Part shown: positions 1 through 64,000 of the stretch, one piece after another
Layout: each line of letters starts with the position of its first letter
Position numbering within the stretch: position 1 is the stretch's first letter
Made by a program: the position numbers and the translations under genes
Notes under the pieces: model-generated
What the model was told of the DNA's origin: nothing
The model's input: only the letters and a program-made list of their open reading frames with translations
Databases searched by the model: none
NCBI RefSeq assembly: GCF_947259545.1
Contig: NZ_CAMYMK010000003.1
Coordinates: forward strand, 57,469-121,468
DNA from: an uncultured Marinobacter sp.
Lineage (GTDB): Bacteria > Pseudomonadota > Gammaproteobacteria > Pseudomonadales > Oleiphilaceae
Reading direction: 5' to 3'
DNA: 64,000 bases

Positions 1-832
1 CCTGGAACTTGCCGATGGGTGTGCCGAACTGCTTGCGGGTTTTGATGTATTCGAGGGTGGCGGCGTTCATCGCCTCCATGGCGCCGACAGCTTCGGCACA
101 CAGCGCGGCAATGCCCAGATCCACGGCTTTTTCGATGGCCGGGAAGGCCTCATCGACGGTGCCAATCAGGTTGTCAGCGCTGACGGTGACGTTGCTGAGA
201 CTGATCTCGGCGGTGCGGTGGCCATCGTGAGTGGCGAAGTCATCAACGGTGATGCCTTTGGCGTTGCGATCCACCAGAAACAGGGACAATCCGGATTCGT
301 CGTTCACGTTACCGCTGGTGCGTGCGGAGACGATCAGCTGGTTCGCCTGACCGCCATGGAGTACGGCGGTTTTCTGGCCGCTGATCAGGAAATCGGCGCC
401 GTCCTTGCAGGCGGTGGTCTTTACTTGGCTGAGGTTGTAGCGTGCGCCCGGCTCATTGTGGGCCAGGGCCAGCAGCCGCTCACCACTGGCGATGCCCGGC
501 AGGATATCGGCTTTCTGGGCCTCGTTACCGGCATCGCGGATCAGCCCGCCGGCCAGCACTACCGTGGCGAGGTAGGGTTCCACTACCAGGCCGCGGCCAA
601 AGTTTTCCATCACCACCATGGTGTCGATGGCGTTGCCACCCAGGCCGTCATAGTCTTCGGGGAAGGTGAACCCGAGCAGGCCCATCTCGGCGAAGTTCGC
701 CCAGGTGGCTTTGTCGATACCCGCTCCGGAGCTGATAATCTCCCCACGCTTTTCAAAGCCGTATTCGTTGGTCACGAAGCGGCGCAGGGAATCGTTCAGC
801 ATTTGCTGTTCTTCGGTCAGATCAAAATTCAT
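1..832 (-). CDS. Acyl-CoA dehydrogenase, PimD-like small subunit (3' end runs off the window)
   Basis: Absent from the ORF track; hand translation from ATG at 832 gives MNFDLTEEQQMLNDSLRRFV...EMGLLG...GAMEAMNAATLEYIKTRKQFGTPIGKFQ, a typical ACAD; lies directly after a PimC-like ACAD. Confidence 0.9.
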   Translation of the reverse strand, partial: MNFDLTEEQQMLNDSLRRFVTNEYGFEKRGEIISSGAGIDKATWANFAEMGLLGFTFPEDYDGLGGNAIDTMVVMENFGRGLVVEPYLATVVLAGGLIRDAGNEAQKADILPGIASGERLLALAHNEPGARYNLSQVKTTACKDGADFLISGQKTAVLHGGQANQLIVSARTSGNVNDESGLSLFLVDRNAKGITVDDFATHDGHRTAEISLSNVTVSADNLIGTVDEAFPAIEKAVDLGIAALCAEAVGAMEAMNAATLEYIKTRKQFGTPIGKFQ

Positions 833-868
833 AACGTTTCTCTCCAAACTTCCAGGCTGCCGAATGGG

Positions 869-2056
869 TTACAGACCAAGCACGAGCTGGGCAATGATAT
901 TGCGCTGGATCTCGTTGGACCCGCCGAAGATCGACAGCTTGCGCATGTTGAAGTAGTCGCCGGCAGACGGCGTGGCATCGATAGAACCCGCACGTGGCCC
1001 GTTGTAATCCAGCTCCAGCGCTTCCGGAATATGGGCAATGGCGTCCTGGCCGCCCGCTTCCATCAACATCTCGAACAGCTGCTGACCGATTTCGGTACCG
1101 CGGATTTTAAGGATCGACGCCTGGGGACCGGGGCCACGCTTGTCGGTGAGCACCCGCAAAACTGTCAGCTCAAGAGCACGCAGCTCGGCATCCAGCTGCG
1201 CCAGCCGGTCACGGAAACGGGTGTTCTCAATCAGCGGTCGCTGGCCGTCCTGTTCCTGGTACGCCACCTCTTTCAGGCGCTTCATCATGGCCTTCCACTG
1301 CCCCACGTTGGCGAGGCCGGTGCGCTCATGGCCCAGCAGGAACTTGGCGTAGGTCCAGCCCTGGTTTTCCTCGCCGATCAGGTTCTCGGCCGGCACCTTC
1401 ACGTTGTCGAAGTAGACCTCGTTAATCTCATGCTCGCCGTCCAGCATGATGATGGGCCGAACCTCGATGCCCGGGGTGTTCATGTCGATCAGCAGGAATG
1501 AAATGCCCTGCTGCGGTTTGCCCTCGGTGCTGGTCCGCACCAGACAGAAAATCCAGTCCGCATGCTGGCCCAGAGTGGTCCAGGTTTTCTGGCCGTTGAC
1601 GACATAGTGGTCGCCCTCGCGTTTTGCGGAAGTACGCAGCGACGCCAGATCAGAACCGGCGCCCGGCTCGGAGTAACCCTGGCACCACCAGTCTTCACCG
1701 CTGAGAATGCCCGGCAGAAAGCGTTGTTTCTGCACGTCATTGCCAAAGGTCATGATCACGGGTGCAACCATACGCAGCCCGAAATCCAGCTGGCGGGGCG
1801 CACCGGCAAGGGCACACTCTTCCTCGAAGATAATCTGCTGAATCGGATCCCACCCGGTTCCGCCAAATTCTTCCGGCCAGGTGGATGCACCCCAGCCCTT
1901 ATCAAACAGAATCTTCTGCCAGCGCTCGGTCATCGCCTTATCCGGGCGAAGCCGTTTTTGCACCCGTTCGCGGATGTCGTCCGGCAGGTTGTCGTCAAGA
2001 AACTGGCGAACTTCAGCGCGGAACGCCTCTTGCTCCGGGGTATAATTCAGGTCCAT
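869..2056 (-). CDS. Acyl-CoA dehydrogenase, PimC-like large subunit
   Basis: MDLNYTPEQEAFRAEVR start; WCQGYSEPGAGSDLASL, VNGQKTWTT, IFGGSNEIQRNII motifs. The ORF-track extension to 2344 reads through a repeat element. Confidence 0.92.
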   Translation of the reverse strand: MDLNYTPEQEAFRAEVRQFLDDNLPDDIRERVQKRLRPDKAMTERWQKILFDKGWGASTWPEEFGGTGWDPIQQIIFEEECALAGAPRQLDFGLRMVAPVIMTFGNDVQKQRFLPGILSGEDWWCQGYSEPGAGSDLASLRTSAKREGDHYVVNGQKTWTTLGQHADWIFCLVRTSTEGKPQQGISFLLIDMNTPGIEVRPIIMLDGEHEINEVYFDNVKVPAENLIGEENQGWTYAKFLLGHERTGLANVGQWKAMMKRLKEVAYQEQDGQRPLIENTRFRDRLAQLDAELRALELTVLRVLTDKRGPGPQASILKIRGTEIGQQLFEMLMEAGGQDAIAHIPEALELDYNGPRAGSIDATPSAGDYFNMRKLSIFGGSNEIQRNIIAQLVLGL

Positions 2057-2154
2057 GTTGCACCTCTTGTCTGGTGGCTCAGGTAAATGGTTTTTGGCTT
2101 TTGGAGCTGCCTGTTGGTTCTTAATGCCGCGCCTTCGGAATTGGGTGTTTGCAC

Positions 2155-2259
2155 CGGACGGGTATCCCCTTTCAAAACACGCTCCTTCGGCCCATCCATG
2201 GGGCGCTTGGGCTCCGCCATCCATGGCTCCGCACAGTTTTGAAAGGGGATACCCATCCG
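2155..2259 (+). repeat. Variable-stem cloverleaf repeat, copy 1
   Basis: 24-bp inverted arms (CGGACGGGTATCCCCTTTCAAAAC, 1 mismatch) around core ACGCTCCTTCGGCCCATCCATGGGGCGCTTGGGCTCCGCCATCCATGGCTCCGCACA. Confidence 0.9.
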
Positions 2260-2357
2260 ACGCTTCGAGCCTGTGCGTGCCTGCTCTAATAAATTGACTT
2301 TTTCGGGCCCAGCCCAGCGTTCTAACACTGCACCTGTTGGCCATTGCACAAAGCTCG

Positions 2358-2475
2358 GGGCGCCTGTCAGGTATAGGTGTCCAAAACCGTGCGGAGCCAT
2401 GGATGGCGGAGCCCGAGCGTCACAGGGATGTGCCGTAAGGAGCGTGTTTTGGACACCTATACCTGACAGGTGCCC
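2358..2475 (-). repeat. Variable-stem cloverleaf repeat, copy 2 (opposite orientation to copy 1)
   Basis: About 30-bp arms GGGCGCCTGTCAGGTATAGGTGTCCAAAAC / GTTTTGGACACCTATACCTGACAGGTGCCC; same core in reverse complement. Confidence 0.9.
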
Positions 2476-2503
2476 TCCACCCAGGTTTCAGGCAATCACA
2501 GCT

Positions 2504-3685
2504 TTAGGCAACTTCGAACAATCCCGCAGCACCCATACCAGTGCCTACGCACATAGTCACGACGACGTATTTAACGCCACGGCGCTTGCCTTCGATCAGG
2601 GCGTGGCCAACGAGGCGTGAGCCGGTAGTGCCGTAGGGGTGGCCGACTGCGATGGCGCCGCCGTTGACGTTGAGGCGGTCCATCGGGATGCCGAGTTTGC
2701 GCTGGCAGTAGAGCACCTGAACGGCGAAGGCTTCGTTGAGTTCCCACAGGCCGATGTCGTCGACGGTCAGGCCGGCGCGCTTGAGCAGTTTGGGAACGGC
2801 GAAGACCGGGCCGATGCCCATTTCGTCGGGCTCACAACCGGCAACCGCGAAACCACGGAAGATACCCAGCGGGGTAGCGCCGCGCTGTTCGGCCACCTTG
2901 CTGTCCATCAGCACACAGGCCGAAGCACCGTCGGAGAACTGGCTGGCGTTGCCGGCGGTGACCACGCCGCCTTCCATTGCCGAGCGGATCTTGGTGACGC
3001 CTTCCAGGTTGGTGCCCGGGCGGATGCCTTCGTCCTGGCTGACGGTGACTTCCTGGCTGCTGAGCTGGCCGGTGGCCTTGTCGGCGACGCCCATGGTGGT
3101 GGTGATGGGCACGATTTCGTCGTCGAACTTGCCGTCTTCCCGGGCTTTGGCGGCCAGGGTCTGACTGCGAACGCCGTACTCGTCCATGTCTTCTTTCTTG
3201 ATGTCGTAACGCTTGGCGACCGTCTCAGCGGTATCCAGCATCGACCAGTAGAGTTCCGGCTTGTTCTTGGCCAGCCAGGGTTCCATGAAGTAGTTCTGGT
3301 TGACGTTGGCTTGCACGGTGGAGATGGATTCAACACCACCTGCGACCATCACCGGCACTCGGTCCACGGCAATGTGGTGGGCCGCCATGGCAATCGCCTG
3401 CAGGCCGGACGAGCAGAAGCGGTTGATGGTGGCGCCGGCCACGGACACTGGCAGACCGGCACGGATGGCGCCCATGCGGGCCACGTCGTTACCGGTGGAG
3501 CCTTCGGGCAGGGCGCAGCCCATCAGCACGTCTTCGATTTCGTTGGGGTCGACTTTCGAGCGCTCGACCGCGTGCTGGATGGCGTGACCGGCCAAGGTGG
3601 CGCCGTGGGTCATGTTCAGGCCGCCGCGCCAAGATTTGGCCAGGGGCGTGCGGGCGGTGGATACGATGACAACATCATTGGACAT
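2504..3685 (-). CDS. Acetyl-CoA C-acyltransferase (thiolase), PimB-like
   Basis: [36 protein letters not shown] thiolase motifs. Confidence 0.95.
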
Positions 3686-3758
3686 AACAATTCTCCTCAG
3701 GTCGGGGCTGCGGGCCTTCGATAAGGGATAGGCAGCCCCGGATCAATTCGTGGACCGG

Positions 3759-5855
3759 TTATTTAGCGTCGAAACCCTTGCCTTCTTCAGCGCGCTTGGC
3801 CAGCAGCGCCGCCGGCTTCCAGAAGCCTGGCTGGGTGTGGCGGTCTTCGGTGAAGGCCTGCATGGCGCGAACCACGTTGGGCAGGCCAACCTCTTCCGCG
3901 TAATGCATGGGGCCGCCACGGAATACCGGGAAGCCGTAACCGGTCAGGTACACCATGTCGATGTCGGAGGCGCGCTGGGCGATGCCTTCGTCCAGAATCT
4001 GGGCGCCTTCGTTGACCAGGGCGTAGACACAGCGCTCAACGATTTCCTGGTTGCTGATCTTGCGGGGGGTGATGCCCAGTTCGGCACGCACGTCGTCCAC
4101 CACCTTGTCCACTTCTGGATCGTGCAGGGCGTTGCGGTTGCCTGGCTCGTAGCGGTAGAAACCAGCGCCGGTCTTCTGGCCGTAACGGCCCATTTCGCAC
4201 AGGCGGTCAGCGACGACCATCTTCACCATGTCCGGGTTTTCTTCATACTGGCGCTTGCGGATGGCCCAGCCGATGTCGCCGCCGGCCAGGTCGGCCATGC
4301 GCAGCGGGCCCATGGCAAAGCCGAACTTCTCGATGGCCTTGTCGATCTGCTGAACGCTGGCGCCTTCTTCCAGCATCAGCAGAGCTTCGCGCTGATACTG
4401 GTTGATCATGCGGTTGCCAATAAAACCGTCACACACGCCGGACACCACGGCGGTCTTTTTGATCGCCTTGGCCAGCTTCATGGCGGTGGCCAGTACGTCC
4501 TTGGCGGTCTTCTCGCCGCGCACCACTTCCAGCAGCTTCATGATGTTGGCGGGGCTGAAGAAGTGCAGGCCGATGACGTCTTCCGGGCGCTTGGTGAAGC
4601 TGGCGATCTTGTTCAGATCGAGGGTGGAGGTGTTGGAGGCCAGGATGGCGCCCTGTTTGCAGACTTCGTCCAGCTTCTCGAACACGGACTGCTTCACGCC
4701 CATTTCTTCAAATACCGCTTCGATCACCAGGTCGACGTCGCTCAGGTCGTCATAGGTGAGGGACGGGGTGAGCAGCGCCATCTTGGCCTTGGCGTCGTCC
4801 TCACTCATGCGGCCTTTCTTGACCCGGCCTTCGTAGACTTTCTGGATGGCTGCCACGCCGCGGTCCAGACCTTCCTGCTTCATCTCTACCAGTGTTACCG
4901 GGATGCCGGCGTTGAGGAAGTTGATGCTGATACCGGTACCCATGGTGCCACCGCCGATCACACCGACGGACTTGATGTCACGCACCGGAGTATCGGAGGG
5001 CACATCGGCAATCTTGCTGGTCAGGCGCTCGGAGAAAAACGCGTGGCGCAGGGCGCGGGATTCCGGGGTCTGCATCAGGTTCACAAAGGCTTCGCGTTCG
5101 ACCTCCATACCCTTGTCAAAAGGCATGGTCACAGCGGCCTTTACCGCGTCCACGCACTTCAGCGGGGCCGGGTAGTTCTTTGCCATGGCACCTACGGTGT
5201 TACGGGTGAACATGAAGAAGCCTTCCGGATTGGGGTGCTTGGCCTTCAGGTCCCGCACTTTCTTCAGTGGCAGGTTTTCATTGGCGACCTTGGTGGCGTA
5301 GGCAATGGCGGCATCCTGCAGCTCACCCTCCACCAGCTCATCAAACAGGACGCTGCCCTTGAACTGTTTGGCGGGCACGGCGCTGCCGGACACAATCATG
5401 TTCAGGGCGTGTTCGGCGCCGATCACCCGGGGCAGACGCTGGGTGCCGCCGGCGCCCGGCAGCAGGCCCAGTTTCACTTCCGGCAGGGCAATCTGGGCAT
5501 CGGGTTTGGCGATGCGGTAATGGCAACCCAGGGCGAGTTCCAGACCGCCACCCATGCAGGCCCCGCTGATGGCGGCAATGACCGGCTTGCGGCTGCTTTC
5601 CACATAGTTGATGACGGTGTTCAGGTTGGGTTCGGCGGTGGCTTTGGAGGTGCCGAACTCGCTGATGTCGGCGCCGCCGGAGAAAGCGCGGTCGGAGCCG
5701 ATCAGCACAACAGCCTTCACCGCGTCATCGGCTTCCGCCTGGCGGATGCCGTTCACAATGCCCTGGCGCAGGGCCAGGCCCAGGCCGTTGACGGGCGGGT
5801 TGTCGAGTCGGATAACGGCAATGGCGCCGTTGAGATCGTAATGGGCGGTACTCAT
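3759..5855 (-). CDS. Enoyl-CoA hydratase / 3-hydroxyacyl-CoA dehydrogenase multifunctional enzyme, PimF-like
   Basis: Crotonase N-terminus ([34 protein letters not shown]), GVIGGGTMG Rossmann motif, GLHFFSPA; start MSTAHYDL at 5855. Confidence 0.95.
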
Positions 5856-5919
5856 TTGGGCAGCTCCCTGATACTGGAATCGGGTTGATCGTTGGTATGA
5901 AGACGCGCGTTGAAATCTC

Positions 5920-5958
5920 CATACACTGGTGTATTGTTGTTCCATACACTAATGTATG
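5920..5958. promoter_or_regulatory. Two tandem palindromic operators, likely bound by the adjacent TetR regulator
   Basis: CATACACTGGTGTATT (5920-5935) and CATACACTAATGTATG (5943-5958) in the divergent pimF/tetR intergenic region. Confidence 0.7.
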
Positions 5959-6046
5959 TTTTTGGTGGGGTCAACGGTTTCAAATTTGTGGGCTCCGTTA
6001 ATGTAGAATGCACCCGACATCGCCAGCAGCAGGATCTGACTACCGA

Positions 6047-6667
6047 ATGACTGACACCCGACAGCCCCGACGCACCAGCCGCAAGACGCCGGAAAAAGCG
6101 CAACTGACCCGCGACGACTGGCTGGATGCCGCCGCTGGCGAAGTGGCCGCGGGCGGTTTCAGTCATTTGCGGGTGCTGACACTGTCGAAAAAACTGGGTG
6201 TTACCCGGGGCAGTTTCTATTGGCACTTCAAGGACCATGAGGATCTGGTGGTCAGCTTTCTCGACCGCTGGCGGGACCGGCGGCTTCACGAACTTCAGTA
6301 CTGGAAGCCGAAAGGCGGGGATGTGGAAACTGAACTGAAGCAGATTCTGGAACTTCTGCTCACCGATGCCTCCCGTAACATTCGCCGCCTGCAGGTAGAG
6401 CTGGCGGTGCGGGATTTTGCCCGCCGCAACGACTATGCCGCGGATGTGGTGACGGAGGTGGACGAAGCACGGATCAATCAGAACTGTGAACTGTATGAGC
6501 GTCTGAGCAGTGATCCCCAGCGAATCCGCGACCTGTCACTGCTGATGTACGTGGCCACCATAGGATCCCAGGTGGTGCTGACGGGCAAGAAGGGGGATGC
6601 CGAAACCATCCGCCGGGTGGAAGACCTGATGGCACGCCTGGCGCTGGGGCAGCGTGATGACGACTAG
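6047..6667 (+). CDS. TetR/AcrR family transcriptional regulator
   Basis: LTRDDWLDAA...LSKKLGVTRGSFYWHFKD helix-turn-helix. Confidence 0.93.
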   Translation: MTDTRQPRRTSRKTPEKAQLTRDDWLDAAAGEVAAGGFSHLRVLTLSKKLGVTRGSFYWHFKDHEDLVVSFLDRWRDRRLHELQYWKPKGGDVETELKQILELLLTDASRNIRRLQVELAVRDFARRNDYAADVVTEVDEARINQNCELYERLSSDPQRIRDLSLLMYVATIGSQVVLTGKKGDAETIRRVEDLMARLALGQRDDD

Positions 6668-7478
6668 ATGGCTGGCCCTGCTGATGCTTGGCGCCTGCAT
6701 TGGCTTTGTTCAGGCCGCCCCGGCAGCCGACAGTGCTTGCATGGACGGGGCGGAAACGGAGCTGGAGCGGCTTTACTGCCAGGTTGTCCGCGAAGGTGGA
6801 GGTGCCGGCTTGCCCTCCCCAGCGGATTTCAAGCGCAACGATCCGCAGATTCAGGCGTTGCTGTTGCGCCGCCCCGCCGGGCGTCTGGGGCTGGAGGTGC
6901 CAGAGGTCGGTGCTGCGGCAGCGCCAGAGCCACCACCTTCGCAGGCTGATCCCGAAACCGCCGGTTCAGAGCCTGAAGATGCATCGCAACCCCGGGGATA
7001 TTTGTCTGAGTGCCAACTTCAGGGCCAACGCATTACCTGCCCGCAACGCCGTTTCGATCTGGTGACAAACCAGCACAACAGCGAACTGACCGACGGTGTT
7101 CTGGCGCCGGACAACCGCCTCGGGCTTGGTCCGTTCAACGGCGACCGGAATGACGAGGAGGCAGTGCGGCGCTATCTGTCAGATGCCTACGATCGCTATA
7201 TCCCCAAAATGGTGGACATCGGCCTGGGCGCCAGCACCATGAGTTTCACCGCCTTCCATAACGCATTCCACACCATGGAAGACGGTGGTGTCGATTTTGC
7301 CCGGCGCATGGAGCAAACCTTTTCCCTGCTCAAACAGGACAAGAAAAACCTCGCGGTAGATACCCGTTATCACGATGAGCTGCCGGGTGATCTTTCCCTG
7401 TGCATGGTGATTAACCGCGACATCATTGTGTGCGATAACGTGGGCACCAACTGGGTGTTTGTCAGCCCGTCCCGCTAG
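6654..7478 (+). CDS. Hypothetical exported protein
   Basis: Signal-peptide-like N-terminus (WLALLMLGACIGFVQAAPA), Cys pairs, Pro/Ala/Glu linker; overlaps tetR stop. Confidence 0.75.
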   Translation: MMTTRWLALLMLGACIGFVQAAPAADSACMDGAETELERLYCQVVREGGGAGLPSPADFKRNDPQIQALLLRRPAGRLGLEVPEVGAAAAPEPPPSQADPETAGSEPEDASQPRGYLSECQLQGQRITCPQRRFDLVTNQHNSELTDGVLAPDNRLGLGPFNGDRNDEEAVRRYLSDAYDRYIPKMVDIGLGASTMSFTAFHNAFHTMEDGGVDFARRMEQTFSLLKQDKKNLAVDTRYHDELPGDLSLCMVINRDIIVCDNVGTNWVFVSPSR

Positions 7479-7482
7479 GGTT

Positions 7483-8355
7483 TCAGTCGGTTTGCAGGAA
7501 ATCGTTAAGGTAGCCTGCCACCGCGGCCGGCTGTTCCTCCTGCAGGAAGTGCCCCGCCTCCACCTGCTCCACCCGCAGGGACTCAAAACACGTCTCAATG
7601 TGATTGAGGTATTCCGGGATGATCACCTTGTCCTTGTTGCCGTAGACGTACATGGCTGGCATCGGCCAGCGATGCCCTACCGTGGTGGCCCAGCGTTTGG
7701 CGTCATCGCGAAAGGTGCGGTAGAAGTTGGAACTGGTGCCGGGGGTGCCCGGAATCCGGAAGGTGCGCAGGTATTCGTCGAACGCGTCCCGTGGAAAGGG
7801 TTCCCCGTTCCAGGTGCGCAGGAAATGCCCCAGCCAGGTTTCCTCGGCGCCGGGGATCATCGCCTCCGGCAGTCCCGGTGTTTGCATGAAGTGCTGGTAC
7901 CAGTAGGCGGCGCCACTGCCGGAACGGACCTTCTCGATGACTTCCTGATTGCCCTTCAGGTTGTTGATGATGGCAATGTTCATGATCACCATCCGCCGCA
8001 CCCGGTCGGGGATGGCCAGGGCCACTTCCTGGGCGACAATGCCACCCCAGTCATGGCCCACAAGTTGAAAGTCTCCTATGCCCAGGCTGTCCAGCAGGCT
8101 GATCACATCCTGCGCCATTTCCTGTTTGCGATAACGCTCCACTTCCGGGGACCGTTCACTGTCGCCCAACCCCCGCAGGTCCGGAGCAATGATCCGAAAG
8201 CCCGGTTTCAGGTGCGCGGCCACGTGCTCCCAGCAGTAGGAGCTTTCCGGCCAGCCGTGGATCATCACCAGTGGCTGGCCGTCCGGGTTGCCGCCCTCCC
8301 GCCAGGCGAATCGGCCACGGGGTGTCTGTTGCTGTTTCGCGTCGGACAGTTGCAT
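7483..8355 (-). CDS. Alpha/beta hydrolase, epoxide hydrolase / haloacetate dehalogenase-like
   Basis: HGWPE, APDLRGLGDS, GHDWGG (Asp nucleophile), GHFLQEEQP. Confidence 0.9.
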   Translation of the reverse strand: MQLSDAKQQQTPRGRFAWREGGNPDGQPLVMIHGWPESSYCWEHVAAHLKPGFRIIAPDLRGLGDSERSPEVERYRKQEMAQDVISLLDSLGIGDFQLVGHDWGGIVAQEVALAIPDRVRRMVIMNIAIINNLKGNQEVIEKVRSGSGAAYWYQHFMQTPGLPEAMIPGAEETWLGHFLRTWNGEPFPRDAFDEYLRTFRIPGTPGTSSNFYRTFRDDAKRWATTVGHRWPMPAMYVYGNKDKVIIPEYLNHIETCFESLRVEQVEAGHFLQEEQPAAVAGYLNDFLQTD

Positions 8356-8421
8356 TGCGGCACTCCATGTCAGTTAACGGTTCTGGCACGAAACCATAAA
8401 CGGCCCGTCGCGATGGCGCAA

Positions 8422-9333
8422 TCAGTTGGTGCCCACGGGCCGACCCAGCTCCCTGAGTACGGTGTCCACAACCATCGGGCTCCACAACAGACGGTTGTGA
8501 CCCAGACCGCTGGTGCGCAACACCTCCGACCGGGCCCAGTTGCCGGCCACTCGCTGGCTTTCTTCCGGTGAAACGGACGTATCGTCGTCATCGATGACAA
8601 TCAGACCCTGCTGGGTGAGCGACAGAGACAGCGCTTCCAGATCCAGCTTGTCCCAAACCGATGATCCAAACTGCTCTTCCATCAGTTGCAGGTGCACGGA
8701 GAGCGCCTCCGGACTCAGCCCGAATTGTCTGCCCAGGCTCTTCATTGTGGCAGCCAGGCTGACGGGGGGGGCCAGCATGGCCAGGTAGTTGGCCTGGAGC
8801 CCGTCTGCGATAGATCTGGCCACGGCGATGCAGCCGAGGGAGTGCGCCAGCACACCGTGAATCTGGCCAACGCTGGCGGCCACGTGGGTGGTGACGTCCG
8901 CCATTTCGAACAGATCGGTACTTTCGCCCTGGGCGCGACCATGGGCCGGTGCGTCGAACAGGACGACCCGGTAGCCGGCTTCCACCAGCGGGTCGACCCA
9001 GGCGCCGAACTGGATGCCGGCACCGGCCCAACCATGAACACCAAGAATCACCGGGCCCTGGCCCCAGGAATACACCGGGATGGTGCGTGATCCATGCTGG
9101 AGCTGGGTATAGCTGTCGGTGTTGTCCAGCAGGTGTTCGTAGCGGGTGGGCATCGGCAGTCGGGATGGCCTGAATGCCATGCGGTTAAACAGCTGCCCGG
9201 CATTCCGGGGGGATACCCGTGCATACAGTTGCAGTGCCAGCCGCGTGGCGGAGAGCCCGACATTGGTCGGCGCTTTCGCAGGAGTGGCGGAGGGGCGAAA
9301 GATCTCTGGCTGTGTATTCAGTTGTGAGGTCAT
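8422..9333 (-). CDS. Alpha/beta fold serine hydrolase
   Basis: VHGWAG, DAPAHG, AHSLG, GLGHNRLL. Confidence 0.88.
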   Translation of the reverse strand: MTSQLNTQPEIFRPSATPAKAPTNVGLSATRLALQLYARVSPRNAGQLFNRMAFRPSRLPMPTRYEHLLDNTDSYTQLQHGSRTIPVYSWGQGPVILGVHGWAGAGIQFGAWVDPLVEAGYRVVLFDAPAHGRAQGESTDLFEMADVTTHVAASVGQIHGVLAHSLGCIAVARSIADGLQANYLAMLAPPVSLAATMKSLGRQFGLSPEALSVHLQLMEEQFGSSVWDKLDLEALSLSLTQQGLIVIDDDDTSVSPEESQRVAGNWARSEVLRTSGLGHNRLLWSPMVVDTVLRELGRPVGTN

Positions 9334-9446
9334 GGAGAAATTCCTTCTTCGTGCTCTGGTGGATGACAGCTTCAGGTTAGGGCTTGCGGGTTGCTAGTAG
9401 GAGTGTCATATTTGACATATAAAATGCGGAAAGGGCCATTATCAAA

Positions 9447-10448
9447 ATGAACATTGCGATCGTTGCCTTGCCTAACTGCCATGCCTCTGGTGTGCATGGG
9501 GTAATGGATTTCTTTACCGTGGCCAACTACTGCGGTCGCGTGCCCGCCGGTGACCGTGAACCCCTGTTTGACTGTCAGGTGGTGACGGTGGATAACGAGC
9601 CGGTGCGTGCTTACAGCGGTGCCATGGTGACGCCAACGGTTCGTCGCGAAGACTTCCGGCCGGATCTCATCGTGGTGGGTTCCTCTGTGGAGGCTGCGGT
9701 CAGCACAGATCGATTGGAGCGCGCCCTGGCGCCGGCCATACCTCTGCACGGTTGGCTGCAACAGGCTTTTGAGCAGGGCGTTGTGCTGGCGAGTGTGTGC
9801 ACCGGCAGTTTTGTGCTGGCGGAGGCGGGTTTGCTGGACGATCAGGTTGCCACCACTCACTGGCGCGCCGGGCCGTTGTTTCGCAGCCGCTATCCACGCA
9901 TACGGCTGGAGGAAGAGCACCTGCTGGTGGATAACGGCCAGATTATCTGTGCCGGTGGGGCGACGGCGTTCATGGATCTGTGCGTCTACCTGGTGGAACG
10001 CTTTGCGTCACCGTCAGTGGCACTGGCCTGCAGCAAGATGCTGGTGCTGGACGGTCGTCGGGTGGAACAGACGCCCTACATGGCGTTCTACAGCCGCAAG
10101 GCCCATCAGGATGACGCTATCCGCAAGGCGCAAACCTGGCTGGAGCAGCATTACTCCGAGCCGGTCACCATCGATGAAGTCGCCGAGGTTGCCGGTTTAG
10201 GCACGCGAACCTTCAAGCGCCGGTTCAAGGAGGCGACTGGAGAGACACCCATTGGCTATCTCCAGCACCTGCGCATTGAAGCGGCCAAACACAAGCTGGA
10301 GTCGAGCCGCGAGCAGACCGCGCGGATTATCTGGGGTGTGGGTTATGAAGACGCCAGTTCTTTCCGGCGACTGTTCAAGCGGACCGTGGGTTGCACCATG
10401 GAGCAGTATCGAAAGCGCTTCAGCTACGTCACACCGATGGCAGTGTAA
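9447..10448 (+). CDS. GlxA-family AraC regulator with DJ-1/PfpI domain
   Basis: SVCTGSFVLAEAGLLD, ATTHW, C-terminal AraC double HTH (RTFKRRFK...VGYEDASSFRRLFKR). Confidence 0.93.
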   Translation: MNIAIVALPNCHASGVHGVMDFFTVANYCGRVPAGDREPLFDCQVVTVDNEPVRAYSGAMVTPTVRREDFRPDLIVVGSSVEAAVSTDRLERALAPAIPLHGWLQQAFEQGVVLASVCTGSFVLAEAGLLDDQVATTHWRAGPLFRSRYPRIRLEEEHLLVDNGQIICAGGATAFMDLCVYLVERFASPSVALACSKMLVLDGRRVEQTPYMAFYSRKAHQDDAIRKAQTWLEQHYSEPVTIDEVAEVAGLGTRTFKRRFKEATGETPIGYLQHLRIEAAKHKLESSREQTARIIWGVGYEDASSFRRLFKRTVGCTMEQYRKRFSYVTPMAV

Positions 10449-10551
10449 TCGGTCGGAGTTTCTAAGCGTTCATACGTTCACTTCCGTACGGCAGAAAACC
10501 CTTTGACAAGCTATGCTTACCGGCCTTTCATGAACCCTTGGAATACCCGGA

Positions 10552-11178
10552 ATGCTTGAGACGTTTTTCTCCACCTACATCAGCAGTACCATTCGTTTTC
10601 TGTTCCTGCTGGCGCCGTTCTTTGTGGTCACCATGTTCCTGGCGCTGACGCGGGGCCTGCCGGTGGCGGAAAAGAGCTCCATCATCCGTCGCTCCACGAT
10701 GTCGGCGCTGATTCTGGGGCTGATCCTGTTCTTTGCAGGGCCGCTGTTGTTCAACGCCATTGGCATCACCCTCAACTCGTTTCGCATCGGCGCCGGCAGC
10801 CTGCTGTTCCTGACCGCGATCAGCCTGGTTACCAGTGGTACCCGTAATCACGCCACCGGTTTGCCGGAGGAAGACCGCGATGATATCGCAGTGGTGCCGC
10901 TGGCGATTCCGGTGATGATCGGACCGGCTACCATTGGTGCGATCATGGTGTATGGCGCGGAACTGAAGGCCGTGCCGGAGCTTGCGGGTGGCTTGTTGGG
11001 ACTGGTGTCAGGGTTGCTGATCCTGGCGATCCTGTTGCGCCTGTCCGGTTATCTGGAGCGGGTGCTGGGCAAAACCGGCCTGAACATCCTGTCAAAAATC
11101 AGCGGCCTGATCCTGTCCGCCATGGCGGCCGAAATTGTACTCACGGGGATTGCCGGGTTTATGGTGTCCATGGGCTGA
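10552..11178 (+). CDS. MarC family inner membrane protein
   Basis: Six hydrophobic segments; VVPLAIPVMIGPATI and SKISGLILSAMAAE motifs. Confidence 0.9.
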   Translation: MLETFFSTYISSTIRFLFLLAPFFVVTMFLALTRGLPVAEKSSIIRRSTMSALILGLILFFAGPLLFNAIGITLNSFRIGAGSLLFLTAISLVTSGTRNHATGLPEEDRDDIAVVPLAIPVMIGPATIGAIMVYGAELKAVPELAGGLLGLVSGLLILAILLRLSGYLERVLGKTGLNILSKISGLILSAMAAEIVLTGIAGFMVSMG

Positions 11179-11220
11179 AGGCTCATCGTTTAAACCAGAG
11201 CGGAGTGGTAGATTCAACGA

Positions 11221-11805
11221 ATGAGCGTAAATACCATTGAGTACAATCGTACCCGGCAGAATTTTGAAGGTGTGGATTCCGTCTGGCTGTTTGGCTACGG
11301 ATCGCTCATCTACAAGGTGGACTTTCCTTTCCTGGAGAAGCGGCCCGCGACCATTCGCGGTTGGGAGAGACGATTCTGGCAAGGCTCCCATGACCACCGT
11401 GGTACCCCGGAAGCCCCGGGACGGGTGGTGACTCTGATCGAGAACCGGGAAGCCCGTTGCAAGGGCATAGCCTACCGGGTGTCGCCCAGTGTGTTCGAGC
11501 ATCTGGATGTGCGGGAAAAGAACGGTTACCTGCGGCTGACCATCCAGCTCACCTTTGAAGATGGAAGTCACGCCGAGGGTCTGGTTTACATTGCCACGGA
11601 AGACAATGAGGCCTTTCTGGGCCACGCATCCGAGGAAGCCATCGCCCGACAGATTACTTCTGCCAGCGGACCAAGCGGGCCCAATTCCGAGTATTTGTTG
11701 CGGCTGGCGGAGTCGCTGAGAGTGCTGGGCGAGGAGTGCCCACATACCTTCGCCATTGAATCGCACATGCAATCTGCCCATAACGTGGACACGAAGGGCG
11801 GTTAA
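11221..11805 (+). CDS. chaC: Gamma-glutamylcyclotransferase, ChaC family
   Basis: WLFGYGSLIYK, RRFWQGSHDHRGTPEAPGRVVTL, LDVREKNGY, GPSGPNSEYL. Confidence 0.9.
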   Translation: MSVNTIEYNRTRQNFEGVDSVWLFGYGSLIYKVDFPFLEKRPATIRGWERRFWQGSHDHRGTPEAPGRVVTLIENREARCKGIAYRVSPSVFEHLDVREKNGYLRLTIQLTFEDGSHAEGLVYIATEDNEAFLGHASEEAIARQITSASGPSGPNSEYLLRLAESLRVLGEECPHTFAIESHMQSAHNVDTKGG

Positions 11806-11959
11806 AACGTCAATCAGGGGCGGTTTTTCGTAAAGGTTATGCAAAGCTGTCTCTCACCCACTGACATCCAACTCCCAATCGATATCCTGAACTCAGGGTG
11901 TGCTTCCGACGATTAGAGAAGCGCGTTATCCAGGAACTGACAAGATCGGGAGAAGAACC

Positions 11960-12337
11960 ATGAAACGATGGCTGATAAGTACCTGTATCGTTGGCTTGCT
12001 GATGGCCACCTCACCCGCCATGGCCGACCATGGACATGGCCTTCCGCCGGGTATCCAGAAGCAGATGGAGCGGGGCAAGGCGATGCCGCCGGGTCTGCAG
12101 AAGAAGTTCCTGTCTGCCAACTACCGGGAGCACAGAAAACACCACCACAAAGACCACGATTACAGGGACCGTTACAAGTACCGTGATCGCCGGGATTATC
12201 GCGGGGGCTACCACGACAGGTACCGTTCCGGGTACCGGGATAGTTATCAGGGATACGATGACCACATTCCGACCGAGCATCGGGTGGTCCGTATCATCCG
12301 TGATGCTCAGGTGCTGATCGATTCCAACCGCCGCTGA
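11960..12337 (+). CDS. Small secreted His/Arg/Asp/Tyr-rich protein with PPG(L/I)QK motifs
   Basis: Signal peptide ending AMA; GLPPGIQKQ...AMPPGLQKK; low-complexity YRDRY tract. Confidence 0.75.
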   Translation: MKRWLISTCIVGLLMATSPAMADHGHGLPPGIQKQMERGKAMPPGLQKKFLSANYREHRKHHHKDHDYRDRYKYRDRRDYRGGYHDRYRSGYRDSYQGYDDHIPTEHRVVRIIRDAQVLIDSNRR

Positions 12338-13209
12338 GTGGCCGGATTGAATCCCCTGGCCGGCGTCTTGCGCCGGTGCTTCAGGCCGATCAGTATCAGC
12401 GGCACCACAATCATGGAGCTGCCGGCCAGGAACCAAAGGTCTGGCACTTCACCAAACCAGATCCAGCCGATGCCCACGGCCCAGATCAGTCCGGTGTATT
12501 CGGCACTGGTGACCTGGTTGGCGTCCACCTGCCGGTAGGCCAGCAACACGGTGATGTTGTAGCCCAGTATGAACAGGGATGACCCCAGGGCGCTGGCGAG
12601 AATCGAGCTGTCCCAGCTGGCGCCCTCCCACAGTGCCAGGCCCCCTGCGGCTGGCACAATCAGCAGGTAGTTCAGGAACAGCTTGTGGACGGTGGACTGT
12701 TGTTTTGGCAACTGGCGGACCATGACGGCGTTGATGGCCAGTGCGAACGCCGACCCCAGCGCCGCAATGGCCGCCCAGTTGAATTCAACGGGCCGCAGGA
12801 TTACCACAATGCCGGTAAACCCGCTGAAGACGGCGAATACGCTCAGCGGCGTCAGCTTTTCCCTGAACAGGAAGACGGACAGTACCATCACCAGGATCGG
12901 CGCTGCATAGAAAATGGCATTGGCGGTGGCCAGCGGAAGGTTGCCCAGTGCAACGACCATGCACAGGATGCCGAACAGGTGGATATGGGCCCGCATGGCG
13001 TGAACCCCGACGCCGGCGAACAGGGCTTTTCGGTTCAGCTGGCCGGTCAGTGGCAGCAACAGCAGCAGGGTGATTACGCAGCGCAGGAAGGCAAACTGGA
13101 AGATGGGGGCGCCGGGTTCCATCAGTTTGATGAAGACGTCGGATATGATGGCCATGGCGTTGCCGATCACCAGCAACAGGATTGCGCTGTTTACGGTTTT
13201 GCCTGACAT
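12307..13209 (-). CDS. DMT/EamA family transporter
   Basis: Ten hydrophobic segments; LPLATANAIFYAAPIL, AEYTGLIWA; start MSGKTVNS at 13209. Confidence 0.9.
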   Translation of the reverse strand: MSGKTVNSAILLLVIGNAMAIISDVFIKLMEPGAPIFQFAFLRCVITLLLLLPLTGQLNRKALFAGVGVHAMRAHIHLFGILCMVVALGNLPLATANAIFYAAPILVMVLSVFLFREKLTPLSVFAVFSGFTGIVVILRPVEFNWAAIAALGSAFALAINAVMVRQLPKQQSTVHKLFLNYLLIVPAAGGLALWEGASWDSSILASALGSSLFILGYNITVLLAYRQVDANQVTSAEYTGLIWAVGIGWIWFGEVPDLWFLAGSSMIVVPLILIGLKHRRKTPARGFNPATQRRLESIST

Positions 13210-13252
13210 ACGACTCCCCTTGAATTCTTTGATATCCAACTTCGGTGCATTC

Positions 13253-13358
13253 GCCGGGCGGGTAGGCCTCTCCGAAACACGCCTCAAGACGTCCCTGTTC
13301 GGCTCGGGCTCCGCCATCCCTGGCTCCGCACGGTTTCGGAGAGGCCTACCCGCCCGGC
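13253..13358 (+). repeat. Variable-stem cloverleaf repeat, copy 3
   Basis: Perfect 26-bp arms GCCGGGCGGGTAGGCCTCTCCGAAAC; core ...GGGCTCCGCCATCCCTGGCTCCGCACG. Confidence 0.9.
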
Positions 13359-13443
13359 TCCCTGAATCTTGTGTTGGCATTCTATGCGTGTGCTAATATC
13401 CGATAAAATGATCTTTAATCAATGGGTATTAGAAAAATAGATA

Positions 13444-14403
13444 ATGAAGCTGCCACCGCTGAAATCCCTGCCCGTCTTTGAAGCGGTTGCCCGTCTGAAC
13501 AGTTTTTCGCTGGCGGCGGACGAGTTGGCGGTCAGCCAGAGTGCGATCAGTCACCAGATCAAACAGCTGGAAACCTACCTTGGTGAAAAGCTGTTCTGGC
13601 GCAGTGGCCGCACGCTGACGCTGACCGACGAAGGCCGCCAGTATCTGGATGGCATCAGTTCGGCCTTGTTGCAGATTGAGCGGGTAAGTGAGCAGTTACT
13701 GGGTCACGAGGAATCGCGGTTGAGGCTGTCGGTGTTCAGTTCGTTTGCCGTGCGCTGGCTGGTGCCGCGGTTGCCGGATCTGCAGCGGGAACATCCACAA
13801 CTGGATCTGTCGCTGGAGATGAGCAGCGAAAACCCGGTGTTGTCCGACCGGGTGGCGGATTGTTTCATTACCATCAAGCCGAGCTCAGCGGCTTTCAGCT
13901 ATGAGCTGTTGTACACCGAGCGGCTGTTTCCGGTTTGTAGCCAGGATTATTGGCAGCGTATCCGCCGGGAATTGGGGCGGGATTCGGAGATTGAGGGGCG
14001 TGATGAGCCGGCTTTGTCACCGGAGGAGGTGTCCCGATTTCCGCTCCTTTCCACCCACAGCATTTTTGACAAAGCTGCCGGTGACTGGGAAGCATGGTAC
14101 CGGGCGGTGTCTCAGAGAATTCCGGGCACGGCTCGTCTCCAACATTTCAGTCATATGTTGTTGGCCCTGGAGGCGGCACGTTTCCATCAGGGCATCGCGT
14201 TGACCAACGATTACATGCTGAGTACACGGAAGGATTCGGGGGATTTTGTTCGGTTGCCCTGCCACCCGGTGATGACCGGTGACAAGTTCTATTTCGCCTG
14301 GAAAACCAGCCGCCGCCGCGAAAAGGGGATTCAGTTGTTGCGGCGTTGGCTGGTGGGTGAGGCCATTCAAGGTGGTTTAAGAAGCGAGGATGAAGACACC
14401 TGA
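13444..14403 (+). CDS. LysR family regulator, GcvA-like
   Basis: MKLPPLKSLPVFEAVARLNSFSLAADELAVSQSAISHQIKQLE. Confidence 0.93.
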   Translation: MKLPPLKSLPVFEAVARLNSFSLAADELAVSQSAISHQIKQLETYLGEKLFWRSGRTLTLTDEGRQYLDGISSALLQIERVSEQLLGHEESRLRLSVFSSFAVRWLVPRLPDLQREHPQLDLSLEMSSENPVLSDRVADCFITIKPSSAAFSYELLYTERLFPVCSQDYWQRIRRELGRDSEIEGRDEPALSPEEVSRFPLLSTHSIFDKAAGDWEAWYRAVSQRIPGTARLQHFSHMLLALEAARFHQGIALTNDYMLSTRKDSGDFVRLPCHPVMTGDKFYFAWKTSRRREKGIQLLRRWLVGEAIQGGLRSEDEDT

Positions 14404-14481
14404 TCTTACAGGGCGCCACCTGGGGAAGAATGGGAAATTTCCCAGGTGGCGACGGATCCGCATGTCAGAATGGTTTCCTGA

Positions 14482-16989
14482 TCAGTCCTCTTCCTTGGGT
14501 GGCCGCTCGACGACCTTGCGTTTGCCTTTGGCGCAGCGTGCCAGGGCTTTCAGGCCCTCGCCCTCAAAGGCATCCACCCGGATTACGTCGTACAGTGCCT
14601 CAAGTGCCTCAAGCAGCTTGTCACACTCTTCCTCTTTGACAACGCCCTGCTCACAGGCCCAGTCCACCAGCTCCTTGCGTTCGTGGCCCATCAACAGAGC
14701 AATACCATCGACTTCATCTTCGTCCCGGTTGCGAATGGCCTGGTGCAGCCGATGGCGCATGTCGGCGGTTTCGTTGGCCAGGCGATAAGCGTTCAGTACC
14801 CGTCCCAGTGGATCTTCCGGATCGGTGTTGATGTAGGCGCCGCGGCTGACACGCTTGCGCACCGGAGTATCCTCCACGATGGTGTTGGCGACTGTGGCGC
14901 CGAGCTTGTCATCGGGGCCGTTCAGGCCGGTGGCGCCGAGCGGGAAGACTAGCAGTCGCAGTGGCCAGCGCAGTGCCGGCACCGGGAAGTTGATGATAGC
15001 TTCGCGCATGGAGTCCTGCAGGTCACGCAGGGAGGTTTTCAGACCCCATTCCACCAGTGGTCGCTGGTCGTCCGGGTAGCCTTCTTCGTGCCATTGTTTG
15101 ATCACCGCGGTGGCGTAATACAGGTGCACCAGGCAATCCGCCATGCGTCCGGACAGGCGTTGACGGGCTTTCAGGCCGCCACCGACGGTCAGCAGGGTGA
15201 CGTCGGTCATCAGGGCAAAGGCAGCGGAGAAACGGGCCAGCTGGCGGTAGCAGGGCTTGATATCGCCCTGGCGCGGCACCGGCTCCAACCAGCCGCGGGT
15301 CAATCCCAGTACAAGCGCCCGCAGGGCATTGCGGGTGGTGTGGGCGATGTGGCGGTAGAAGATACCATCGAACTTCTTCGCGGCCTTGTCTTCGTCCTCC
15401 ATGCCGGCGGCTTCAATCTCCTCCACGATGAAGGGATGACAGCGTATTGAGCCCTGGCCGAAGATCATCAGGCTGCGGGTAAGGATATTGGCGCCTTCCA
15501 CCGTGATACCAATGGGCACGGCCTGGTAGGCCCGCGCCAGGAAGTTGCGGGGTCCGGTAATCACACCACGGCCGGCAACCACGTCCATGGCGTGGTTGAT
15601 CACTTCCCGCATCAGATCGGTGTTGCGGTATTTCAGCACAGCCGATGGCACGGATGGGCGTACACCCCGGTCCAGCATGCCTGAGGTGAGCAGCCGTGCC
15701 GCGTCCATCATGTAGGTGTAGCCTGCAATGGGTTCCAGGGCCTCCTGTACCCCCTCAAACTGGCTGATGGAACGGCCAAACTGTTCCCGCGTCAGTGCGT
15801 AGGAGCCGGTCGCAAGGCTGGCGACCTTGCCGGCGCCGGTGCCCAGGGCCGGCAGGGAAATCGAGCGACCGATGGACAGGCATTCCAGCAGCATGGTCCA
15901 GCCCTTGCCGAGCATGTCCTGGCCGCCGATAACCTGTTCCATGGGAATGAATACCTCGTGGCCCCAGGTGGGCCCGTTCATGAACACTGTATTCATCGGC
16001 AGGTGGCGGGCGCCGGCGTTGACGCCCTCAGTCTCCCGGGGCACCAGCACGCAGGTGACACCGATGTCGTCCTGGCCACCCAGCAGTTTGTCCGGGTCAT
16101 AGACCTTGATGGCCAGGCCGATCAGTGTCGCCACCGGTGCCAGGGTTATGTAACGCTTGTTCCAGGTAACTTTCAGTCCCACTACTTCCTTGCCCTTCCA
16201 CTGTCCCTTGCAGACGATGCCCTTGTCGGGAATAGCGCCGGCGTCCGAGCCTGCCACGGGAGAGGTCAGTGCGAAACAGGGAATTTCCTCGCCACCGGCC
16301 AGTCGTGGCAGGTAATGGTGTTTCTGCTCGTCAGTGCCGTAATGCATCAGCAGTTCGCCGGGGCCCAGCGAGTTGGGCACCATCACTGTGACGGCAGTGG
16401 ATACGCTGCGGGTCGAAATCTTCATCACGATTTCGGAGTGGGCGGTATTGGAAAAGCCCAGCCCCCCATCTTCTTTCGGAATCACCAGCCCAAAGAAACC
16501 TTTCTCGCGAATGAACTTCCACACCTTATCCGGTAAGTCATAGTTTTCGTGAGTGATTTTCCAGTCGTCCAGCATGGCGCAGAGTTTTTCCACTGGGCCA
16601 TCCAGGAAAGCCTGCTCCTCACTGGTGAGGTGAGCGGGTTTGGCGTCCAGCAGCTTTGACCATTCCGGCTGACCGGAGAACAGTTCGCCGTCCCAATCCA
16701 CGGAACCGGATTTGAGTGCCTCGGCTTCGGTCTCCGAGAGCTGGGGCAGGCGGTTGCGAACCCAGCCCAGCAGGGGGCGGCTCAGCTTGTCGAGGCGTAG
16801 ATCACCGGGGAAGACCAGCAGCAGGGCCAGGGCGAGCAAACCGCCGCCAAACAGAATGCTGAGCAGGTGCCAGCCATCCTGAAATAAACCGACGACAGTG
16901 GCAATGATCATCACTGTCGCGGCGGTTTGGCCGCCAATGCCAAGATAAATCAGGACCAGTGCACTGATCAGAAGGAGCAGGACGCTCAT
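14482..16989 (-). CDS. fadE: FadE-type acyl-CoA dehydrogenase
   Basis: 835 aa; N-terminal TM segments, VMVPNSLGPGELL, CFALTSPVAGSDAG, ITVEGANILTR. Confidence 0.92.
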   Translation of the reverse strand: MSVLLLLISALVLIYLGIGGQTAATVMIIATVVGLFQDGWHLLSILFGGGLLALALLLVFPGDLRLDKLSRPLLGWVRNRLPQLSETEAEALKSGSVDWDGELFSGQPEWSKLLDAKPAHLTSEEQAFLDGPVEKLCAMLDDWKITHENYDLPDKVWKFIREKGFFGLVIPKEDGGLGFSNTAHSEIVMKISTRSVSTAVTVMVPNSLGPGELLMHYGTDEQKHHYLPRLAGGEEIPCFALTSPVAGSDAGAIPDKGIVCKGQWKGKEVVGLKVTWNKRYITLAPVATLIGLAIKVYDPDKLLGGQDDIGVTCVLVPRETEGVNAGARHLPMNTVFMNGPTWGHEVFIPMEQVIGGQDMLGKGWTMLLECLSIGRSISLPALGTGAGKVASLATGSYALTREQFGRSISQFEGVQEALEPIAGYTYMMDAARLLTSGMLDRGVRPSVPSAVLKYRNTDLMREVINHAMDVVAGRGVITGPRNFLARAYQAVPIGITVEGANILTRSLMIFGQGSIRCHPFIVEEIEAAGMEDEDKAAKKFDGIFYRHIAHTTRNALRALVLGLTRGWLEPVPRQGDIKPCYRQLARFSAAFALMTDVTLLTVGGGLKARQRLSGRMADCLVHLYYATAVIKQWHEEGYPDDQRPLVEWGLKTSLRDLQDSMREAIINFPVPALRWPLRLLVFPLGATGLNGPDDKLGATVANTIVEDTPVRKRVSRGAYINTDPEDPLGRVLNAYRLANETADMRHRLHQAIRNRDEDEVDGIALLMGHERKELVDWACEQGVVKEEECDKLLEALEALYDVIRVDAFEGEGLKALARCAKGKRKVVERPPKEED

Positions 16990-17016
16990 GGGCAGACCTC
17001 CGTATCACGAATGAAA

Positions 17017-17030
17017 TCAAACAGATTTGA
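17017..17030. promoter_or_regulatory. Possible PsrA-type operator upstream of fadE
   Basis: Imperfect palindrome TCAAACAGATTTGA resembling CAAAC-Nx-GTTTG. Confidence 0.35.
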
Positions 17031-17110
17031 GAAGTTATTACGAAGCTTCCTTTACCATCGATCAAAGACTGGGCAGTTGCAAGCAACAAACACGGATTAT
17101 GGCCTGAAGA

Positions 17111-17998
17111 TCATACGTAGCCGGCCGCAAAAACCAGCCCCAGTACAATGGGCATCACCACCAGACTGCCAAGGTTGCTGAGCAGGACCAGTGACGCCAC
17201 TTTGTGGGGCTCCTGCTGGTACTGCTCTGCCACCATGTAATTGAGAACCGCTGGCGGAAGGGCCGCGAACACCCACAGGGCGGCCACCTGCAGGCCCGGA
17301 AGGTCCAGTATGGCGATCATCGGCCAGGCGAGAATCAGCCCCGAGACCGGACAGGCAACGGCGCCCAGCATGCCCAGCTTCCAGTCGCTGAAGTCCACGT
17401 CCAGCATGCGCACGCCGAGGGTAAAGAGCATCAGCGGGATACACACACCGCCCAGCATGTTCAGGGTCTCCAGTAGCCATTCCGGCATCGGGACCCCGCC
17501 GATATTGACGGTCAGACCGGCAATGCTGGCAAAAACCACCGGCAGCCGCAGCCGCCTGATGATCGAGGTGTGCGGATCCAGCATGTAGAGGCCGACAGTA
17601 AAGTGCAGCAGCATTTCAACGACAAACAGCACGATGGCGGCGGGCAGGGCCGCCTCACCGAAGGCGAACACCAGCACCGGGATGCCCATGTTGCCGGAAT
17701 TGTTGAACATCATCGGCGGCAGGAAGGTTTTCAGGTCCAGCTTCAGAACCCGGGCGAGGGGGTAGAGGACAACGCCGGAGCCCAGCACCACGACCGTTGC
17801 CGCAAAGGCCAGGCTGGTGTATTCCTGCAGCGGTGCCTGCTGGTCTGCCAGTACCGCAAACACCAGCATGGGGACGAACAGCTCCATGTTCAGAGTGTTC
17901 AAACCCTGGATATCGGGTGTGCGATACCGGCCATACAGTGCGCCACACCCGGCAATCAGGAAAACCGGCAACATCGTGGACAGAATCTGACCAATCAT
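17111..17998 (-). CDS. AEC (auxin efflux carrier) family transporter
   Basis: FNNSGNMGIPV motif and LPPAVLNYMVAEQY; multiple TM segments. Confidence 0.9.
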   Translation of the reverse strand: MIGQILSTMLPVFLIAGCGALYGRYRTPDIQGLNTLNMELFVPMLVFAVLADQQAPLQEYTSLAFAATVVVLGSGVVLYPLARVLKLDLKTFLPPMMFNNSGNMGIPVLVFAFGEAALPAAIVLFVVEMLLHFTVGLYMLDPHTSIIRRLRLPVVFASIAGLTVNIGGVPMPEWLLETLNMLGGVCIPLMLFTLGVRMLDVDFSDWKLGMLGAVACPVSGLILAWPMIAILDLPGLQVAALWVFAALPPAVLNYMVAEQYQQEPHKVASLVLLSNLGSLVVMPIVLGLVFAAGYV

Positions 17999-18207
17999 TC
18001 GAAGGCTCCGACGGGTTCATGGGTCAGCTGAAGGACAATAAACCGTTAGGTTCGCAAGCGTTGGCCGTGTTCGGCAAGGAAAACCTGAGAATCTTCGACC
18101 AAAGCCCTAACAGAGCTGGCGCAAGGGCATGCCGGGTTGCGGCTTTCGATGTTCCTGCCACAGAATGAGGGCCATCAATCCTTGTACATCACCGACCGGA
18201 GCGCCAC

Positions 18208-19389
18208 GTGCCCATAGATTTCGACAAGCCCGTTATCCGCGAACAGACCTGTTCGGTAAAGTTTGACGCCCGCCGGGCGGTGTTTGGTAAAGAGGACGTC
18301 ATTCCGTTATGGGTTGCGGATATGGACTTCCCGGCACCGGAAGCCGTTACCCGGGCACTGGAAGTCCGCGCACGTCACCCTGTGTACGGCTATACGCTGT
18401 TCCCGGAGTCTCTGTATCAGTCCATGATCGACTGGTTCCGGGAGCGTCACGGCTGGTCCATTGAGCGCGACTGGATACTGATGGCGCCCGGGGTGGTGCC
18501 GTCGCTGCACGCAGCATGCCTTGCGTTTGCGGAACCTGGCGAGGGGGTCATCATCCAGTCGCCGGTGTATCCGCCGTTCTTCAGCTCCGTCAAACAGACT
18601 GGCCGGACGGTGATCGAGAACCCGCTGGTCTGTGTGGACGGCCATTACCAGATGAATCTGGATCACCTGGAGGAGTGTGCCGCCCGCGACAATGCCCGCC
18701 TGCTGGTGCTCTGCTCTCCCCATAATCCCGTTGGCCGCGTATGGACCGATGAGGAACTGCGTGGAGTTCTGGACATTGCCCGCAGGCACGGTCTGGTGGT
18801 GTTGTCCGATGAAATTCACTGCGACCTGGTGTACCCGGATAAACCGGTGCATCGGGTGCTCGCCCGACTGGCGGGGCCTGAGGATGCATTGGTCACCGCT
18901 GTCGCGCCAAGCAAGACCTTCAATATGCCGGGCCTGGGTCTGTCGGCGCTGGTGATTTCAGATGCAGCCCGCCGCCAGGCGATGAAAACCGTCTTCGATT
19001 CCCTTCACATGGGGCAGTGTAACCCGTTCAGTATCGCCGGATTCGAGGCGGGATATCGACACGGTGGCCCCTGGCTTGATGAACTAATGGCCTATCTTCA
19101 GCAGAACCGGGACTATGTCGCCGATTACCTGAAGCAGCGTTTGCCGGAGATCACCGTGTCGATACCTGAAGGCACTTATCTTTTGTGGTTGGATTGTCGG
19201 GAACTGACACTGGGTGATAAGGATCTGAAACAGTTTTTTGTGCGGGACGCCGGCATCGGGATGAATCCGGGCCTCACGTTCGGCGACTGTGGCAGCGGGT
19301 TTATGCGGATGAATATTGGCTGCCCCCGGGCGACTCTCGAGCAGGCGCTGGAGAAAATTGAGGCGGCGGTTGTCCGGCGTTTCCGCTAA
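18208..19389 (+). CDS. PLP-dependent C-S lyase, MalY/PatB family
   Basis: IPLWVADMDF, LCSPHNPVGRVW, SDEIHCDL, APSKTFN, EGTYLLWLD; GTG start. Confidence 0.93.
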   Translation: MPIDFDKPVIREQTCSVKFDARRAVFGKEDVIPLWVADMDFPAPEAVTRALEVRARHPVYGYTLFPESLYQSMIDWFRERHGWSIERDWILMAPGVVPSLHAACLAFAEPGEGVIIQSPVYPPFFSSVKQTGRTVIENPLVCVDGHYQMNLDHLEECAARDNARLLVLCSPHNPVGRVWTDEELRGVLDIARRHGLVVLSDEIHCDLVYPDKPVHRVLARLAGPEDALVTAVAPSKTFNMPGLGLSALVISDAARRQAMKTVFDSLHMGQCNPFSIAGFEAGYRHGGPWLDELMAYLQQNRDYVADYLKQRLPEITVSIPEGTYLLWLDCRELTLGDKDLKQFFVRDAGIGMNPGLTFGDCGSGFMRMNIGCPRATLEQALEKIEAAVVRRFR

Positions 19390-19415
19390 CGCTTATCCGG
19401 TGGCTTCTAATGGCG

Positions 19416-19432
19416 TGTCAGCTTTTTTTACG
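19416..19432 (+). promoter_or_regulatory. Enhancer-like site typical of PEP-CTERM gene promoters (putative PrsR-type site)
   Basis: TGTCAGCTTTTTTTACG about 65 bp upstream of a sigma54 box; matches my recollection of the consensus, not verified. Confidence 0.5.
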
Positions 19433-19497
19433 GACCTAACCGGAACCCATTTCAGGGAAGTATCCAGGTATCTGCTTTTACAGTGAAATACTGGTTC

Positions 19498-19513
19498 TGG
19501 CACTGCGGATGCT
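19498..19513 (+). promoter_or_regulatory. Sigma-54 (-24/-12) promoter
   Basis: TGGCACTGCGGATGCT with correctly spaced GG and GC. Confidence 0.7.
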
Positions 19514-19568
19514 TTTATCTCAGGGCATTACTCATAAATGGATTATGGGGAAACCCAGGGAGGCAAGT

Positions 19569-20186
19569 ATGCCGCGATATACACTGGTCACGTTGTTGGC
19601 CGCCGTATTGTTTTTCCCAACACTGGCGAGTTCGGGGCAGATTTCTGCGAGCTATCAGGTGAACCTCAATTCATCGGATCCAGGGCTGGTAGTAAATTTT
19701 TCGGACGTTGCCGATAACCCGTTCACGTTCGATCTGAACGAGGGTGATAGTGAATACTTCACGCTCTTCAAGATCTGGACCGAGGAAAGCACAGTCAATG
19801 AAGATGATCAGGTGTCGAAGCCGATCTCCGTCGACTTCAGCTTTACCTTGCCAGAGGTGATCGCCGGTACGGTGAATGGCGAGACTGTCGGTGTGAAAGA
19901 TGACCTGTTGGGTCTCTACCACGCCGGTGAGCTGACCTGGGATGGTCCTCTGGACCTGGTCTTTGGCGCCCTTGGGGATGGGCTTTTGCGGGTGACCCTG
20001 TTTGATGCTGTGTTCAATAAGGGTTATCTCTTTGGTCTGCACGATGGTGAGTACTACGGAGACAAGGTCAAGGCGAAAATCGAGCTGATCTCCGATGCTT
20101 CCCAGGTTCCCGAGCCGGGTACCCTGGCACTGCTTGGTCTGGGTCTGCTTGGCCTGGCTCTGCGTACCCGTCGCCGCAACAGTTGA
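19569..20186 (+). CDS. PEP-CTERM sorting domain protein
   Basis: Signal peptide, acidic beta-rich body, C-terminal VPEPGTLALLGLGLLGLALRTRRR. Confidence 0.93.
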   Translation: MPRYTLVTLLAAVLFFPTLASSGQISASYQVNLNSSDPGLVVNFSDVADNPFTFDLNEGDSEYFTLFKIWTEESTVNEDDQVSKPISVDFSFTLPEVIAGTVNGETVGVKDDLLGLYHAGELTWDGPLDLVFGALGDGLLRVTLFDAVFNKGYLFGLHDGEYYGDKVKAKIELISDASQVPEPGTLALLGLGLLGLALRTRRRNS

Positions 20187-20213
20187 GCGAAAGCATCTTC
20201 CAGATGTTCTGTC

Positions 20214-20250
20214 GGAACCCAGGAGAGGGAGCTCCTGGGTTCCGTCTTTT
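20214..20250 (+). terminator. Intrinsic terminator hairpin
   Basis: GGAACCCAGGAG/CTCCTGGGTTCC 12-bp stem followed by GTCTTTT, between convergent genes. Confidence 0.7.
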
Positions 20251-20256
20251 CATGTG

Positions 20257-21171
20257 TTAATGCCTGGCCGGCGCTCTGCGCGTTGCCAGGAACAGCCCCG
20301 CCAGTATCAACACCCCCCCAACAATGTGGAATATTCCAAGGCGTTCGCCAAGGAAAAAGCCAGCCAGTATTGATGCAAACACCGGTGTCAGGTACATGAA
20401 CATGGCAGCTCGCGCTGGTCCTACCTGATGGACGCCGTGGTTCCAGAACCCGTAGGCCAGAATGCCGGGGAACAATGCGAAATAGAGTAACGGCATGATG
20501 GTGGCGCGACCGACCTCAAAACCACCCTTGAAGAACATCAGTTCGATCAGGTAGAACGGCAAAATCACCAGCGCGCCAAGGGCTATCTGGGTGGTCAGGA
20601 AGGTCAGGGCCGGCAAGGGCACTGCCTGTCTTCTGAGCAGCACTGAAAACAGCCCCCAACTGAATACCGCAGTCACCATGATCAGGTCTCCGGGTTGTGC
20701 CTCGAGTTGCGTGAGCACTGCCAGACGTCCCCGGGCAATGACGATCAGGATACCCAGCACGGCCAACAGAATACCCAGTATCTGGAGCGGACGGGTGCGG
20801 TCGCCCAGCAGGAGCCAGGCCAGCAAGGCCACAAAGATGGGGATAGTGGCGTTGATCAGGGCAATGTTGGTGGCAGTGGTGGTAATGGCCGCGTAGTAGA
20901 GCAGGGAATTGAACGCCGCAACGCTGAAGGTGGCCAGTGCCAGCATCGAGCCCAGGTACTGTCGAATGACTTGGCGGTGGCGCAGGATGCCCGGCAGCCC
21001 AAACGGCAGGATGACCGCCAGGGCAATCACCCAACGCCAGAATGACATGGACAGGGGCGGGATGCTCTCAATCGAACCCTTGGCAACAACCGCATTACCG
21101 GCCCAGAACAGCGGCGTGAGTACCAGCCCGACATAGGCCAGCCATAATGGTTTCGGGGAGTGAAAAGACAT
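20257..21171 (-). CDS. DMT/EamA family transporter
   Basis: WAGNAVVAK, NIALINATIP, FMYLTPVFASIL; ten TM segments. Confidence 0.9.
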   Translation of the reverse strand: MSFHSPKPLWLAYVGLVLTPLFWAGNAVVAKGSIESIPPLSMSFWRWVIALAVILPFGLPGILRHRQVIRQYLGSMLALATFSVAAFNSLLYYAAITTTATNIALINATIPIFVALLAWLLLGDRTRPLQILGILLAVLGILIVIARGRLAVLTQLEAQPGDLIMVTAVFSWGLFSVLLRRQAVPLPALTFLTTQIALGALVILPFYLIELMFFKGGFEVGRATIMPLLYFALFPGILAYGFWNHGVHQVGPARAAMFMYLTPVFASILAGFFLGERLGIFHIVGGVLILAGLFLATRRAPARH

Positions 21172-21216
21172 GCCGGCTCCTGTGATCGTCCATAAACATC
21201 GGGAGCCGGTAGCATA

Positions 21217-22557
21217 CTATTCGCCGGGCACTTCTGCCTCCGTACCAACGTGGTAGGCGGCAAAGCCGGCCATCACCACCTGGTCCACGGCCATGCCGAT
21301 AATCCGGCCCTTGCTGCTCGCGCGGATCGGGTGCTGGGCGTTAGTAATGGGATCCGCCACGTAGCCCAACACTTCCCCTTCCGACACCCGGGCGCCCAGG
21401 TCCACTTCGCTGAACAGGATGCCGCCGTGGTCCACGCGAATCCAGTTGGAATCGTAGTAAACCGGTTCGGGATCGCCCCAGACGAACATCCGCGAGATCA
21501 TCCCTTCCTTTTCCATCAGACTGGTCAGGCTGTTTACCCCGGCGTCTATCTGCTGCTCCTGAATGCGGTGGGACTCACCTGCCTCCATGGTCACCGTACG
21601 AATACCAGCCTCCACCGCTGCAGTACGAAGCATGCCCGGGGAGCCCGAACTGTGAACGACTGCCATGCGGTCGAAGCCCCGTGTCAGCGCGGCGACATCC
21701 GGATTGTTCATGTCGGCCCGCAGCTGGGGCAGGTTGGTACGTTTCTGGGAGCCGGTGTGGATATCGACCAGCATGTCGCATTTGCGGATCACGTTCTCAA
21801 ACAGCGAATGGGCAATACGATCAGCCAGACTGCCGTTCGGACTGCCCGGGAAGTGACGGTTCAGGTCCCTGCGGTCGGGAAGGTAGCGGCTGCCTTGCTG
21901 GAAGCCCGGCAGGTTGACGATGGGAATACCGACGACCCGCCCGGAGACTTTCTCGGGGTTGAGGTCGTACATGGTACGCCGGACGATTTCGATCCCGTTC
22001 AGCTCATCGCCATGAACGGCACCGGTCAGGCACAGTGTCGGCCCCTGGTTGACACCATTCACCACCAGAACGGGGGTGGGCTGCGACAGTCCCGCGATCT
22101 GGATATTGGGAGACCAGGCCAGACGCGTGGACGTACCGGGACGCACTTCGGAACCTAGCAACGAGAAGTTTGTGGCTTTTTCGGGCTCAGAAGTTTCTGC
22201 CTGGGTTTCATCCTGGTCCGGAGATTCGGCAACCGGAGCGACTTCCTTGAGGTCGATATTGGGTGCGACTTTTTGCGTCTTTTTACTTTCCACCGTTGCC
22301 GAATCCGGCTGGTCAGTGGTGGGCGACTCTTCCTTTTGAGCACTGTCTTTGCTCGCTTTGCCCGCAGGCTTTACCTGTGCACTCTTGCGGGGTTCGGAAT
22401 TCTCTACGTCTTCAACGCTCTCATCCTCAGCCAGCTCGGCGATCAGAACTTCCGAGGTTTTTTTGGCCTGATCTGCAAGAGCGGGATGGACAGTGATCAA
22501 AGCACTGAGCGTCAACCCTGTTAGAAGGGCTGGATTTTTCAGCCATTTCAATAGCAT
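21217..22557 (-). CDS. Succinylglutamate desuccinylase/aspartoacylase (M14) family exported protein
   Basis: GAVHGDELNG, RDLNRHFPG, DIHTG, MEAG; signal peptide and acidic low-complexity N-terminal region. Confidence 0.88.
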   Translation of the reverse strand: MLLKWLKNPALLTGLTLSALITVHPALADQAKKTSEVLIAELAEDESVEDVENSEPRKSAQVKPAGKASKDSAQKEESPTTDQPDSATVESKKTQKVAPNIDLKEVAPVAESPDQDETQAETSEPEKATNFSLLGSEVRPGTSTRLAWSPNIQIAGLSQPTPVLVVNGVNQGPTLCLTGAVHGDELNGIEIVRRTMYDLNPEKVSGRVVGIPIVNLPGFQQGSRYLPDRRDLNRHFPGSPNGSLADRIAHSLFENVIRKCDMLVDIHTGSQKRTNLPQLRADMNNPDVAALTRGFDRMAVVHSSGSPGMLRTAAVEAGIRTVTMEAGESHRIQEQQIDAGVNSLTSLMEKEGMISRMFVWGDPEPVYYDSNWIRVDHGGILFSEVDLGARVSEGEVLGYVADPITNAQHPIRASSKGRIIGMAVDQVVMAGFAAYHVGTEAEVPGE

Positions 22558-22782
22558 AGTTCCTCACAAGTCGTCAGCCGGTCGGAGCGAATCACCCGGT
22601 TCCGGCGGCGAAAACGGAGTCTAGGATAAAGCGCCACTGGGCCTGTGAATACGGCTGTGACAAAGGTTTAATGCCACCTTCATAATATCTTTGTGTATTT
22701 TTAAAACGGACCTGGAAAGCAGGTTTAGAGCTATAGTTTCATGTATATGTGACAGTTATACGCAGCGAAGGGAGTAAACTGT

Positions 22783-22941
22783 ATGGATCTTTTGCGAATT
22801 CTGATTGCAATTTTGTTACCGCCTTTGGGCGTTTTCTTACAGGTAGGCATTGGCAAGCACTTCTGGATCAACATCCTGTTGACCCTTCTGGGCTACATTC
22901 CGGGTATTGTTCATGCGGTTTACATCATCGCCAAGAAATAG
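22783..22941 (+). CDS. YqaE/Pmp3 family small membrane protein (not in ORF track)
   Basis: Hand translation MDLLRILIAILLPPLGVFLQVGIGKHFWINILLTLLGYIPGIVHAVYIIAKK; GGAG RBS upstream. Confidence 0.93.
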   Translation: MDLLRILIAILLPPLGVFLQVGIGKHFWINILLTLLGYIPGIVHAVYIIAKK

Positions 22942-22952
22942 CCCCCGGCGAT

Positions 22953-22973
22953 AAGCCCGGAGTATCCGGGCTT
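22953..22973. terminator. Terminator-like hairpin
   Basis: AAGCCCGGA-GTA-TCCGGGCTT between convergent genes. Confidence 0.6.
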
Positions 22974-22978
22974 TCTGA

Positions 22979-24616
22979 TCATATCCTGTCGGTTGTAGAC
23001 CAGTATTCGCCTTGCTGGATGGCCCTGCCGTCCGCTTCCAGCTTTAATAGATGAGCCAGTGCCGAGCGCGCTGCGACTCCATGAATAGCAGCAGGCACAT
23101 CGTCGTAAGCCTTCGCAGTCAGATCGGCGAGCGTCACCGGGGCAAGCCCTTTCAGCGCCTTGGCCACCTTGTGTTCCCGCGCCAGCCGATGGGTGATCAG
23201 GTAATCAATCACCGCCTCCGGGTGCCCCATCAGGAAACCATGCGCCGGCGCAATGTAGCGAATGGGCTCGGCCAGCAAATCGTACAATGCCTCCAGATAC
23301 GCCTTCATATCGCCATCTGGCGGGTTAATCACCACCGTTGAGCCCTGCATGATGTGATCACCCGAAAACAGCAGTTGCTGCTCGGTCAGCAGATAGCATA
23401 TGTGGTTCGAGGCGTGGCCGGGAGTGTGAAGCACCTTCAGGGTACCGGCCTCGCAATGAATCCGATCGCCGTGTGCCGGTTCGCTATCCGGGGCGAAGGT
23501 CTGATCCTGGGAAACACCGGCGGGGGCTGTCAGCCCATAAACCCGGCAACCGGTCCGGGCTTTCAGGGCCGCAGTGGCCGGTGAATGGTCCCGGTGGGTG
23601 TGGGTGACCACCACTTGCTCGATCTCCCCACCTGTGAACTCCAGAATACGCTCAATGTGGACGTCATCGTCCGGCCCCGGGTCCAGTACCGTGAACCGTT
23701 CATGGCCCAGAATATAGGTATTGGTGCCCGGTCCCGTCATCATGCCTGGATTCGGTGCAGTCAGCCGGACCACACCTGCGGCCACCTCCACCGGTTCTCC
23801 GGGGATAATCTCTGCCCGGGTGGTGCCTTCACCCTCCGGATCCAGCTTGGCGGCCTCATCATAGGCCGGAGCGCCCGGCTCCAGCATAACCGGCTCGTTT
23901 TTCTTTAGCGCCGGCCAGGGCTGATCAGGGTAGCTCTCCGGTGGGTTGGCATGAGCATAGCGCATCAGCGCCTCGGCGGTGTTAAAGCTGCTTAACACCC
24001 GCAGGGTCCGAATGGTGGGCAGCCCCAGTAAACGCTGACCGTTACGGTGTTCCTCCAAAGCCGTGGCGGGACTGATCCACAGGTGATCGATCGTCTCTAC
24101 CCCATCGTGACTCGCTATCTGCCCTTCCGGCGCCACGGTAACGAAAAACCGGGTATCAAACCGCCGCGGTGGTCCCGGAGGCGTAACCCAATGACCCAGA
24201 TAGGCCAGTCGATCCAGCGGAATTGATAAACGGTGTTTCTGGCAAAGATCCGCCAGCGACATATCGCCCCGAAACACGGCCTCACGATCGCCATGGGCCG
24301 GATGGTTGTTGCCGAGTGGCTGCCCATGCTCATCGAGAGCAAGCAGAACACCGGCCTCCTCAAAACATTCCCGAACCGCCGCCAGCATATAATCGGCACC
24401 GCCTTCGTCGACGCTCATGGTCTGACTGATCTCGGTATCAGCAGGGCCAAGGGCGTGTTCGCGCCCGAGCGGCTCCTGTTCATCCACAGCGCCGCCGGGG
24501 AACACAAAGTAACCGGGCATGAAAACCGCCTCCCAGGTGCGCTGTAAAAGCAGAACCTGAAGGCCTTCAGAAGTGTCGCGTGTCAGAACCAGTGTGGCAG
24601 CAGGGCGAATATCCAT
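22979..24616 (-). CDS. NUDIX-MBL fold fusion hydrolase
   Basis: N-terminal IRPAATLVL...VFPGG...AAVRECFEEAG...RFDTRFF; C-terminal APNPGMMTGPGTNTY, THTHRDH, TPGHASNH, PAHG. Confidence 0.88.
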   Translation of the reverse strand: MDIRPAATLVLTRDTSEGLQVLLLQRTWEAVFMPGYFVFPGGAVDEQEPLGREHALGPADTEISQTMSVDEGGADYMLAAVRECFEEAGVLLALDEHGQPLGNNHPAHGDREAVFRGDMSLADLCQKHRLSIPLDRLAYLGHWVTPPGPPRRFDTRFFVTVAPEGQIASHDGVETIDHLWISPATALEEHRNGQRLLGLPTIRTLRVLSSFNTAEALMRYAHANPPESYPDQPWPALKKNEPVMLEPGAPAYDEAAKLDPEGEGTTRAEIIPGEPVEVAAGVVRLTAPNPGMMTGPGTNTYILGHERFTVLDPGPDDDVHIERILEFTGGEIEQVVVTHTHRDHSPATAALKARTGCRVYGLTAPAGVSQDQTFAPDSEPAHGDRIHCEAGTLKVLHTPGHASNHICYLLTEQQLLFSGDHIMQGSTVVINPPDGDMKAYLEALYDLLAEPIRYIAPAHGFLMGHPEAVIDYLITHRLAREHKVAKALKGLAPVTLADLTAKAYDDVPAAIHGVAARSALAHLLKLEADGRAIQQGEYWSTTDRI

Positions 24617-24657
24617 AGCATTTCCGTTTGTGTTCCGTTTGTCAGGCCCGGGTGCGG

Positions 24658-24772
24658 GAAAGAGGTTGGGAGGCTGCTGTCAAAACACGCTCCTTCGGCA
24701 CATCCATGTGGCGCTTGGGCTCCGCCATCCATGGCTCCGCACAGTTTTGACAGCAGCCTCCCAACCTCTTTC
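24658..24772 (+). repeat. Variable-stem cloverleaf repeat, copy 4
   Basis: Perfect 29-bp arms GAAAGAGGTTGGGAGGCTGCTGTCAAAAC; core nearly identical to copy 1. Confidence 0.9.
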
Positions 24773-24907
24773 ATCCAGCGTTGGTGCGGGCCGCCAGTAA
24801 CAAATCCAAGATAACCAATGTTCGACTCGCTGTCTTGGGGTGATAGGGAGGCTGCAACCAAGTATCATGGCGTCTCCCCGAAACTTTCTCCCAGCAGGAT
24901 CTTGAAC

Positions 24908-25333
24908 TTGGCCCGTATAAAGCTCTCTTTCCCGGATGATGTCTTCTGCTTTGAAACCAGAATGCCCGTCAGAATCACCGACATCAACGGAGCCAATCAC
25001 TTGGGCAACGACGCCCTGATCTCCATGCTCTCGGAAGCTCGGGCCCAGTTCCTGGTGAAATACGGCATTCAGGAAGCCGATCAGAACGGTGTGGGCATTA
25101 TCGTTACCGACCTGGCCACCATGTACCAGTCTGAATCCTTCTTCCCGGAAATGCTGCGGTTCGAAGTCGGGCTGATGGACTTCAACAAGTACGGGGGCGA
25201 TTTCGTGTTCCGTGTCAGCAAAGCCGAGAGCGGCCAACCGGTAGCACTGGCCAAGTACGGCTTCGTGTTCTTCAATTATCAGCGCAAGGCTGTCGTGCCG
25301 ATGCCGGAAGACTTCCGCTCACGCTTCGCCTGA
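24908..25333 (+). CDS. Hotdog-fold thioesterase
   Basis: TTG start after AGGA; VRITDINGANHLGND motif. Confidence 0.85.
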   Translation: MARIKLSFPDDVFCFETRMPVRITDINGANHLGNDALISMLSEARAQFLVKYGIQEADQNGVGIIVTDLATMYQSESFFPEMLRFEVGLMDFNKYGGDFVFRVSKAESGQPVALAKYGFVFFNYQRKAVVPMPEDFRSRFA

Positions 25334-26647
25334 TTGCCGCAGTCTTGTCATGCCGGCGCGGTAGAAGGTGTAGGCCATCGCGCCGGCCATCAGGTTCCCC
25401 ACCAGTGCACCGCTCATCAGGCCGGTAAGGCCGCTGATCTGCGAGCCAATCCACAGCAACGGCAGGAAGCAGACGAACAGTCGCAACGTGGAGACCAGTA
25501 GCGCTCTCAGTGACAGCCCAAGAGCATTGCATATCGACACCATCAGCATGCAGACGCCCAACCCGCTGTAACTGAGCGGCACCCGCACCAGATAGTTGCC
25601 CAGTACCTGCTGCACTTCGGCGTCGCTGGTAAACAGCTGAGCGACCAGGCCCGAGGCCAATACCCAGATCAGGCCGATGGCCAGCTGCCAGCCCACCACA
25701 AAGCGTACTGCCAGCCGTACCAGTTTGCGGATCTGGTCAATATCACCTGCCCCCAGCATGCGTCCGATCATTGGCGGCATCGACATGGTCAGCGCCAGCA
25801 CCACGACGATCGAGAAAAACTCCAGTCGGGTTCCCAGTCCCCACGCGGCAACCGCTGCAGAGCCGAATCCCGCCACCAGGGCTGTGGCCAGCATAGCCGA
25901 GGCCGGTGGCATCAGCTGGCTGACCATGGCCGGTGCCATGATGCCGTTGAGCTGTTTCAGTGCCTTGCCCAGGCTGAGTTGTCGCAACTGGAAGCTGATC
26001 CACTGGCGCCGAAACAGGGTCGGGTAGATCACCAGGGTGCCTATGCCAAAGGCGGTAATGGTGGCCCAGGCTGCCCCCGGAAGACCCCAGCCAAAGACGA
26101 AAATGTACAGAGGGTCCAGTGCGATGTTGAGCAGACTGGTGGCGATCATCAGGTAGCCTGGCAACTTGGTGTCGCCATGGGAACGGCAGATGCTGTATCC
26201 GAAATAGAGCATGGCCCCGGTCCAGGCGGATACCAGCCAGGGCGCCCAGAATTCGCTGATGACAGGCAGCAGGGTCGGTTCCGCGCCCAGCAGAGTAAGG
26301 ATGTGAGTTTGTAGCAGCCAGACGGAAGCACACAGCAGCAAGGCCAGGGATGCGCCCACCGTGATCACCAGCCCACCCAGTCGTTGCGCCCTGAGCTCGT
26401 CGTTCTGGCCGAGGGTGCGGGAAATGATCGCCGTGGTGGCAATGCCCAGGCCAACGTACATGCCGCTGACCAGCTGTTGCATGGGAACGGTAAAGCCAAG
26501 GGCGGCCAGTGGGTCACGTCCCAACTGACCCACAAAGGCACTGTCGGCAAGGTGGAAGGTCATCAGTGAGAGCACCCCGAACAGCATGGGCCAGGTCATG
26601 GAGAAGAGCTGGCGGGCCAGGGTGGTGTTGTCGGGTGCTGTACTCAC
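25319..26647 (-). CDS. MATE family efflux transporter
   Basis: LFSMTWPMLFG, ADSAFVGQLG, LNIALDPLYIF, GAAWAT; twelve TM segments. Confidence 0.92.
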   Translation of the reverse strand: MSTAPDNTTLARQLFSMTWPMLFGVLSLMTFHLADSAFVGQLGRDPLAALGFTVPMQQLVSGMYVGLGIATTAIISRTLGQNDELRAQRLGGLVITVGASLALLLCASVWLLQTHILTLLGAEPTLLPVISEFWAPWLVSAWTGAMLYFGYSICRSHGDTKLPGYLMIATSLLNIALDPLYIFVFGWGLPGAAWATITAFGIGTLVIYPTLFRRQWISFQLRQLSLGKALKQLNGIMAPAMVSQLMPPASAMLATALVAGFGSAAVAAWGLGTRLEFFSIVVVLALTMSMPPMIGRMLGAGDIDQIRKLVRLAVRFVVGWQLAIGLIWVLASGLVAQLFTSDAEVQQVLGNYLVRVPLSYSGLGVCMLMVSICNALGLSLRALLVSTLRLFVCFLPLLWIGSQISGLTGLMSGALVGNLMAGAMAYTFYRAGMTRLRQSGEA

Positions 26648-26726
26648 GGAATGACGGGTGCTCGGATCAGGACTTTGAAGTGATGGTAGGTCGGGTTAGC
26701 GAAGCGTAACCCGACACTGGACAGGA

Positions 26727-27224
26727 TCAAAGTACCTTCAGGGCCGCGTCATAATCCGGTTCGTTCTTGATTTCGCTGACCAGCTCGCTGTGCAGGACTT
26801 TGTTGCTTTCATCCAGCACGATGACCGCACGGGAGCAAAGGCCGGCCAGTGGGCCGCTCTGGATGGCAACGCCGTAATCCTGCTGGAAGCTGTAGTTGCG
26901 GAAGGTGGAGAGGGTTTCCACGTCTTTGATGCCTTCGGCTCCACAGAAACGTCCCGCTGCGAAGGGAAGGTCAGCGGAGATAACGAGTACGACGGTGTTG
27001 TCCAGCCCGCCGGCTTTTTCGTTGAATTTGCGGGTGGAGGCGGCACAGACACCGGTGTCGATGCTGGGGATGATGTTGAGGATCTTGCGCTTGCCGGCCC
27101 AGTTTTCGAGTTTGACTTCTTCCAGGCCGCTGTTGGTCAATGTGAAGGGTGCGGCGTTGTCGCCGGGGGTGGGGAATTTTCCGCTGACTTCTATGGGGTT
27201 GCCATCGAGGGTTACGTTGCTCAT
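26727..27224 (-). CDS. tpx: Thiol peroxidase (atypical 2-Cys peroxiredoxin)
   Basis: [38 protein letters not shown]. Confidence 0.96.
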
Positions 27225-27358
27225 TGCGATGCTCCTGTTGTCTGGATTCTGATAGAACAGCTTACTCTGTTTAGCTTAGATTGGATGACTTTGCATCCCC
27301 GACCTTGGTGCATGCGGTCAGGGTGGCACCGTCTATAACAGGCTTCAAGCTTGGGGCG

Positions 27359-27546
27359 ATCGGCCAGAGTGGCACTCCCCAAAACACGCTCAAGCTCCCG
27401 CAAGCGGGTCCGGCCAGCAATCGCAGATTGCTGTCGCTCAGCTGCACATGAAGCTACGCTTCATAAACGTTTGCTTCGCCCATGTGGCGCTTGGGCTCCG
27501 CCATCCCTGGCTCCGCACAGTTTTGGGGAGTGCCACTCTGGCCGAT
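27359..27546 (+). repeat. Variable-stem cloverleaf repeat, copy 5, with about 80-bp insert of mini-hairpins
   Basis: Perfect 27-bp arms ATCGGCCAGAGTGGCACTCCCCAAAAC; insert carries CCCGCAAGCGGG, CAGCAATC-GCA-GATTGCTG, ATGAAGC-TAC-GCTTCAT. Confidence 0.9.
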
Positions 27547-27588
27547 TCAGAACTATGGAGTTGCCCTCCGGTTCTTTTTTTCCTTTGC

Positions 27589-28809
27589 CTATCGGGTAGA
27601 TGCCGGTTGTGATTCGAATCCCGCCGCCGGGTGTCGCTGAACCAGAACCAGATAACTGGCCAGGGCAGCTGCGGCGCTGGCGGCGATGATGGTTGCCATG
27701 ACCAGAGAGGTGCCGTCGTGGAGGTGGCCAACAAGCATGCCGGCAATGGCTGCCACGGCCATTTGGCTAAAGCCGAACAGCGCCGAGGCGGAGCCGGCCA
27801 TGTGGGGGAAGTTGGCCATGGCGCCGGCCATGGTCTGGGGCAGCACCATGCCGACACCGACCATGAACAGGGCCTGGGGAAGGATGACTGCCCAAACGGT
27901 GTAGATTTCGGCTATGGCCAGTCCAGCCATGATTGAGCCACCAACCACAGCCACGGTCAGGCCTCGCACCAGAATCTGATCCGGTACCAGCCGGCTGCCA
28001 AGGCGGACCGCGGTCAGGTTGCCGGTGACGTAGCCCACCACGATGCAGGCGAAGAAAAGTCCGAAATGCTCAGGTTCAACGCCGAGGAAATCGATCAGAA
28101 CGAAGGACGATCCGGACAGGAAAGCGAACAGGCCGGAGAAGATCAGCGCGTTGGTCAGGGTGTAACCGAGAAAGCTGATGTCCGTTGCGATGGTGCGGTA
28201 GTTCCGCAACAAGCTGCACAATTGTAGGGGCTGGCGGTATTCCGGACGCATGGGCTCGGGAATACCGAAGGCCACCACCACGGACATGATCAGAGCATAG
28301 CCGGCCAGTACGATGAAAATAGAGGCCCAACCCAGGCCGGTCACCAGAAAACCGCCGATGGTTGGTGCAATTGCTGGCGCCAGGGCCATGATGCTGGCGA
28401 GGATGGCCATGATGCGGGCAGCCTCACGTGGCGTGTAGATGTCACGGATCGCGGCGCGACCCAATACGGGGCCAGCAGAGCCGCCGAGGGCCTGCAGGAA
28501 ACGGCAGAGCATCAGGGTTTCGATATTGGTGGCCAGGGCACAGCCGATGCTGGCGAGGGCAAACAGCAAGAAGCCGCCGATCATAAGGGGTTTGCGGCCA
28601 AAGCGGTCGGCCAGCGGTCCGCAAACCAATTGCGCCAGAGCAAAGCCCAGCATGTACAGGCTAAGGGTTAACTGGACCTGATCGGTTCCGGTACTGAAAT
28701 CGCTGCCAATCTGCGGCAATGCCGGCAGATACATATCGGTGGCCAAAGGCCCCAGGGCCACGGCGGCGGCAAGTAATATGGTCGTCCAGACGCTGGTAAG
28801 CGCAAGCAT
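27589..28809 (-). CDS. Bcr/CflA family MFS drug efflux transporter
   Basis: LATDMYLPALP, GPLADRFGRKP, RFLQALGG, RAAIRDIY. Confidence 0.93.
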   Translation of the reverse strand: MLALTSVWTTILLAAAVALGPLATDMYLPALPQIGSDFSTGTDQVQLTLSLYMLGFALAQLVCGPLADRFGRKPLMIGGFLLFALASIGCALATNIETLMLCRFLQALGGSAGPVLGRAAIRDIYTPREAARIMAILASIMALAPAIAPTIGGFLVTGLGWASIFIVLAGYALIMSVVVAFGIPEPMRPEYRQPLQLCSLLRNYRTIATDISFLGYTLTNALIFSGLFAFLSGSSFVLIDFLGVEPEHFGLFFACIVVGYVTGNLTAVRLGSRLVPDQILVRGLTVAVVGGSIMAGLAIAEIYTVWAVILPQALFMVGVGMVLPQTMAGAMANFPHMAGSASALFGFSQMAVAAIAGMLVGHLHDGTSLVMATIIAASAAAALASYLVLVQRHPAAGFESQPASTR

Positions 28810-28853
28810 ACTGTTTCCCGGTCTAATCGGAGGATGAGCAAACAGAGGGTGGC

Positions 28854-28917
28854 GTGGGGTAAGGGGTCACAAACGTTCAAGGAAGCCACGGTTCCTGTTT
28901 GTGACCCCTTACCCCAC
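28854..28917. repeat. Long perfect hairpin, possibly a short relative of the cloverleaf repeat
   Basis: 21-bp arms GTGGGGTAAGGGGTCACAAAC / GTTTGTGACCCCTTACCCCAC with the same inner AAAC...GTTT boundary. Confidence 0.7.
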
Positions 28918-29019
28918 CCCGCTCCCTGCGGCTCACTGAGAGTCAACAGAGTTTACGCCCCCAGTCGTTAGGGAATAACGACCCAACACTTCATACGATG
29001 TATGAACAAAATCGATTGA

Positions 29020-29931
29020 TTAATCGTTAAGACCGTTCATCGTCGCCGCCACGGCATTCACCTGGTTGCGAAGCCAGCGGTGGGCGGGGTCGTTCTGGTT
29101 GCGGCGGTGCCACAGCATCAGCAGGGTGAAAGGTTTGAAGTCAAAGGGCAGGGGAACCCAGGCGAAGCCCCTGAGTAAGTGATTACTCATGCGCTCCGGG
29201 GCGGTGGCCAGCATATCGGTACCGCGCAGAAATTCCGGCAAACCGGAGAAATTGGACACCGTAACCACATTGCGTCGGGTCAGCCCGCGGGCGTTCAGCG
29301 AGGTTTCAAGGGTGGGCTTCTCTCCGGTGGCGAAAAGTAGCGCGATATGATCGGCCTTGAGGTACTCCGCCATATCTTGGGGCGGCTCGCGATAGACGGA
29401 ATCGTAGAACACCACCATCCGGTCCGCCATCAATCCCCGTTGCATGATATCCGTCGCCTCTGGTGCGTGGGGCGAGATGATCAGGTCGCAGACGTCCTTG
29501 CGGAGCATATCGGCGGTGGGAATACCGGAAGGGATCACCTGCAGCCGAATGCCTGGCGCCTCCCGCCGCAGTGTGCTGACCAACCCGGGTAACAGGAGAT
29601 CACGCTGATAATCGTTGGCGGCGATGGTGAAGGTGAATTCCGCGGTCGCGGGCGTTAACGGCGGTCCGCTGGACAGCGACTGCAGGTCATCCAGAATCTG
29701 CCGGATATGAGGTCCCGCCCGCAGTGCATACTGTGTGGGTGTGATGCCGCGCCCGGATTTCACAAACAACGGATCCCCGAGTGCCTGGCGTAACCGGTCC
29801 AGGGTGTGGCTCACCGCCGACTGGCTGACCCCTAGACGAATGGCCGCGCGGGACACACTGCCCTCATCAAGCACCGTCAGAAAGGTGCTCAGGGAGCGAG
29901 TGTCGAGGTTTAATGTATCGATGCCGTTCAT
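29020..29931 (-). CDS. LysR family regulator
   Basis: LDTRSLSTF...SVSRAAIRLGVSQSAVSHTLDRLRQALGDPLFVK; DPAHRWLR. Confidence 0.93.
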   Translation of the reverse strand: MNGIDTLNLDTRSLSTFLTVLDEGSVSRAAIRLGVSQSAVSHTLDRLRQALGDPLFVKSGRGITPTQYALRAGPHIRQILDDLQSLSSGPPLTPATAEFTFTIAANDYQRDLLLPGLVSTLRREAPGIRLQVIPSGIPTADMLRKDVCDLIISPHAPEATDIMQRGLMADRMVVFYDSVYREPPQDMAEYLKADHIALLFATGEKPTLETSLNARGLTRRNVVTVSNFSGLPEFLRGTDMLATAPERMSNHLLRGFAWVPLPFDFKPFTLLMLWHRRNQNDPAHRWLRNQVNAVAATMNGLND

Positions 29932-30031
29932 GGATCGCAGTGTAATCCACTTACACCCTGGTCGCATACACAAAGTAGGATCCCTGAACTAGTGTGTGGT
30001 GAGTGATCGCTCAATAATTTCAGGAGGCACC

Positions 30032-30703
30032 ATGACGCTCAGACTCGCATTCGACGTATACGGCACACTGGTCGACCCGATGGGCATGGCGGAGCTGTTG
30101 GCGCAGGACGCCGGCGAAAGCGCACAGGCTGTTAGTGCCCTGTGGCGGGAGAAGCAGCTGGAGTTCTCCTTTCGCAAAGGCCTGATGCGGGTCTATGAGG
30201 ACTTCGGTGTTTGTACTCGTCAGGCCCTGCGGTATGCCATGGCCACTCACCAACTGCCGCTGGCCGGGGATCGTGAGGATGAGTTGATGGCCGCGTATCT
30301 GTCCCTGCCGGCGTTTGATGATGCGTTGCCTGCCCTGAAAGCACTGAAAGGCCGTTATCCGCTGTTCGCATTCTCTAACGGAAGCTACCCCGCCCTGGAA
30401 AAAGTGCTGGGTTATAACAATTTGCTGGACCAGTTCGAAGGCCTGGTTTCCGTTGATGATATCAAGAGTTTCAAACCCGACCCTGCCGTGTATGCCTATG
30501 CCAGAAGGGCAACGGGAGCCTGGGACGAGCCGTTGTGTCTGGTATCGAGTAATGCCTGGGACGTGATTGGCGCACGAGCCGCCGGTTTAAAAGCGGTTTG
30601 GGTGCAGAGAGATATCAGCAAAGTCTTTGAAGACTGGGGCATAGAACCGTCTGCGGTAATACACAGTCTCTCCGAGTTACGCGAGGCCCTAAAGCATCTC
30701 TAA
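30032..30703 (+). CDS. L-2-haloacid dehalogenase (HAD type II)
   Basis: AFDVYGTLVD, FSNG, SFKPDPAVY, VSSNAWDVIGA. Confidence 0.9.
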   Translation: MTLRLAFDVYGTLVDPMGMAELLAQDAGESAQAVSALWREKQLEFSFRKGLMRVYEDFGVCTRQALRYAMATHQLPLAGDREDELMAAYLSLPAFDDALPALKALKGRYPLFAFSNGSYPALEKVLGYNNLLDQFEGLVSVDDIKSFKPDPAVYAYARRATGAWDEPLCLVSSNAWDVIGARAAGLKAVWVQRDISKVFEDWGIEPSAVIHSLSELREALKHL

Positions 30704-30826
30704 CGCCAGTGGATGAATGCTACCTAATGGATGGAATTTGAGAGGCAATTGTGGGAGTTTGCCCTACCGCGACATCAGTTCGCGGTAGGGCTGAGAGGGG
30801 ACAGTGAATATCCCTTGGTTACTAAA

Positions 30827-32836
30827 TTAGCGGGTCACTTCGATAAGAACGGCGATACCCAGTTCGTCCGGATCACTGCTGTCACTAGGCTGCCAGTGCT
30901 CGGTGAATACGCCCAGACTCGCGTCTTCGTTAAAGAAGCCTTCGAGCACATTGACGCCGTCTCCGCTACCGTCGTTAAGTTCGATGGTGGCGGCTCCATT
31001 GTTGGCGATTGCGGCGGTGATGTCTCCGGTCACCTCCTCACGGGTGCCTTCCAGATTACCGCCCAGCCCCTGCTTGGCAACTGCCGAGATCTTGCCGCCA
31101 AACGAGCCCGCGGTTTCAGAGTCCATGGTAATGAAGCTGTTGAACTGGGTGGCGAACAGCTCAAATTCGCTGGTGCCATTGCTGGCACCGTCCATGTACA
31201 TGGACATCAGCATGACCCGGTAGGTCTTTCCGCTGACGCTCACGCCATTGGTCGGTAGCTTGACCATCAGGGTCTTTTCGAAGTCGGCAAAATTGTCGCT
31301 CTGGCCGTCAGATTCCGCGAAGGCGATAAAGTCGAAGGTGTCGTTCACGAAACCGTCCGACGCAGAGCCTCCGGCTGCTGTGATGTCGCCATCAGAACTG
31401 ACAGTGATGCTGAGGTTTGACTCGGCAATGACTTCCGGTGCGCTGTATGCGGTACCAGTGTCGCTCAGTAAAAGTTCGTGGCCGCTGCCTGCGTTATATT
31501 CAAACGTGCCGTCGCCGTTGAACGACAGGGTGTTGGTTTCGGTAGCGAGTGTGACCGGGCCAAGCATTTCAAGATTGCTGCTGATATAGACGCGGCCGAA
31601 GTTGCCATTGAGGTCCGCCGCAGTCATGTTGCTGGGTTTGCGGGCCAGCACTTCCAGGGCGCGATTGACTTCATCGCCGCGGGGGTCGTTGGGGTCCAAT
31701 GCGTCCTTATTGCCATCACCATCCGTGTCGACAGTGCCATATTCAACAGCTGCTTCCTGCGAAAGCAGGAAAAACAGGCCTTTGTCGCTGACTTGTTGGA
31801 AATTGAAGGTCAGGGGCGGTCGCCGCTGCCCCAGGTCGGGGTGGTCGTCGTAAATTTCTTCTTCGAATTCGCCTTCAATAGACAGGATGCCACTGTTTGT
31901 AAAAGTTGCGGGGAACGTCTCGTTCAATGTTTCACTGCCAACGAAGTACCAGAGACCGCTGGAATCCACAGTGGAGCCGTTCAGCCCCGCGTCAGCCAAG
32001 TCTTCGGTTCCCAATGTAATACTGACGGTTCCATCCCCGCCATCGGAGAGTTCAATTTGCGCGGCCCATATCTCGCCGAACAGGGTGCCAAAGCCGCTAC
32101 TATTGCTGTCATCCATGCTGATGCCGAACGCGGAGTTGGCGTAGGCTCCTGCAATTGTGGAAATATCCCCCGGGTCGGCAGAAATAACCGCAATTTCGCT
32201 TTCCACCAGTTCGCCCACTTCCGCTTCCAGAACTGCGAGCATTTCGTCCAGATTGGCCCCGGCGGTGAGATCAAACTCTTCGACCTTGCCGCCCAGCTTA
32301 ACGACGTCGGTGGCAACAAGCTGGTCCAGGTCGGTGCCTTGCTCAATAAACTTGCGCAGCACGAATTCGGATACCGGGCTGATGTCAACGGCCTGCTCGA
32401 CCACCTGGGCCCGCATTTGGGCGTTGTTGGTTCCGGTGATCCGTACAATCAGGTTGCCCGCCAGATTGACGCCCTGGGGCAGTATCAACTCGTAGTCCCC
32501 GGTTGTTGAGGTGACGGATTCGGCCAGAACGTCACCGATCTGGTTGCCATCATCATCCACACGGATCAGCTCAACGGTTGCTCCCCCTACCGGTTCGAGG
32601 CCAGTAATCGCCGCGGCAACGGGTGAGATGATGAAACTTAATGCGATGTCAAAGGGACTTGCAGGTTCCAGATAAGCGACCGCACCTGCAGGTGCTGAAG
32701 CGGATCCACTTATCGTGGTACCGGATGTGTCATCTGTCTGCGAATCGGATGATCCGCCACTACCGCCACTGCAACCGGTTATAGCCACAGTGGAAGTCAG
32801 CGCACCGATTAATGCCAGTGTTTTTAGATTGTGCAT
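30827..32836 (-). CDS. Large acidic lipoprotein of unknown function
   Basis: Lipobox VAITG-C followed by Gly/Ser linker; D/S/G/T-rich beta-type body; DTDGDGNKD motif. Confidence 0.8.
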   Translation of the reverse strand: MHNLKTLALIGALTSTVAITGCSGGSGGSSDSQTDDTSGTTISGSASAPAGAVAYLEPASPFDIALSFIISPVAAAITGLEPVGGATVELIRVDDDGNQIGDVLAESVTSTTGDYELILPQGVNLAGNLIVRITGTNNAQMRAQVVEQAVDISPVSEFVLRKFIEQGTDLDQLVATDVVKLGGKVEEFDLTAGANLDEMLAVLEAEVGELVESEIAVISADPGDISTIAGAYANSAFGISMDDSNSSGFGTLFGEIWAAQIELSDGGDGTVSITLGTEDLADAGLNGSTVDSSGLWYFVGSETLNETFPATFTNSGILSIEGEFEEEIYDDHPDLGQRRPPLTFNFQQVSDKGLFFLLSQEAAVEYGTVDTDGDGNKDALDPNDPRGDEVNRALEVLARKPSNMTAADLNGNFGRVYISSNLEMLGPVTLATETNTLSFNGDGTFEYNAGSGHELLLSDTGTAYSAPEVIAESNLSITVSSDGDITAAGGSASDGFVNDTFDFIAFAESDGQSDNFADFEKTLMVKLPTNGVSVSGKTYRVMLMSMYMDGASNGTSEFELFATQFNSFITMDSETAGSFGGKISAVAKQGLGGNLEGTREEVTGDITAAIANNGAATIELNDGSGDGVNVLEGFFNEDASLGVFTEHWQPSDSSDPDELGIAVLIEVTR

Positions 32837-32914
32837 GGGAGCTCCTCGTTACGATCAATGACCGAATAGCGATCAGGAGCCTAGATAAGTAGCAAACAGT
32901 GATACCTGAATTCT

Positions 32915-32930
32915 TCCCCCGTATGGGGGA
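32915..32930. promoter_or_regulatory. Palindromic operator, probable site for the divergent LuxR-type regulator
   Basis: TCCCCC-GTAT-GGGGGA about 80 bp upstream of the lipoprotein start. Confidence 0.55.
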
Positions 32931-33105
32931 GAGGGGCATTGCGTTTCTTGCAGGTCGTGTTCCGGGCAGTGACCATATGGGACCAGAGAGTGAAAAACAT
33001 TGTTAAATATGCCAGTCAGTTCAGGCCATCCCGGAATTGGTATGTTCAATAACCGTTATATTACCTGAGTCGATGACATTTGGTTGATTCGGGAGAGGTG
33101 GACCT

Positions 33106-34266
33106 TTGGACATAAACGCGGGCGAGTGTTTCTTTGAATCGGATCATCATGAACTGATCAGCCTGCTATATGATGGGATCACCAATAAGCAGGGGTTCTT
33201 TCCCTTTTTGCGAAAATTTGTGGAGGTGTTTGAAGGGCACAGTGCGAGTTTTTCCATTTACGATACCCTTGAAAACTCTCTTTTGGGGGCCTGGACTCTC
33301 AATATCCCCGACGAGGCTTTTGAGTTCTACGCTGAGCATGTATCTCATCGGGATGTGCTGGTTCAGAAGGCATTGGAAGTGCGCAAACAGGGGCAGCTGC
33401 GGTTTGTCGCCAGTAACCTGGATCTTGGTCCGGACATAAAACGAATTCGCAAGGAAACCCGGGTCGAGGAGTGGCTGGAAAGCTACGGTGCTGATGAGGC
33501 AGCCGGAGCGATCGCTTTTCTCGACGGTCACTATATGAACTTCTTTGGTATGCAGCGGTCTGCTGCCCAGCCGGCTTTTACACGGGAAGAGTTGAGTCTG
33601 TTCAACCGGTTTTTACCCCACGTTATTCGATCCGTAGATCTGTATACCCGCATGCTACGGGGTGGGGTGCAGCCAACTGCCGAACAGCTTGCTCTTAATC
33701 ATGTGGATCGTGGCCTTCTGGTAGTTGATACCACCTACCGGGTGGTCTTCAAGAATGCCCTGGCGGATGAAATACTGGAAAAATCTGTAGGGTTTAAACT
33801 CAATGAAAAAAGTGGCGTGGTGTCGTATCAGGATCCGGCCGGTGCCAATCAGTTCTCCTGTTTCCTGACCCGGGCGGTTAACGCGTCACTTGAAGGCAGG
33901 GATATTGAAGATGGGGTTTTCCACGTTCGACGGCGCAACATTAACCTGACGGTGGTTATCTCGGCCCTGCAAGGGGCAGACGACAGTGTCGCAGAGCGGG
34001 GTGGGGTGCTCATCAGCATTTATGACTGGAACCATCAGCCGGCGCTCAATACCCAACTGGTTAAGACTCTGTTTGGGTTAACCGAAGCGGAACTGCGAGT
34101 TGCTGAAGCGTTACTCTGTGGTAACAGTCTGGTGGAAATAGCAGATACTCTCAGTCGCTCCCGGGAAACGGTAAAAACACATTTGAACGCCCTTTTCCGT
34201 AAAACGGATACCCGTCGCCAAGGCGAATTGATTTCTTTGTTATCCCGCAGCAGTTTTTCATCCTGA
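33106..34266 (+). CDS. LuxR-type HTH regulator with GAF/PAS-like N-terminal regions
   Basis: C-terminal FGLTEAELRVAEALLCGNSLVEIADTLSRSRETVKTHLNALFRKTDTRRQGELI; TTG start with GGAGAGG RBS. Confidence 0.88.
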   Translation: MDINAGECFFESDHHELISLLYDGITNKQGFFPFLRKFVEVFEGHSASFSIYDTLENSLLGAWTLNIPDEAFEFYAEHVSHRDVLVQKALEVRKQGQLRFVASNLDLGPDIKRIRKETRVEEWLESYGADEAAGAIAFLDGHYMNFFGMQRSAAQPAFTREELSLFNRFLPHVIRSVDLYTRMLRGGVQPTAEQLALNHVDRGLLVVDTTYRVVFKNALADEILEKSVGFKLNEKSGVVSYQDPAGANQFSCFLTRAVNASLEGRDIEDGVFHVRRRNINLTVVISALQGADDSVAERGGVLISIYDWNHQPALNTQLVKTLFGLTEAELRVAEALLCGNSLVEIADTLSRSRETVKTHLNALFRKTDTRRQGELISLLSRSSFSS

Positions 34267-34866
34267 GCGCTGCAGCCCCCGCGTCATCAGGCTGATACTC
34301 TCATCCAGCATCCGTTTGCCCCTCAGCTCGTCGTATCCGCTGCAAATTTCCAGCAGAACGGCGCCATGCACCGCTCCCCAGAGGGTCCGGACAGTGGCAT
34401 CGGGGTCGGCGGTGACACGGAACCGGCGCTCCGCCATGCCCGTCTTGAGGAAGTTGGCAAACAGTTCGAAGGCGGTCGACCTGGACAAGACCCCGAACAG
34501 GTCGGCCTCAATGGCCATAGGGGTGCTGGCGGCCAGGAACAGGGCACGATCAGAGCAGGCCAGTTCACGGTAGATGTGGGCGGCCTGTCGCAGCATAGCC
34601 TCTGGCGGTGTCTCTGGCAGGGCGGCCATCAGCCGTCGTTGCCACTCCTCCACCCAGGCCTCGAAGAGCGCGCGGATCAGGCCGGGTTTGTCTTTGAACA
34701 GGTATTCGACGGTGGGCCGTGGCGTATTGCTCTTTTTCGCCAGAGTCTCCAGACTGAGTGCGGCCATCCCGTCATTACGGACAATGTCGCGGGCAATGGC
34801 AACGAGTTGTTTACGTTGGGCCTGAGGGCTAGCGTCGGTGTTTGTTTCCTCTGACTTCGGGGGCAT
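34258..34866 (-). CDS. TetR/AcrR family regulator (WHG-like C-terminus)
   Basis: RDIVRNDGMAALSLETLAKK HTH; LWGAVHG. Confidence 0.8.
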   Translation of the reverse strand: MPPKSEETNTDASPQAQRKQLVAIARDIVRNDGMAALSLETLAKKSNTPRPTVEYLFKDKPGLIRALFEAWVEEWQRRLMAALPETPPEAMLRQAAHIYRELACSDRALFLAASTPMAIEADLFGVLSRSTAFELFANFLKTGMAERRFRVTADPDATVRTLWGAVHGAVLLEICSGYDELRGKRMLDESISLMTRGLQRSG

Positions 34867-34951
34867 AGATTCCTTCCTTTTCGGTCAGGGTGCTTTCGGC
34901 TTTTCCTTCCTTAATAGTAGCACCCTGCCGGCCAGCCCGGTTGATGAAAAC

Positions 34952-36115
34952 TCAGTCAGATCGCTCGGCCAACCATTCCGCCAATTCCAGCCAGCTTTCC
35001 CGAGGTGCCTTGCTACCGGCCAGAATGCCCATATGCCCCCCCGGCACTACCCGGAATGTTCTGTCGGCTGAGCTGACGTGATCCATCACCCGCTTCGCCG
35101 CACCGGGTGTGGCCAAAGTGTCCTCCTGACCAGCGATGGCCAGTAAGTTGGCGTTCACATTCTCCAGGCGGGCAACATCTTCACCGATCTGAATCTCGCC
35201 CTTCGACAGCTGATTGTCGATCCAGATCCGCACCACGGTGTCCTGAATAATGCCGCCGGGGTAAGCCACCATCCGGTCCAGAAACGCCGACGTTGTAGCG
35301 TGGTTACTGACGAACTCCCGGTCACCCAGTCGTACAATCAACTCCCAGTAACCCATCACGCTGCCAATCGGATTGGTCAGCTTGAAACCAATCGTATTGG
35401 CCCAGCCCGGTGTGTGGAACCAGTGGGGTTTGACATTGTGGATGCGAAAACCGGTGCGTTTTCGCACAAAGTCCGCCACATCCGCGACACGCTGGTACAT
35501 CAGACCCATCAGACCGGACGCATGACTATCGATGGGCAAACCCAGAACCACGGCGTTGCGGATGTGCTGATCCTTGCTCAGAGCCGAGTAGAACAGCGTA
35601 AACATGCCGCCCATGCTCCAGCCATGCAGCGACAATTCCTGCTCTCCGCTGTGTTCCCGCACCCGGTTCAGATACGCTGGCAGCAACTCCGCCACGTAGG
35701 TGTGCAGATTGTAGTGACTGTGCTCGCGGGTCGGGATACCCCAGTCGATCAGGTACACCTCAAATCCCTTCGCTCGCAGGAAACGCACCAGACTGCGCTG
35801 GGGAAACAGGTCATAGATCAGCATATTCACCGCCAGCGGCGGCACTATGACAATCGGTGTTTTGTGTGCGGTGCGTTCCACCGTGATGGTTTCGCCATCC
35901 AGCTCGATAAAATCCTCCGCCAGCGGCGGATAATACCGCAGACTGACCAGGCCATCGGTGTGCAGTGTTTCAAACGGCGTTTGTCCCGCCTGCACCAGGC
36001 TGGCGGCGCGGAATACCCGGTCAAAGGCATTGCCCGCATAAAGAGCCGTTTGCCGGGTGAGTCCCGACGCTTTGTCAGCCGCGGATTTGAAGAGGTTTGG
36101 CATGGGAATGTCCAT
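34952..36115 (-). CDS. PHA synthase (PhaC class III)-like alpha/beta hydrolase with Ser in the lipase box
   Basis: TPIVIVPPL...IYDLFPQRSLVRFL..GFEVYLIDWG; HGWSMGG; EDTLA; GGHMG. Confidence 0.8.
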   Translation of the reverse strand: MDIPMPNLFKSAADKASGLTRQTALYAGNAFDRVFRAASLVQAGQTPFETLHTDGLVSLRYYPPLAEDFIELDGETITVERTAHKTPIVIVPPLAVNMLIYDLFPQRSLVRFLRAKGFEVYLIDWGIPTREHSHYNLHTYVAELLPAYLNRVREHSGEQELSLHGWSMGGMFTLFYSALSKDQHIRNAVVLGLPIDSHASGLMGLMYQRVADVADFVRKRTGFRIHNVKPHWFHTPGWANTIGFKLTNPIGSVMGYWELIVRLGDREFVSNHATTSAFLDRMVAYPGGIIQDTVVRIWIDNQLSKGEIQIGEDVARLENVNANLLAIAGQEDTLATPGAAKRVMDHVSSADRTFRVVPGGHMGILAGSKAPRESWLELAEWLAERSD

Positions 36116-36301
36116 AGTGGGATTCGAAACTCACTTTGATGCTTGGCGTTTGCGTGAAGGCTACCGCCGCATTCTGAATTGAGCTATGGCACCACCGTCA
36201 CAAAAATGGGGCACACCGGTCACTTCGGGCCACTGCCCAATCCGGTCTCTGATTGATATGATTGCTCCCCATTTGGAAACAACAACCAAAACAGGACAAC
36301 C

Positions 36302-37207
36302 ATGCTCAGCTTCCTGCCCGCTCCCGTTATCGGTGTACTCAATTCCATCCTGCTGGGAATCAACACACTGTTCTGGTGCCTGCTGCTCTACATTCCGGCG
36401 CTATTGAAACTCATCGTTCCCCACCAGGGCTTCCGCGTGCTCTGCACCCGAGCCATCATCTGGATCTCAGAATCCTGGGTGGCCTGTAACACCGGCTGGA
36501 TGAAACTCACCCATGGTACCCGTTGGGATGTGAAAGGCGCGGAGAACCTGCAGCGGGAAAGCTGGTACCTGGTGCTGAGCAATCATCAGAGCTGGGTTGA
36601 TATCTTCGCCATGCAGCGGGTCTTCAACCGTAGGGCACCGTTCCTGAAGTTCTTCCTGAAGCAACAGCTGATCTGGGTGCCGGTCATCGGCCTGGCGTGG
36701 TGGGGGCTGGATTTCCCGTTTATGAAACGCTACACGCGGGAATACCTGATCAAACATCCGGAGAAGCGTGGTGAAGATCTCAAGGCTACCCGCAGGGCCT
36801 GCGAAAAGTTCCGCTACACTCCGGTCAGTGTGATGAACTTCGTGGAAGGCACGCGCTTTACCCCGGCCAAGCACGACAAGCAAAAATCACCCTACACTCA
36901 TTTGCTCACCCCCAAAGCTGGCGGTGTCGCCTTTGTACTGGACGCCATGGGTGACTCTATCCAGACCCTGGTGGACGTCACCATTGCCTACCCGGGTGGC
37001 GCGCCCACCTTCTGGGATTTTATCTGCGGTCGGGTGAGTGAAGTGAAAATGGAGATTCACACCGTTGCTATCCCGGAGCATCTGAAGGGGCGGGATTACT
37101 CAACGGATGCGGAGCATCGCAGAAACGTCAAGGAGTGGCTGGCGGATCAGTGGCGGGCCAAGGATGAGCGCCTTTCTGCGATGCTGGGTGAATCCGTCAA
37201 AGTTTAA
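36302..37207 (+). CDS. Acyltransferase, YihG/PlsC family
   Basis: SNHQSWVDI, FFLKQQL, FVEGTRFT, LLTPKAGG. Confidence 0.92.
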   Translation: MLSFLPAPVIGVLNSILLGINTLFWCLLLYIPALLKLIVPHQGFRVLCTRAIIWISESWVACNTGWMKLTHGTRWDVKGAENLQRESWYLVLSNHQSWVDIFAMQRVFNRRAPFLKFFLKQQLIWVPVIGLAWWGLDFPFMKRYTREYLIKHPEKRGEDLKATRRACEKFRYTPVSVMNFVEGTRFTPAKHDKQKSPYTHLLTPKAGGVAFVLDAMGDSIQTLVDVTIAYPGGAPTFWDFICGRVSEVKMEIHTVAIPEHLKGRDYSTDAEHRRNVKEWLADQWRAKDERLSAMLGESVKV

Positions 37208-38344
37208 TCAGTTAACGAGGTCGGGATACACTTGCTTGGTCGCGGTGAAGACCTCGTTGAAATTCTTGTCGTTGCCGTGCTTCAGCCTGAGGTATCGGGC
37301 CATGTCTGCAAGTGAGTTGAAGCTCATGTCGGATGTGGCTCTGATGTGCTCCCAGCCGCCAGAAGCTTCTATCGCAGCCCGGCGGCCAATAGCCTCGCCG
37401 ATTGCAGAGCCTGCCATACCCACCAGTGCAATAGCCGCGAAACTATCGGAAAATTGTTCTGCAACAACACTGGCCGTGGCAGCCCCGGCGACGGTGCCCA
37501 CCTGGGCTCCGATCCCTGCGTTGATGGCCTGGTTAACCCACTCGGCGGTGACACCGTCACTGGTGTAGGGCGACAGATATTCCCCTGAATTGTTATTGAT
37601 GACGGCCTCGCTGGCCTGTTCCAACCGGTTGTCGTCAATTGGGGGATATTGCCTGGCGATGAGCTCCTCATCAAAATCGCGCCGTTCCATGGCTGCAAGA
37701 ACCTTCTCCATCCGAATCGAAACATTTCGATAATGGTTTACTTGCTGGAATGAATGTCCCTCAGAAGCTGCTAACGCCTGTTTGTTAGAATCCCGTCTGA
37801 TAGTGACAGCCTTTATCGCTGACAGACCTTTATCATTCATTAAGGTTGGATCCGCTCCGCGGTTTATTAATAACCTGATGGCCGCGGGCGATTTAAAGAA
37901 AACGGGATGATGGAGTGCTGTGTCACCCTTGGCGTTTCTTTGGCTGATGTCCCCACCCGCATCAAGGACGGCTTTGACTGCCGGGTAGGAAGTTGCTGCG
38001 AACAAGGCCGGCATGTCCTCACCTTCCTTGAGGCTCAAAGATACGTCGGCGCCATAGGATACTAACAAGTCAAATAGCTTCTGGTTGAAATCGTTGTAGA
38101 GGACCGAGCTTCCAAAGGCTGCATAAAGTGGCCGGTCTCCTTTGTAATTCGTTGAGTTAGGATCGGCACCTTCTTTCAATGCCTGCTCCGCAGCATTGAG
38201 ATCTGGATCCGAAACAATCGCATCAATCAGAACGTTGTGGAGTTTATTGTTAGTGCGGGTGGCACACCCGGAAGTTAATAAAACCGAGACAACCAGCAGT
38301 GCCAGCAGGATTCGCTGATCAATATGTTTAAAAGAGAGTACCAT
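37208..38344 (-). CDS. Ankyrin-repeat lipoprotein with conserved SPYTSDGV C-terminal domain (paralog A)
   Basis: Lipobox LTSG-C; ankyrin motifs GADPN, GDRPLYAA, GDTALHH, LINRGADPT; YLSPYTSDGVTAEWV. Confidence 0.85.
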   Translation of the reverse strand: MVLSFKHIDQRILLALLVVSVLLTSGCATRTNNKLHNVLIDAIVSDPDLNAAEQALKEGADPNSTNYKGDRPLYAAFGSSVLYNDFNQKLFDLLVSYGADVSLSLKEGEDMPALFAATSYPAVKAVLDAGGDISQRNAKGDTALHHPVFFKSPAAIRLLINRGADPTLMNDKGLSAIKAVTIRRDSNKQALAASEGHSFQQVNHYRNVSIRMEKVLAAMERRDFDEELIARQYPPIDDNRLEQASEAVINNNSGEYLSPYTSDGVTAEWVNQAINAGIGAQVGTVAGAATASVVAEQFSDSFAAIALVGMAGSAIGEAIGRRAAIEASGGWEHIRATSDMSFNSLADMARYLRLKHGNDKNFNEVFTATKQVYPDLVN

Positions 38345-38397
38345 GAGCAATTTGTCCTCTGACCTGAAAGGAAGTAGGGAAGTTCCGGAGTAACGAA

Positions 38398-39531
38398 TTA
38401 ATCAGCGAGTTCGGGATATATCTTTGAAGTTGCATTAAAAACATCTTCATAGTTCTCGTCATTACCATGCCTCAATTCAAGATAGCGCCGCATATCCTCA
38501 ATTGAGTTAAAGCTCATGTCGGACGTTTCTCTGATGTGCTCCCAGCCCCCAGAGGTTTCTATTGCGGCACTGCGTCCAATAGCCTCGCCAATCGCGGAGC
38601 CAGCCATGCTCACGACAGCCACGACTGCAAAGCTTTCCCCCAGTTCTCTTGCGATGGATCCGGCGGTAGCTGCACCAGTCGTTGAGCCAATCTGGGCCCC
38701 TATTCCTGCGTTAATTGCCTGATTGACCCATTCTGCAGTGACTCCGTCGCTGGTATAGGGGGACAGAAACTTCCCTGAACTGTCCGGAATAATATTTTTG
38801 CTTGCCAGCTCCAGCCTATTGTCATCGATAGGAGGGTATTCTCTGGCTATAAGAGTCTCGTCGAAATCTCGCGATTCCATGAGTGCCAGAATCCTCTCCA
38901 GACGAATTGCACGTCTGCGTTGGCTTTGCGCGAAGGTGACTGAATTTTTTTCGATGAGATGGCCCAGACGCTCTTTTGACGAGTCACGGACGAAAATGAC
39001 GACGTCAATCGCGGAGACGCCACGCTTATCTTTAAGGTGAGGATCAGCGCCCAATTCCATCAGTCGTTCCACGGCAGCGGGCGTCATTGATGCCGAATGG
39101 TGAAGAACCGTCTCACCACTGGAGGTTCGCTGTTTGACGTCGGCGCCGGCGGAGACGAGGGCCTCCACGGATTCGAGGGTTTTGGCGAAGAAAATCGCGG
39201 GTAAGTCGCCTTTTTCTACGAGACTAATGGATAAATTTGCATTGTATGAGGTGAGAAGTTCGAAGAGGTCTTTATTAAAGCCGTCGTTATCAGTACCCCG
39301 GATGAAGGCTTTTTTGTCTGGGATGAAAGCTTTGTGTAGAGGACGAACGCCGTCGTACAAAACCATGTTGGGGTCAGCGCCTTCCGCAAGCGCTTGCCTT
39401 GCCAACCCAATATCCTGTTCGCCAATAAATGCATTTTGCAGTTTTGTATTTGGCGTGGCGCAGCCAGAGAGCCAAATCATTGTAAATGTAAGACAGAAAC
39501 ATGCCGCGGTCTTTATGTAGCGGTTAAACAT
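38398..39531 (-). CDS. Ankyrin-repeat lipoprotein with conserved SPYTSDGV C-terminal domain (paralog B)
   Basis: Start MFNRYIK; lipobox LSG-C; GADPN, GVRPLHKA, GETVLHH, LGADPH; FLSPYTSDGVTAEWV. Confidence 0.85.
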   Translation of the reverse strand: MFNRYIKTAACFCLTFTMIWLSGCATPNTKLQNAFIGEQDIGLARQALAEGADPNMVLYDGVRPLHKAFIPDKKAFIRGTDNDGFNKDLFELLTSYNANLSISLVEKGDLPAIFFAKTLESVEALVSAGADVKQRTSSGETVLHHSASMTPAAVERLMELGADPHLKDKRGVSAIDVVIFVRDSSKERLGHLIEKNSVTFAQSQRRRAIRLERILALMESRDFDETLIAREYPPIDDNRLELASKNIIPDSSGKFLSPYTSDGVTAEWVNQAINAGIGAQIGSTTGAATAGSIARELGESFAVVAVVSMAGSAIGEAIGRSAAIETSGGWEHIRETSDMSFNSIEDMRRYLELRHGNDENYEDVFNATSKIYPELAD

Positions 39532-39559
39532 AATAGCTGTTCTCGAAAGCACTTGGATT

Positions 39560-40375
39560 TTATAATTCCGCCAGAGTCTGCAGCGCCAATTCCTGCCCCA
39601 CATCCCGCATGGACACGCGCTTCTCGCGTTTCTCGAAACCGTTATCCGTGGCAATCCAGCGGCGGTCTTCCTCGGTCTCCGGCGGCATGCCGTTGGAGCT
39701 GACCATGGTGCGGACCGAGCCGTCCTTGACGTTCAGAACGCGGATCTGGAAGTCATCGGAGGCCACTTCGCTGAGTACCAGCAGGTAATCCGCGTGCTGG
39801 TCCAGGGCGCGCATTTCCAGCCGCGCCTGGTCCGGTGACAGGCGTTCGAAGGTGCCATCCTCCAGGGCGTTGTCGGTAATGCGCATGATGGCATCGCGGT
39901 CGACAACTTTGACCCCGGCGCGGTTCAGCTGGGAGACAAAACCGCTTTGCAGGTCAAAGGCCGGTGCCGCCGGGCCAGAGCTTCGGCCCGAGCGGGTTTC
40001 GCTTTGCACGGCAGAGCGGGAGTCGCCGTCCAGATTCACATCGCCTTCGGGAACCTCGCCGCGCAGGCTGCCGGTGCTGGAAACCACCACTCGGCGACGG
40101 CTGGCCCAGTCGCTGACCTGATCATTGAACGTCCGATTCCAGAAAATCGCGATCCGGGGATCGGTTTGCCCCATGCCCTTCGAGAACCGGTCCAGAATGG
40201 CCTGGGCCGATTCAGAACGCTGCGATGCGTTAGCCTCGTTGACCAGGTCGTCTTCCGTCAGAGGCTTCTGGGGTTCTGCTTTCATGGGTGCGGCCGCGTG
40301 ATCGTTAGCAGAATGCACTGAAAGCGGGTACAGGCTGGCTACACAGGCGGCGGCGACAAAAAATCGTTTCATCAT
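39560..40375 (-). CDS. Exported protein with CsgG/TolB-N-like alpha/beta features
   Basis: Sec signal; RIAIFW, GVKVVDRDAI, ADYLLVL, IRVLNVKDG pattern resembling the CsgG/LpoB clan. Confidence 0.6.
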   Translation of the reverse strand: MMKRFFVAAACVASLYPLSVHSANDHAAAPMKAEPQKPLTEDDLVNEANASQRSESAQAILDRFSKGMGQTDPRIAIFWNRTFNDQVSDWASRRRVVVSSTGSLRGEVPEGDVNLDGDSRSAVQSETRSGRSSGPAAPAFDLQSGFVSQLNRAGVKVVDRDAIMRITDNALEDGTFERLSPDQARLEMRALDQHADYLLVLSEVASDDFQIRVLNVKDGSVRTMVSSNGMPPETEEDRRWIATDNGFEKREKRVSMRDVGQELALQTLAEL

Positions 40376-40818
40376 TCAAGCCCCCTGACTTCTACCCGGT
40401 ACTGTAGTGGCTGTGTTCCGGTTGAAAGTTCTTTGTAGGAGCTGACGCTGTTGGCCGGGATGGTGGAACGCTGCCAGGTGGGTCTGGCGTCCACCGGCAC
40501 GCCATCCTGATCGAAAAACTGGGTGCGGGCTTCGATCTGGTAGTCGTGGTCGGTGTGGTTACGCAGCACCGCGTAGACTTCCGTGGTTCCGGTTTCGGTG
40601 CGACGGCGTCCGTGATTGATAACGGACAGGCGATAGGTCTTGCCGCTGCCCATAATGCCGCCTCCCCAGGTCCGGCTCAGGTCGTAGTCGGTAAAGACCA
40701 CTGTGTTGTATTCAACCGGTGCGGTACGTTCCGTCAGTTTGGTGGAGTCACTGGGTATCGAGGAGCATCCTGCAACCAACAGCCCTGCCGCTGCGGTCAT
40801 AGCGATCAGTGTTCTCAT
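40372..40818 (-). CDS. YcfL/DUF1425-like lipoprotein
   Basis: Lipobox LVAG-C; LRNHTDHDYQIEARTQFFDQDG...PTWQ pattern. Confidence 0.75.
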   Translation of the reverse strand: MRTLIAMTAAAGLLVAGCSSIPSDSTKLTERTAPVEYNTVVFTDYDLSRTWGGGIMGSGKTYRLSVINHGRRRTETGTTEVYAVLRNHTDHDYQIEARTQFFDQDGVPVDARPTWQRSTIPANSVSSYKELSTGTQPLQYRVEVRGLE

Positions 40819-40819
40819 T

Positions 40820-42067
40820 TCAAAGGTCTCCTTTCCAGTCTAGGGGGCGGCGGGACGTGGCCAGTGCCAGTCCGCGGCCGCGGCCGTCAAAGTTGAATTC
40901 AGTGGTATGAGTCATGCCGGGAATCGGATTGCCGTTCTTGTCCAGAAAACGTACGGTGACTTTTTCGCCGGGTTCGGCCGTGATGGGCATGATGTGGAGC
41001 GTGTCCGGCAACGCTTCCCAGTAACGGATGTCCGCGCGCACATTGGCGGACGCCGACATACCCTGGGCGGCAACGCTGACCAGGCTGATGGCCGCAAAGC
41101 CAGCTCCAAGCACGCCCCCGGTTGCGGCACTGACACCGGCGAGCATGTTGTTCTGGCTCACCGAGCTGAGAGTGGTGCCGACATCACGGGTGGTTGATTT
41201 GTACTGGACCTGGCCTTCAACAATGCGATCAATGGCGCGACCGCCCCGGGTTGAGGCTTGAAAAAAGACGTCTTCCATGGGGTAAACCGTTTCCCAGCCT
41301 TTGTCTGTTTTCAGCTCCGCGCCCACATCCCGGAAGTTTTTGCCCCGGCGGTAAACCAGCTGGTAGTGGCCAACGCCATCGCCCAGCTTGCGGGGGGAGT
41401 TGCCGGTTTCGACGATCAGCAGTGCGTTGTGCTCTTCCGACGGAATGGGGGCGTCAGGCCGGAAGGCCTTCAGTTCCTCAAAATGCTGTTCAGCGAGTTT
41501 GTTGCTTTCCATCTGGGTAGCCGCCCAGCCGGCGAGATAGATCAGTGCCGCGAAATCCGCGCTGTTCTGTTCCTCCTCGGCGAAGGCATCCTGCAACAGG
41601 CCACTGATAAAGCTGGCCCGCGCGTTGCCATAGTCGCCCTCTTCCAGAAAGATCAGGCCCAGGTACAGGTACACCATTGAGCGTTCGTAGGGTTCGCCTT
41701 TGAAGTCCTTCTCGGCTTCCTCGTACCAGACGCTGCGAGCCTTGCGGGCGGCTTCATCGTCGGCGTAGATGCTTTCGATGCCGACTCTGGCCTGGTTCAG
41801 CGCTTTTTTTGCCTCGTCTCTGTAGCCTGCCCGGTAAGCTTTGAGGCCAATCTCCATCAGGTTAAGAACCTCGTTGCGACGGCCTTCCTGGTAAAGATTG
41901 CGAAAATCCTCCTGCACCACGGCGGGTTTGCTGGCCACAACCTGTTGCTGTCCGTCGGACAGGGTGGCGCGGTCGTAAGTTTTGGGCCCGGTTGCACAGC
42001 CGGCCAGCGTTGCGGCGAGCACCGCGCTGGTCAGCAGAGCCGGGCGGTGATTAACGGTAAACCACAT
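40820..42067 (-). CDS. TPR-containing lipoprotein (COG3014-like)
   Basis: Lipobox LAG-C; FKGEPYERSMVYLYLGLIFL..GDYGNARA; exact start uncertain (42067 or a nearby GTG). Confidence 0.75.
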   Translation of the reverse strand: MWFTVNHRPALLTSAVLAATLAGCATGPKTYDRATLSDGQQQVVASKPAVVQEDFRNLYQEGRRNEVLNLMEIGLKAYRAGYRDEAKKALNQARVGIESIYADDEAARKARSVWYEEAEKDFKGEPYERSMVYLYLGLIFLEEGDYGNARASFISGLLQDAFAEEEQNSADFAALIYLAGWAATQMESNKLAEQHFEELKAFRPDAPIPSEEHNALLIVETGNSPRKLGDGVGHYQLVYRRGKNFRDVGAELKTDKGWETVYPMEDVFFQASTRGGRAIDRIVEGQVQYKSTTRDVGTTLSSVSQNNMLAGVSAATGGVLGAGFAAISLVSVAAQGMSASANVRADIRYWEALPDTLHIMPITAEPGEKVTVRFLDKNGNPIPGMTHTTEFNFDGRGRGLALATSRRPLDWKGDL

Positions 42068-42692
42068 CGTCACGGGCCGCCTTGCGCATTTCGTAGAGTC
42101 CGCTCCAGACGATAGTGCCCAGCTCCAGGTCCACCATTTCAAAGGTGATCTGGCTGTAGCGGGACTGGGTGCCATCGCTGCGGTCCGCCGCGTCCAGGGA
42201 GGTGATGCGGCCCGCCATACGGTAGTCGGCGCCGGCCTGGGCCGCGGTTTCGCGAATGGTGCCGCCATCGACGGCGCCGTCACGTTTCAGGTCACGTTCC
42301 TTCTGGACCATGCCCGCGTATTCTCGGCCTACAAACACCATGCGGCCGTTGGCGGCGCGGTTCAGTTCAATTCGCAGGCGGTCAGTCAGCATGTTGGTGT
42401 TGACCACCGATGAGCTTTCATTACGCAGGTATTCGTTGTCGATGATGATGCGCGGCGGGACATCACGACCCGCCAGCATGGGGTTGGCCAGCATGTCCCG
42501 CATCATCTCGTCGGTAACGGCGACAATGTCCTGGCTTTCAATACCAACGCCGCCGACCTTGCCGGTGGTGGAGGCATCTTCATACACCGTCGCCTCGCCA
42601 CGGGTGTTATCTATATTGCTGGCGCAACCCGCCGTCAGGGAAACCGACAATGCCAGGCCCGCTGCCTTGGCAAATGGGGAGATGGATCGCAT
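42051..42692 (-). CDS. LpoB-family (penicillin-binding protein activator-like) lipoprotein
   Basis: Lipobox TAG-C; NESSSVVNTNMLTD, GADYRMAGRI, VDLELGTIVWS. Confidence 0.8.
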   Translation of the reverse strand: MRSISPFAKAAGLALSVSLTAGCASNIDNTRGEATVYEDASTTGKVGGVGIESQDIVAVTDEMMRDMLANPMLAGRDVPPRIIIDNEYLRNESSSVVNTNMLTDRLRIELNRAANGRMVFVGREYAGMVQKERDLKRDGAVDGGTIRETAAQAGADYRMAGRITSLDAADRSDGTQSRYSQITFEMVDLELGTIVWSGLYEMRKAARDDVVYR

Positions 42693-42721
42693 AAATTAAC
42701 TCCGGTCAGATGAATCAGGGA

Positions 42722-42747
42722 ACCGGCGGAGCAGGAGCTCCGCCGGT
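42722..42747 (-). other. GC-rich intra-operon hairpin without U-tract
   Basis: ACCGGCGGAGC-AGGA-GCTCCGCCGGT just after the stop of the first operon gene. Confidence 0.7.
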
Positions 42748-42752
42748 GTTAA

Positions 42753-44108
42753 TCAGTAGGCAGTTGCCAGGGCGCCCTCGAGTTCCGGGTATACCTGCAG
42801 GGTCACTTGCATGGCGTCGCCATAAGTCGGCTCCCGACCGTATTTCTGCGTCAGGTACACGGCCATGTCCCGCAGGGAGTCAAAACTCATGTCAGAAGAC
42901 TCGCGGATGGTTTCCCAGCCGCCGGAAGCGGAAATGGCAGCTTCGCGACCGGCGTCCTTACCCATCTGGGAGCCGATCATGCCGCCTATCAGCCCGGCAA
43001 ACGGGACCGAGTCCAGTACCTGATTAGCGACCATGCTGCCGGCAGCCGCACCAACACCGGAGCCAACGGTACTGCCCATGCTGGCGTTGGTGCCGATATT
43101 CACCCATTCAGCCAGAACCCCATCGGAGGTGTACGGGCTCATATATTCACCCTGATTGTCGCGGCGCACCATTTTGGTCAGCAGGTCATCGGGCATTGGT
43201 TTAGCGGCGATAGCGGGCATGGTCATGCCGGAGCAGGCGCCGTCATCCACCATTTCGCCATACTGGAAACAGGTTCTGCGTTGGCCCTCGGGGAGCAGGT
43301 AGTTGGTCATCCAGCCGTGAGTGACATCATTTAGCATGCTTGTTGAGCTTGTGAGCCGGCTGCCCATGTAGCTGTCGACCCGGGCTTGCGGTCCCATGGC
43401 GGTTTGCTGGTTCCTGCGAACCAGGGTCGTCGTGGTGTTGGCTGCCGGGTTGGCGGTCAGGATAAGGTGGGTATCGGATTCGACGCCTTCCTTAAAGACG
43501 CCGGAGGTTGCTGTCAGGGTCTGGATGTTCACCGTCTGACCGTTATAGGAATTGGCCGAATTCTGGCGAGTCAGGAAACGCGCTTCACCCTCAAGTTCTC
43601 CGCTGTTGGCAGTGGCTTCAGTACGCACCTTTGCTTTGCTTGTCGAACTGCTGGCATCGGTGGTGACGGTCTGGGTGTAACTGCCAACGCCAACGAACGG
43701 TCCCTCAGGCATGCCATTGACGCACTCGCCCTCGAGAAGTTTTACAGACTCAATACGGGTGTCTTGTTCCATCTCAAACTGGACGCCGTGGCGGGCCTGT
43801 ATGGCTTTGATTTCGGCCTCGGATTTACCATGTGTCACCATCCATTGCCCGGCGGTGCTCAGTTCGCAATCAATGGCGCCAGTAGTATCAAAGTAACTGT
43901 CCGGAGACGCCCGGAACTGCTGAAAGCTGGTGCGCAGTTCGCTGTGTCGTTGCTGCAGTTCCTCATCGGTGAACTGAGGTGACGACTGCAGTTCCGCCTG
44001 ACTGACGGTTGCCATGGTCCCGCCCAAATAAGCCGGATTAGTCGCCAGACAGCCAGTGAGAGTGGTTGAAAGTATGAAAATACCGAGTAGTGAATTCTTC
44101 TTGGTCAT
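42753..44108 (-). CDS. Lipoprotein with beta-rich N-terminus and conserved SPYTSDGV C-terminal domain (paralog C)
   Basis: Start MTKKNSLLG; lipobox LTG-C; YMSPYTSDGVLAEWV...ASGGWETIRESSDMSF. Confidence 0.85.
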   Translation of the reverse strand: MTKKNSLLGIFILSTTLTGCLATNPAYLGGTMATVSQAELQSSPQFTDEELQQRHSELRTSFQQFRASPDSYFDTTGAIDCELSTAGQWMVTHGKSEAEIKAIQARHGVQFEMEQDTRIESVKLLEGECVNGMPEGPFVGVGSYTQTVTTDASSSTSKAKVRTEATANSGELEGEARFLTRQNSANSYNGQTVNIQTLTATSGVFKEGVESDTHLILTANPAANTTTTLVRRNQQTAMGPQARVDSYMGSRLTSSTSMLNDVTHGWMTNYLLPEGQRRTCFQYGEMVDDGACSGMTMPAIAAKPMPDDLLTKMVRRDNQGEYMSPYTSDGVLAEWVNIGTNASMGSTVGSGVGAAAGSMVANQVLDSVPFAGLIGGMIGSQMGKDAGREAAISASGGWETIRESSDMSFDSLRDMAVYLTQKYGREPTYGDAMQVTLQVYPELEGALATAY

Positions 44109-44388
44109 CGTTCCGTCCGCTGTGCTGCTGTTTATTCCGAGCGCGTCAAATTTCATGACGAGGTTCTCTTGTGGCATTACAGATACGTATGAATAGCGGT
44201 TACCGAATCCCCTAAATAGGGTATATGACCGGCTTGGCCTTAGAGGGCAGGAGGTTTACTTTCTGAATTTGATGGAGTTTTCTGAATTGGCGAAAAGGGA
44301 AAAGTGTGTGCTTAAGTGTCAAGCTTTGTAAAATCTGGGTGTGGCTGATGTTTGTCGCGAGGAAATGGGATAGGTGGGGCCGAAGTGA

Positions 44389-44592
44389 TCAGTCCTGATC
44401 GTCTTCTTCGACCTCGTCGGGGTGCTCCTGTTTGTAACGCTCCCACTCTTCCCAGTCGTGGGGCGTGCCAGCGTGGGGGCGCTTCAGGTGTTTTGCGTGC
44501 TCCATAGCGTTATGGCGCAAGCTGTGGTCCCGCTCCTCTTCGTCCGTGTCGAAACCGTATTTCTTGAGGAACTCGTCAGGACTGATGGGCAT
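44389..44592 (-). CDS. Small acidic His-containing hypothetical protein
   Basis: 67 aa; AGGAGG RBS upstream of ATG. Confidence 0.7.
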   Translation of the reverse strand: MPISPDEFLKKYGFDTDEEERDHSLRHNAMEHAKHLKRPHAGTPHDWEEWERYKQEHPDEVEEDDQD

Positions 44593-44652
44593 GGCGCACC
44601 TCCTTTTTAAGGTATTGCCTAGTTAATACGGTGCGCCTGTGCCTTTGGTTTT

Positions 44653-46638
44653 TCAACCCTTCTGTGGTTCGTCTGGCTTGATGATTTCTTCGGCGTCCAC
44701 CAGCCTGAAATTGATCTGCTTTCGTTCCTCGTCCACGTCCGCGAAAGTCACGGTGACCGGCTGCTCCAGCTGGAAAATGCGGCCGTTCTTGTTGTGGATA
44801 AGGCGCAGGGTGACCGGATCAAAGCTGAACTTGCCTTCAAGCGTGCGGCAGCTGACAAAGCCTTCCAGGCCGTTGGCGTCCAGGCGGACAAAGAATCCGG
44901 CGGGCACGGTGCGGCTGATGACGCCGGGCATGGGGTCAGCCCCGAGCGTCTTGGCGAAATCGCTCTTGAGCCAGCTTTCCAGACTGTTCGCGGCCTGACG
45001 TGCCCGGATCTGGGTGGCCTGCAGCTCCGCCAATTGTTCTTCGGTCAGGTCACTCATGGGCTCCTGCCACAGAATCGACTTGATCAGTCGATGCACATGG
45101 AAGTCGCTGTACTTACGAAGGGGTGAGGTGAACGTGGTGTAAGCCGGCAGCCCCATGCCCTGGTGAGCCGCTGCTTCGAACGCCAGTTCCGCCCGTGCCA
45201 GCTGGCGAGAGATGATGGCCTTGACCGGGACCTCGGCGTCCAGTTGTTCCGAGCGTTTCATCAGATCACGGAAGCCCTCGGCGGAGGCCGCATCGACACT
45301 GGCCAGCTCCGGAGCATAGCTTTCGAGCAGGGACCGGATATTGTCTGCTCGGTCGCCACGCAGGCCGGGGTGCTGGATAAACAGGCCCCTGGACTGCTGG
45401 CTGAGGAAATCCGCGGCACAGCGGTTGGCGGCCACCATGCATTCTTCCACCAGCCGATGGGCTTCGTTCTGTACCGAGGGTTCGATCAGTCGTACCCGTT
45501 TGTTCTCGTCCAGGCGCAGGCGGAATTCGGGGCGGTCCGCACTCAGCAGCGCGTGCTCGCCGCGCCATTTGCGCAGGGCGGTAGCAGTCTGGTGTAGCTG
45601 ATCGAGGCTGTTGGCAACCGCGTCGGGCAGAGCTTTGATGTCGTCGTCCTCGCGGCCTTCGATCAGGTTGGATACCAGCTCGTAGCTGAGCTTGCCCTTG
45701 GACTGGATCACCGCCTTGTGGAAACTGTAGTCGCCCAGGCTGCCATCGTTGTTAACCTGCAGGTCGCAGACCAGCGCCAGGCGCTTGACGTCGGGCATCA
45801 GTGAACACAGCCGGGTGCTGAGGCTGTCCGGCAACATCGGCAGGGGCTCACCGGGGAAATAGATCGCCGTGGCCCGGTTGAACGCTTCGGCTTCGGCAGC
45901 ACTGCCCGGTTCGATCACCGCGGTGGGATCGGCAATGGCGATGGACAGTTTCCAGCCGGTGGCATTGGGCTCGGCCAGCAGCGAGTCATCCATATCCTGG
46001 GTACCCGGGCTGTCAATGGTGACATACGGCTGTGAGGTGCGATCCTCACGATCACCGGACTGAGCTTCCACGGTGCCTTCGTCCAGGGCGTCAGCCTGTT
46101 TTTTTACCGCTTCCGGCCAGGTGTCCAGCAGGTCAAAAGTGGCCAGGGTAAAGGACCGTTCAATGCCCGGTTCCCCGGCCTTGCCAAGGACCTTCAGGAT
46201 TTTGGCCTGACCCTTGCCATCCTTGAACGGGTGTTTGTGGATGCGGCAGTAGATGAAGTCATCCTGCTCGGCATTCATCCGCTCTTTCGGTGGAATGAAA
46301 ATCCAGCGGTTGATGCCCGGGGTTTCCGGCACCACAAAGTGCCCTTTGCCCTTGATCAGATAGCGCCCGACGAACGTGGTCAGGTTGCTTTCCAGCAACT
46401 CATCCACCACACCCTGGAGTTTGCCCTTGTCCCCTTCCTGTTCGGTGATATTGACGCGGTCACCGGGCAGCACCTTCTGCATTTCCTCCGGTGGCAGGAA
46501 GACATCCCGGCCCTCGTCAAGCGCGACGAACCCGAAACGACCGTTAGTGGCTTTGACGGTGCCGGGGAAGACCACCTTGTTTTCTTCGATGTCAGTTTTC
46601 AGCTGGCGCAACTGGCTGAGAGCGTCGGCATTGAGCAT
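44653..46638 (-). CDS. RNase II/R (RNB) family 3'-5' exoribonuclease
   Basis: CSD-like RFGFV, TIDSPGTQDMDD, IADPT, HRLVEECMVAAN, TFTSPLRKYSDFHVHR, C-terminal S1. Confidence 0.92.
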   Translation of the reverse strand: MLNADALSQLRQLKTDIEENKVVFPGTVKATNGRFGFVALDEGRDVFLPPEEMQKVLPGDRVNITEQEGDKGKLQGVVDELLESNLTTFVGRYLIKGKGHFVVPETPGINRWIFIPPKERMNAEQDDFIYCRIHKHPFKDGKGQAKILKVLGKAGEPGIERSFTLATFDLLDTWPEAVKKQADALDEGTVEAQSGDREDRTSQPYVTIDSPGTQDMDDSLLAEPNATGWKLSIAIADPTAVIEPGSAAEAEAFNRATAIYFPGEPLPMLPDSLSTRLCSLMPDVKRLALVCDLQVNNDGSLGDYSFHKAVIQSKGKLSYELVSNLIEGREDDDIKALPDAVANSLDQLHQTATALRKWRGEHALLSADRPEFRLRLDENKRVRLIEPSVQNEAHRLVEECMVAANRCAADFLSQQSRGLFIQHPGLRGDRADNIRSLLESYAPELASVDAASAEGFRDLMKRSEQLDAEVPVKAIISRQLARAELAFEAAAHQGMGLPAYTTFTSPLRKYSDFHVHRLIKSILWQEPMSDLTEEQLAELQATQIRARQAANSLESWLKSDFAKTLGADPMPGVISRTVPAGFFVRLDANGLEGFVSCRTLEGKFSFDPVTLRLIHNKNGRIFQLEQPVTVTFADVDEERKQINFRLVDAEEIIKPDEPQKG

Positions 46639-46722
46639 GAACGGGACCTGGCTGGTAAAAATGAATGATGGGGCGGAGTATAACGGTTCTCGGTCCACGC
46701 GTCAGATAGCAGACTTCCGATA

Positions 46723-47397
46723 CTAGATCTCTGCCCAGAATCGCTGAAGGTTGGCAAGTGACTTGGTGAGCAGGTCGAATTCTGTGGACTTGCCCTCGCG
46801 CTCGAAAAGCTGGCGCCGGGCGGTATCAAGGTCAAACAGCACTTCCCTCTGGGCAGGATCCCGAATGGTGCTCTGAATCCAGCCAATGGCGACGCGGCGC
46901 TGACCTCGGGTTACCGGCTCAACCCGATGCAGGGTCGAGGAAGGGTAAATCACTACTGAGCCCGCGGGCAGTTTGTAGGACTGTTCGCCGGCAGTGGTGT
47001 CGGTCACCAGTTCGCCGCCATCGTAGCTGTCGGGATCGTCCAGAAACAGGGTAAAGGAGATATCGGTCCGTAGCCGTCCTGGCCCACGGCCCATCACCGG
47101 ATCGTCGACATGGTTACCGTAGGTCATGCCATCCCGATAGCGACTGAACAGGATGGAGGTCATCTTCGCGGGTCTCACCGCCATCTGGAAGACGGGATGC
47201 CCGGTCAGGGCATTTTCCACCTCGGTGCGAATCGATTGGCCGGCTTTGTCAGTGACCTGCATCTGTTCATTGTTCTTTACCAGGCGGGCATGCCAGCCTG
47301 CAGTGCTGCGCCCGTCCTCAAACTGGCCGCTATCCAGTGCGGAGCGGACGCGCTCCAGCTGGTTTCGGTTCAATACCTCACCAATGCAAAGAATCAT
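46723..47397 (-). CDS. PKHD-type Fe(II)/2-oxoglutarate dioxygenase, PiuC/YbiX family
   Basis: DGRSTAG, VKNNEQ, FSRY, YGNHVD, RTDISFTLFL, YDGGEL, YPSSTLHRVEPVTRGQR. Confidence 0.93.
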   Translation of the reverse strand: MILCIGEVLNRNQLERVRSALDSGQFEDGRSTAGWHARLVKNNEQMQVTDKAGQSIRTEVENALTGHPVFQMAVRPAKMTSILFSRYRDGMTYGNHVDDPVMGRGPGRLRTDISFTLFLDDPDSYDGGELVTDTTAGEQSYKLPAGSVVIYPSSTLHRVEPVTRGQRRVAIGWIQSTIRDPAQREVLFDLDTARRQLFEREGKSTEFDLLTKSLANLQRFWAEI

Positions 47398-47536
47398 GGT
47401 GTCTCCAATCGGTAATACGACTAATTTGCAATTACAGTCTTAATTGGAACATCATGCATCACCATGGAATAACCATCAATCTTCCCGGCATGGATGTGTT
47501 CCAGCCGGTGGTCTTTTGTTGTTTAAGGAGAGCTCG

Positions 47537-48586
47537 ATGAACAATCAGAAACTGAAGCTGTGGACTGGTATCGGTATGGCAACGTTGCTGGCCAGTTCCG
47601 GCGCCGTGGCCGATGATCATAAAAGCGGCCATCACGACGACATGATGACGTCCGGCTCCCATGGCGGAGAGGGAGGAGAACACCATGGTGGTGAAGGTGG
47701 AGAACGCCACGGTGGAGAGGGCGGTGAGCACCACGGAGGCGAAGGCGGAGAAAATCACGGTGGTGAAGGCGGCGAACAGCACGGTGGTGAAGGTGGTGAA
47801 CACCATGGCGGCGAAGGCGGTGAGCAGCATGGAGGAGAGGCTGGCGCCGCTTTTAGTTACTTCGCTGCTGGCGGCGAAGGTGGTGAAGGCGGAGAAGGCG
47901 GAGAAGGCGGCGAAGGCGGCGAAGCGGGTGGTTCCGTGTCAGCGGTTGAGTCCGACGGCGCCTATGTCGCGATGCTTAAGATGATGCAGGGGCATCTGAT
48001 GGCGGCGCGGGAGTTGATCAAGTCAGGCGAGGTCGCCGAGGGCCGGCCGCATCTGACCCATCCCTGGATTGAGGTTTACCCCATGGCCGAAGCGGGACTG
48101 AAACACCGCGGCCAGAAAGAGCTGGGCGGTCGCCTGCAGACCCTGGCGGAAAAAGCGGGGCAGGTTGAGAACTGGGGCGACATCAACCAGGAGTTTCAGG
48201 CGGCCTGGGTCGCGGCCGAGGAAGCATTGAACTCAGTCGGTGGTGGTGAGCCGAGCGCTGCAACCGTCTCAAAGGTTGCGTTGTCGCTCACCAAGCAGGC
48301 GGTGCTGGAGTATGACGAGGCACTCGACGGTGAGCAGTTTGTAGCGGTTCACGAATACCAGGACGGCCGTGGCTTCGTGCTTTCAGCCCGTGATTATCTG
48401 GATCGCCATAAGGCTGTTCTGAAGAAACAGAATAAGGAAGCCTGGCGTGACGTAGGCAAAGCCCTGGATGAATTGCAGAAGGCCTGGCCGACAGCGGTCC
48501 CACCGGAGCAGCCAGTGATTCCGGTCGCTGATCTGTACTCTGCCCAGGCGAGGCTGGAGCTTGCGTTGGCTCCTTACCTCTACTGA
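47537..48586 (+). CDS. Secreted His/Gly/Glu-repeat protein with helical C-terminal domain
   Basis: AAGGAG RBS; signal peptide; (HGGEGGEx) repeats; GHL...HPWIEVY and HEYQDGRGF motifs. Confidence 0.85.
   Translation: MNNQKLKLWTGIGMATLLASSGAVADDHKSGHHDDMMTSGSHGGEGGEHHGGEGGERHGGEGGEHHGGEGGENHGGEGGEQHGGEGGEHHGGEGGEQHGGEAGAAFSYFAAGGEGGEGGEGGEGGEGGEAGGSVSAVESDGAYVAMLKMMQGHLMAARELIKSGEVAEGRPHLTHPWIEVYPMAEAGLKHRGQKELGGRLQTLAEKAGQVENWGDINQEFQAAWVAAEEALNSVGGGEPSAATVSKVALSLTKQAVLEYDEALDGEQFVAVHEYQDGRGFVLSARDYLDRHKAVLKKQNKEAWRDVGKALDELQKAWPTAVPPEQPVIPVADLYSAQARLELALAPYLY
47660..47932 (+). repeat. Coding tandem repeats: 24-bp unit x about 8 (HGGEGGEx), then 9-bp unit (GGE) x about 6
   Basis: Units start at 47660 with 24-bp period to 47828; second tract at 47870-47932. 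Confidence 0.92.
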
Positions 48587-48596
48587 TCCTGATACG

Positions 48597-48622
48597 GGGC
48601 CGGGGCCTATAGGTCCCGGCCC
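48597..48622. terminator. Hairpin between convergent genes
   Basis: GGGCCGGGGCCT-AT-AGGTCCCGGCCC. Confidence 0.55.
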
Positions 48623-48632
48623 GGGGTTTCAG

Positions 48633-49094
48633 TTAATTATATTGCGAAAATACCCGAGTCTGACCGGTTTCGTTGAACAGGATGACCTTGTAGTGGTCTT
48701 TCCGGTCGCCCACTTCCATACCCGGTGAGCCAAGGGGCATGCCGGGCACGCTTAGCCCTGTGGCTTGCGGCGCTTCCGTGATGAGGCGCTGGATATCGCT
48801 GGCGGGCACATGACCTTCGATGACGTAGTCACCCACGAAAGCCGTGTGGCAACTGGCCAGCGCCGGGGTCAGGCCGGCGTCGATTTTGATTTGGTTGAGG
48901 TCGGTGGTCTCTGTAACGTCGACGTCAAAGCCGTTTTCTTCCAGGTGATCGACCCAGTCGCTGCAGCAGCCGCAGGAAGGGGATTTGTAGACGTGGATGT
49001 TTTCAGCGTCGCCTTCTGCCAGCAACGGGGTGCTGATCATGGTGCTGAGGCCGAAGGCCGCAGCAAGGCCGAAAGCTTTTTTGCGCAGGGTCAT
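48633..49094 (-). CDS. DUF411 (CopG-like) periplasmic metal-binding protein
   Basis: YKSPSCGCCSDW, SCHTA, IEGHVPA, VPGMPLGSPGME. Confidence 0.92.
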   Translation of the reverse strand: MTLRKKAFGLAAAFGLSTMISTPLLAEGDAENIHVYKSPSCGCCSDWVDHLEENGFDVDVTETTDLNQIKIDAGLTPALASCHTAFVGDYVIEGHVPASDIQRLITEAPQATGLSVPGMPLGSPGMEVGDRKDHYKVILFNETGQTRVFSQYN

Positions 49095-49223
49095 GTCTTT
49101 TTCCTCAGTGATGATGGCTGTGATCGTTGTTAGAGGCGCCGGTGGATGATGGCGACAGCCAGAACCACCAGACGATGGCAGCCATCAGTAACAGTCCTCC
49201 GGAATTGACCAGAAGTGTGCCCA

Positions 49224-51833
49224 TCAGTTCCGCTCCTCTTGCTGATTGTCGATGTTTTTGTGACTGCTCCGGAACAACCGCAGGCGGTTGGCGTTGGAGA
49301 CCACAGTGACCGATGACAGGGACATGGCGGCGCCGGCGAGGATCGGGCTCATCAGTATTCCCCAGACAGGGTAAAGCAGGCCGGCGGCCACCGGAATACC
49401 CATTGTGTTGTATACAAACGCCCCAAACAGGTTCTGGTGAATGTTTTTCACTGTTGCGCGGGAGATCTCGATGGCATCGGGCACGCCGTGCAGGGAGCCG
49501 CGCATCAGCGTAATGCCTGCACTTTCGATGGCCACGTCCGTGCCGGTACCAATGGCGAAGCCAACATCAGCGGCCGCCAGGGCCGGCGCATCGTTGATGC
49601 CGTCGCCGACCATGGCGACGGTATAGCCCTTGCCCCGCATTTCACTCACCACCTCGGCCTTGTCTTCCGGCAATACCTCCGCCCGGTAATCGTCGATCCC
49701 AGCCTTGTTAGCGATGGCTCTGGCGGTGGCGTCGACATCGCCGGTGACCATCATCACCCGGATGCCGGCATCGTGCAGGCGCTGTATCGCGGCCTGAGAA
49801 TCCGGTTTGATGGCGTCGGCAACACCAATGACACCGAGGACCTCGTCGCCCAATGCCAGGAACAGCGGGGTGCCCGCCTCTTCGGCAATGGAACCGGCGG
49901 CAGCGGTCAGCTCATCCAGAGCCAGGCCTTCATTTTCCAGCCAGCGCCGGTTGCCCAGGCGCAGGGGGTTGCCATTGAACTCGCCTTTGACGCCTTTGCC
50001 GTTCAGTGCTTCAAAGCCGGACACTTTTTCAGCCTCGACGCCTTCCTCCTTCGCCTTCGCCAGAATCGCTTCCGCGAGCGGGTGTTCCGAGTGCTGTTCC
50101 AGCCCGGCCGCCAGAGCCAACAGGCGCTGTTCATCACCATCGCTGGCATGCACCCGGGTCACCGCCGGATGACCTTCGGTAATGGTGCCGGTCTTGTCCA
50201 GAATCACCAGATCCAGCTTGCCGGCGGTCTGCAGGGCGTCACCCTGACGGATCAATGCCCCGTATTCTGCGGCTTTGCCAACCCCGACCATCACCGACAT
50301 GGGTGTGGCCAGACCCAGAGCACAGGGGCAGGCGATAATTAGCACTGTGGTAGCCGCTACCATCATGTGGACCACCGCAGGTTCCGGCCCGACGTTGTAC
50401 CAGACCAGTGCCGCCACCACGGCAATCAGCATGACCGTGGGCACGAACACCGATGAGATCTTGTCAGCCAGTCGGCCAATGGCGGGTTTGGAACCCTGGG
50501 CTTTTTTTACCAGCTTGATGATCTGGGCCAGCGCGGTTTCGCTGCCGACCCGGGTGGCTTCGTAAATGATTGAACCGTGGGTGTTCAGTGTGCCGGCGGA
50601 GACCTCGTCGCCCTCTGATTTGCTTACCGGCATGGGCTCACCGGTCAGCATGCTCTCATCAATGCGGGTCGAGCCTTCGGCAATCACCCCGTCCACCGGC
50701 AGTTTCTCCCCGGGCCGGACCCGGATGTGATCGCCCTTGCGGACCTCCTCGACGGGAATATCCCGCTCTTCGCCATCACGAATCACCCGGGCGGTTTTCG
50801 CCCGCAGATCCAGTAAGCGGCGCACCGCTTCCGACGTCTTACCCTTGGCCCTCAACTCCAGCGCCTGGCCCAGATTGATCAGGCCGATGATCATCGCTGA
50901 GGCTTCAAAGTACACATGCCGCGCCATCTCCGGCAGGGCGCCGGGTATACTGGCTACCACAATCGAGTAGAGCCAGGCGGTGCCGGTGCCCAGGGCAATC
51001 AGCGTATCCATGTTGGCGTTATGATGCCGAAACGCCTTCCAGGCCCCGGTATAGAAGTGCCCGCCGGTGGCGGCCATGACCACCAGAGTCAGCACCCCCA
51101 GCCCGAGCCAGATGCCCTGATTGGCATCGGTCACCATCATGGTGCCAAAGCCCATGCCCCAGACCATCAGGCCCAGGCCCAGACTCAGGCTGATCGCCAT
51201 CTTGATCAGCAGGGTTTTGTACTGCTTTCGGTCTGCTTCCTGCTTCCGATCGTCCGCCTCGTCCTCATCTTCAATCACACGGGCGCCATAGCCGGCGCTT
51301 TCCACGGCCTTCACCAGCGCCTGGGGGTCTGCGTCACCCGTGGCCGTCGCGGTGTTGTCCGCCAGATTCATATGGGCATGGCTGATACCACCCACCGACA
51401 TCAGCGCCTTCTCAATAGTATTCACGCAGGAGGCGCAGGTAGCACCGGTTACCGACAGATGAACCTGCCCATTTCCAGCAGCGGAAGGCTCAGCCTGAGC
51501 GCTATCAGAGACCGTCTCGGCCGCATCGTCGAAGGGATGATCCGAGTGATCATCGTCGTTTTTGCTATGTTCAGCTTTGGCGGCACAGCAACTGGCGGGC
51601 TCCGGAGTATCTTCGAATGGCTCCGCCGGATAACCCGTCTCGGTCACAATCCGCGCCGCTTCAGCGGCATCCACGCCCTCTGGCAGGGCCACGGTCTGCT
51701 GTTCGAGATCCACTTCCACCAGGTCTGAATCGCCGGTCAGCGGTTCCAGAGCAGCTCGGATCTTCTTTACACAGCCCTGGCACGAGGCCCCGGAAATACT
51801 GAGTGTGGTCTGTAGTACTGGTGCGTCTGTCAT
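49224..51833 (-). CDS. copA: Cu(I)-translocating P1B-1 ATPase
   Basis: Two HMA domains (GASCQGC, GATCASC), [31 protein letters not shown] and MSLSS. Confidence 0.95.
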
Positions 51834-51839
51834 GGGCGG

Positions 51840-52283
51840 TTACTCCTCAACCTCGTTGGCTGCCCCGGCAGAGGGCGCAGGGTCTTCCCAGTGTTCGATC
51901 AACCGGCAAATGGTGTGTCCATCGGGCGAACCATCCGGCATGTTCTGCCAGGCCGCCATAGCCGCCGTCATCCGCTGGCGCAGCTCCTGCAGCTCACGAA
52001 TTTCCCGTTCCACCTCCGCCAGCCGCTGCTGAAAGACATCCCGTACCATCGGACAGGGCGAATGATGATCATCCGCCTGCTCCAGAATCTGCCGGATCTC
52101 CGGCAGCGAAAAGCCCAGCTGACGGGCCTTGCGGGCAAACCGCAGCCGCCGAAGATCCTCGGCATTGAACTGCTGATAGTTGTTGTCCGGATTGCGGGTC
52201 GGCTTCAACAGATTTTCCCGGGTATAGAACCGCACGGTATCCGGATTCACGCCGGCGGCTTCTGCAATGTCTTTGACTTTCAT
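51840..52283 (-). CDS. MerR family metal-responsive regulator
   Basis: MKVKDIAEAAGVNPDTVRFY, NNYQQF, ARQLGFSLPEI, SPCPMV, GHTICRLIE. Confidence 0.92.
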   Translation of the reverse strand: MKVKDIAEAAGVNPDTVRFYTRENLLKPTRNPDNNYQQFNAEDLRRLRFARKARQLGFSLPEIRQILEQADDHHSPCPMVRDVFQQRLAEVEREIRELQELRQRMTAAMAAWQNMPDGSPDGHTICRLIEHWEDPAPSAGAANEVEE

Positions 52284-52344
52284 AGCCTGTTTCCCACCCC
52301 GAAGTGAATAATGGTCAAAGAAATCCACGACTGAAGTAAGCGGA

Positions 52345-52454
52345 GTGTCAAGGCAGTAACGACTTTCGAAAATGCTCGTAGCCATGGATGGCGGAGAGCA
52401 AGCGTACAGGGACGTATTCACAGCGGTTTTCGGAAGTCGTTACTGCCTTGACAC
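52345..52454 (-). repeat. Variable-stem cloverleaf repeat, copy 6 (more diverged core)
   Basis: 28-bp arms GTGTCAAGGCAGTAACGACTTTCGAAAA with one wobble; core contains GCCATGGATGGCGGAG and ACAGGGACGTATTCACAGCGG. Confidence 0.85.
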
Positions 52455-52478
52455 GGCAAACTCCAATAACTTGAGGAT

Positions 52479-52510
52479 AGCCTAAAACCTGTGAGTAACT
52501 CACAGGTCAA
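52479..52510 (-). promoter_or_regulatory. MerR-type promoter/operator
   Basis: -35 TTGACC, 20-bp spacer, -10-like TAGGCT; dyad ACCTGTGAGT-T-ACTCACAGGT spans the spacer. Confidence 0.8.
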
Positions 52511-52531
52511 AGGTTTTTTAAGAGGAGAGGA

Positions 52532-52846
52532 TTACTGGCTCTTGGCGCGAAGGAACGTACCGCAGGCCTTGCACTGGTCCGGCGCCATCAGCTTTGCCTG
52601 CCAGCCAATCTTGCGACCACAGGCCGGACACGCCAACCGCAGCTGAAGTACAATAATTGGCGTGATCAGCACCGCGATCAGAACTCCGAGCGGGCCCCAG
52701 CTTTCATCGCTGGACAGGCCCAACTGGCTGCTGAACACCAGAATGATCGTCAGGGCCACGAAGGCAAAAACAAAATAATTCCGATTCCAGCGTTCCCACT
52801 GGCGGATTTTCCGGTCTTGTTCAGGCGTCAGGTAGCGGCTTGTCAT
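52532..52846 (-). CDS. Small two-TM protein with C-terminal CxxC...CxxC zinc-ribbon-like motif
   Basis: Two hydrophobic helices; CPACG...CKACG. Confidence 0.7.
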   Translation of the reverse strand: MTSRYLTPEQDRKIRQWERWNRNYFVFAFVALTIILVFSSQLGLSSDESWGPLGVLIAVLITPIIVLQLRLACPACGRKIGWQAKLMAPDQCKACGTFLRAKSQ

Positions 52847-52898
52847 GGAGTCTTACCTTGCTGGGAATTGTCCGAAGTCGATGGTTAAAGGTAGCTGG

Positions 52899-55166
52899 TC
52901 AGATGCGGGAATCCGCCGGAATATCGGTAACCATGGTACCTTCGCGCAGGGCTTTTTCCAGAGAGGCCGCGGGAACGGGCCGGCTGATCAGGTAGCCTTG
53001 GGCCAGGTCGCAATGATGATCCTTGAGGAACGCCAGCTGCTCCATGGTCTCAACCCCTTCCGCCACAACACGGATACCGAGATTGTGGGCCAGATTGATC
53101 ACCGCCCGGGTGATCACTGCATCGTCGTGTCGCTCGGTGACCTCGGTAATGAACGAACGGTCAATCTTAAGCAGATCTACGGGGAAGTCCCGCAAATAGC
53201 CCAGTGATGAATAGCCAACCCCGAAGTCATCAATGGCAAGGTGCACACCAAGTTTGTGTAACCGGGACAACTGGTTGAGGTTGTGTTCGATGTTCTGGAT
53301 AAAAATTTCCTCGGTCAGCTCCACTTCCAATTGTCCCGGTGGCACATTGTGGGCTTCCAGTGCTTCCTGAATATGGTCCACCAGACCCTCATCATCCAGC
53401 TCACGCCCCGAGAGGTTGACGGCAATGCGCAGCTGTTCGAAAGCGGTGCCACGCCAGCGGGCAAGTTGCTCGCAGGCAGCCATCACAACCCAGCGCCCGA
53501 TCTCGGTGATGCGGCCACTTTCTTCCGCCAACGGAATAAAATCGATGGGTGGCAGTAATCCCCGTTGCGGGTGTTGCCATCGTATCAGCGCCTCCGCGCT
53601 ATGGATCTCGGCGCTTTCCAGGTCGACCTGCGGCTGGAAGTGAAGTACGAATTCGTTGTTGGCAAGGGCCTGGCTAAGGTCCTTGTCCAGCTCCAGGCGC
53701 ATGACTTCCCGCTCCTGCATGCCCTCGGTGTAGAACTGGTAGGTATTGCGTCCCTGGTCCTTGGCGCGATACAGGGCAATATCCGCGTTACGGAGCAGGG
53801 TGTCGGTATCCAGGCCGCTCTGCGGGTAGAGGGCAATGCCCATGGTGGCGGTGATGCCGTGGGCCTGGTTCTGCACCTCGAAAGGCTCTGCGAAACATTG
53901 CTTGATCTGACCCAACAGATAAATGACGTCGTCCAGACTGTCGACATGCTGCTGGCAGATCATGAACTCATCTCCGCCGGAGTACGCCACCAGGATCTTC
54001 TCGTTGCTCAGGCTGTTCAGGCGCTCTGAAACCTTGATCAGCAGCTCGTCCCCGAACTGATGGCCAAGGGTGTCGTTAAGTACCTGGAAGCGGTCGAGAT
54101 CCATCATCACCAGGGCCACCTGCCGCATCTGGCGGTCGGCGATACTGAGGGTATGGGTAAGGTCTTCCATGAAGAACCGGCGGTTCGCGAGACCAGTCAG
54201 GGCGTCAGTGGATTCCAGCCGGACCAGATCCTGCTGCACTGCCTTGCGCTGGTCTATTTCCAGTTCCAGCTCTTTGCGGGTCTTCAGCAGCGCGCGATTG
54301 CGTTTGAGTACGATCTGAACCAGCAGGGTGGTCAGGCTGATCATAATCCCCATGAACAGAATGGAGATAAACGTGACCCAGGGCCAGATGCTTTTCCGGT
54401 CGTTGACCCAGGTGGTCGACGGAGTAATGCTCAGCGACCAGTCCACTGTCGGCAGGTCGACCTCGACAGTGTGGGAGTAGTCAGTAGCGAATTCCCTGCC
54501 GGCGTTGAGCTCATAGGCAAGGGCGCCGCCTTCAAAAATACTGATATGGAAATCGTCCAGAACCCTGCTGGTCAGTAACTGGCGGGCCAGGGTTTCCATC
54601 AGGAAGACACCGGCAATGAACCCTTTGTTTTCATCACCAGAGTGGACCGGCACATAGATAACCAGGCCCGTGCCGCCCTGTCGAAGATCGACCACACCGG
54701 AAACATCGATGGTGCCGTTGGCTTGCGCGGCCTCCAGCGCTTTGCGGCGCTCCGGGGAAAATGCCACGTTGTAACCAATAACCTCTTCGTTGCCTGATAC
54801 GGGCTCCAGCCAGCGAATCACGAACTGAGGGTCAATCCACTCAAGGGCCTGGTAAACGCCGAAGTCGTCCAGGTAGTTTCTGGCGTCCTGGCTCCAAAGC
54901 TCTTCCGTCATGTCCGGGTTGGCTTCAAGGCGTTTTGCCATGCGGCGAATGGCCTGCACATGAGCCAGGAATTCCCGCTCCAGGTTAACGGCCACGGCCT
55001 GGGCCTCATTGGCCAGATTGTTCTCAAGCTGGTGCCGGTCCTGCCTGTCGATGCCGAATTTCAGAACGGAAGCGATTCCGAGAAAGAGGACAAGAATCAG
55101 TACTGGAAAAACAGGGTGCAGAAGTCCTTTGACGACTTTGTTTGTCTCTGATTCTCGTTTTTCCAC
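52899..55166 (-). CDS. CHASE-GGDEF-EAL membrane c-di-GMP enzyme
   Basis: TM-flanked periplasmic domain (IGYNVAFSPERRKAL), DALTGLANRR, SGGDEF, EALIRWQHP, IDDFGVGYSSL. Confidence 0.92.
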   Translation of the reverse strand: MEKRESETNKVVKGLLHPVFPVLILVLFLGIASVLKFGIDRQDRHQLENNLANEAQAVAVNLEREFLAHVQAIRRMAKRLEANPDMTEELWSQDARNYLDDFGVYQALEWIDPQFVIRWLEPVSGNEEVIGYNVAFSPERRKALEAAQANGTIDVSGVVDLRQGGTGLVIYVPVHSGDENKGFIAGVFLMETLARQLLTSRVLDDFHISIFEGGALAYELNAGREFATDYSHTVEVDLPTVDWSLSITPSTTWVNDRKSIWPWVTFISILFMGIMISLTTLLVQIVLKRNRALLKTRKELELEIDQRKAVQQDLVRLESTDALTGLANRRFFMEDLTHTLSIADRQMRQVALVMMDLDRFQVLNDTLGHQFGDELLIKVSERLNSLSNEKILVAYSGGDEFMICQQHVDSLDDVIYLLGQIKQCFAEPFEVQNQAHGITATMGIALYPQSGLDTDTLLRNADIALYRAKDQGRNTYQFYTEGMQEREVMRLELDKDLSQALANNEFVLHFQPQVDLESAEIHSAEALIRWQHPQRGLLPPIDFIPLAEESGRITEIGRWVVMAACEQLARWRGTAFEQLRIAVNLSGRELDDEGLVDHIQEALEAHNVPPGQLEVELTEEIFIQNIEHNLNQLSRLHKLGVHLAIDDFGVGYSSLGYLRDFPVDLLKIDRSFITEVTERHDDAVITRAVINLAHNLGIRVVAEGVETMEQLAFLKDHHCDLAQGYLISRPVPAASLEKALREGTMVTDIPADSRI

Positions 55167-55230
55167 ACATCACTCCGGTCTGGTGCACCAACAACAGTAT
55201 CTATCGGCAGGTTGTGCTCAATTATGGGGG

Positions 55231-56532
55231 TTACGGGCGGTCACCGGCCACTAATTGTTGTATGCGTCCCTGTAACGAGATGCCGAAAGCACCGTCGGGC
55301 AGGGGGCGTAAAATAACAGATTGTGTGTCGTCCGGACGCTGCGACAGATCCAGAACCCTGGGCGTGACCGGATTCTTGTCAGTATCCAGCAGTACCTCGA
55401 TTCGGGGTTTCAGTTTCTTGCCGGGATGAGTGGCGACAATCAGCGCGACTTCCCCCGACGACAGTTCTACCAAACTTCCCGGCGGATAAATACCGATCAT
55501 TCGAATAAAGGCCTCGACCATCTCCGTGTCGAATTGCTGCCCCCGGTTGCTGTACAGGATGCGCATGGCATCGGAGGTTGGCAGGCCATCGCGATAACAT
55601 CGGTCGCTGGTAATGGCATCGAATGCGTCGACGATGGAAACCAGCCGCGCAAAGCGACTGATCTGTGGTTCTTCCAGTTGATGGGGGTAGCCAAGCCCGT
55701 CAATGCGCTCATGGTGGTGAACGCTGACGTCACTGATGATGGTATCCACATCCGGGTCCTGCTTCAGCAGGTCATAGCCCAGGGTCGTGTGTTTCTGCAT
55801 AACACTGAATTCGTTGGGGCTGAGGGCACCTGGTTTGTTGAGTATTGATGCCGGTACCTTGAGTTTGCCGATGTCGTGGAGCAGGCCACACAGTCCTGCA
55901 ATCTCCAGATCCTCATCAGGCATGCCCAGAAAACGGGCAAAAGCAACGGTGAAGACGGCCACCCTCAGACAATGCTCGGCGGTGTAGGCGTTCCGGGACT
56001 TGATTCGGCTCATCCAGAACATGGCACTGGCGTTGGCCTTGATGCTGTCCACACAATGTCGAATGATGGGGCGGGCATGTTGAAAATGCAGGTTGTTGTT
56101 GCCCTGTTCAATATCACGGATTACCCGCTCGATAAACGTGCGGGTTTTGTGCCACGTTGCCTTGGCCCTGGGAATTTCTTCCAGCAGCGAACGGGTTTCT
56201 GCCATGGGCGCTGTCGTGCGTTTTCGCTGCCGCGCGAGCTTGTCGATGACAGGAGCCAGGCGCACCTCTTCATCTTCCACCATAACCCATTCACAGTAGT
56301 GCCTCAGAACCTGGGCCTGGCCTGGATCGGTAAGGATAAATCCCTGGAACAGAACGGGGACCTCCGTCCACGGTCGGTCCAGTTTCACGACCTTCATGCC
56401 GATTTCGAGCAGATCGACGGGCAGCTTGACGCGACGCAGGGAGGTAGCTGACCGCCCCGATGGCGCCGCCACCTTGTTGGCGATCGGTCGGGGTGTCGTC
56501 TGTGCCCTGTTGGTTTTGCGTCTGAACCACAT
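55231..56532 (-). CDS. HD-GYP c-di-GMP phosphodiesterase with DUF3391-like N-terminus
   Basis: LEIGMKVVKLDRPW, YTAEHC, LLHDIGK, HHERIDGLGYP, IVDAFDAITSDRCY. Confidence 0.92.
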   Translation of the reverse strand: MWFRRKTNRAQTTPRPIANKVAAPSGRSATSLRRVKLPVDLLEIGMKVVKLDRPWTEVPVLFQGFILTDPGQAQVLRHYCEWVMVEDEEVRLAPVIDKLARQRKRTTAPMAETRSLLEEIPRAKATWHKTRTFIERVIRDIEQGNNNLHFQHARPIIRHCVDSIKANASAMFWMSRIKSRNAYTAEHCLRVAVFTVAFARFLGMPDEDLEIAGLCGLLHDIGKLKVPASILNKPGALSPNEFSVMQKHTTLGYDLLKQDPDVDTIISDVSVHHHERIDGLGYPHQLEEPQISRFARLVSIVDAFDAITSDRCYRDGLPTSDAMRILYSNRGQQFDTEMVEAFIRMIGIYPPGSLVELSSGEVALIVATHPGKKLKPRIEVLLDTDKNPVTPRVLDLSQRPDDTQSVILRPLPDGAFGISLQGRIQQLVAGDRP

Positions 56533-56601
56533 GGCGTTGCCAGTTTCAGGATTGTTTAATCCGAGTATGGCAGAAGGCTGGGGGTTCGAACAGGTCGTGG
56601 G

Positions 56602-57045
56602 TCACGACAGGGAGGCGCCGGTTACCGGTGGTACGCCAAGACGCGGAATTTCCTGTTTGGGGCAGCGATCCATCACCACAGTCAGGCCGGCGGCCTCCGC
56701 TTTCTTCGCACCTTCTTCATTAATCACGCCAACCTGCATCCAAACCACAGGGATGTTGAGCTTTATCGCGGCGTTGATCACCGGTCCGGTGCGTTCCGGT
56801 GCCAGAAACAGTTCCACCATGTCTACCGGTTCAGGCAAGGCGTCGAGATCCGCGTAAACCGTTTCCCCGAGGAGCTGCTGGCCAGCCAGCTTCGGGTTGA
56901 CCGGGATGACGCGGTAACCCCGGCCCTGCATAAAGGCCATCACCTCGTGACTGGGGCGGTGGGTTTTGTCGCTGGCGCCCACAAGGGCAATGGTGCGAAT
57001 ACTGGTTAAAATGGCGCGGATCGCTTCCGGTGTCTGCGTTGGCAT
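56602..57045 (-). CDS. CoA-binding protein (YccU-like)
   Basis: IALVGASDK, VIPVNP, VWMQVGV, VVMDRC. Confidence 0.92.
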   Translation of the reverse strand: MPTQTPEAIRAILTSIRTIALVGASDKTHRPSHEVMAFMQGRGYRVIPVNPKLAGQQLLGETVYADLDALPEPVDMVELFLAPERTGPVINAAIKLNIPVVWMQVGVINEEGAKKAEAAGLTVVMDRCPKQEIPRLGVPPVTGASLS

Positions 57046-57211
57046 GGTTGTATAAGCCCTTTTCGCGGTGTGAGTTGCCGACTGTACCCCGGCTTGCCGG
57101 TGTCTGGAGATGATACTATAGGTCTTTGATCGTCAAGGCTTGCATGTAATAGGATCGCTGTTCAAGGTGCTCACCGGGGTGAGCCGCCTCTAAACTGAAA
57201 AGGACCAGAGT

Positions 57212-57940
57212 ATGGCAGTCTTGACCATGCTGGGAGTGGGCCACTCCGAAGCGATTGACCACTGGAATAACAACGCCATGGTAGAGGCCGGTGACAGGCG
57301 GTTGCTGATTGACGCCGGCTACACCATCAAATTTGCATTACGGGACCGCGGCCTGACTCTGGCCGATGTGGACGCCATTTTTATCACCCACGCCCATGCG
57401 GATCACTGTTTTGGTCTGGAGCGGCTGGGGTACGAGTGCCGATTCCGTTATGGCTTCAAGCCTGTGCTGTATTTACCCCCCGGAGTTTACGAAGAATTGT
57501 GGGAACACACCCTCAAGGGAGTGATGGGGCAAGTGGGCGAAGGGCCGGCGGAGCTGACGGACTTCTTTGATGTGGTGCTGCTGGACGACCGGCCCTTCGA
57601 GTTTGAAGGCGTCCGCTTGCAGCCGTTCCAGAACCGGCATACGCCGGAAAAACCGTCCTACGGCCTGATGCTCAACGATCACCTGCTGTTCAGTGGTGAT
57701 ACCCGCCCGATCCCTGAACTGGTGGCGCAATTCAATCCGCAGACGATTCTGCATGACGCCACCCTGTCGGACTGGAACCCGGTCCATGCTTCGGTTCGCG
57801 AGCTTCGTGAAAACTATCCGGACACCCAGCGTGAGCGAATGTACCTGATGAGCTATGAAGACACGTTCGAGCAACATCGGGCGGAAGTGGAGCAGGAGTT
57901 TGCCGGGTTTGCCCGTCAGGGACAGGAGTTTGCCCTTTGA
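57212..57940 (+). CDS. MBL-fold metallo-phosphodiesterase resembling the Apyc1/RNase Z group
   Basis: MLGVG..NNNA..LLIDAG..ITHAHADHCFGLE..LW..SY..FSGDT..LHDA..VHAS..FARQGQE. Confidence 0.85.
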   Translation: MAVLTMLGVGHSEAIDHWNNNAMVEAGDRRLLIDAGYTIKFALRDRGLTLADVDAIFITHAHADHCFGLERLGYECRFRYGFKPVLYLPPGVYEELWEHTLKGVMGQVGEGPAELTDFFDVVLLDDRPFEFEGVRLQPFQNRHTPEKPSYGLMLNDHLLFSGDTRPIPELVAQFNPQTILHDATLSDWNPVHASVRELRENYPDTQRERMYLMSYEDTFEQHRAEVEQEFAGFARQGQEFAL

Positions 57941-59634
57941 CCGAGGAAACCGTGTTTGCCCGGGTGATCCATTCCGATCTCGAAGCCGGTCGTTTTCTGG
58001 TGCTGGTGACCGAGGATCAGAGACTGGCCTACAGCCACTGGCGGCCTTTCCAGCAGGCGGGCTATCCGGCGGTGACCGCGGGTCAGGAGGTCCGGGTTCG
58101 GCTTGGCCGTGATCGCCGGGACAGTAAGACCCTGGTGGTGCGCGAGGTGCTGGATAATGACGAGGCTCGAGAGGTAGCGGTGATCAGCCACGGGTTGACG
58201 CTGTCGCCGGATGAGCCACGTCATATGGCCGAGGCGGAGTTCCTGGCGGCCATTGATCCCGCAGATGGTGTGGTGGTGATCGCCAATGCGGTGATTGACG
58301 GCTCGGAACGGTCTGACCTGGCTTTTGCCGGATCCGTGGTGCTGATCAATTGCGAGGTATTGGGCGATTTCCGCTGGCTCGGGGCCCGATTCCGGGGCAG
58401 TTTCTGGTGCCTCAACTGCCGCTTCAACAATCATTTCAGCCTGAAATCCGCGCATCTGGATGGCAGCGTTGTGATGTTTGGCTGTGACTTCAGCGGCGCC
58501 GGTGGCATTTCGTTCCGTGGCATTCAGGCCTGCTCCGTGCTGATGGAATTCGGTACCCGTGGCAGCGAGGACATGCTCTGGCTCAACGAAATGACCCTGA
58601 GCGGATGCCTGGCGCTGAACGGCAGTTTCCAGGCGCCTGTGCAACTGATGGCGGTCCAGGACGAGGCACCGGTGAACGATTCGCCGTCTCTGGGCCAGGT
58701 CTATATTGGCCGCCAGAGTTATCACGCCGAACAGCTGAGCAGAAACGGTTTTGAAGGCGGTTTGTTTGTTGACGGGTATACGGTGTCTGGCCGTCTGGAG
58801 ATTCGCCGCAGTCATCTGAACCAGTTGCGGTTGGGAGAGCTGACAGCGGAATCCATCCTGGTGGATAACTGTGAACTGGCCGCTGACCTCTGGCTGGATC
58901 GGGTTACCGTGACGGACGAAGAAGTGGGCATCAGCATCCAGGATACCCTGGTGGGGCGTCACCTGAGGATGACCGGACATCACTTCCGTGGCCGCTTGTG
59001 TCTGAACGGTTCATCCGTGGGTCAGGCGTGGATGCTGGAGCTGGAAGCGCCTGAGGAAGGCACACCGAAGGTGGAGATGATGCGCTTCCACGCTGAGCAG
59101 GCGTGGTTTGATCCGGTGTCCCTGGTCTACGGTGCCAAACCGGCCCGACGCTCGACAACGCCGCCGCCTTTCGGTCTGTTGGCGCGGGCCATGATGCCCC
59201 GCCCCAGCGGCGATGACCGTCGTCATCTGGCGGAAGCCTACACCCGGTTCAAGAACTGGATGTCCACCACCGGGCATCTGCGGGAGGAGGACCACGCCTT
59301 TTTCCACATGCGGCATCACAAGGAAACCAGCAGGGTGCGCCGTTTCCTGCTTGGGGGAGTGTTTGGATGGGGCATCCGGTTTCGGAATATTCTGGCGGCG
59401 GCGCTGATGATCTCAATCCTGTTTGCGGCGGCGTTCATGGCGGTCGGAATCCGCACCGGAGAAGCGGTGATGCTCAGCCTGCAGAGTTTTATCAGCAGTT
59501 TCTACGGTCAGTGGAGTGAGCCCGAACCCTCCGCCACCGGACTCCTGTCGGTGCTGGTCACACTGGAATCCATGATCGGTGTGCTGTTTGTGACCGTATT
59601 AGTGGGTGCATACATTCGCAAGCTACTGAGATAA
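57937..59634 (+). CDS. CSD-like + pentapeptide-like solenoid + ion-channel-like membrane protein
   Basis: N-terminal GYPAVTAGQEVRV; repeats such as ARFRGSFWCLNCRFNNHFSL; C-terminal AEAYTRFKN..G..EED..F, FGWGIR, TM-LSLQSFISSFYG-TM(ESMIGV); TTGA overlap with upstream gene. Confidence 0.75.
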   Translation: MTEETVFARVIHSDLEAGRFLVLVTEDQRLAYSHWRPFQQAGYPAVTAGQEVRVRLGRDRRDSKTLVVREVLDNDEAREVAVISHGLTLSPDEPRHMAEAEFLAAIDPADGVVVIANAVIDGSERSDLAFAGSVVLINCEVLGDFRWLGARFRGSFWCLNCRFNNHFSLKSAHLDGSVVMFGCDFSGAGGISFRGIQACSVLMEFGTRGSEDMLWLNEMTLSGCLALNGSFQAPVQLMAVQDEAPVNDSPSLGQVYIGRQSYHAEQLSRNGFEGGLFVDGYTVSGRLEIRRSHLNQLRLGELTAESILVDNCELAADLWLDRVTVTDEEVGISIQDTLVGRHLRMTGHHFRGRLCLNGSSVGQAWMLELEAPEEGTPKVEMMRFHAEQAWFDPVSLVYGAKPARRSTTPPPFGLLARAMMPRPSGDDRRHLAEAYTRFKNWMSTTGHLREEDHAFFHMRHHKETSRVRRFLLGGVFGWGIRFRNILAAALMISILFAAAFMAVGIRTGEAVMLSLQSFISSFYGQWSEPEPSATGLLSVLVTLESMIGVLFVTVLVGAYIRKLLR

Positions 59635-59641
59635 CACTGTC

Positions 59642-60181
59642 ATGTGGTACCTGTGTGGACTGGGAAGTAATATCGAACCGGAACAGAACCTGGTGAAGGT
59701 TGTCACTCGACTACTGGAAAAGCACGGGTCCCTGTGGCTGTCGCCGATCATTCACACTCGTCCCCAGGGTATCGAGACTGACCGTCCGTTTCTCAATGCG
59801 CTGGTGGTGGTGTTCAGTTCACTGTCTCCGGAGCGACTCAAGGCCCATTTCAATCAGTTGGAGGAATCTCTCGGACGGGACCGCTCGGATCCCCTCTGCA
59901 GTCTTAAGGATCGACCGATTGATGTGGACATCCTGGAGTACAGTGAGAACGGTCGTTTCCTGGGCGAAGGGATAGATGAACCCTACTATCAACGGCTTTT
60001 TCATGGGCAGACTGAAAACTCAGTCCGGGCTTCCCTGACCGTGGCGGGCCATACCCTGGGCCAGGCGTCGGCCACCATCCACCGGGATCTGCGCACCGGT
60101 GATGAAATCGTTGTCCACCAGGGCCAGCAACTGCATGACCACGCTGTGAAAGCCTCCCTCGCGGGCCAGCAGGGTCTCTGA
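59642..60181 (+). CDS. folK: FolK/HPPK-like pyrophosphokinase
   Basis: LGSNIE, PFLNAL, LEESLGR, DRPIDVDIL. Confidence 0.85.
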   Translation: MWYLCGLGSNIEPEQNLVKVVTRLLEKHGSLWLSPIIHTRPQGIETDRPFLNALVVVFSSLSPERLKAHFNQLEESLGRDRSDPLCSLKDRPIDVDILEYSENGRFLGEGIDEPYYQRLFHGQTENSVRASLTVAGHTLGQASATIHRDLRTGDEIVVHQGQQLHDHAVKASLAGQQGL

Positions 60182-60784
60182 CAATACCTGCTGTCTTTGG
60201 CTGTCGGTATGGCGCGGCAGGAATCCGATGGGGCCGGGCATAATGGCATTGACCCGCACATCGGGCGCCAGCAGCGCGGCATAGCTCAGGGTCAGGTTGG
60301 CCAGGGCTGCCTTGGACGCACAATAGGCTCCGTAAAGCGGGTTGGGGCGTTCCGTGAAGATGTCGGTAATGTTGACGATCAGTGACGGACGCCCGTACAC
60401 CCGCGCCGCTGCCTCCAGGGCAGGGCCGAGGCCGTGCATCAGCTGCATGGGAGCGGTGCTGTTGATCTGAAACAGGCGGGCAGCCTGGTCCGGGCGTTGC
60501 CGTGGATCCTGGGCGTCGGTTTCGAATGTGGAGGCGTTGTTGACCAACAGGCTGACGCTGCTGGTGTCGCGAATAATGTCGTCGATCCGGGCCTGCACCG
60601 CGTCCGGATCGGCCAGATCGACCTGCAGTGCCGTCGCACCCCGACCGATGAGGTGATCGACCTCATCGGTGTGAGTCCGGTACAGGGCGAACAAACGGTA
60701 GCCCCGCTCAATCAGAGCCAGACTCGATTCATAACCGAGCCGCCGACCGGCACCGGTGATCACGGCCACTGGAGCAGTCGACAT
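60020..60784 (-). CDS. Pteridine reductase / FolM-like SDR
   Basis: TGAGRRLG, LVNNASTF, NITDIF, YCASKAAL, VRVNAIMPG, IPVDGGRRL. Confidence 0.85.
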   Translation of the reverse strand: MSTAPVAVITGAGRRLGYESSLALIERGYRLFALYRTHTDEVDHLIGRGATALQVDLADPDAVQARIDDIIRDTSSVSLLVNNASTFETDAQDPRQRPDQAARLFQINSTAPMQLMHGLGPALEAAARVYGRPSLIVNITDIFTERPNPLYGAYCASKAALANLTLSYAALLAPDVRVNAIMPGPIGFLPRHTDSQRQQVLSETLLAREGGFHSVVMQLLALVDNDFITGAQIPVDGGRRLAQGMARHGQGSPD

Positions 60785-60788
60785 GGAA

Positions 60789-61358
60789 TCAGTCCCGGTG
60801 GCTGAGCAGCTGCAGGAATTCGGTTCGGGTCGCCTGGGATTTGCGGAACTGGCCCAGCATCACCGAGGTTTTCATGCGGGAGTTCTGTTTCTCCACACCC
60901 CGCATCATCATGCACATGTGCTGGGCTTCGATCACCACGGCCACACCCTTGGCGCCGGTGACTGATTCAATGGCTTCGGCGATTTCCCGGGTCAGGTTTT
61001 CCTGGATCTGCAGCCTTCGCGCGTACATGTCGACAATACGGGCAAACTTGGACAGCCCGAGAACCTTGCCCTGCGGCATGTAGGCAATATGGCACTTGCC
61101 GATAAACGGCAGCATATGGTGTTCGCACATGCTGTATAGCTCGATGTCCTGAATCATCACCATCTCGTCCATGGAGGACTCAAAGACAGCGTTATTGACC
61201 AGTTCACCCAGGTCCTGCTGATAGCCGTTTGTCAGGAACTGCATGGCCTTGGCCGCACGCATTGGCGTGTCCATCAGGCCCTCGCGGGAGGTGTCTTCCC
61301 CCAGACCATTAATGATGTCGCGGTAATGGCCGGCCAAATCTTCCAGGGAGTTGCTCAT
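60789..61358 (-). CDS. folE: GTP cyclohydrolase I
   Basis: [48 protein letters not shown]. Confidence 0.96.
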
Positions 61359-61556
61359 AATCGGTTCCGGTATTCAGTGTCTGATTCAGGGCGAAGCTTA
61401 AGGGAAATCGCCGGTTATCTCCATGGTTTACGTGGACAGGTCCACAAAAGACCACACGTGGCCGGAATGACTCCGGCAAATCCGGTGCACAGCTATGGCG
61501 GCACCCACTGGTTTGTTCTACAGTTCCAGTCTGCAAACTCTTTCCAGGAACAGGGC

Positions 61557-62471
61557 ATGGAACAGGTCATCGCCGGACACACAATGGCTTCCCGGAGTAC
61601 TCAACAGGTTGGAACGCTGGATTGGTGGCAACAAGGCGGCAAATGGTTCAGTTATGAAGGTCATGCCATTTTCAGCCGGATGGCAGGGCAGGGAGAGCCA
61701 CTGGTTCTGCTGCACGGATTTCCAACCGCCAGCTGGGACTGGAACCGCCTGTGGCCCATGCTGACCCAGCAATACAACGTGCTGGTACTGGATATGCTGG
61801 GCTTCGGTTTTTCCGACAAGCCGGTGGTATACGACTACAGCATTGAAGACCAGGCTGACCTGTTCGAAGGCTGGATTGCCGGCCTGGGCCTGAAGACCGT
61901 CCATCTGTTTGCCCATGACTACGGCTGCAGTGTGACCCAGGAGTTGCTGGCCAGGGACCAGGAAGGCACCTTGCCGTTTCGTATCGCCAGTGTCTGTTTC
62001 CTGAACGGAGCCCTGTTTCCAGAGGTGCACAACCCGCTGCTGATCCAGAAGCTGCTGTGCAGTCCCCTGGGAGGGCTGATCAGTCGTGGTCTGAATCGCC
62101 GGACCTTTGAGCGGAATTTCCGCCGATTGTTGGGGCCTGCCAATCCCCCGGATCGCGAGGATTTGGACAATTTCTGGCAATTACTCACTTACAACAATGG
62201 CCGCGGTATCCTTCATCGCCTGATTCATTTCATGGAAGAGCGGCGCTGTCACCGTAATCGATGGGTGGGTGCCTTGCAGAATGCCACGCAACCCATGCGA
62301 CTGGTGTCCGGTGTGGCCGACCCGGTGTCCGGAGCCTCCATGGCCAGGCGCTACCGGGAACTGGTTCCCAACGCCGATGTCGTCAGTTTGCGGAATGTGG
62401 GTCACTACCCGCATTTTGAAAGTCCGTGGGACGTTTTTTCTGCTTATCGGGAATTCCGCAAACAGTTGTAA
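61557..62471 (+). CDS. Alpha/beta hydrolase, MEST/epoxide hydrolase-like
   Basis: LHGFPTASWDW, DMLGFGFSDKP, AHDYG, GHYPHFE; start uncertain (61557 or 61584). Confidence 0.88.
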   Translation: MEQVIAGHTMASRSTQQVGTLDWWQQGGKWFSYEGHAIFSRMAGQGEPLVLLHGFPTASWDWNRLWPMLTQQYNVLVLDMLGFGFSDKPVVYDYSIEDQADLFEGWIAGLGLKTVHLFAHDYGCSVTQELLARDQEGTLPFRIASVCFLNGALFPEVHNPLLIQKLLCSPLGGLISRGLNRRTFERNFRRLLGPANPPDREDLDNFWQLLTYNNGRGILHRLIHFMEERRCHRNRWVGALQNATQPMRLVSGVADPVSGASMARRYRELVPNADVVSLRNVGHYPHFESPWDVFSAYREFRKQL

Positions 62472-62485
62472 TCCCGGGCCGCGGC

Positions 62486-63598
62486 TCAGGTGTCGGCAAT
62501 CAAATCTGTGCCGCCATCATCCATTGGGCTTGACGTGTCTGCAGTTCTCGGTGCGCTGACCACCTGGTTCCGGCCCCGGGATTTGGCCTGATACAGTGAT
62601 TGGTCAGCGCGATTCAGCCACACCGACCAGGTTTCGCCCTGGACAACTTCCGCCGCACTGGCACTGGCTGTGACCCGGATATCATCCAGAAAAGGGCGGG
62701 CACTGATGCAGATCAGCAGTTCCTGTGCAAGAGTTTCGGCATCCCGTTGACGGGTTTCCGGCAGCACCAGCATAAATTCCTCTCCGCCTATACGAAAAAG
62801 CTGGTCGCTTTCTCGCAGCCGTCGGCGAATTCTCATTGTGAGCTCCGTTAATACCTTGTCGCCAGCAAGGTGCCCCCACTGGTCGTTGATGGTCTTGAAG
62901 TAATCGAGATCCAGCAGGATCAGGCTGGATACCCGCTCATAGCGTTCACGCATCTGGATCTGACTGTTGAGGATATCGGCCAGTTGCGATCGGTTGAGAC
63001 AGCCGGTCAAGGGGTCCGTGGTCGCCAGACGTGTTAGTTCGTCTTGAAGCCGACCGACGAGCCAGGCAAAAACCATCGCAAAGACGCAGGTCAGGCCGAG
63101 GGAAAAGGTGATGCGCCAGAAGTCCGCTTCCGGGAACTGGAGAAACGACACCATTGCCATCACGGTGACAAAAAGGATGTTGCTGATGGTGGCTTCCCGT
63201 AGCGGAAGCAGGAAAAACACAGCGGTGGCGGCGGGGTACGCCCAGTACAGGCCGGCATAACCGTTAATGCTCGTGGAGTAGGCGGCACAGATCACCGCCA
63301 GCAACGGAAACAATCGCCCTTTGAGGAAATAGGTGCCACGGAACCTGAGAAACGCGATCACCAGCAGGGCATTAGTGCGGAAAAAGATCAGCAACGTCGA
63401 TAGCAGATAATTACCGTGACTCCACTGCACCAGGATCAATGGGGCGACGGCAATAAACGACCAGAAGTAAAGGTGGTAGACAATCTGGCGTTTGAAGCCC
63501 AGAACCGCAAGTGTAGGATTGGTGGCAACCTTATCTGTTGAGAGCGATGGACTCACAGCGCACTCCTGCTGTTCCTGTACTTTTGAACCCGCTTCCAT
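62486..63598 (-). CDS. Membrane-bound diguanylate cyclase
   Basis: About six TM segments; TDPLTGCLNR, DLDYFKTINDQWGH, RIGGEEF, ADQSLYQAKSRGRN. Confidence 0.92.
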   Translation of the reverse strand: MEAGSKVQEQQECAVSPSLSTDKVATNPTLAVLGFKRQIVYHLYFWSFIAVAPLILVQWSHGNYLLSTLLIFFRTNALLVIAFLRFRGTYFLKGRLFPLLAVICAAYSTSINGYAGLYWAYPAATAVFFLLPLREATISNILFVTVMAMVSFLQFPEADFWRITFSLGLTCVFAMVFAWLVGRLQDELTRLATTDPLTGCLNRSQLADILNSQIQMRERYERVSSLILLDLDYFKTINDQWGHLAGDKVLTELTMRIRRRLRESDQLFRIGGEEFMLVLPETRQRDAETLAQELLICISARPFLDDIRVTASASAAEVVQGETWSVWLNRADQSLYQAKSRGRNQVVSAPRTADTSSPMDDGGTDLIADT

Positions 63599-63731
63599 GA
63601 CGGGACTTCAGGAAGTCTAGCACGGTGTGTCGTCAGGTGATCCAGTTTTAGTTCAATGTAGGTTTTGGGTGCTCTCTGGTTGGGAACACGCCAGTTCGTT
63701 AAACTCCGGGGGTTTTCATAAGGGGATTATC

Positions 63732-64000
63732 ATGACAGCCATACATACCCGATCGCCCTCACTGACTATCCGGGCGGGTCGCCGTGCCCTCCAGCGGCTG
63801 CAAGCCAAACCGCTGTCAGCGGATGATGTCCATGTAATTCCCGGTGCCGCCGGCGGGCCCAAGGCTCTTGGTATTTCGGGGCTGGACAAGGCCATATTCG
63901 GTGACTGGTTGCCCTCCGTTCCACAGGAGCGATCGTTGATCGGTTCCTCGATTGGCAGCTGGCGCTTTGCGGCTGTTGCCTCGACGGATGATCCGAAGGC
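63732..64000 (+). CDS. Patatin-like phospholipase family protein (partial, runs off the window)
   Basis: Hand translation MTAIHTRSP...GAAGGPKALG...IGSSIGSWRF (G-rich loop plus GxSxG). Confidence 0.75.
   Translation, partial: MTAIHTRSPSLTIRAGRRALQRLQAKPLSADDVHVIPGAAGGPKALGISGLDKAIFGDWLPSVPQERSLIGSSIGSWRFAAVASTDDPK

Follow-up and report, generated by a model that had tools for sequence, protein, structure and literature searches.

The TwoAYGGAY RNA motif (Rfam RF01731), an orphan motif since 2010, consists of two hairpins with AYGGAY-type loops enclosed by a very long, near-perfect helix, P1, that varies from copy to copy and was described as "often very large (24 bp with only 2 mismatches)" (Weinberg et al. 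2010, PMC2864571). Binding of the motif by CsrA was proposed earlier (Gardner and Eldai 2015, PMC4333381). A 2026 preprint (10.64898/2026.09.22.753630) names TwoAYGGAY 52 times, "reverse transcriptase" 14 times and CsrA not once, and we counted this against a CsrA reading. The repeats analyzed here, in a 64,000-nucleotide stretch of an uncultured Marinobacter sp. (hereafter the window), resemble TwoAYGGAY in all of these structural features, and also in belonging to Gammaproteobacteria and occurring in several copies per genome.

Our results identify the repeats as a Marinobacter subfamily of TwoAYGGAY. The RF01731 model matched 43 copies in the genome over its full length (model positions 1-168), on one strand, and gave no match in 14 control genomes. 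The best copy, at 44.3 bits, is the only one of the 43 to exceed the gathering score of 43 bits; most others scored 23-42 bits, below that threshold, and the window copies scored about 31-39 bits where listed (Table 1). The match emerges only with E-value thresholds or in a whole-genome scan; at the gathering score Rfam returned nothing on the window and no TwoAYGGAY match on 17 loci from other species. The repeat copies are clearly homologous to one another, and a covariance model built from them found matches over the full length, at 60-88 bits, in 65 of the 300 Gammaproteobacteria sampled; these homologues show covariation in the hairpin-1 stem and retain the loops. An earlier warning had been that the novelty of the repeats should be checked. 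No RF01731 match was registered for the genome's other subtypes. For the remaining hairpin families Rfam returned nothing but microRNA-precursor matches, which are spurious and indicate that long hairpins alone can yield low E-values.

An earlier note on this DNA had named two outcomes that would speak against its view of the repeats. One of them, a match to a described Rfam or REP family, is what we found; the other, arms that fall into a few conserved subfamilies, is not, as arm identity equals that of a column-shuffle null. The pattern that had seemed the opposite of a MITE is a known hallmark of TwoAYGGAY, and the result is in this respect mostly a classification. We favor, with a probability of about 0.6, the reading that the repeats are RNA modules of a TwoAYGGAY subfamily in which P1 is constrained to pair only, and that they offer a putative portable two-site target for CsrA.

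Table 1. Repeat copies and a related hairpin in the window. For the copies, the strand given is the RNA-sense strand.
Feature	Position	Strand	Description	RF01731 match
Copy 1, TwoAYGGAY-type	2151..2263	minus	28-bp P1, 57-nt core	32.4 bits, full-length, minus strand
Copy 2, TwoAYGGAY-type	2358..2475	plus	30-bp P1, 58-nt core	31.1 bits, full-length, plus strand
Copy 3, TwoAYGGAY-type	13253..13358	minus	26-bp perfect P1	
Copy 4, TwoAYGGAY-type	24658..24772	minus	29-bp perfect P1; divergent genes on either side	38.7 bits
Copy 5, TwoAYGGAY-type	27359..27546	minus	27-bp perfect P1	
Other hairpin repeat, same framework	28854..28917		21-bp perfect G-rich arm, AAAC/GTTT junction	
Copy 6, TwoAYGGAY-type	52345..52454	plus	28-29-bp P1 with two U.G pairs	37.3 bits

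All six intergenic copies reported earlier were recovered (Table 1), and the 23-mer GGCTCCGCCATCCMTGGCTCCGC occurs five times in the window against 0.01 expected. Each copy carries AAAC and GTTT around a core with two CAT/CGT-CC-(A/C)TG mini-hairpins, as had been described. The conserved core also stands, but the supposed cloverleaf is better described as a three-way junction. Read in the functional (sense) direction, the reverse complement of the sequence first written out, each copy forms a P1 helix of 27-30 bp that finishes with AAAC/GUUU and is topped by the junction with its two hairpins. Hairpin 1 reads GC-GGA-GCCA-UGGA-UGGC-GGA-GC, and an example of hairpin 2 is (G)UACA-GGGA-UGUA. Loop 1 is AUGGAU or AGGGAU and loop 2 A(U/G/C/A)GGA(U/C); the two terminal AYGGAY loops of the family are thus present, with some second loops being ARGGAY rather than AYGGAY. 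RNAalifold, applied to 90 copies from many Marinobacter species, predicted 28 pairs in P1 and compensatory change at 29 of the 39 predicted pairs.

Near-perfect pairing of the arms was evident throughout: in arms of 25-32 bp, 1195 of 1239 positions are Watson-Crick paired. Each of the 44 copies of this subtype in the genome has its own near-perfect stem of 27-30 bp, and 87 of 101 copies from other species fall within the same range. P1 is about 96-97% Watson-Crick paired and most of its positions show all four pair types, which makes it the large, near-perfect closing helix without sequence conservation that marks the family. Pairing beyond P1 was looked for and not found. The arms had been called largely unrelated between copies. 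This is correct insofar as there are no arm subfamilies, since mean pairwise identity at distal arm positions (0.40) equals the column-shuffle null, but the arms are not random and follow a weak G-rich profile (CTTTCCAAAAC adjoining the core, GGG at positions 17-19). An outer inverted repeat (TTGGAGT/ACTCCGA) that at first seemed conserved was not upheld, and only a weak C-rich CCCCAA after the 3' arm was seen.

Among arm positions that are not Watson-Crick paired, G.U outnumbers A.C by 38 to 2 in this genome and by 65 to 7 in the 101 copies from other species, the latter ratio being obtained with a symmetric penalty for both mismatch types. This bias tracks the element's own strand in every gene context. 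Pairing in P1 is kept in a strand-specific, RNA-like way, and the 29 of 39 compensated pairs together with the 65:7 ratio constitute the strand-specific covariation expected of an RNA. The results should nevertheless be interpreted with some caution, since G.T pairs are tolerated in single-stranded DNA too and the G.U bias is therefore no proof of RNA. Of the two explanations offered earlier, strong selection on a structured RNA or single-stranded DNA is the one supported, by the massive covariation and by the strand-specific excess of G.U over A.C.

Syntenic copies are found in five or six species, and between orthologues 174 arm positions changed on both sides against 32 on one. Most loci are old and common to several species, and their arms have drifted by two-sided changes, which may result from selection or from arm-to-arm correction between the inverted repeats, with the loops remaining under sequence selection. 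The head-to-head doublet formed by copy 1 (left half) and copy 2 (right half) has orthologues of both copies in genomes G014 and G019. Copy 3 precedes a minus-strand gene by 43 nt, in sense orientation, and keeps its orientation across five species; its arms are identical in G009 and compensated in G019, where the hairpin-2 module differs. Copy 5 has an insert of about 80 nt in hairpin 2 that destroys the second GGA loop; the core of its orthologue in Marinobacter sp. GN3S48 is a normal one of 54 nt, and all four arm differences between the two are compensated.

At about position 5980 of the window the core has been flipped in place, being on the plus strand in G014 and on the minus strand in G019, with arms that are 92% identical and the same rare core variant. 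The site of copy 4 is occupied in most Marinobacter species, with the element in minus orientation in G000, G005 and G014 and in plus orientation in G009, G019, G022 and GN3S48. Copy 6 has a diverged core subtype (GCUCGUAGCC...GGAGAGCAAG), and the same rare subtype occupies its site in G022 in opposite orientation. Orientation varies between species at the sites designated F, H, I and J too, and at sites D and F the hairpin-2 module differs between orthologues whose arms are the same. Exchange of core modules takes place between copies and between loci.

High-affinity binding sites of CsrA/RsmA have the sequence CANGGAYG in a hairpin loop. Both loops of the repeats match it. On the sense strand this motif occurs about twice per core (84 times in 43 copies, 191 times in 101 copies), and none was found on the antisense strand of the same copies. 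The SELEX consensus RUACARGGAUGU is matched at 12 of 12 positions in ten copies, and the loop GGA sites are 23-25 nt apart, a combination of a SELEX-like loop GGA and two dimer-spaced sites that is looked for in a CsrA/RsmA-binding RNA. A single csrA gene is present in the genome. In Rfam, TwoAYGGAY belongs to clan CL00106, which we take to be the clan of the Csr/Rsm sRNAs. Judging from sequence, CsrA binding is our best guess for the function of the elements. The loop spacing would suit one CsrA dimer, and each copy could accordingly be a portable two-site CsrA-binding module, working either as a decoy or in cis on any transcript that carries it in sense orientation. The only constraints on P1 would be pairing and a maintained length, and the arms would differ between copies for that reason.

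Several observations count against this explanation. In tandem gene contexts orientation is random (35 sense, 36 antisense), yet the long stem is under a strand-specific pairing constraint whatever the direction in which neighboring genes run. No conserved sequence was found farther than about 10 nt from P1, upstream included, and upstream sigma-70-like promoters are not enriched (matches in 6 of 143 copies). The CsrA model also leaves unexplained why two unrelated small cores in the same genome share the unique-arm framework. One of these hairpins, at 28854..28917, has a 22-nt core (GTTCAAGGAAGCCACGGTTCCT) unrelated to that of TwoAYGGAY, and its site holds a TwoAYGGAY element in five related species. 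The variation in copy number and the replaced arms at site J, both described below, also look more like mobility than vertical descent.

A different account is that the repeats are mobile, MITE- or REP-like DNA hairpins, in which only the core and the inner AAAC/GTTT junction move, the RNA-like fold serves the element rather than the host, and the arms are inverted copies of the flank or long palindromes that existed before the core entered. Such mobility would fit the spread in copy number across Marinobacter species (1 to 64), the head-to-head arrangement of neighboring copies (10 of 10), and the distribution over gene contexts, with an excess of copies between convergent genes (34%, where such gaps make up 9%) and a deficit between divergent ones. 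It would also fit the G-rich unique-arm framework common to three unrelated core families, the same-arm orthologues with different hairpin-2 modules, and site J, where the arms have been replaced (identity 0.27-0.31) between flanks that remain alignable (0.62-0.71 identical). Moreover, G000 lacks copies at four syntenic sites that are filled in relatives, and at one of these it has a different core in a similar hairpin. With relatives of only 70-90% identity, the "empty" sites C, E and H in G000 could not be delimited precisely; two of them hold a different hairpin. A search for a near-identical strain by way of an identical flanking protein yielded only a genome that was 79-89% identical.

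Other findings argue otherwise. The genome, which is 99% complete, has no match to the Y1/RAYT family (PF01797), as against six of the 14 control genomes, and no reverse transcriptase (PF00078). Target-site duplications were not found, the longest direct repeat between flanks averaging 4.99, as in the null (4.99). The conserved terminal inverted repeats of a MITE are likewise missing, the arms being unique to each copy, and the copies have no palindrome sequence in common as REPs and REPINs do, arm identity being at the column-shuffle null. Since no two copies have the same arms, no recent copying of whole elements is visible, and many loci have orthologues in other species, the arm changes between them being compensated. 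The earlier proposal that, on insertion, template switching or HUH/RAYT-type chemistry duplicates one flank in inverted form finds no support given the absence of RAYT/Y1, reverse transcriptase and target-site duplications; in addition, the arms follow a position-specific profile, unlike random flank, and orthologues keep the same arms or have them changed on both sides together. We consider a mobile hairpin rather unlikely.

Less likely still, in our estimate, is that TwoAYGGAY and at least two unrelated small-core families form an undescribed class of transposase-less intergenic elements, with an inverted repeat of about 28 bp that is G-rich and unique to each locus, cores that flip and are exchanged, arm-to-arm correction, and a strand-specific fold that serves their own propagation through an RNA or single-strand intermediate, not host regulation. 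A role at the DNA level, by cruciform extrusion or as an invertible switch, with the core as a protein-binding site and the near-perfect arms as a by-product of recombination or gene conversion, is very improbable: the in-place flip near 5980, the orientation differences between species and some orthologue pairs in which the arms are more alike than the flanks (as arm-to-arm correction would have it) speak for it, but a purely double-stranded role predicts G.T equal to A.C rather than a 65:7 ratio that follows the strand of the core, orientation is unrelated to the replication strand judged from GC skew (22 against 21), and the loops match the site of an RNA-binding protein on one strand only.

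Whichever way the loops behave, Marinobacter provides a clean data set for TwoAYGGAY, with some 44 copies in each genome and hundreds when species are pooled, a good many of them at orthologous sites. If the loops bind CsrA, dozens of two-site modules would make up a sizeable and overlooked share of the Csr/Rsm system in many marine Gammaproteobacteria; if they do not, the element is simply a widespread repeat.

In conclusion, the repeats can be set against four known systems. Like REPs and REPINs they are dispersed, intergenic, palindromic, enriched at 3' gene ends and found as inverted doublets, but in REPs it is the palindrome whose sequence is conserved, and a RAYT gene accompanies them, whereas here the palindrome is copy-specific, conservation is confined to the loop and the genome lacks a Y1/RAYT gene. 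With integron attC sites they have in common a structure conserved without sequence, strand-specific folding and AAC/GTT boxes; attC sites, however, carry their conserved boxes at the outside and are grouped in cassette arrays next to intI, whereas the repeats conserve the center and are scattered. The sRNAs of the CsrB/RsmY/RsmZ type likewise carry GGA motifs in hairpin loops, which here match the SELEX consensus, but each is encoded by a single-copy gene that has a GacA-dependent promoter of its own, and they contain 7-22 GGA sites, in contrast to two loop sites, some 44-70 dispersed copies, no recognizable promoter and an enclosing helix of 28 bp. Within TwoAYGGAY itself, the Rfam model has an inner junction helix that the Marinobacter repeats lack, and its hairpin 1 is a plain helix where theirs is GCGGAGCC-AUGGAU-GGCGGAG; the GGA/GGA internal loop of this hairpin fits the tandem G-A pairs reported for the motif.

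Our results indicate that the six intergenic repeats described in the earlier note (starting at window positions 2155, 2358, 13253, 24658, 27359 and 52345) are a real feature and that, judged from sequence, they belong to the known RNA family TwoAYGGAY, for which a function is at most predicted. All six copies are present at these positions. One 23-nt word of the core is found five times in the window, where 0.01 occurrences would be expected; the sixth copy belongs to a diverged subtype. A whole-genome scan of the source Marinobacter (4.08 Mb, 57% G+C) recovered 44 copies of the window subtype, all of the form AAAC-core-GTTT, with cores of 52-58 nt save for one of 134 nt. The enclosing arms, which form the stem P1, are 25-32 bp long and Watson-Crick paired at 1195 of 1239 positions. 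Copy 5 has about 80 extra nt within hairpin 2 that abolish its second GGA loop; since the core of the Marinobacter sp. GN3S48 ortholog is of ordinary length (54 nt), we regard these as a derived insertion, and not as part of an ancestral fuller form.

The earlier note had offered two explanations for the arms. According to the first, insertion copies one flank as an inverted repeat, by template switching or HUH/RAYT-type chemistry. This is not supported and is the less probable of the two: the source genome contains neither a Y1/RAYT transposase nor a reverse transcriptase, and no target-site duplication was found at the copies. The second, selection on a structured RNA, is backed by two observations. 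First, the RNAalifold consensus fold of 90 copies from many Marinobacter species consists of 28 P1 pairs, hairpin 1 (GCCA-UGGA-UGGC, flanked by GC-GGA...GGA-GC) and hairpin 2, with compensatory change at 29 of the 39 pairs and all four pair types at most P1 positions. Secondly, non-Watson-Crick pairs in P1 are strand-specific: on the sense strand G.U exceeds A.C by 38 to 2 in the source genome, and, among 101 copies taken from other species, by 65 to 7 with scoring symmetric for both transition mismatches. P1 measures 27-30 bp in 87 of these 101 copies and ends abruptly, with no pairing past it. Mean arm identity between copies (0.40) equals the column-shuffle null, and there are therefore no arm subfamilies. 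Arm sequence is not random: a weak profile places CTTTCCAAAAC beside the junction and GGG at positions 17-19, and G makes up 45% of the 5' arm.

The exact core occurs in all 24 congeners searched (1-64 copies each) and is absent from 16 other families of the same order. Ten sites were mapped in syntenic stretches of five species, and many of the copies are orthologous between species. At site D (copy 3, 13253-13358) the arms are identical in the source genome and one relative (G009); other ortholog arms have changed on both sides together, and ortholog pairs show both-arm changes at 174 positions and single-arm changes at 32. At site G (copy 5) all four arm differences from GN3S48 are compensated. 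Orthologs at sites D and F combine matching arms with differing hairpin-2 modules, and at site J the arms are entirely replaced while the flanks can still be aligned. Near window position 5980 the core is inverted in place: two relatives (G014 and G019), with arms that are 92% identical, share one rare core variant, which points in opposite directions in the two. The source genome lacks copies at four sites filled in relatives, which at 70-90% identity are too distant for insertion boundaries to be placed.

With genes called by a purpose-written codon-usage caller, the 133 classifiable copies lie in convergent (45), tandem-sense (35), tandem-antisense (36) and divergent (17) contexts, whereas intergenic gaps of at least 120 nt in the source genome are 9% convergent, 52% tandem and 39% divergent; copies therefore favour gene 3' ends, without orientation preference. 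The G.U:A.C bias tracks the element's own strand in all four contexts (29:3, 18:2, 26:3 and 9:0), and element orientation bears no relation to the replication strand (22 vs 21). Upstream of the copies no conserved sequence was found, and sigma-70-like promoters are not enriched. Neighbouring TwoAYGGAY copies always stand head-to-head with their 5' ends facing (10 of 10 pairs, with a further 10 or more pairs among related genomes); the spacers of such pairs are 44-125 nt long and not conserved, and no promoter was recognised within them.

A whole-genome inverted-repeat scan of the source genome returned further TwoAYGGAY subtypes with other junctions, as well as two small cores, unrelated and 22-23 nt long, that sit in unique, G-rich 25-31-bp arms of the TwoAYGGAY kind and have no Rfam match. 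The second family, whose core of 22-23 nt reads GTTCAAGGAAGCCACGGTTCCT or ATTCAAAGAAGCCACGCTTCTCC, shares the AAAC/GTTT junction of TwoAYGGAY and has perfect, G-rich arms of 21-31 bp (1 mismatch in 314 positions), unique to each of at least 10 genome copies. The third (23-nt core TTTAACTCGCTTTGCTCAGACAG) has 16 or more members, some of which form inverted pairs, with unique 23-34-bp arms containing A/T runs; unlike in TwoAYGGAY, its arm mismatches are without G.T bias. An ordinary REP-like family with the conserved palindrome CCCCTCTCCCGCGAGGGGAGAGGGG is present despite the absence of a RAYT gene. At least three additional TwoAYGGAY subtypes, with hairpin-1 stems CAAAAACAUGGAUGUUUUUG, GGCCAAGGAUGGCC and GCAGCAGGGAUGCUGC and with junctions CCGGGAC/GTCCCGG and CGCGGAA/TTCCGCG, raise the number of TwoAYGGAY elements in the genome to roughly 65-70.

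Locations of features in the window and elsewhere in the source genome (C2, C7-C9)
Feature	Location	Remark
Extra ~80 nt in copy 5	window 27395-27475	within hairpin 2
Source-genome site without TwoAYGGAY	window ~5940-6020	copy in relatives
Source-genome site without TwoAYGGAY	window ~14400-14480	copy in relatives; short GC-rich terminator-like hairpin in source genome
Source-genome site without TwoAYGGAY	window 30680-34975	copy in relatives; 4.3-kb stretch absent in relatives
Head-to-head pair	window 2151-2475	
Head-to-head pair	C8:51638-51973	
Head-to-head pair	C8:247243-247595	
Second family	window 28854-28917	TwoAYGGAY at same site in five relatives
Third family	C2:284331-284411	outside window
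Third family	C2:1043468-1043720	outside window
Third family	C9:129524-129843	outside window
REP-like family	C2:453653-453754	
REP-like family	C2:975205-978777	
REP-like family	C7:546164-546248	
Additional TwoAYGGAY subtype	C2:418656-418763	
Additional TwoAYGGAY subtype	C2:456124-456229	
Additional TwoAYGGAY subtype	C2:706895-707000	

A covariance model derived from the Marinobacter copies was run on 300 sampled Gammaproteobacteria, with up to 11 candidates scored per genome, a maximum that several genomes reached. Full-length homologues (60-88 bits) were found in 65 of the 300, with a co-varying hairpin-1 stem, preserved loops and a 28-bp P1 that is unique each time. Elements in Planctomycetota MAGs (loci L032-L042, L066-L071, L100 and L110) contain the identical 21-mer GCGGAGCCATGGATGGCGGAG, together with outer stems that are long, variable and GC-rich and another hairpin with GGA, GGCCUGGAGGGCC. 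Of these elements, the hairpin-1 module alone fits the model made from Marinobacter (20-30 bits).

In the sense orientation every core shows CANGGAYG in two hairpin loops, at a spacing of 23-25 nt; no such motif was found on the antisense strand of the cores. In ten copies all 12 positions of the CsrA SELEX consensus RUACARGGAUGU are matched, and the source genome has one csrA gene. CsrA binding by TwoAYGGAY RNAs was proposed by Gardner and Eldai (2015; PMC4333381), and from these motifs it would be the most likely function of the repeats.

At E-value thresholds the Rfam model of TwoAYGGAY, RF01731, aligns over its full length with the copies; the strand it matches is the complement of the one first written out. 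Its genome scan gave 43 full-length matches, the best at 44.3 bits, where the gathering score is 43; at 31-39 bits the copies in the window fall below that score, and 14 control genomes gave no match. At E<=1 there was no match on three example copies of the additional subtypes, although the whole-genome scan does match some others. The repeats thus correspond to a described Rfam family, an outcome that the earlier note had named as counting against its proposal. Weinberg et al. (PMC2864571) described the P1 stem of TwoAYGGAY as very large and nearly perfect, and the long inverted repeat that first drew attention to these copies is this same trait.

Follow-up and report, generated by a model that had tools for sequence, protein, structure and literature searches.

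The window, a 64,000-nucleotide stretch of DNA from an uncultured Marinobacter sp., carries at 37208-44108 a block of seven co-directional, tightly packed ORFs on the minus strand, an arrangement that had been predicted and was borne out by ORF inspection. As also claimed, six of the products carry lipoboxes and one, g5, carries a Sec/SPase-I type signal without a conserved lipobox. A C-terminal domain of ~130 aa (Cdom) is common to g1, g6, and g7. The features are as follows.

g1, 42753..44108, minus strand: 451-aa lipoprotein with lipobox LTGC (ORF, lipobox, and Cdom alignment)
g2, 42051..42692, minus strand: 213-aa lipoprotein, TAGC; remote LpoB family member, PF13036
g3, 40820..42067, minus strand: 415-aa lipoprotein, LAGC; N-terminal TPR domain and beta-rich C-domain
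g4, 40372..40818, minus strand: 148-aa lipoprotein, VAGC; DUF1425/YcfL family
g5, 39560..40375, minus strand: 271-aa Sec-exported periplasmic protein, not a lipoprotein; predicted alpha/beta fold of the LpoB/GNA1162/CsgG/TolB-N type
g6, 38398..39531, minus strand: 377-aa lipoprotein, LSGC; ankyrin repeats followed by Cdom
g7, 37208..38350, minus strand: 380-aa lipoprotein, TSGC; ankyrin repeats followed by Cdom
Cdom copy 1, 42756..43160, minus strand: about residues 317-451 of g1
Cdom copy 2, 38401..38799, minus strand: C-terminal ~133 aa of g6
Cdom copy 3, 37211..37621, minus strand: C-terminal 137 aa of g7
Intergenic region upstream of g1, 44109..44652, minus strand: 544 bp, presumed promoter region of the block

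Consecutive genes of the block are separated by 60, -17, 1, -4, 28, and 47 nt, an operon-like packing in which two gene pairs overlap, one by 4 nt and the other by 17 nt, where the true start of g3 at 42067 (MWFTVNHRPALL...LAGC) precedes the end of g2. A sigma-70 consensus was sought in the 544-bp region upstream of g1 and was not found. GC3 is low in g6 (0.52) and g7 (0.57). The block is flanked by an RNase II-type gene and by an acyltransferase gene, the latter convergent and back to back with the 3′ end of g7. Since these two flanking genes are directly adjacent to each other in four congeners that do not have the block, the 7-kb segment is an accessory island, optional within the genus. 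No PBP, nagZ, or thiK gene lies in the block or adjoins it, in line with the original prediction; the PBP1B of this genome, which carries a UB2H domain, is encoded on another contig.

The claim that three of the proteins have a C-terminal domain in common was confirmed: the copies are 54-70% identical to one another, and copy 3 (g7) served as the seed of alignment A2. Searches elsewhere in this genome found no further copies, and no Pfam family matched the domain above cut-off. Copy 1 is made up of a SPYTSDGVLAEWVN motif, a glycine-zipper hairpin, and an SGGWExIR/SDMSF/YPEL helical module. The hairpin is hydrophobic and glycine-zipper 2TM-like, and such hairpins are typical of membrane-embedded outer membrane lipoproteins. 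Matches to PF13488 Gly-zipper_Omp were obtained for 12 of 15 Cdom members (best, 1.1e-4) and to PF05433 glycine zipper 2TM for 10 of 15 (best, 8e-4), all of them below cut-off; a glycine-zipper match of 9.8e-7 was reached by 1 of 80 full-length Cdom proteins.

The regions preceding Cdom vary widely. Both g6 and g7 match Ank_2 above its cut-off of 27.3 bits (29.9 and 42.4 bits, respectively), and the ~300-aa Ser/Thr-rich N-domain of g1 gave only a sub-threshold Gly-zipper_Omp match in Pfam. Among 80 Cdom proteins, 17 had PDZ and 6 had ankyrin N-domains, and one carried an OMP beta-barrel domain. The minimal protein consists of a lipobox, about 20 aa, and Cdom. Such Cdom-only lipoproteins of 175-190 aa are encoded directly upstream of the LpoB-like gene in Pseudidiomarina, Perlucidibaca, Alteromonas, and a Methylococcaceae MAG, and the same form and position recur in MAGs labelled Alphaproteobacteria and Sumerlaeota. 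This upstream slot, which holds minimal lipoproteins in those lineages, is filled here by g1, directly before the LpoB-like gene, while g6 sits in a downstream Cdom slot. Because a Cdom-only lipoprotein lies directly upstream of the LpoB-like gene in most lineages, Cdom is probably a fifth core subunit and not an export tag. The earlier suggestion that the three proteins are exchangeable modules fits with ankyrin, PDZ, or no N-domains on a constant Cdom. The ankyrin, PDZ, and uncharacterised N-domains are lineage-specific add-ons to Cdom and, judging from the domains recognised, are binding modules rather than enzymes.

Phylogenetic profiling tied the domain to the core genes. Of the 151 genomes of the family sample, 15 carried both Cdom and the TPR gene g3 and the others neither (15/15 versus 0/136), giving a Fisher p=6e-21 that is uncorrected for phylogeny and rests on counts inflated by shared ancestry within Marinobacter. 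Both occurred in the same 2 of 400 genomes of the class sample and in the same 4 of 301 genomes of the order sample, the latter containing in addition one divergent core-only genome. Genome G671 has kept a rearranged core, with an OMP gene in its cluster and no detectable Cdom, and divergent Cdom-like domains without the core were present in 2 of the 301 order genomes, in short Sec-exported proteins. Furthermore, the LpoB-like, g3, YcfL, and g5 genes lay next door to Cdom in 57 of 65 loci, which came from Marinobacter, Alcanivorax, Pseudidiomarina, Alteromonas, Perlucidibaca, Methylococcaceae, and others. These counts are strong evidence for a link between the Cdom lipoproteins and the four core genes.

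Conservation within the set is highest in g3, where column identity averages 55% and about 50 residues are invariant. All 18 of its 18 homologues matched TPR_2, in agreement with an AF2 model (pLDDT 73, pTM 0.73) for which Foldseek returned TPR proteins only. Its beta-rich C-domain carries a Gly-rich hydrophobic helical insert (hydrophobic segment, MLAGVSAATGGVLGAGFAAISLVSVAAQGMSASA) comparable to the glycine-zipper hairpin of Cdom, although this insert, like the hairpin of g5 described below, was modelled with low confidence (pLDDT 30-58). For g4, membership of the DUF1425/YcfL family was supported by PF07233 (E=3e-7; 30.7 bits, cut-off 28.3), and BLASTP against E. coli YcfL gave no match.

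This genome has a single PF13036 gene, g2, which matches the LpoB family clearly (E=2.3e-24; 86 bits, cut-off 22.3) but scores 74.7 bits against the TIGR02722 equivalog, below the cut-off of 110.55. BLASTP against E. coli LpoB gave no match, whereas hhalign aligned the two with a probability of 84% and 23% identity; the g2 family profile found no LpoB chain in the PDB, and CsgG (PF03783) was matched weakly (1.6e-4). By these comparisons, g2 is related to E. coli LpoB only remotely. It could then simply be this organism's outer membrane activator of PBP1B, with neighbours that are unrelated or auxiliary in function, as the family match, the single copy, the UB2H domain of this genome's PBP1B (the docking domain of LpoB in E. 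coli), and the neighbouring positions of ycfL and lpoB in E. coli would allow. However, the similarity to LpoB is detected by hhalign only and stays under the equivalog cut-off, and the two proteins differ ahead of their common domain, which starts at residue 55 in g2 and at residue 72 in E. coli LpoB (residues 72-210). E. coli LpoB, in which a long disordered linker is known to bridge the periplasm between lipid anchor and globular domain, has the longer N-terminal stretch. In g2, the ~30 aa separating lipid anchor and domain show strong conservation (IDNxxGxATVYED...GVGIESQD) and no low-complexity character. Moreover, UB2H/PBP1B was present in 19 of 19 congeners, whereas PF13036 was found in 6 of 6 cluster carriers and in only 2 of 13 non-carriers, the other 11 cluster-lacking congeners having no LpoB-family gene. 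The distribution of g2 is independent of PBP1B, and the entire block is an optional island. We therefore regard simple activation of PBP1B, the outcome that would have spoken against a dedicated envelope machine, as highly improbable.

For g5, no Pfam or PDB sequence matches were obtained. Its AF2 model (pLDDT 75) gave weak Foldseek matches (E about 0.014-0.05) to LpoB (4q6z, 0.014), GNA1162 (4hrv), CsgG (4uv2), and TolB, with CsgG (E 0.017, TM 0.2-0.25) ranked below LpoB and GNA1162. From profiles and models together, g2 and g5 are probably two subunits of the LpoB/CsgG/TolB-N fold. The earlier description of g5 as CsgG-like thus held for this general alpha/beta fold but not for CsgG itself: PF03783 was sought in g5 and 13 homologues at E<=1 without a match, and a lipid anchor is absent, the Sec signal ending in VHS/AN with no conserved Cys in homologues. 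CsgG has two membrane-spanning hairpins. In g5, a single long polar beta-hairpin with many charged residues and little conservation is inserted after strand 1 at low model confidence (pLDDT 51-58), so that the proposed secretion pore found no support. These features bear directly on the possibility that the core is a lipoprotein export or surface-display machine, in which g5 would form a CsgG-like outer membrane pore, the TPR protein g3 would serve as chaperone or docking site, and Cdom would mark polymorphic cargo lipoproteins for recognition. The strict linkage of Cdom to the core, its constancy under variable N-domains, the beta-barrel on one Cdom protein, and the OMP gene in the G671 cluster would be compatible with export, as would the extra hairpin of g5 on its CsgG/LpoB-type fold (2 x 14 residues, weak small/hydrophobic-polar alternation). 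Nevertheless, the presumed cargo is in most lineages a 175-aa lipoprotein made of Cdom alone, which leaves nothing to export and deprives the substrate claim of support, and the hydrophobic glycine-zipper hairpin is expected to stay in the membrane. No curli-type substrates are encoded near the block. Given also the non-lipidated nature of g5, we consider export unlikely. A further alternative is a periplasmic funnel of the PelC/PelB or flagellar-ring kind, with LpoB-fold rings and a TPR scaffold guiding a polymer or surrounding an envelope machine. LpoB-fold proteins often form rings, the best PDB sequence matches of the g2 profile were PelC (5t10, 5t11) and FlgT, and LPP20/FlgP-family lipoproteins are encoded on either side of the g3/LpoB-like pair in its sister branch. 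Those PDB matches, however, were non-significant (E of about 0.6-1), glycosyltransferase, polymerase, flagellar, and pilus genes are absent from the block and its borders, and the island lies between housekeeping genes, making a funnel very unlikely.

The block is best read as an expanded branch of the widespread but functionally unexplained LpoB-like/TPR/YcfL envelope module. Its five conserved parts are the Cdom lipoprotein, g2, g3, the YcfL-type lipoprotein g4, and the soluble g5. To the more specific proposal that they assemble into an accessory lipoprotein complex of several subunits, anchored to the outer membrane on its periplasmic side and fitted with interchangeable binding heads, we assign about an even chance. 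In such a complex, Cdom would have two attachments, its N-terminal lipid and a glycine-zipper helical hairpin dipping into the outer membrane in the manner of SlyB- and YfgH-type lipoproteins, and this hairpin could pack on the Gly-rich insert of g3, which resembles it. Below the membrane, the two putative LpoB-fold subunits, g2 and g5, would form oligomers, a behaviour known from CsgG, PelC, and GNA1162-type proteins. The g3 TPR domain would extend into the periplasm to bind partners, which, by analogy with what is reported for HP0018, might be peptidoglycan-remodelling enzymes. The three Cdom copies of Marinobacter, each with a different periplasmic head (one uncharacterised and two ankyrin here, PDZ in sister strains), might then act as interchangeable adaptors recruiting clients to the platform. 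A role of the block in envelope maintenance is suggested by extrapolation from distant relatives.

Among these relatives, the C. jejuni cj0089-cj0090-cj0091 operon and Helicobacter HP0018/HP1457 (PMC3100323, PMC11394524) encode TPR, small, and LpoB-homologous lipoproteins that can be likened by architecture to g3, g4, and g2. Cj0089-91 are membrane lipoproteins (PMC3100323), and loss of HP0018, which co-precipitates MltD and AmiA, leads to hypervesiculation (PMC11394524). As here, all members are envelope-located, lack enzymatic domains, and have an unexplained collective function. However, gene order differs, and the block adds the conserved g5 and a Cdom lipoprotein, neither described in PMC3100323 and PMC11394524, the latter triplicated here with ankyrin or uncharacterised heads. 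In E. coli, ycfL-lpoB (b1104-b1105) likewise encodes DUF1425 and PF13036 lipoproteins close together; in contrast, the order here is LpoB-like, TPR, YcfL-like, thiK and nagZ are missing, and neither protein shows BLASTP similarity. In the sister branch from other Gammaproteobacteria (loci L082-L086), an LpoB-like gene is followed, as here, by a g3-family TPR lipoprotein that aligns with g3 over its full length and has the common motifs GEPxE and ADTRxWxxLP. These g3 relatives contain an extra TPR segment and lack the Gly-rich insert, and LPP20/FlgP-family accessory lipoproteins take the place of YcfL, g5, and Cdom. Finally, Cdom proteins resemble SlyB/Pcp/YfgH (PF05433, PF13488), of which SlyB and YfgH are glycine-zipper outer membrane lipoproteins (bioRxiv 10.64898/2025.12.22.696046), in being N-terminally lipidated and having a predicted two-helix glycine-zipper hydrophobic hairpin. 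They differ in their sub-threshold Pfam matches, in the unique flanks SPYTSDGVxAEWVN and SGGWExIR...SDxSF...YPEL, and in their genetic linkage to a set of four partner genes.

Seven ORFs fill positions 37208 to 44108 of the minus strand, with intergenic gaps of 60, -17, 1, -4, 28 and 47 nt, and are numbered g1 to g7 in the order of transcription. Reading of the ORFs and their signals bore out the original prediction of a packed, co-directional set in which six products carry a lipobox and one a Sec signal:

g1, minus strand: N-domain of ~300 aa without assignment; lipobox LTGC closes the signal peptide
g2, minus strand: LpoB-like; lipobox TAGC closes the signal peptide
g3, minus strand, start at 42067, 17 nt within the end of g2: TPR lipoprotein; lipobox LAGC closes the signal peptide
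g4, minus strand: YcfL-like; lipobox VAGC closes the signal peptide
g5, minus strand: secreted protein; ordinary Sec signal
g6, minus strand: ankyrin repeats; lipobox LSGC closes the signal peptide
g7, minus strand: ankyrin repeats; lipobox TSGC closes the signal peptide

None of the six lipoproteins has Asp at position +2, and the E. coli sorting rule thus predicts that all are localised to the outer membrane. The flanks of the block are unrelated to it: g7 faces a convergent acyltransferase gene, and 544 bp upstream of g1 lies an RNase II-type gene. The block was found in only about 10% of its own family, and the entire 7 kb has been inserted or deleted between syntenic genes, since the acyltransferase and RNase II genes sit ~320 bp apart in four other Marinobacter-like genomes (congeners) that lack it. 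A promoter and terminator scan of the block yielded nothing informative. At 37207/37208, g7 on the minus strand and the acyltransferase gene on the plus strand end stop codon against stop codon with zero spacer, so that any terminator there has to fall within coding sequence.

The products of g1, g6 and g7 share ~130 C-terminal residues (here Cdom), and these three copies are the only ones in the 4.08-Mb genome. Profiling of this domain did not find it commonly occurring without g2 to g5 (the core); instead, Cdom proved tied to the core, given their adjacency in most loci and their co-occurrence across family, class and order samples. The LpoB-like, g3-type and YcfL-like genes, usually with g5, were found within a few kb of Cdom in 57 of 65 loci from reference genomes, in lineages including Marinobacter, Alcanivorax/Alloalcanivorax, Pseudidiomarina, Alteromonas, Perlucidibaca and a Methylococcaceae MAG; several of the eight exceptions lay on short contigs, or were second loci of genomes that have a core-linked copy as well. 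Within the family, full-length g3 and Cdom occurred in the identical 15 of 151 genomes (Fisher p 6e-21, uncorrected for phylogeny). Among 400 genomes sampled evenly from the class, only the window's genome and G050 had the pair, and four of 301 genomes of the order carried both, adjacent to each other. The association is seen again in several lineages remote from one another and under either gene order. One clear case of a core without detectable Cdom was found (genome G671, locus L088, G671:C4:82000-100000), where the core is rearranged and the order is LpoB-like, YcfL, g5, a secreted coiled-coil protein of 189 aa, a g3 extended by a long tail at its C-terminus, and an OMP beta-barrel protein of 244 aa. 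Divergent Cdom-like C-termini (E 1e-22 to 1e-25) were also detected in two Sec-exported, non-lipoprotein proteins of ~220 aa with no core genes nearby (L089 8089-8748 in G691 and L090 8401-9084 in G735), possibly a free-standing sister family.

The shared domain comprises three parts:

Cdom part 1: SPYTSDGVxAEWVN motif
Cdom part 2: glycine-zipper hydrophobic hairpin of two helices
Cdom part 3: helical module with SGGWExIR, SDxSF, DMARYL and YPEL motifs

Most members match Gly-zipper_Omp and the glycine-zipper 2TM family (SlyB/Pcp-type lipoproteins) below threshold, and the domain is probably membrane-embedded via its zipper. A search of PDB sequences with the Cdom profile returned no relative. 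When 1.84 billion cluster representatives were searched exhaustively by HMM, only 340 proteins were retrieved, so the family is small and undescribed. Its minimal form is a lipoprotein of 175-190 aa, made of a lipobox, ~20 residues and Cdom, encoded directly upstream of the LpoB-like gene in Pseudidiomarina, Perlucidibaca, Alteromonas, the Methylococcaceae MAG and MAGs labelled Alphaproteobacteria and Sumerlaeota. Larger members carry an extra domain inserted after the lipid anchor and ahead of Cdom, and a few append one past Cdom; among 80 Cdom proteins, these heads were PDZ in 17, ankyrin in six and an OMP barrel in one, with the others unassigned. PDZ and ankyrin domains are binding modules, neither enzymes nor toxins. 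The best reading of Cdom is thus a conserved fifth subunit with exchangeable heads, and not cargo, because the minimal forms have nothing to deliver and the heads are binding modules. Of the proposal that the Cdom lipoproteins are substrates or exchangeable modules of the core, the second half therefore fits and the first is not supported. The minimal forms likewise weigh against the core being a machine that exports Cdom lipoproteins, a reading we consider improbable. A polymorphic toxin was ruled out, since here the C-terminus is constant and the N-terminus variable, the reverse of the toxin architecture, and since binding modules make up the N-domains. In the window, g1 occupies the ancestral upstream slot, and g6 and g7 lie in the downstream slot that Alcanivorax uses. 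The low GC3 of g6 and g7 (0.52 and 0.57, against 0.67-0.74 in g1 to g5 and 0.73-0.76 in the flanking genes) suggests that these two genes (37208-39531) are more recent arrivals, in that slot, than the other genes of the block.

A rival explanation would be that g2 is a canonical LpoB that plainly activates PBP1B. The protein matches PF13036 (LpoB) at E=2e-24, with a score under the NCBIfam equivalog cut-off; it is the sole PF13036 gene of this genome, and a PBP1B with a UB2H domain is encoded on a different contig. However, BLASTP detected no similarity between g2 and E. coli K-12 LpoB, and hhalign recovered only remote homology (probability 84%, 23% identity over 124 columns). Moreover, PBP1B/UB2H was present in 19 of 19 congeners tested, whereas a PF13036 gene was absent from 11 of the 13 that lack the block. 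Taken together, this PBP1B-independent distribution, the optional nature of the island and the remote similarity make plain PBP1B activation, the outcome that would have undercut the original prediction, unlikely, and the block argues clearly that an LpoB-family annotation should not be taken as PBP1B activation. Two block-less congeners encode another PF13036 gene (G454:C11:400281-400724 and G465:C24:339025-339462) scoring 1e-41 to 1e-42, far above g2, and probably of the LPP20-associated type. The neighbouring g4 belongs to the DUF1425/YcfL family, with a score slightly over the Pfam cut-off; nothing functional was found in the literature on DUF1425 or on YcfL plus LpoB, and its profile matched nothing significant among PDB sequences.

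Distant homologues of g3 were found in 7 of the 400 class genomes, aligning over the full length and sharing the GEPxE and ADTRxWxxLP motifs, without the Gly-rich insert of g3. All seven adjoin an LpoB-like gene, with LPP20-family lipoproteins flanking in the loci examined. As this adjacency is constant and the accessories vary by branch, the LpoB-like and g3-type TPR pair is the old nucleus of the module. In loci L082-L086 (G025, G252, G031, G085, G243), an LpoB-like gene (PF13036, 5e-40) is followed by a g3-family TPR lipoprotein and flanked by 2-3 LPP20/FlgP-family lipoproteins, a sister branch resembling the H. pylori lpp20-HP1457 neighbourhood known from the literature. In C. jejuni, cj0089 (TPR), cj0090 and cj0091 (LpoB homologue) encode membrane lipoproteins, and cj0091 is required for adherence (PMC3100323). 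In H. pylori, loss of HP0018 leads to hypervesiculation, and HP0018 co-precipitates MltD and AmiA (PMC11394524). We liken the block to cj0089-91 and HP0018/HP1457 by architecture alone, homology of g3 with Cj0089 or HP0018 being a lead. An LpoB-like/TPR/YcfL module is seen in Campylobacter and Helicobacter, with ycfL-lpoB as its remnant in E. coli, and its 'LpoB' members are labelled PBP1B activators as a matter of routine. The present branch adds two unnamed protein families, g5 and Cdom, the latter without a Pfam entry.

The most conserved protein of the set is g3, with ~50 invariant residues in 31 sequences down to 34% identity. A Pfam search with g3 itself gave no match, and TPR families were matched by 18 of 18 aligned homologues. 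Its AlphaFold model (pLDDT 73, pTM 0.73), whose 389 residues begin 26 residues into the 415-aa protein, places a TPR domain at residues 12-176, followed by a beta-rich domain broken by a helical insert of low confidence; the hydrophobic, Gly-rich segment MLAGVSAATGGVLGAGFAAISLVSVAAQGMSASA forms this insert. Foldseek returned mostly generic TPR matches and left the C-terminal beta-domain unassigned; the g3 profile matched nothing significant among PDB sequences, and a broadened profile recovered, among the matches listed, close relatives only. For g5, called CsgG-like in the original prediction, no match was found in Pfam or, by profile search, among PDB sequences, and hhalign against g2 was negative (probability 2%). 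Its fold is visible through the AF2 model only, an alpha/beta domain (pLDDT 75) whose nearest structures, all weak (E 0.014-0.05), were the LpoB C-domain, GNA1162, pre-pore CsgG and TolB. The model inserts a long hairpin past the first strand (residues 94-127), which is polar, poorly conserved and amphipathic only to a weak degree; low-confidence regions of the models coincide with the segments of greatest interest.

We consider the best explanation, held at roughly even odds, to be an accessory complex that is periplasmic and anchored at the outer membrane. Lipid anchors and the glycine-zipper hairpins of Cdom and the g3 insert would tie it to the inner leaflet, for which SlyB and YfgH offer analogues (bioRxiv 10.64898/2025.12.22.696046). 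The two LpoB-fold subunits may oligomerise like their structural relatives, and the TPR arm and PDZ/ankyrin heads would bind periplasmic clients, likely in accessory envelope maintenance or remodelling. Of this picture, the linkage, the domain content and the status as an island are established by the data, and how the parts assemble and what they do is inferred. More speculatively, and with little confidence, Cdom could be a hitherto unrecognised domain for both docking and membrane insertion that plugs periplasmic PDZ, ankyrin and unassigned binding heads into a conserved LpoB-fold/TPR ring beneath the outer membrane, giving a modular, horizontally mobile adaptor platform by which one envelope machine is retargeted to different clients; in a stronger version, g5 would use its hairpin to oligomerise into a novel type of outer-membrane conduit flipping Cdom lipoproteins to the surface. 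A PelC- or flagellar-ring-like funnel seems a distant prospect, and a flagellar H-ring set was ruled out, there being no flagellar context and the block being an accessory island. With the block in about 10% of Marinobacter genomes, at a fixed chromosomal site and with its PDZ/ankyrin heads swappable, this branch offers a natural experiment and brings the module within reach of genetics in marine bacteria that are not pathogens.

Two g3 homologues (L029 4525-5742 and G418:C14:436033-437199) contain an in-frame stop codon, one a TAG, reflecting either decay or sequencing error. Finally, the mature N-terminus of g5 (window 40240-40310) bears DHxAxPMMAP right past the predicted cleavage site, conserved in Marinobacter and Alcanivorax homologues, and the His and Met residues of this motif could point to metal binding.

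Follow-up and report, generated by a model that had tools for sequence, protein, structure and literature searches.

A glycine-zipper domain family of envelope lipoproteins and its association with a scattered LpoB/TPR lipoprotein operon

We found that three lipoproteins encoded close together in a Marinobacter genome end in the same region of ~130 residues, and that this region is, judged by profile searches and alignments, a genuine and previously undescribed domain family. The domain is linked to, and co-inherited with, an operon of envelope lipoprotein genes. In every genome examined the domain gene neighbours this operon, which is small and horizontally scattered, so the domain probably belongs, as a subunit, to a previously unstudied outer-membrane complex. 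The three genes (A, B and C) lie in a 64,000-nt stretch of DNA from an uncultured Marinobacter sp. (hereafter, the window), where they belong to a block of seven genes and 7 kb (Table 1). The block is an indel and is absent from most congeners.

Table 1. Genes of the block and copies of the C-terminal domain, in positions of the window.
Feature	Coordinates	Strand	Description
Gene C	42753..44108	(-)	451-aa lipoprotein, lipobox TLTGC; first gene of the block; Cys-containing N-terminal region, then C-terminal domain
Domain copy in C	42756..43163	(-)	Alignments; HMM match E=1e-71; AF2 model m03eb1384e371
LpoB-family lipoprotein	42051..42692	(-)	213 aa, lipobox LTAGC; Pfam PF13036 E=2e-24; conserved neighbour of the domain gene
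TPR-like lipoprotein	40820..42073	(-)	417 aa, lipobox LAGC; conserved Gly/Ala-rich hydrophobic helix near the C-terminus; conserved neighbour
YcfL/DUF1425-like lipoprotein	40372..40818	(-)	148 aa, lipobox VAGC; Pfam PF07233 E=3e-7, 30.7 bits versus cut-off 28.3
Secreted 271-aa protein	39560..40375	(-)	Sec signal; conserved fifth module member
Gene B	38398..39528	(-)	376-aa lipoprotein, lipobox IWLSGC; ankyrin repeats and C-terminal domain
Domain copy in B	38401..38808	(-)	Alignment; HMM match E=1e-78
Gene A	37208..38350	(-)	380-aa lipoprotein, lipobox LLTSGC; ankyrin repeats and C-terminal domain; last gene of the block
Domain copy in A	37211..37618	(-)	Alignment; HMM match E=5e-79

The start of gene C (44108, MTKKNSLLG...) was read from the sequence, and the resulting length matches that of the 451-aa homologues P0151-P0153; gene B likely starts at 39528 (MFNRYIK...). 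For both genes the likely starts are later than those of the longest ORFs. The three C-termini align readily. Over 136 residues the domain of A is 68% identical to that of B and 54% identical to that of C, and 54 columns are invariant, including SPYTSDGV.AEWVN, the GxxxG runs, SGGWE.IR..SDMSF and YP.L. Such likeness far exceeds chance. The original prediction that the same ordered motifs end all three proteins is thus borne out, and the boundaries it gave (37211-37600, 38401-38790 and 42756-43150) are correct to within a few codons. It had also placed ankyrin repeats in A and B, which Pfam Ank_2 recognises (E=1e-10 and 1e-6); ankyrin-repeat lipoproteins are uncommon in the periplasm. The N-terminal region of C does differ from those of A and B and does contain Cys, as anticipated; it matches no family, Pfam finding in gene C nothing besides a sub-threshold Gly-zipper_Omp, and its single-sequence AF2 model, which bears on the beta-rich character proposed for it, reached only pLDDT 33.

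A profile of the three C-termini, built and searched as had been proposed, retrieved 319 clusters at E<=1e-3, of which 255 reach E<=1e-10, from 1.84 billion representatives. Residues P17, T19, D21, W27, F100, Y131 and P132 of the domain are invariant. None of 150 family members is covered by any Pfam model (E<0.001 was reached by four for PF13488, Gly-zipper_Omp, and by two for PF05433), and NCBIfam holds nothing on the domain. The expectation that no named family would apply therefore holds for the window proteins and the 150 representatives alike, and a search for a known Pfam family with a described role returned no such match. Against the PDB, the domain sequence gave a chance match only, and a fold search with the domain model found no relative (best E 3.6, TM <=0.24).

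The domain gene adjoins two lipoprotein genes, one of the LpoB family and one for a TPR-like product of ~410 aa, usually followed by a YcfL/DUF1425-like gene and one for a ~280-aa secreted protein. Scanning 185,579 species genomes gave 62 species loci. An LpoB-like and/or TPR-like gene is adjacent to the domain gene at 57 of them, and all four partner genes are present at 43. The remaining five either lie at a contig end or on a very short contig, or are second copies, the module being encoded elsewhere in the same genome. The module was seen in 11/11 individually inspected contexts. In the reverse test, TPR-like family genes of other genera served as the start, and at 4/4 loci a domain gene lay just upstream of the LpoB-like gene. 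Among congeners the domain occurs in 3/37; of these 37, 24 were searched for the LpoB-like gene, which occurs in the same genomes and also in G025. Two of 400 Gammaproteobacteria have the domain, and these are the only two with a full-length TPR-like match. The arrangement varies: some loci of Desulfobacterota and Victivallales have only the LpoB-like and TPR-like partners, and the domain gene of Perlucidibaca and Paraperlucidibaca is transcribed divergently from the other four, so co-transcription of the module is not universal. As for the partners, the TPR-like lipoprotein retains 40-79% identity across seven lineages in an alignment, and TPR matches were found in its orthologues. The secreted 271-aa protein, which matched nothing in Pfam, NCBIfam or the PDB, has orthologues at 44/62 loci. 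The original prediction had missed its strongest clue, the operon of LpoB-like, TPR-like and YcfL-like genes lying between the three domain genes.

Their signals mark the domain proteins as exported and lipidated. As predicted, the domain is carried by lipoproteins: a lipobox is found on A, B, C and 96/150 family representatives, with Asp at +2 in none. One relative, P0046, combines in order a signal peptide, the domain, PDZ and an OMP beta-barrel. We infer outer-membrane tethering from the lipoboxes without Asp at +2 together with this barrel fusion. A stand-alone lipoprotein of ~175 aa accounts for 40/150 representatives. Marinobacter, Alcanivorax and a few more Gammaproteobacteria aside, this is the form of most lineages; it is present in Desulfobacteraceae, Syntrophales, Nitrospina, Gemmatimonadota, Victivallales and Alphaproteobacteria. 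Because the widespread form is stand-alone, the domain appears to be a subunit in its own right and not a cargo tag. The variety of N-termini seen in the window extends to the family, where the fused partners are Ank (15/150), PDZ (10/150), MORN, Tectonin, PPC and several regions of no recognised type; the domain is not always joined to the same N-terminus.

Overall, we suggest, with moderate confidence, that the domain is a dedicated subunit of an outer-membrane-tethered envelope module, in which its hairpin mediates assembly and the fused modules serve as adaptors. Its N-terminal lipid would hold the domain protein to the periplasmic side of the outer membrane, a task that a fused beta-barrel would take over in some relatives. 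The module is compact and horizontally scattered, comprising the domain protein, the LpoB-family and TPR-like proteins and usually the YcfL/DUF1425-like and ~280-aa secreted proteins. The hairpin of the domain may act as an assembly surface and might also make shallow contact with the membrane. It could serve self-association or pack on a partner, one candidate being the Gly/Ala-rich helix in the TPR-like protein (segment VSAATGGVLGAGFAAISLV, KD 1.72). The basic form would be the domain alone; the extra copies of Marinobacter, Alcanivorax and a few others, bearing ankyrin, PDZ, MORN or unassigned regions, could recruit other envelope components to the complex through these protein-binding modules. 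The outer-membrane location, the physical complex, the hairpin interface and the adaptor role are all inferred. A bolder version is possible, though we give it a rather low probability: the five proteins may form a hitherto unrecognised periplasmic assembly, attached to the outer membrane and passed between phyla as a single cassette, with the domain as a glycine-zipper ring or plug, a universal socket whose interchangeable binding heads (ankyrin, PDZ, MORN, Tectonin) draw in envelope clients.

The GxxxG-rich hairpin of the original prediction is present: two GxxxG helices are connected by a Pro-containing loop, and the zipper glycines (G37/41/45/49 and G70/74/78) are 93-99% conserved across the family, save G49 (81%). 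The AF2 model of the domain (83 sequences; pLDDT 79.3, pTM 0.72) is confident at residues 1-30 and 65-136 but not at 33-57, the distal hairpin. In it a compact helical core is closed by a small beta-bridge that joins the YMSPYTSDG and SDxSF motifs, and the outer half of the zipper hairpin projects, poorly modelled; its low confidence could be plain disorder. Membrane insertion, also proposed originally, is not established, as the apolar arms are short, the loop (K55, E58) and second arm (K/E at positions 72 and 75, R79) hold conserved charges, family hydrophobicity is low and AF2 leaves the distal hairpin unmodelled. The most hydrophobic 19-residue segment has a family mean KD of 0.96 +/- 0.29, and 3% of members reach 1.6.

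These features bear on the idea that the domain protein is an autonomous transmembrane zipper lipoprotein of the SlyB/YfgH type, its oligomeric rings stabilising lipid/OMP nanodomains under stress and its neighbours only loosely related to it, which we consider unlikely. SlyB, whose oligomer has been solved, is described together with YfgH, OsmB and YiaD as a glycine-zipper lipoprotein that stabilises the outer membrane (bioRxiv 10.64898/2025.12.22.696046). They share with the present family the lipoprotein form, GxxxG on both arms of a helical hairpin and a likely outer-membrane location, and zipper-driven oligomerisation is a plausible common principle. The hairpins of A and B (KD 1.64 and 1.75; C, 1.23) are about as hydrophobic as that of E. 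coli SlyB (1.51), and the domain has weak sub-threshold matches to Gly-zipper_Omp and Rick_17kDa_Anti. However, the Pfam scores stay below the gathering thresholds (at best 20.9 bits versus 25 for PF13488 and 12.8 versus 24.2 for PF05433, Glycine zipper 2TM), and hhalign pairs only 22 columns with SlyB, all in the zipper, at 28% probability. In SlyB the zipper is followed by a beta-sandwich, whereas here it lies inside a conserved domain with SPYTSDG, SDxSF and YP motifs, whose flanks are helical with no beta-sandwich in the AF2 model. Family-wide, the hairpin is also less hydrophobic and carries the conserved charges. Fusion to Ank, PDZ or MORN is frequent, and the domain gene is bound to a specific operon; this near-absolute linkage to LpoB-like and TPR-like genes speaks against autonomy.

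A different explanation is that the module regulates cell-wall remodelling and the domain protein is an adaptor. It might act on a PBP together with the LpoB-like protein, or cooperate with an S41 C-terminal-processing protease. TPR lipoproteins are known as adaptors of such proteases (NlpI-Prc, LbcA-CtpA). An S41 peptidase gene adjoins the module at 17 loci (Pseudidiomarina/Idiomarina, Alteromonas, Rheinheimera and Spongiibacter), and an NlpC/P60 gene follows it in Shewanella. PDZ, one of the fused partners, binds C-terminal tails, and the LpoB-like proteins of the window and of G017 share a terminal ...VVYR tail. Yet the window has no S41 gene within 28-52 kb, most loci are without one, and the glycine zipper is left unaccounted for. 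The likeness to E. coli LpoB, the outer-membrane PBP1b activator, concerns the neighbouring gene and not the domain itself: the partner matches PF13036, as the sole such gene in this genome, and is an outer-membrane-type lipoprotein. It falls short of the LpoB equivalog cut-off (NCBIfam TIGR02722, 74.7 versus 110.55 bits), finds no solved LpoB in the PDB by phmmer, and is absent from most Marinobacter, being inherited with the module. Since most Marinobacter lack the whole module, it cannot be a core PBP activator. We regard this explanation as distinctly unlikely.

Still less probable, in our view, is a C-terminal sorting or export tag, by which an LpoB-like, TPR-like and YcfL-like machine would sort or surface-expose variable N-terminal cargo. 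A single module may indeed carry several paralogues that differ at the N-terminus (the window has three, G025 and Alcanivorax two each), and the domain is C-terminal in 87/150 representatives. But it is N-terminal in 21/150, and the originally proposed sorting module on polymorphic lipoproteins is at odds with the stand-alone representatives, which have nothing attached and, in most lineages, are the sole copy. Moreover, the module lacks any beta-barrel or energy-coupled component, and the domain is modelled as a folded unit of ~130 aa whose core is well packed, unlike a short signal. Finally, a pore-forming, bacteriocin-like zipper toxin on polymorphic carriers is hardly credible: N-termini do vary, and glycine zippers occur in some membrane-damaging effectors (e.g. 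a T7SS effector), but only Sec/lipoprotein signals and no secretion-system markers were found, adjacent genes show no immunity-like pattern, Pfam and NCBIfam show no toxin, immunity or defence family, PADLOC and PHROGs match only the ankyrin parts or marginally (E>=0.002), and the domain sits in a conserved, housekeeping-style operon, its stand-alone forms conserved across phyla.

Current domain databases thus miss a clean, family-sized unit of ~130 aa with a double GxxxG zipper, which now has a firm genomic context; operons of LpoB/YcfL/TPR lipoproteins are widespread. The subunit-specific marker, the putative zipper interface and the natural PDZ, ankyrin and OMP beta-barrel fusions provide handles for pull-downs, localisation and structure. 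If the module is an envelope scaffold or a wall-remodelling regulator, the domain would link it to its clients. The advance is of moderate value: a well-supported new domain and its operon association, with no new mechanism.

The LpoB/YcfM family was formerly named SpaP-like in COG. In Campylobacter jejuni, cj0089-cj0090-cj0091 form a three-gene operon in which the conserved domain of a ~210-aa lipoprotein was termed SpaP-like (Oakland et al. 2011, PMC3100323). Judged by gene sizes and the annotations of that study (PMC3100323), this operon resembles the module, as does E. coli ycfL-lpoB, in combining a TPR lipoprotein of ~410-450 aa, a small lipoprotein and an LpoB-type lipoprotein of ~210 aa, all exported and none an enzyme. 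It differs in that the subfamily of the window adds the domain protein and the ~280-aa secreted protein. Another gammaproteobacterium (G085) has a paralogous cluster, more distantly related, with LPP20 lipoproteins in place of the domain.

The last ~130 residues of A, B and C, three minus-strand lipoproteins of the window, align cleanly (68% identity between A and B, 54% between A and C). The alignment has 54 invariant columns, which include all the motifs listed in the original prediction, and together with the three lipoboxes this bears out the claim of one C-terminal domain shared by three lipoproteins. Among 1.84 billion representative proteins, a profile built from the three copies matched 319 clusters with E-values of at most 1e-3, of which 255 also pass 1e-10. 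The domain had also been placed outside any named family, and indeed no covering model was found in Pfam or NCBIfam. On the window domain Pfam gave sub-threshold glycine-zipper matches only (Gly-zipper_Omp, 17.8-20.9 bits versus a cut-off of 25; Rick_17kDa_Anti, 12.8 versus 24.2) and NCBIfam gave none; among the best 150 representatives, no Pfam model lies over the domain and Gly-zipper_Omp touches it in four. In their source records the members are called 'hypothetical protein' or 'carboxyl-terminal protease-like protein', the latter name in Marinobacter and Alcanivorax. The sole match in a profile search of PDB sequences, 6az5 (a 116-aa fragment deposited as alpha-amylase, E = 0.004), spans 57 Gly-rich and acidic residues and was judged to be due to chance, and a Foldseek search of the PDB with the AF2 domain model gave a best E-value of 3.6 (TM 0.24). 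PADLOC and PHROGs returned strong matches on the ankyrin repeats, the rest being marginal (E ≥ 0.0004), with no notable match on the shared domain; a defence or phage origin was rejected on this result. A 533-aa family member from a eukaryotic transcriptome assembly (P0206; EukProt, TRINITY contig) is most likely bacterial contamination.

The three genes belong to a block of seven co-directional genes separated by short gaps or overlapping. The ankyrin repeats were recognized by Pfam (Ank_2, E = 1e-10 for A and 1e-6 for B), while the N-terminal ~320 residues of C have no Pfam match, and a single-sequence AF2 model of full-length C (pLDDT 33) is structurally uninformative. The LpoB-like protein is a member of the LpoB family but no bona fide LpoB, as it scores below the NCBIfam LpoB cut-off (74.7 versus 110.55 bits). 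The TPR-like lipoprotein matches no Pfam family. At about residues 300-350 it too contains a hydrophobic, Gly/Ala-rich helix that is conserved (GGVLGAGFAAISLVSVAAQGMSA; KD hydrophobicity 1.72) and has the pattern GGxLGAGFAAISLVSVAA, followed by an invariant RAD.RYW..LPD motif; the motifs KDFKGEPYER and QDAFAEEEQ are also very conserved. Sequence searches of the PDB with the four partner proteins gave nothing useful.

Genes of the block and its flanks in the window
Feature	Coordinates	Strand	Remarks
Acyltransferase gene	36302-37207	plus	
Gene A, lipoprotein	37208-38350	minus	lipobox LLTSGC; ankyrin repeats
Gene B, lipoprotein	38398-39528	minus	lipobox IWLSGC; ankyrin repeats
Secreted protein	39560-40375	minus	271 aa
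YcfL/DUF1425-like lipoprotein	40372-40818	minus	
TPR-like lipoprotein	40820-42073	minus	
LpoB-family lipoprotein	42051-42692	minus	
Gene C, lipoprotein	42753-44108	minus	lipobox TLTGC
Small ORF and RNase II gene	44390-46698		

An AF2 model of the domain, computed from an 83-sequence alignment (pLDDT 79.3, pTM 0.72), is confident at residues 1-30 and 65-136 and poor at 33-57, the distal half of the hairpin. In the confident part a short beta-bridge joins YMSPY and MSF, and several helices pack W27, F100 and Y131-P132 (profile numbering). The predicted glycine zipper proved to be real: over 306 family members, G37, G41 and G45 of the first arm are 93-98% conserved and G49 81%, and G70, G74 and G78 of the second arm 95-99%. 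The hairpin loop has the consensus E/N-K-A-L-E-N-V-P with K55 and E58 largely conserved, and second-arm positions 72, 75 and 79 are charged in 62-87% of members. The family mean KD of the most hydrophobic 19-residue window is 0.96 ± 0.29, with just 3% reaching 1.6 (A, 1.64; B, 1.75; C, 1.23; E. coli SlyB hairpin, 1.51). Judging from these sequences, membrane insertion of the hairpin is plausibly at most shallow or conditional. The nearest mechanistic analogues of the domain proteins are SlyB, YfgH, OsmB and YiaD, which are glycine-zipper outer-membrane lipoproteins (bioRxiv 10.64898/2025.12.22.696046). SlyB-type membership fails for the domain both on Pfam thresholds and on hhalign (28% probability over 22 columns), and we consider it unlikely that the domain acts as an autonomous SlyB-like membrane stabilizer. 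We regard it as a new form of glycine-zipper envelope lipoprotein and, among operons of the LpoB/YcfL/TPR class, as a new component.

Genomic contexts fetched from Marinobacter (G017, G025), Pseudidiomarina, Aliikangiella, Candidatus Stygibacter, Alcanivorax (with a changed gene order), a Gemmatimonadota MAG, a marine metagenome contig, G110 and one further genome all have the same four neighbors of the domain gene: a ~210-aa lipoprotein of family PF13036 (LpoB), a TPR-like lipoprotein of ~410 aa, a DUF1425-like protein of ~150 aa and a secreted protein of ~280 aa; we refer to these partners and the domain gene as the module. Scanning 185,579 species, one genome each, yielded 62 loci, which underestimates the true spread of the family because a single peptide pattern was used. 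The loci come from Marinobacter, Alcanivorax/Alloalcanivorax, Pseudidiomarina/Idiomarina, Alteromonas, Perlucidibaca, Methylococcaceae, Magnetococcales, Terasakiella and other Alphaproteobacteria, Syntrophales, Desulfobacteraceae, Nitrospina, Victivallales and Gemmatimonadota. When all their ORFs were scored with profiles of the four partners, all four adjoined the domain gene at 43 of the 62 loci. Three loci have the LpoB-like, TPR-like and YcfL-like genes, eight the LpoB-like and TPR-like genes only, two, at contig ends, the LpoB-like gene only, and one the TPR-like, YcfL-like and secreted protein genes. Five have no partner: L051 is cut by a contig end, L071 lies on a 2.6-kb contig, and the other three are second copies with a full module elsewhere (L072 with L067, L086 with L063, L087 with L046). 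Such off-module copies (L072, Alcanivorax jadensis; L086, a tandem pair in Alcanivorax sp. IL2; L087, a Syntrophales MAG) are confined to genomes in which a complete module is present as well. In the reverse direction, four TPR-like family members were taken from genera outside the scan list (Shewanella, Spongiibacter, Rheinheimera, Aquisalimonas), and a domain gene was found directly upstream of the LpoB-like gene in all four (E = 1e-36 to 1e-41). The domain family is real and unannotated, and its tie to the operon is unusually close.

The domain gene is divergent from the other module genes in Perlucidibaca/Paraperlucidibaca (L075, L076, L080) and Terasakiella (L084), and in Terasakiella the module is distributed over the two strands; the genes remain neighbors also where they are not co-transcribed. 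In Nitrospina sp. (L060) two TPR-like genes flank the domain gene, one on either side. In 17 loci of several genera (L009, L010, L049, L053, L058, L061, L065, L069, L070, L077, L079, L081, L085, L088, L090, L116, L117), the module has a gene for an S41 (C-terminal processing) peptidase as its direct neighbor, on either strand; in Shewanella (L115) the gene that follows is of the NlpC/P60 type instead. These neighbors may link the module with proteolysis or wall remodelling. Near the window block, no S41 gene was found within 28000-52000, and a role of the domain as a cell-wall or protease adaptor seems distinctly improbable. In gene sizes and annotations, the only features compared, the module resembles the three-lipoprotein operon cj0089-cj0091 of C. 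jejuni (PMC3100323); a literature search on DUF1425/LpoB and YcfL found no paper on the module.

The domain is present in 3 of 37 same-genus genomes. The LpoB-like gene, searched for in 24 of these, was found only in G000 and G017, which are also the two domain-bearing genomes among the 24; it is also present in the Marinobacter genome G025. Among 400 evenly drawn Gammaproteobacteria, the two genomes with the domain are the only ones with full-length TPR-like matches. Fourteen further genomes gave weak, partial TPR-like matches, and in one of them, G085, the locus (L031, C1:2462000-2476000) is a distant paralogous cluster that lacks the domain and encodes an LPP20 lipoprotein, an LpoB-like lipoprotein, a TPR-like lipoprotein and a 397-aa LPP20-containing lipoprotein. 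Hence, the LpoB-like/TPR-like core pairs with different accessory lipoproteins by lineage. The seven-gene block is absent from the congeners G004, G005 and G006 (loci L111, L112 and L113), where the acyltransferase gene directly adjoins a small ORF and the RNase II gene. With nothing in between, the ~7.1-kb block (37208-44390) represents a clean indel; no flanking repeats, att-like sites or mobility genes were found at its edges.

Among the best 150 representatives, the domain is C-terminal after at least 80 other residues in 87, N-terminal with a C-terminal extension in 21, in the middle in two, and in 40 it makes up a stand-alone protein of ~175 aa, preceded by a signal and a Pro-rich linker of ~20 residues. 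A lipobox is present in 96, with Asp at +2 in none. Fused regions include Ank (15), PDZ (10), MORN (2), Tectonin, PPC and OMP_b-brl, in keeping with the differing N-termini already noticed in A and B versus C. P0046 and P0066 combine a signal peptide, the new domain, PDZ and an OMP beta-barrel in this order (Pfam-confirmed in P0046); in both, the barrel appears to take the place of the lipid anchor, and, going by the architecture of P0046, the domain would sit at the outer membrane on its periplasmic side. The sorting role originally proposed did not survive these counts: stand-alone forms dominate outside a few genera, so the reading of the domain as an export tag on cargo, very unlikely in our view, was rejected. 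That it is a toxin is hardly credible.

Overall, we read the domain protein as a dedicated subunit of the module, not as a tag for sorting or a SlyB-like protein acting by itself, because the domain occurs alone in most lineages, is always linked to one set of exported partners and is inherited together with these. All partners are exported, most are lipoproteins, and Pfam and NCBIfam revealed no enzyme, ATPase or inner-membrane component among the module genes, which suggests an assembly in the periplasm that is attached to the outer membrane. Its most evident candidate for an assembly surface would be the conserved zipper hairpin projecting from the folded core; the partner of this hairpin, we infer, could be the Gly/Ala-rich helix of the TPR-like lipoprotein. 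The extra Marinobacter and Alcanivorax paralogues with Ank, PDZ, MORN or unassigned heads look like adaptors grafted onto this subunit. The domain family is open to experimental approach.

The C-terminal tail ...VVYR-COOH is common to the LpoB-like protein of the window and that of G017 (L008 1421-2068). As some relatives carry the new domain fused to PDZ, binding of this tail by PDZ domains is conceivable. Promoter and terminator consensus scans gave no excess over shuffled expectation. The stop of A abuts that of the convergent acyltransferase gene (37205-37210), with zero intergenic bases and no recognizable terminator between the two ORF ends. GC content is lowest in the part of the window that contains A and B (36000-40000; 0.52-0.55 versus about 0.59). 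The two are 55% identical overall and appear to have arisen by tandem duplication of an Ank-plus-domain lipoprotein.

Follow-up and report, generated by a model that had tools for sequence, protein, structure and literature searches.

Open reading frames in the window, which is the whole 64,000-nucleotide stretch of Marinobacter DNA that was analyzed, place three genes in one orientation at positions 57212-60181. They encode an MBL-fold protein (MBL), an unannotated membrane protein (MID) and a divergent paralog of HPPK (FolK'), and are followed on the opposite strand by genes for a FolM/PruA-type reductase and for FolE. The features of the region are listed below, with the evidence for each in brackets.

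56602-57045, minus strand: CoA_binding_2 gene, divergent neighbor of the MBL gene
57046-57211, no strand: divergent intergenic region between the CoA_binding_2 and MBL genes, presumed to hold the operon promoter
57212-57940, plus strand: MBL, Apyc1-family MBL-fold phosphodiesterase by prediction, 242 aa (PF23023, PDB match, tree)
57937-59634, plus strand: MID, 565-aa membrane protein with predicted CSD/OB, beta-solenoid, helical linker and P-loop pore (AF2, Foldseek)
57937-58161, plus strand: MID residues 1-75, cold-shock-domain-like OB barrel (Foldseek, profile match, conservation)
58264-59121, plus strand: MID residues ~110-395, right-handed beta-solenoid, pentapeptide-repeat-like (model secondary structure)
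59380-59631, plus strand: MID residues 482-565, predicted K+-channel-type P-loop pore with a non-canonical filter (AF2, Foldseek)
59642-60181, plus strand: FolK', divergent HPPK paralog, 179 aa (PF01288, TIGR01498)
60020-60784, minus strand: FolM/PruA-type pteridine reductase, 254 aa, convergent with FolK' (NF005066, signature motifs)
60789-61358, minus strand: FolE, GTP cyclohydrolase I type IA (PF01227, 250 bits; TIGR00063, above cut-off)

The first-pass annotation had described the trio as co-oriented, with a 4-bp overlap and a 7-bp gap, and the ORF coordinates and the stop and start sequences agree with that description. The MBL stop codon TGA (57938-57940) overlaps the TTG start codon of MID (57937) in the shared 4-nt string TTGA, and the MID stop codon TAA (59632-59634) is followed by a 7-nt gap and the ATG of FolK'. 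The 4-nt overlap between MBL and MID was kept wherever ORF coordinates were read, including distant loci (L008, L009, L011, L012, L081 and L087). AGGAG lies 10 nt upstream of the MID start and AAGGA about 9 nt 5' of the MBL ATG (57212), and a consensus scan of 57046-57211 detected no sigma-70 site. Three details went beyond the earlier description, namely the TTG start of MID, the partial nature of the HPPK match in FolK', and the overlap between the 3' ends of FolK' and the folM-like gene, which spans 162 nt (60020-60181).

Products of the genes

The MBL protein had been noted to follow the motif layout of Apyc1. HMM and PDB searches upheld this, and Pfam and NCBIfam profiles together with PDB matches placed the protein in the Apyc1 family rather than with tRNase Z. 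PF23023 scored 131.5 bits against a cut-off of 50, with residues 4-223 aligned to profile positions 5-229 of 250, and bacterial Apyc1 (PDB 7U2R/7U2S) matched with an E-value of 2e-40 at 37-39% identity and with metal-ligand positions aligned. The metal motif H60-x-H62-x-D64-H65 reads H60-A-H62-A-D64-H65, the metal ligands of 7U2R/7U2S are matched by an H, D, H and H farther downstream, and the alignment with Paenibacillus Apyc1 has few gaps and matches every metal ligand. In a tree containing three validated sequences, the MBL fell in a sister clade to the validated Apyc1 proteins, with three clades joining at a 100/100 node, and the MID-linked MBLs all grouped in one supported clade (98/92). 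On this evidence from sequence, the MBL is a member of the Apyc1 family of Zn-dependent cyclic-nucleotide phosphodiesterases, and its substrates by homology should be 3',5'-cNMPs rather than a pterin. Relatives that are 37-39% identical to the MBL break down cAMP, cGMP, cCMP and cUMP with relaxed base specificity (PMC9117128 and PMC11724313).

Two other assignments of the MBL were rejected. TIGR02651 scored 52.4 bits against a cut-off of 292.95, with the match limited to the N-terminal 100 residues, which argues against RNase Z or RNase BN, and a phage anti-Pycsar protein in the strict sense does not fit a chromosomal site that is common to Marinobacteraceae and a protein for which no close viral-contig relative was found.

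Profile searches assigned MID to no Pfam or NCBIfam family, and its full-length relatives fall into about 45 clusters at 50% identity; both of the named members seen carry the annotation 'hypothetical'. The AF2 monomer model (pLDDT 88.2, pTM 0.84) and Foldseek substantiated the earlier proposal of an OB barrel, a solenoid and a channel-like pore. The barrel matches CspA/CspB in Foldseek with a target-normalized TM of 0.78-0.80 and an rmsd of ~2 Å, a profile match links the N-terminus to a Thermotoga Csp (E 0.089), and the barrel retains the RNP-like aromatic residues, with R19 and W35 invariant and F20 and H34 almost so. Pentapeptide_3 scored 17 bits on the solenoid of MID, below its cut-off, and 31.7 bits on that of the homolog P0046, and AlbG and MfpA were weak Foldseek matches to this part.

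The pore domain is the best-conserved part of the MID family. Its topology in AF2 monomers is TM1 (482-503), pore helix (507-518), filter loop (SFYGQW..., 519-535) and TM2 (536-564), and the filter of the family is S-F-(F/Y)-G-x-W and not of the T-V-G-Y-G type. Foldseek ranked HalA first for the C-terminal model, followed by the KirBac3.1, Kir, MthK, NaK and KvAP pores, with weak E-values for the pore (0.3-3), and Ion_trans_2 was reached only by remote relatives of the pore domain (P0106, 24.2 bits against a cut-off of 22.5). The best PDB match of full-length MID was likewise HalA (9nyi_A, E 8.6e-4, probability 1.00, TM 0.21/0.32). The models suggest that MID folds as a tetrameric P-loop cation channel with a large, HalA-like cytoplasmic 'crown' of CSD and beta-solenoid; a signal-gated channel remains plausible.

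The proposed likeness of FolK' to HPPK was confirmed by Pfam and NCBIfam, with PF01288 scoring 57.8 bits against 25.7 over profile positions 3-93 of 116 only, and TIGR01498 scoring 56.8 bits against a cut-off of 54.1. FolK' keeps the motifs GSN, TxPxG, FLNA, GRDR and DRPxDxDI, and its N-terminal 100 residues align with canonical HPPK (FolK), including the pterin-site residues (T, N and an aromatic), the Mg-site (DxD) and the Arg-rich loop. The last quarter of the HPPK domain, in contrast, is replaced: the canonical PHP becomes PY(Y/F), and the C-terminal PHP...R.F segment gives way to EPY(Y/F)... and a new conserved motif specific to the family, LGxx(P/A)ATIxRD..G..VVV.Q. FolK' differs further from canonical HPPK in always being an extra paralog. 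It is the third HPPK of this genome, and in 12 other genomes it also stands beside one or two full-length FolKs. By sequence, FolK' is an extra HPPK-type pyrophosphokinase paralog in which the pterin-site and Mg-site residues are retained. A role as the folate-pathway HPPK was rejected, since two full-length HPPKs are encoded elsewhere in the genome, in pcnB-folK-panB and folB-folK contexts.

The best match of the folM-like product was the dihydromonapterin reductase family NF005066, at 176.5 bits and under the cut-off of 249. Pteridine reductases are marked by TGX3RXG, with a specific Arg, and by YX3K (PMC13259868). These motifs are present here as TGAGRRLG and YCASK and occur in each of the 10 linked SDRs examined at other loci, and the convergent SDR is by its sequence the carrier of a pteridine-reductase signature. 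This reductase, more than FolE, is the regular fourth member of the set; folE adjoins the module only in Marinobacteraceae and Billgrantia.

Linkage and genomic setting

Several combinations of MBL, MID, FolK' and a convergent FolM-type reductase turn up repeatedly in Marinobacteraceae, Halomonadaceae and Ectothiorhodospiraceae, as well as on a contig with dsr genes and on low-GC marine metagenome contigs. About 30 independent loci, with protein identities falling to 28-45%, keep the genes adjacent, which places the linkage far beyond chance; the trio does co-occur in other genomes, and in this respect the first-pass annotation stands. Of the 31 MID loci with enough upstream sequence, 28 have MBL immediately upstream of MID. 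FolK' is the next gene downstream of MID in Marinobacter, Billgrantia, L012, L016 and the low-GC contigs L078-L082, L084, L088 and L089. The TGX3RXG reductase is convergent with FolK' wherever enough downstream sequence was recovered, except in L081, where no FolM match was found, and L012, where the reductase is upstream of MBL instead.

Reduced forms of the set also occur. Five Marinobacteraceae genomes have MBL-FolK'-FolM without MID, as do three genomes that belong to two further families of Gammaproteobacteria. MID-FolK'-FolM without MBL is present in L078-L080, and MBL-MID pairs with neither FolK' nor FolM nearby in L008, L009, L011, L083, L085-87 and L090. Such free-standing pairs indicate that MBL and MID do not require the pterin genes in cis, and the nesting of MID-less Marinobacteraceae MBLs inside the MID-linked clade points to loss of MID, which is rare and patchy (7 of 151 family genomes). 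In one family FolK' follows folB, and MBL holds the slot of folB in related folB-FolK'-FolM arrangements. The most constant partners are FolK' and the pteridine-reductase-type SDR, and a link to pterins, at first a secondary idea, is thereby strongly reinforced.

In Marinobacteraceae the module occupies one fixed chromosomal site. The CoA-binding gene is its divergent neighbor in all variants from this family, and in the window its flanks hold c-di-GMP, CoA-binding and hydrolase genes. Module genes have c-di-GMP genes as direct neighbors in the window, in L092/L094 and in L059, where MBL forms an operon with an EAL gene, and MID-less forms in other families sit among housekeeping genes (dut, coaBC, rpmB and tsaD-plsY-folB).

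Resemblance to known systems

Apyc1 (PF23023; PDB 7U2R, 7U2S, 7T28) shares with the MBL its fold, the HxHxDH motif and further metal ligands, and a similar length, and the MBL resembles the more than 80% of Apyc1 homologs that are chromosomal and off mobile elements (PMC11724313). The MBL differs in belonging to a sister clade of the solved and validated proteins, in its 30-32% identity to phage Apyc1, for which homologs came from Bacillus and Staphylococcus phages only, and in its gene context, with translational coupling to a channel-like protein and linkage to pterin genes, which term searches of PMC9117128 and PMC11724313 did not turn up for Apyc1.

Hailong consists of HalA, a DNA-gated ion-channel effector, and HalB, an NTase that makes the inhibitory ligand of HalA. 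Besides being the best structural match of full-length MID and of its pore domain, HalA has, as MID is predicted to have, a P-loop-type pore with a large cytoplasmic ligand-binding part, and in both cases the channel gene adjoins that of an enzyme controlling, or in our case proposed to control, a small nucleic-acid-like ligand. However, the global TM of 0.21/0.32 is low, a profile search detected no sequence-level similarity between MID and HalA, MID adds the N-terminal CSD and long beta-solenoid, its partner is a phosphodiesterase and not an NTase, and the context is not defense-like.

Pterin signaling that leads from a FolM-type reductase to enzymes of c-di-GMP turnover is already a well-founded paradigm (PMC4488946, PMC11194511, PMC13259868), and in the PruA-PruR-DcpA chain of Agrobacterium it runs from the reductase to a pterin, a periplasmic binder and a GGDEF-EAL enzyme. 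The module is similar in that a TGX3RXG reductase of the FolM/PruA type adjoins signaling proteins and module genes repeatedly have c-di-GMP enzymes encoded next to them. It differs in that no PruR (SUOX-like) was found among the genes annotated in 51.8-63.6 kb, the output is channel-like, HPPK-like and Apyc1-like genes are added, and the link to c-di-GMP is by adjacency only.

The early steps of archaeal methanopterin synthesis use the cyclohydrolase MptA, the cyclic phosphodiesterase MptB, the HPPK analogue MptE and a dihydromethanopterin reductase; MptB is an HD enzyme, and the protein families are unrelated to those of the module. By analogy only, the module would likewise bring together a GTP cyclohydrolase, a pterin cyclic-phosphate phosphodiesterase, a pterin pyrophosphokinase and a pterin reductase, but it has neither an aldolase nor a methanopterin-specific gene.

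Possible roles of the module

What, then, might the module do? The explanation we favor, to which we give roughly even chances, is a small-molecule circuit that is chromosomal, linked to pterins and has its output at the membrane, not a phage defense system; both the substrate and the gating are inferred. FolE would supply the pterin skeleton, and a phosphorylated ligand of (dihydro/tetrahydro)pterin type would be produced by FolK' and FolM or have its state set by them. This ligand, or else a coupled cyclic nucleotide, would be cleared by the phosphodiesterase, and the cytoplasmic domains of MID would read the ligand and so open or close the cation pore. With MBL translationally coupled to MID, the 'eraser' may stay in step with a channel that is potentially harmful if left open. 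As a pterin-linked signaling set, the module looks undescribed.

Several observations count against a pterin circuit. The predicted substrates of the MBL are cNMPs by homology; MBL-MID pairs also stand away from FolK' and FolM; folE is the only copy in the genome, and its adjacency to the module may be purely positional; MID is rare and patchy, as accessory and defense genes are; HalA, the closest fold, is a defense effector; and the channel assignment comes from a monomer AF2 model, weak pore E-values and a non-canonical filter. In a more specific form of the pterin circuit, which we consider unlikely, a phosphorylated pterin would be a cytoplasmic second messenger with FolK' as its writer (FolM setting the redox state), the phosphodiesterase as its eraser and MID as its reader, the first pterin-gated channel. 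If that is the case, MID would be a P-loop channel of HalA type put to physiological use and not to defense, and in marine and halophilic Gammaproteobacteria pterin/folate status would be coupled to ion balance or membrane potential.

A rival explanation, also unlikely, is that MBL and MID are an ordinary cNMP pair, with a cAMP/cGMP/cCMP/cUMP phosphodiesterase tuning a cNMP-sensitive channel and the pterin genes being positional or co-regulated through the GTP pool, chemically unconnected to the pair. The Apyc1 family membership of the MBL, with all metal ligands aligned and few gaps relative to Paenibacillus Apyc1, would fit such a pair, as would the class III nucleotide cyclase encoded in the genome and the existence of MBL-MID pairs without FolK' and FolM, and Apyc1 homologs, mostly chromosomal, have been proposed to regulate housekeeping cNMPs (PMC11724313). 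However, no cyclase gene is linked to the module, and the Pfam search and AF2 model revealed no recognizable cNMP-binding domain in MID. Moreover, chance of position cannot account for the repeated finding of MBL-FolK'-FolM and of MID-FolK'-FolM in different families and at different sites in the genome.

Quite unlikely is a metabolic pterin branch in which the MBL dephosphorylates a FolE-derived pterin phosphate, FolK' and FolM process the product and MID is a pterin exporter or membrane anchor. P-loop tetrameric pores pass ions and not 250-Da heterocycles, and HalA is an ion channel (PMC13434031); a simple exporter would need no large CSD and solenoid sensor, and a genome search found no FolX. 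In its favor are the position of MBL in the slot of folB, the excretion of pterins by bacteria, and the fact that a phosphatase for monapterin/neopterin synthesis and a pterin efflux system are both missing from current knowledge (PMC13259868).

The anti-phage or abortive-infection role first suggested for these genes was not supported. PADLOC gave no match for any of the three proteins, no module relatives were found on viral contigs, no NTase occurs in any locus examined, and among the checked neighbors PADLOC-type defense genes were absent except beside one decayed copy, which adjoins hipA and RloB/AAA_21 genes. A 'guard' system, in which a HalA-like channel is kept shut by a constitutive ligand and kills when infection perturbs that ligand, is very improbable: the HalA-like fold and patchiness of MID, the decayed copy and the part played by Apyc1-type enzymes in phage-host cNMP conflict (PMC9117128) would suit it, but the PADLOC and viral-contig results, the single Marinobacteraceae site with its flanking genes, the core housekeeping surroundings of MID-less forms, the lack of a linked nucleotide cyclase, NTase or other sensor gene, and the constancy of the pterin enzymes as partners all argue against it.

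Bacterial Apyc1 homologs are common and chromosomal, and their cellular role is open (PMC11724313); the locus gives one Apyc1 clade a concrete, conserved context of pterin enzymes and a predicted channel. Pterin signaling is an emerging field whose membrane steps are still missing and in whose literature uncharacterized FolM-like clusters have been noted, and the module supplies testable candidates for a membrane protein that responds to pterins or handles them, and also for what the widespread extra HPPK paralog does. If the model of MID is correct, the HalA-type architecture, in which a large ligand-binding crown in the cytoplasm sits over a P-loop pore, occurs outside defense systems, and MID would bear on the relation between immune effectors and physiological channels.

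Organization of the locus and linkage of its genes

The association of the genes in this module is real and is the main result of the analysis. The first-pass annotation had described three co-oriented genes joined by a 4-bp overlap and a 7-bp gap, and a listing of the ORFs over 52-64 kb of the window confirmed that arrangement on the plus strand. The genes and their immediate neighbors are as follows:

56602-57045, upstream of MBL and divergent from it: CoA_binding_2 gene
57212-57940, plus strand: MBL, Apyc1-type phosphodiesterase, 242 aa
57937-59634, plus strand: MID, unannotated channel-like membrane protein, 565 aa
59642-60181, plus strand: FolK', divergent paralog of HPPK, 179 aa
60020-60784, minus strand: SDR (short-chain dehydrogenase, FolM-like), 254 aa, convergent with FolK'
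60789-61358, minus strand: folE, next after the SDR gene

The stop codon of MBL (TGA) and the start codon of MID (TTG) share the TTGA at 57937-57940, and AGGAG lies 10 nt upstream of the MID start. MID ends with TAA at 59632-59634, the FolK' start follows the 7-nt gap, and the last 162 nt of FolK' in the window are overlapped by the convergent SDR gene. The farther flanks encode an HD-GYP protein, a CHASE-GGDEF-EAL protein, an alpha/beta hydrolase and a GGDEF protein. The c-di-GMP genes of the window are at 52899-55166, 55231-56532 and 62486-63598, all on the minus strand, and CHASE-GGDEF-EAL, DUF3391-HD-GYP and GGDEF genes border the module in all Marinobacteraceae loci. As listed, the alpha/beta-hydrolase ORF (61326-62471, plus strand) has an N-terminal extension of ~75-100 codons that runs over the folE start; alignment with its homologs begins only at about residue 78-101, so translation probably starts farther downstream.

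A gene-neighborhood survey found the trio again in Marinobacter, Billgrantia kenyensis, the homologous locus L012 and metagenome contigs. Among close relatives, 11 genome loci carry MID (Marinobacter species, Billgrantia kenyensis and one Ectothiorhodospiraceae MAG); MBL is directly upstream of MID in all 11, and in most of them FolK' and the convergent reductase follow MID. The 4-nt MBL/MID overlap is seen in L008, L009 and L011, the loci whose ORF coordinates were examined, and ORF calls are noisy in some high-GC loci. In L012 the order is SDR-MBL-MID-FolK' in one orientation, with 4-nt overlaps at both the MBL/MID and MID/FolK' junctions. That module (4221-8189 of a 1-Mb contig, ENA ERZ21830300) sits among dsr sulfur-oxidation genes, with NIR_SIR (sulfite-reductase-type) and DsrE genes upstream and DsrE-, DsrH- and DsrC-family genes downstream, a setting that is good evidence of the cassette moving as a unit.

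More distant MID homologs (only 28-35% identity) occur on metagenome contigs of 35-45% GC, which carry no taxonomy. These include MBL-MID-FolK'-FolM (L082), MBL-MID-FolK' (L081), MID-FolK'-FolM without MBL (L078-L080, L084, L088 and L089) and MBL-MID alone (L083, L085-L087 and L090). Elsewhere MID is the missing member: in five other Marinobacteraceae genomes FolK' and the reductase come straight after an MBL ortholog (~72% identity), and the same MID-less order, with an MBL of 48% identity, is found in three genomes of two other gammaproteobacterial families. Four Marinobacter genomes have a FolK' ortholog without MBL, which in the two whose context was examined is at the same site with FolM and FolE, and two other genomes retain only MBL-MID-FolE there. 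MID itself is accessory, being present in 7 of the 151 genomes of the family.

In a tree of 62 MBL sequences, a single clade (support 98/92) takes in all MID-linked MBLs; nested inside it are the MID-less forms from Marinobacteraceae, which indicates that MID was lost from them. FolK'-FolM-linked MBLs of other families form a second clade and the solved Apyc1 proteins a third, with all three meeting at a 100/100 node. None of the gammaproteobacterial Apyc1-like genes at 28-37% identity has these module neighbors.

The phosphodiesterase and the pterin enzymes

The likeness of MBL to Apyc1, which the first-pass annotation had drawn from motifs, proved right at the family level. MBL matches the Pfam model Anti-Pycsar_Apyc1 (PF23023) over the whole domain at 131.5 bits (cut-off 50), and its best PDB relatives are the Paenibacillus Apyc1 structures 7U2R (E 2e-40, 39% identity) and 7U2S (7e-40, 37%), with the phage Bsp38 protein (7T28) next. 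Few gaps interrupt the alignment to 7U2R and 7U2S, in which HxHxDH (H60-H62-D64-H65) and the metal ligands after it are matched. Among the Apyc1, RNase Z and class II phosphodiesterase profiles, only that of Apyc1 was passed; the models for RNase Z, PhnP and 'cyclic nucleotide-degrading phosphodiesterase' all scored far below their cut-offs, and we rejected RNase Z and class II cAMP-PDE as identities for MBL. The PF23023 gene is single copy in its own genome, and the cut-off was reached in none of 14 control genomes. Homologs in GenBank phages, all from Bacillus or Staphylococcus phages, are only 30-32% identical. As described in PMC9117128, Apyc1 hydrolyzes cAMP, cGMP, cCMP and cUMP; PMC11724313 places more than 80% of Apyc1 homologs in non-mobile chromosomal DNA and reports that the bacterial homologs assayed with an intact loop cleaved all four cNMPs. 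By homology, the predicted substrates of MBL are cNMPs and not pterins. MBL-HPPK fusion proteins, sought as Rosetta-stone evidence, were absent among 77 close MBL homologs.

The third gene had been called FolK-like, and its product does pass both HPPK models (PF01288, 57.8 bits; TIGR01498, 56.8 bits with a cut-off of 54.1), but only over positions 3-93 of the 116 in the profile. Alignment with solved HPPKs and orthologs showed that FolK' retains GSN, TxPxG, FLNA (pterin site), GRDR and DRPxDxDI (Arg loop and Mg ligands). In place of the canonical 'PHP...R.F' it ends with EPY(Y/F), followed by LGxx(P/A)ATIxRD..G..VVV.Q, which is conserved in every lineage. With the HPPK motifs retained and this new motif added, FolK' is a separate conserved subfamily. 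Conservation of the C-terminal motif across families rules out a read-through or pseudogene tail, and the canonical FolK found elsewhere in the genomes rules out the housekeeping enzyme: the genome holds two full-length HPPKs in classical pcnB-folK-panB and folB-folK contexts, and in a class-wide sample FolK'-type genes occurred in 11 of 400 genomes, always with canonical FolK elsewhere. In one family the order is tsaD-plsY-folB-FolK', facing FolM and a Methyltransf_28 gene in convergent orientation, and folB there occupies the slot that MBL has in L060. In Marinobacter salarius R9SW1 (L006, CP007152, a complete genome) the FolK' ortholog at ~7706-8245 is frameshifted after ~30 codons beside intact MBL, MID, FolM and FolE, so that this copy is a pseudogene unless the frameshift is an error of sequencing.

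The SDR has its best match to the dihydromonapterin-reductase model (176 bits, under the cut-off of 249). It carries TGAGRRLG and YCASK, fitting TGX3RXG/YX3K, a signature specific for pteridine reductases according to a 2026 review (PMC13259868) and present in 10 of 10 linked SDRs. In every lineage examined FolK' and FolM are convergent, and their 3' ends share about 70-160 nt; long overlaps occur in the window (60020-60181) and in L016, L057, L058, L060, L078, L082, L093, L096 and L097. This conserved antisense overlap could couple expression of the two genes, and the Marinobacter FolK' tail past the VVV.Q motif may be present only because of it. A Methyltransf_28 (MidA/NDUFAF7-like) gene adjoins the reductase gene in at least two gammaproteobacterial families (L058:5159-6397 and L060:9993-11156 by Pfam; L096:4418-5587 by sequence likeness only). 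The folE of the module is the only GTP cyclohydrolase I gene of the genome, which rules out a dedicated extra copy, and a tetrahydromonapterin pathway via FolX was rejected as the genome lacks FolX and has one FolB-family gene only.

The membrane protein MID

MID has no family in Pfam or NCBIfam, and two named homologs both carry the annotation 'hypothetical protein'. Searched by sequence against solved structures, it gave a single marginal match, to a cold-shock protein. An AlphaFold2 monomer model built with 25 homologs (pLDDT 88.2, pTM 0.84) bore out, at the level of predicted structure, the OB-solenoid-channel layout proposed in the first-pass annotation.

Segments of the MID model
Residues 1-75: five-stranded barrel
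Residues about 110-395: long beta-solenoid
Residues 425-475: three helices
Residues 482-503: TM1
Residues 507-518: short helix
Residues 519-535: loop
Residues 536-564: TM2

The top Foldseek match of the full model in the PDB was HalA of the Hailong system (9nyi_A, the effector with oligodeoxyadenylate bound; E 8.6e-4, probability 1.00, TM 0.21/0.32). Next came cold-shock proteins and IF1 on the N-terminal barrel (target-normalized TM 0.78-0.80, rmsd about 2 A), and pentapeptide-repeat proteins were also among the matches. When the last 166 residues were modeled separately as a monomer (pLDDT 76), HalA again came first, and nearly all the matches below it are P-loop cation-channel pores (KirBac3.1, Kir, MthK, NaK, KvAP and NMDA receptors), each with a weak E-value (0.3-3) and with TM 0.55-0.61 on pore-only chains. 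Conservation within the family is highest in the pore region, with the consensus GGxFGWG(I/V)RxxN ... LSxQSFISSFFGxW ... VTxES..G..F.TV..GAYIRKLLR, in which SF(F/Y)GxW, and not TVGYG, stands at the K+-filter position. Among the RNP-equivalent aromatic and basic residues of the cold-shock-like domain, R19 and W35 are invariant and F20 and H34 nearly so. On the models, the Foldseek matches and this conservation, the most fitting description of MID is that of a HalA-like P-loop channel carrying an extra OB domain.

Among 1.8 billion representatives, a profile search recovered about 45 full-length MID clusters; many other pentapeptide-repeat proteins (340-1640 aa) bear its C-terminal module, and two of them match Pfam Ion_trans_2 in that region, one above the cut-off. 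The helical and P-loop pore module ends many such proteins of 700-1640 aa (among P0095-P0115). Solenoid-capped channel-like proteins are apparently a broad, undescribed class.

Possible roles of the module

What might such a module do? Starting from the demonstrated family and fold assignments and four-way gene linkage, we infer a pterin-linked circuit with a membrane output, to which we give about an even chance. Its chemistry would be set by two pterin-family enzymes. FolE would supply dihydroneopterin triphosphate, FolK' would pyrophosphorylate a pterin, and the reductase would fix the pterin redox state. The Apyc1-type enzyme would cleave the phosphorylated product, be it a pterin cyclic phosphate, a triphosphate or a cNMP, and the cytoplasmic CSD/solenoid crown of MID would bind the ligand and gate the cation pore.

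The main weaknesses of the pterin-linked circuit are that homology points to cNMPs as the probable MBL substrate and that MBL-MID pairs are able to stand alone. Both would suit a pure cNMP pair of MBL and MID, which we consider unlikely overall. Somewhat less probable still is a metabolic or export role; since ions are what P-loop pores and HalA conduct, we favor an ion-channel output over the export of pterins.

The first-pass annotation had also suggested anti-phage defense, for which no evidence was found. PADLOC gave no match for the module with PADLOC-DB v2.0.0 (2023), which may not cover later-described systems such as Hailong (Tan et al. 2025). No relative of MID or MBL was found in 2.9 million viral contigs, which together with the low identity of phage Apyc1 led us to reject a phage origin. 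In Marinobacteraceae the module occupies one fixed chromosomal site with conserved flanks, MID-less forms elsewhere adjoin dut, coaBC, rpmB or tsaD-plsY-folB, and the low-GC versions have ordinary metabolic genes as neighbors. The lone exception is an MBL-MID fusion, P0045 (437 aa, gene 6001-7314, in L013-L015 from GCA_964535565.1 and metagenomes), next to split hipA and RloB/AAA_21 genes with an HTH gene nearby. It joins an MBL part with a deleted N-terminus to the first 230 residues of MID and appears to be a copy in decay within a mobile or defense-like region; the gene stops just short of the contig end in three independent contigs, which suggests a repeat or IS beyond. Although the patchy distribution and HalA-like fold of MID would suit a defense or 'guard' system, the housekeeping or metabolic neighbors, the fixed site and the empty PADLOC and viral-contig searches make this the least probable reading.

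The Hailong system nonetheless offers a parallel. A review (PMC13434031) of Tan et al. 2025 describes HalA as a DNA-gated, homotetrameric ion channel that has a cytoplasmic crown and is toxic by itself, without HalB, and the coupling of an MBL eraser to a potentially dangerous channel would parallel that of HalB with HalA. The recurrent c-di-GMP enzymes beside module genes recall the PruA-PruR-DcpA pterin pathway (PMC4488946, PMC11194511). Besides the window flanks, one operon has an MBL ortholog overlapping an EAL gene (L059:6707-8801), and in L092 and L094 (~6250-8740) a GGDEF-EAL gene takes the place of FolM as the gene convergent with FolK'. The pattern is one of adjacency; it fits a signaling role, and these neighbors may reflect coincidence or a link from pterins to c-di-GMP of the PruA-DcpA kind.

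Chromosomal Apyc1 homologs and the HPPK, FolM and P-loop channel families are already known. The earlier statement that no named system is known with this gene trio agrees with our searches of the literature and databases, which found no named system or paper that covers the module or describes MID or FolK' as a family or subfamily, and no paper on an MBL in pterin clusters; the database names of the module homologs are all generic. Judged from sequence and predicted structure, the module would pair an enzyme that handles a ligand with a membrane effector gated by one, here in a pterin context, a general kind of arrangement that is already known.
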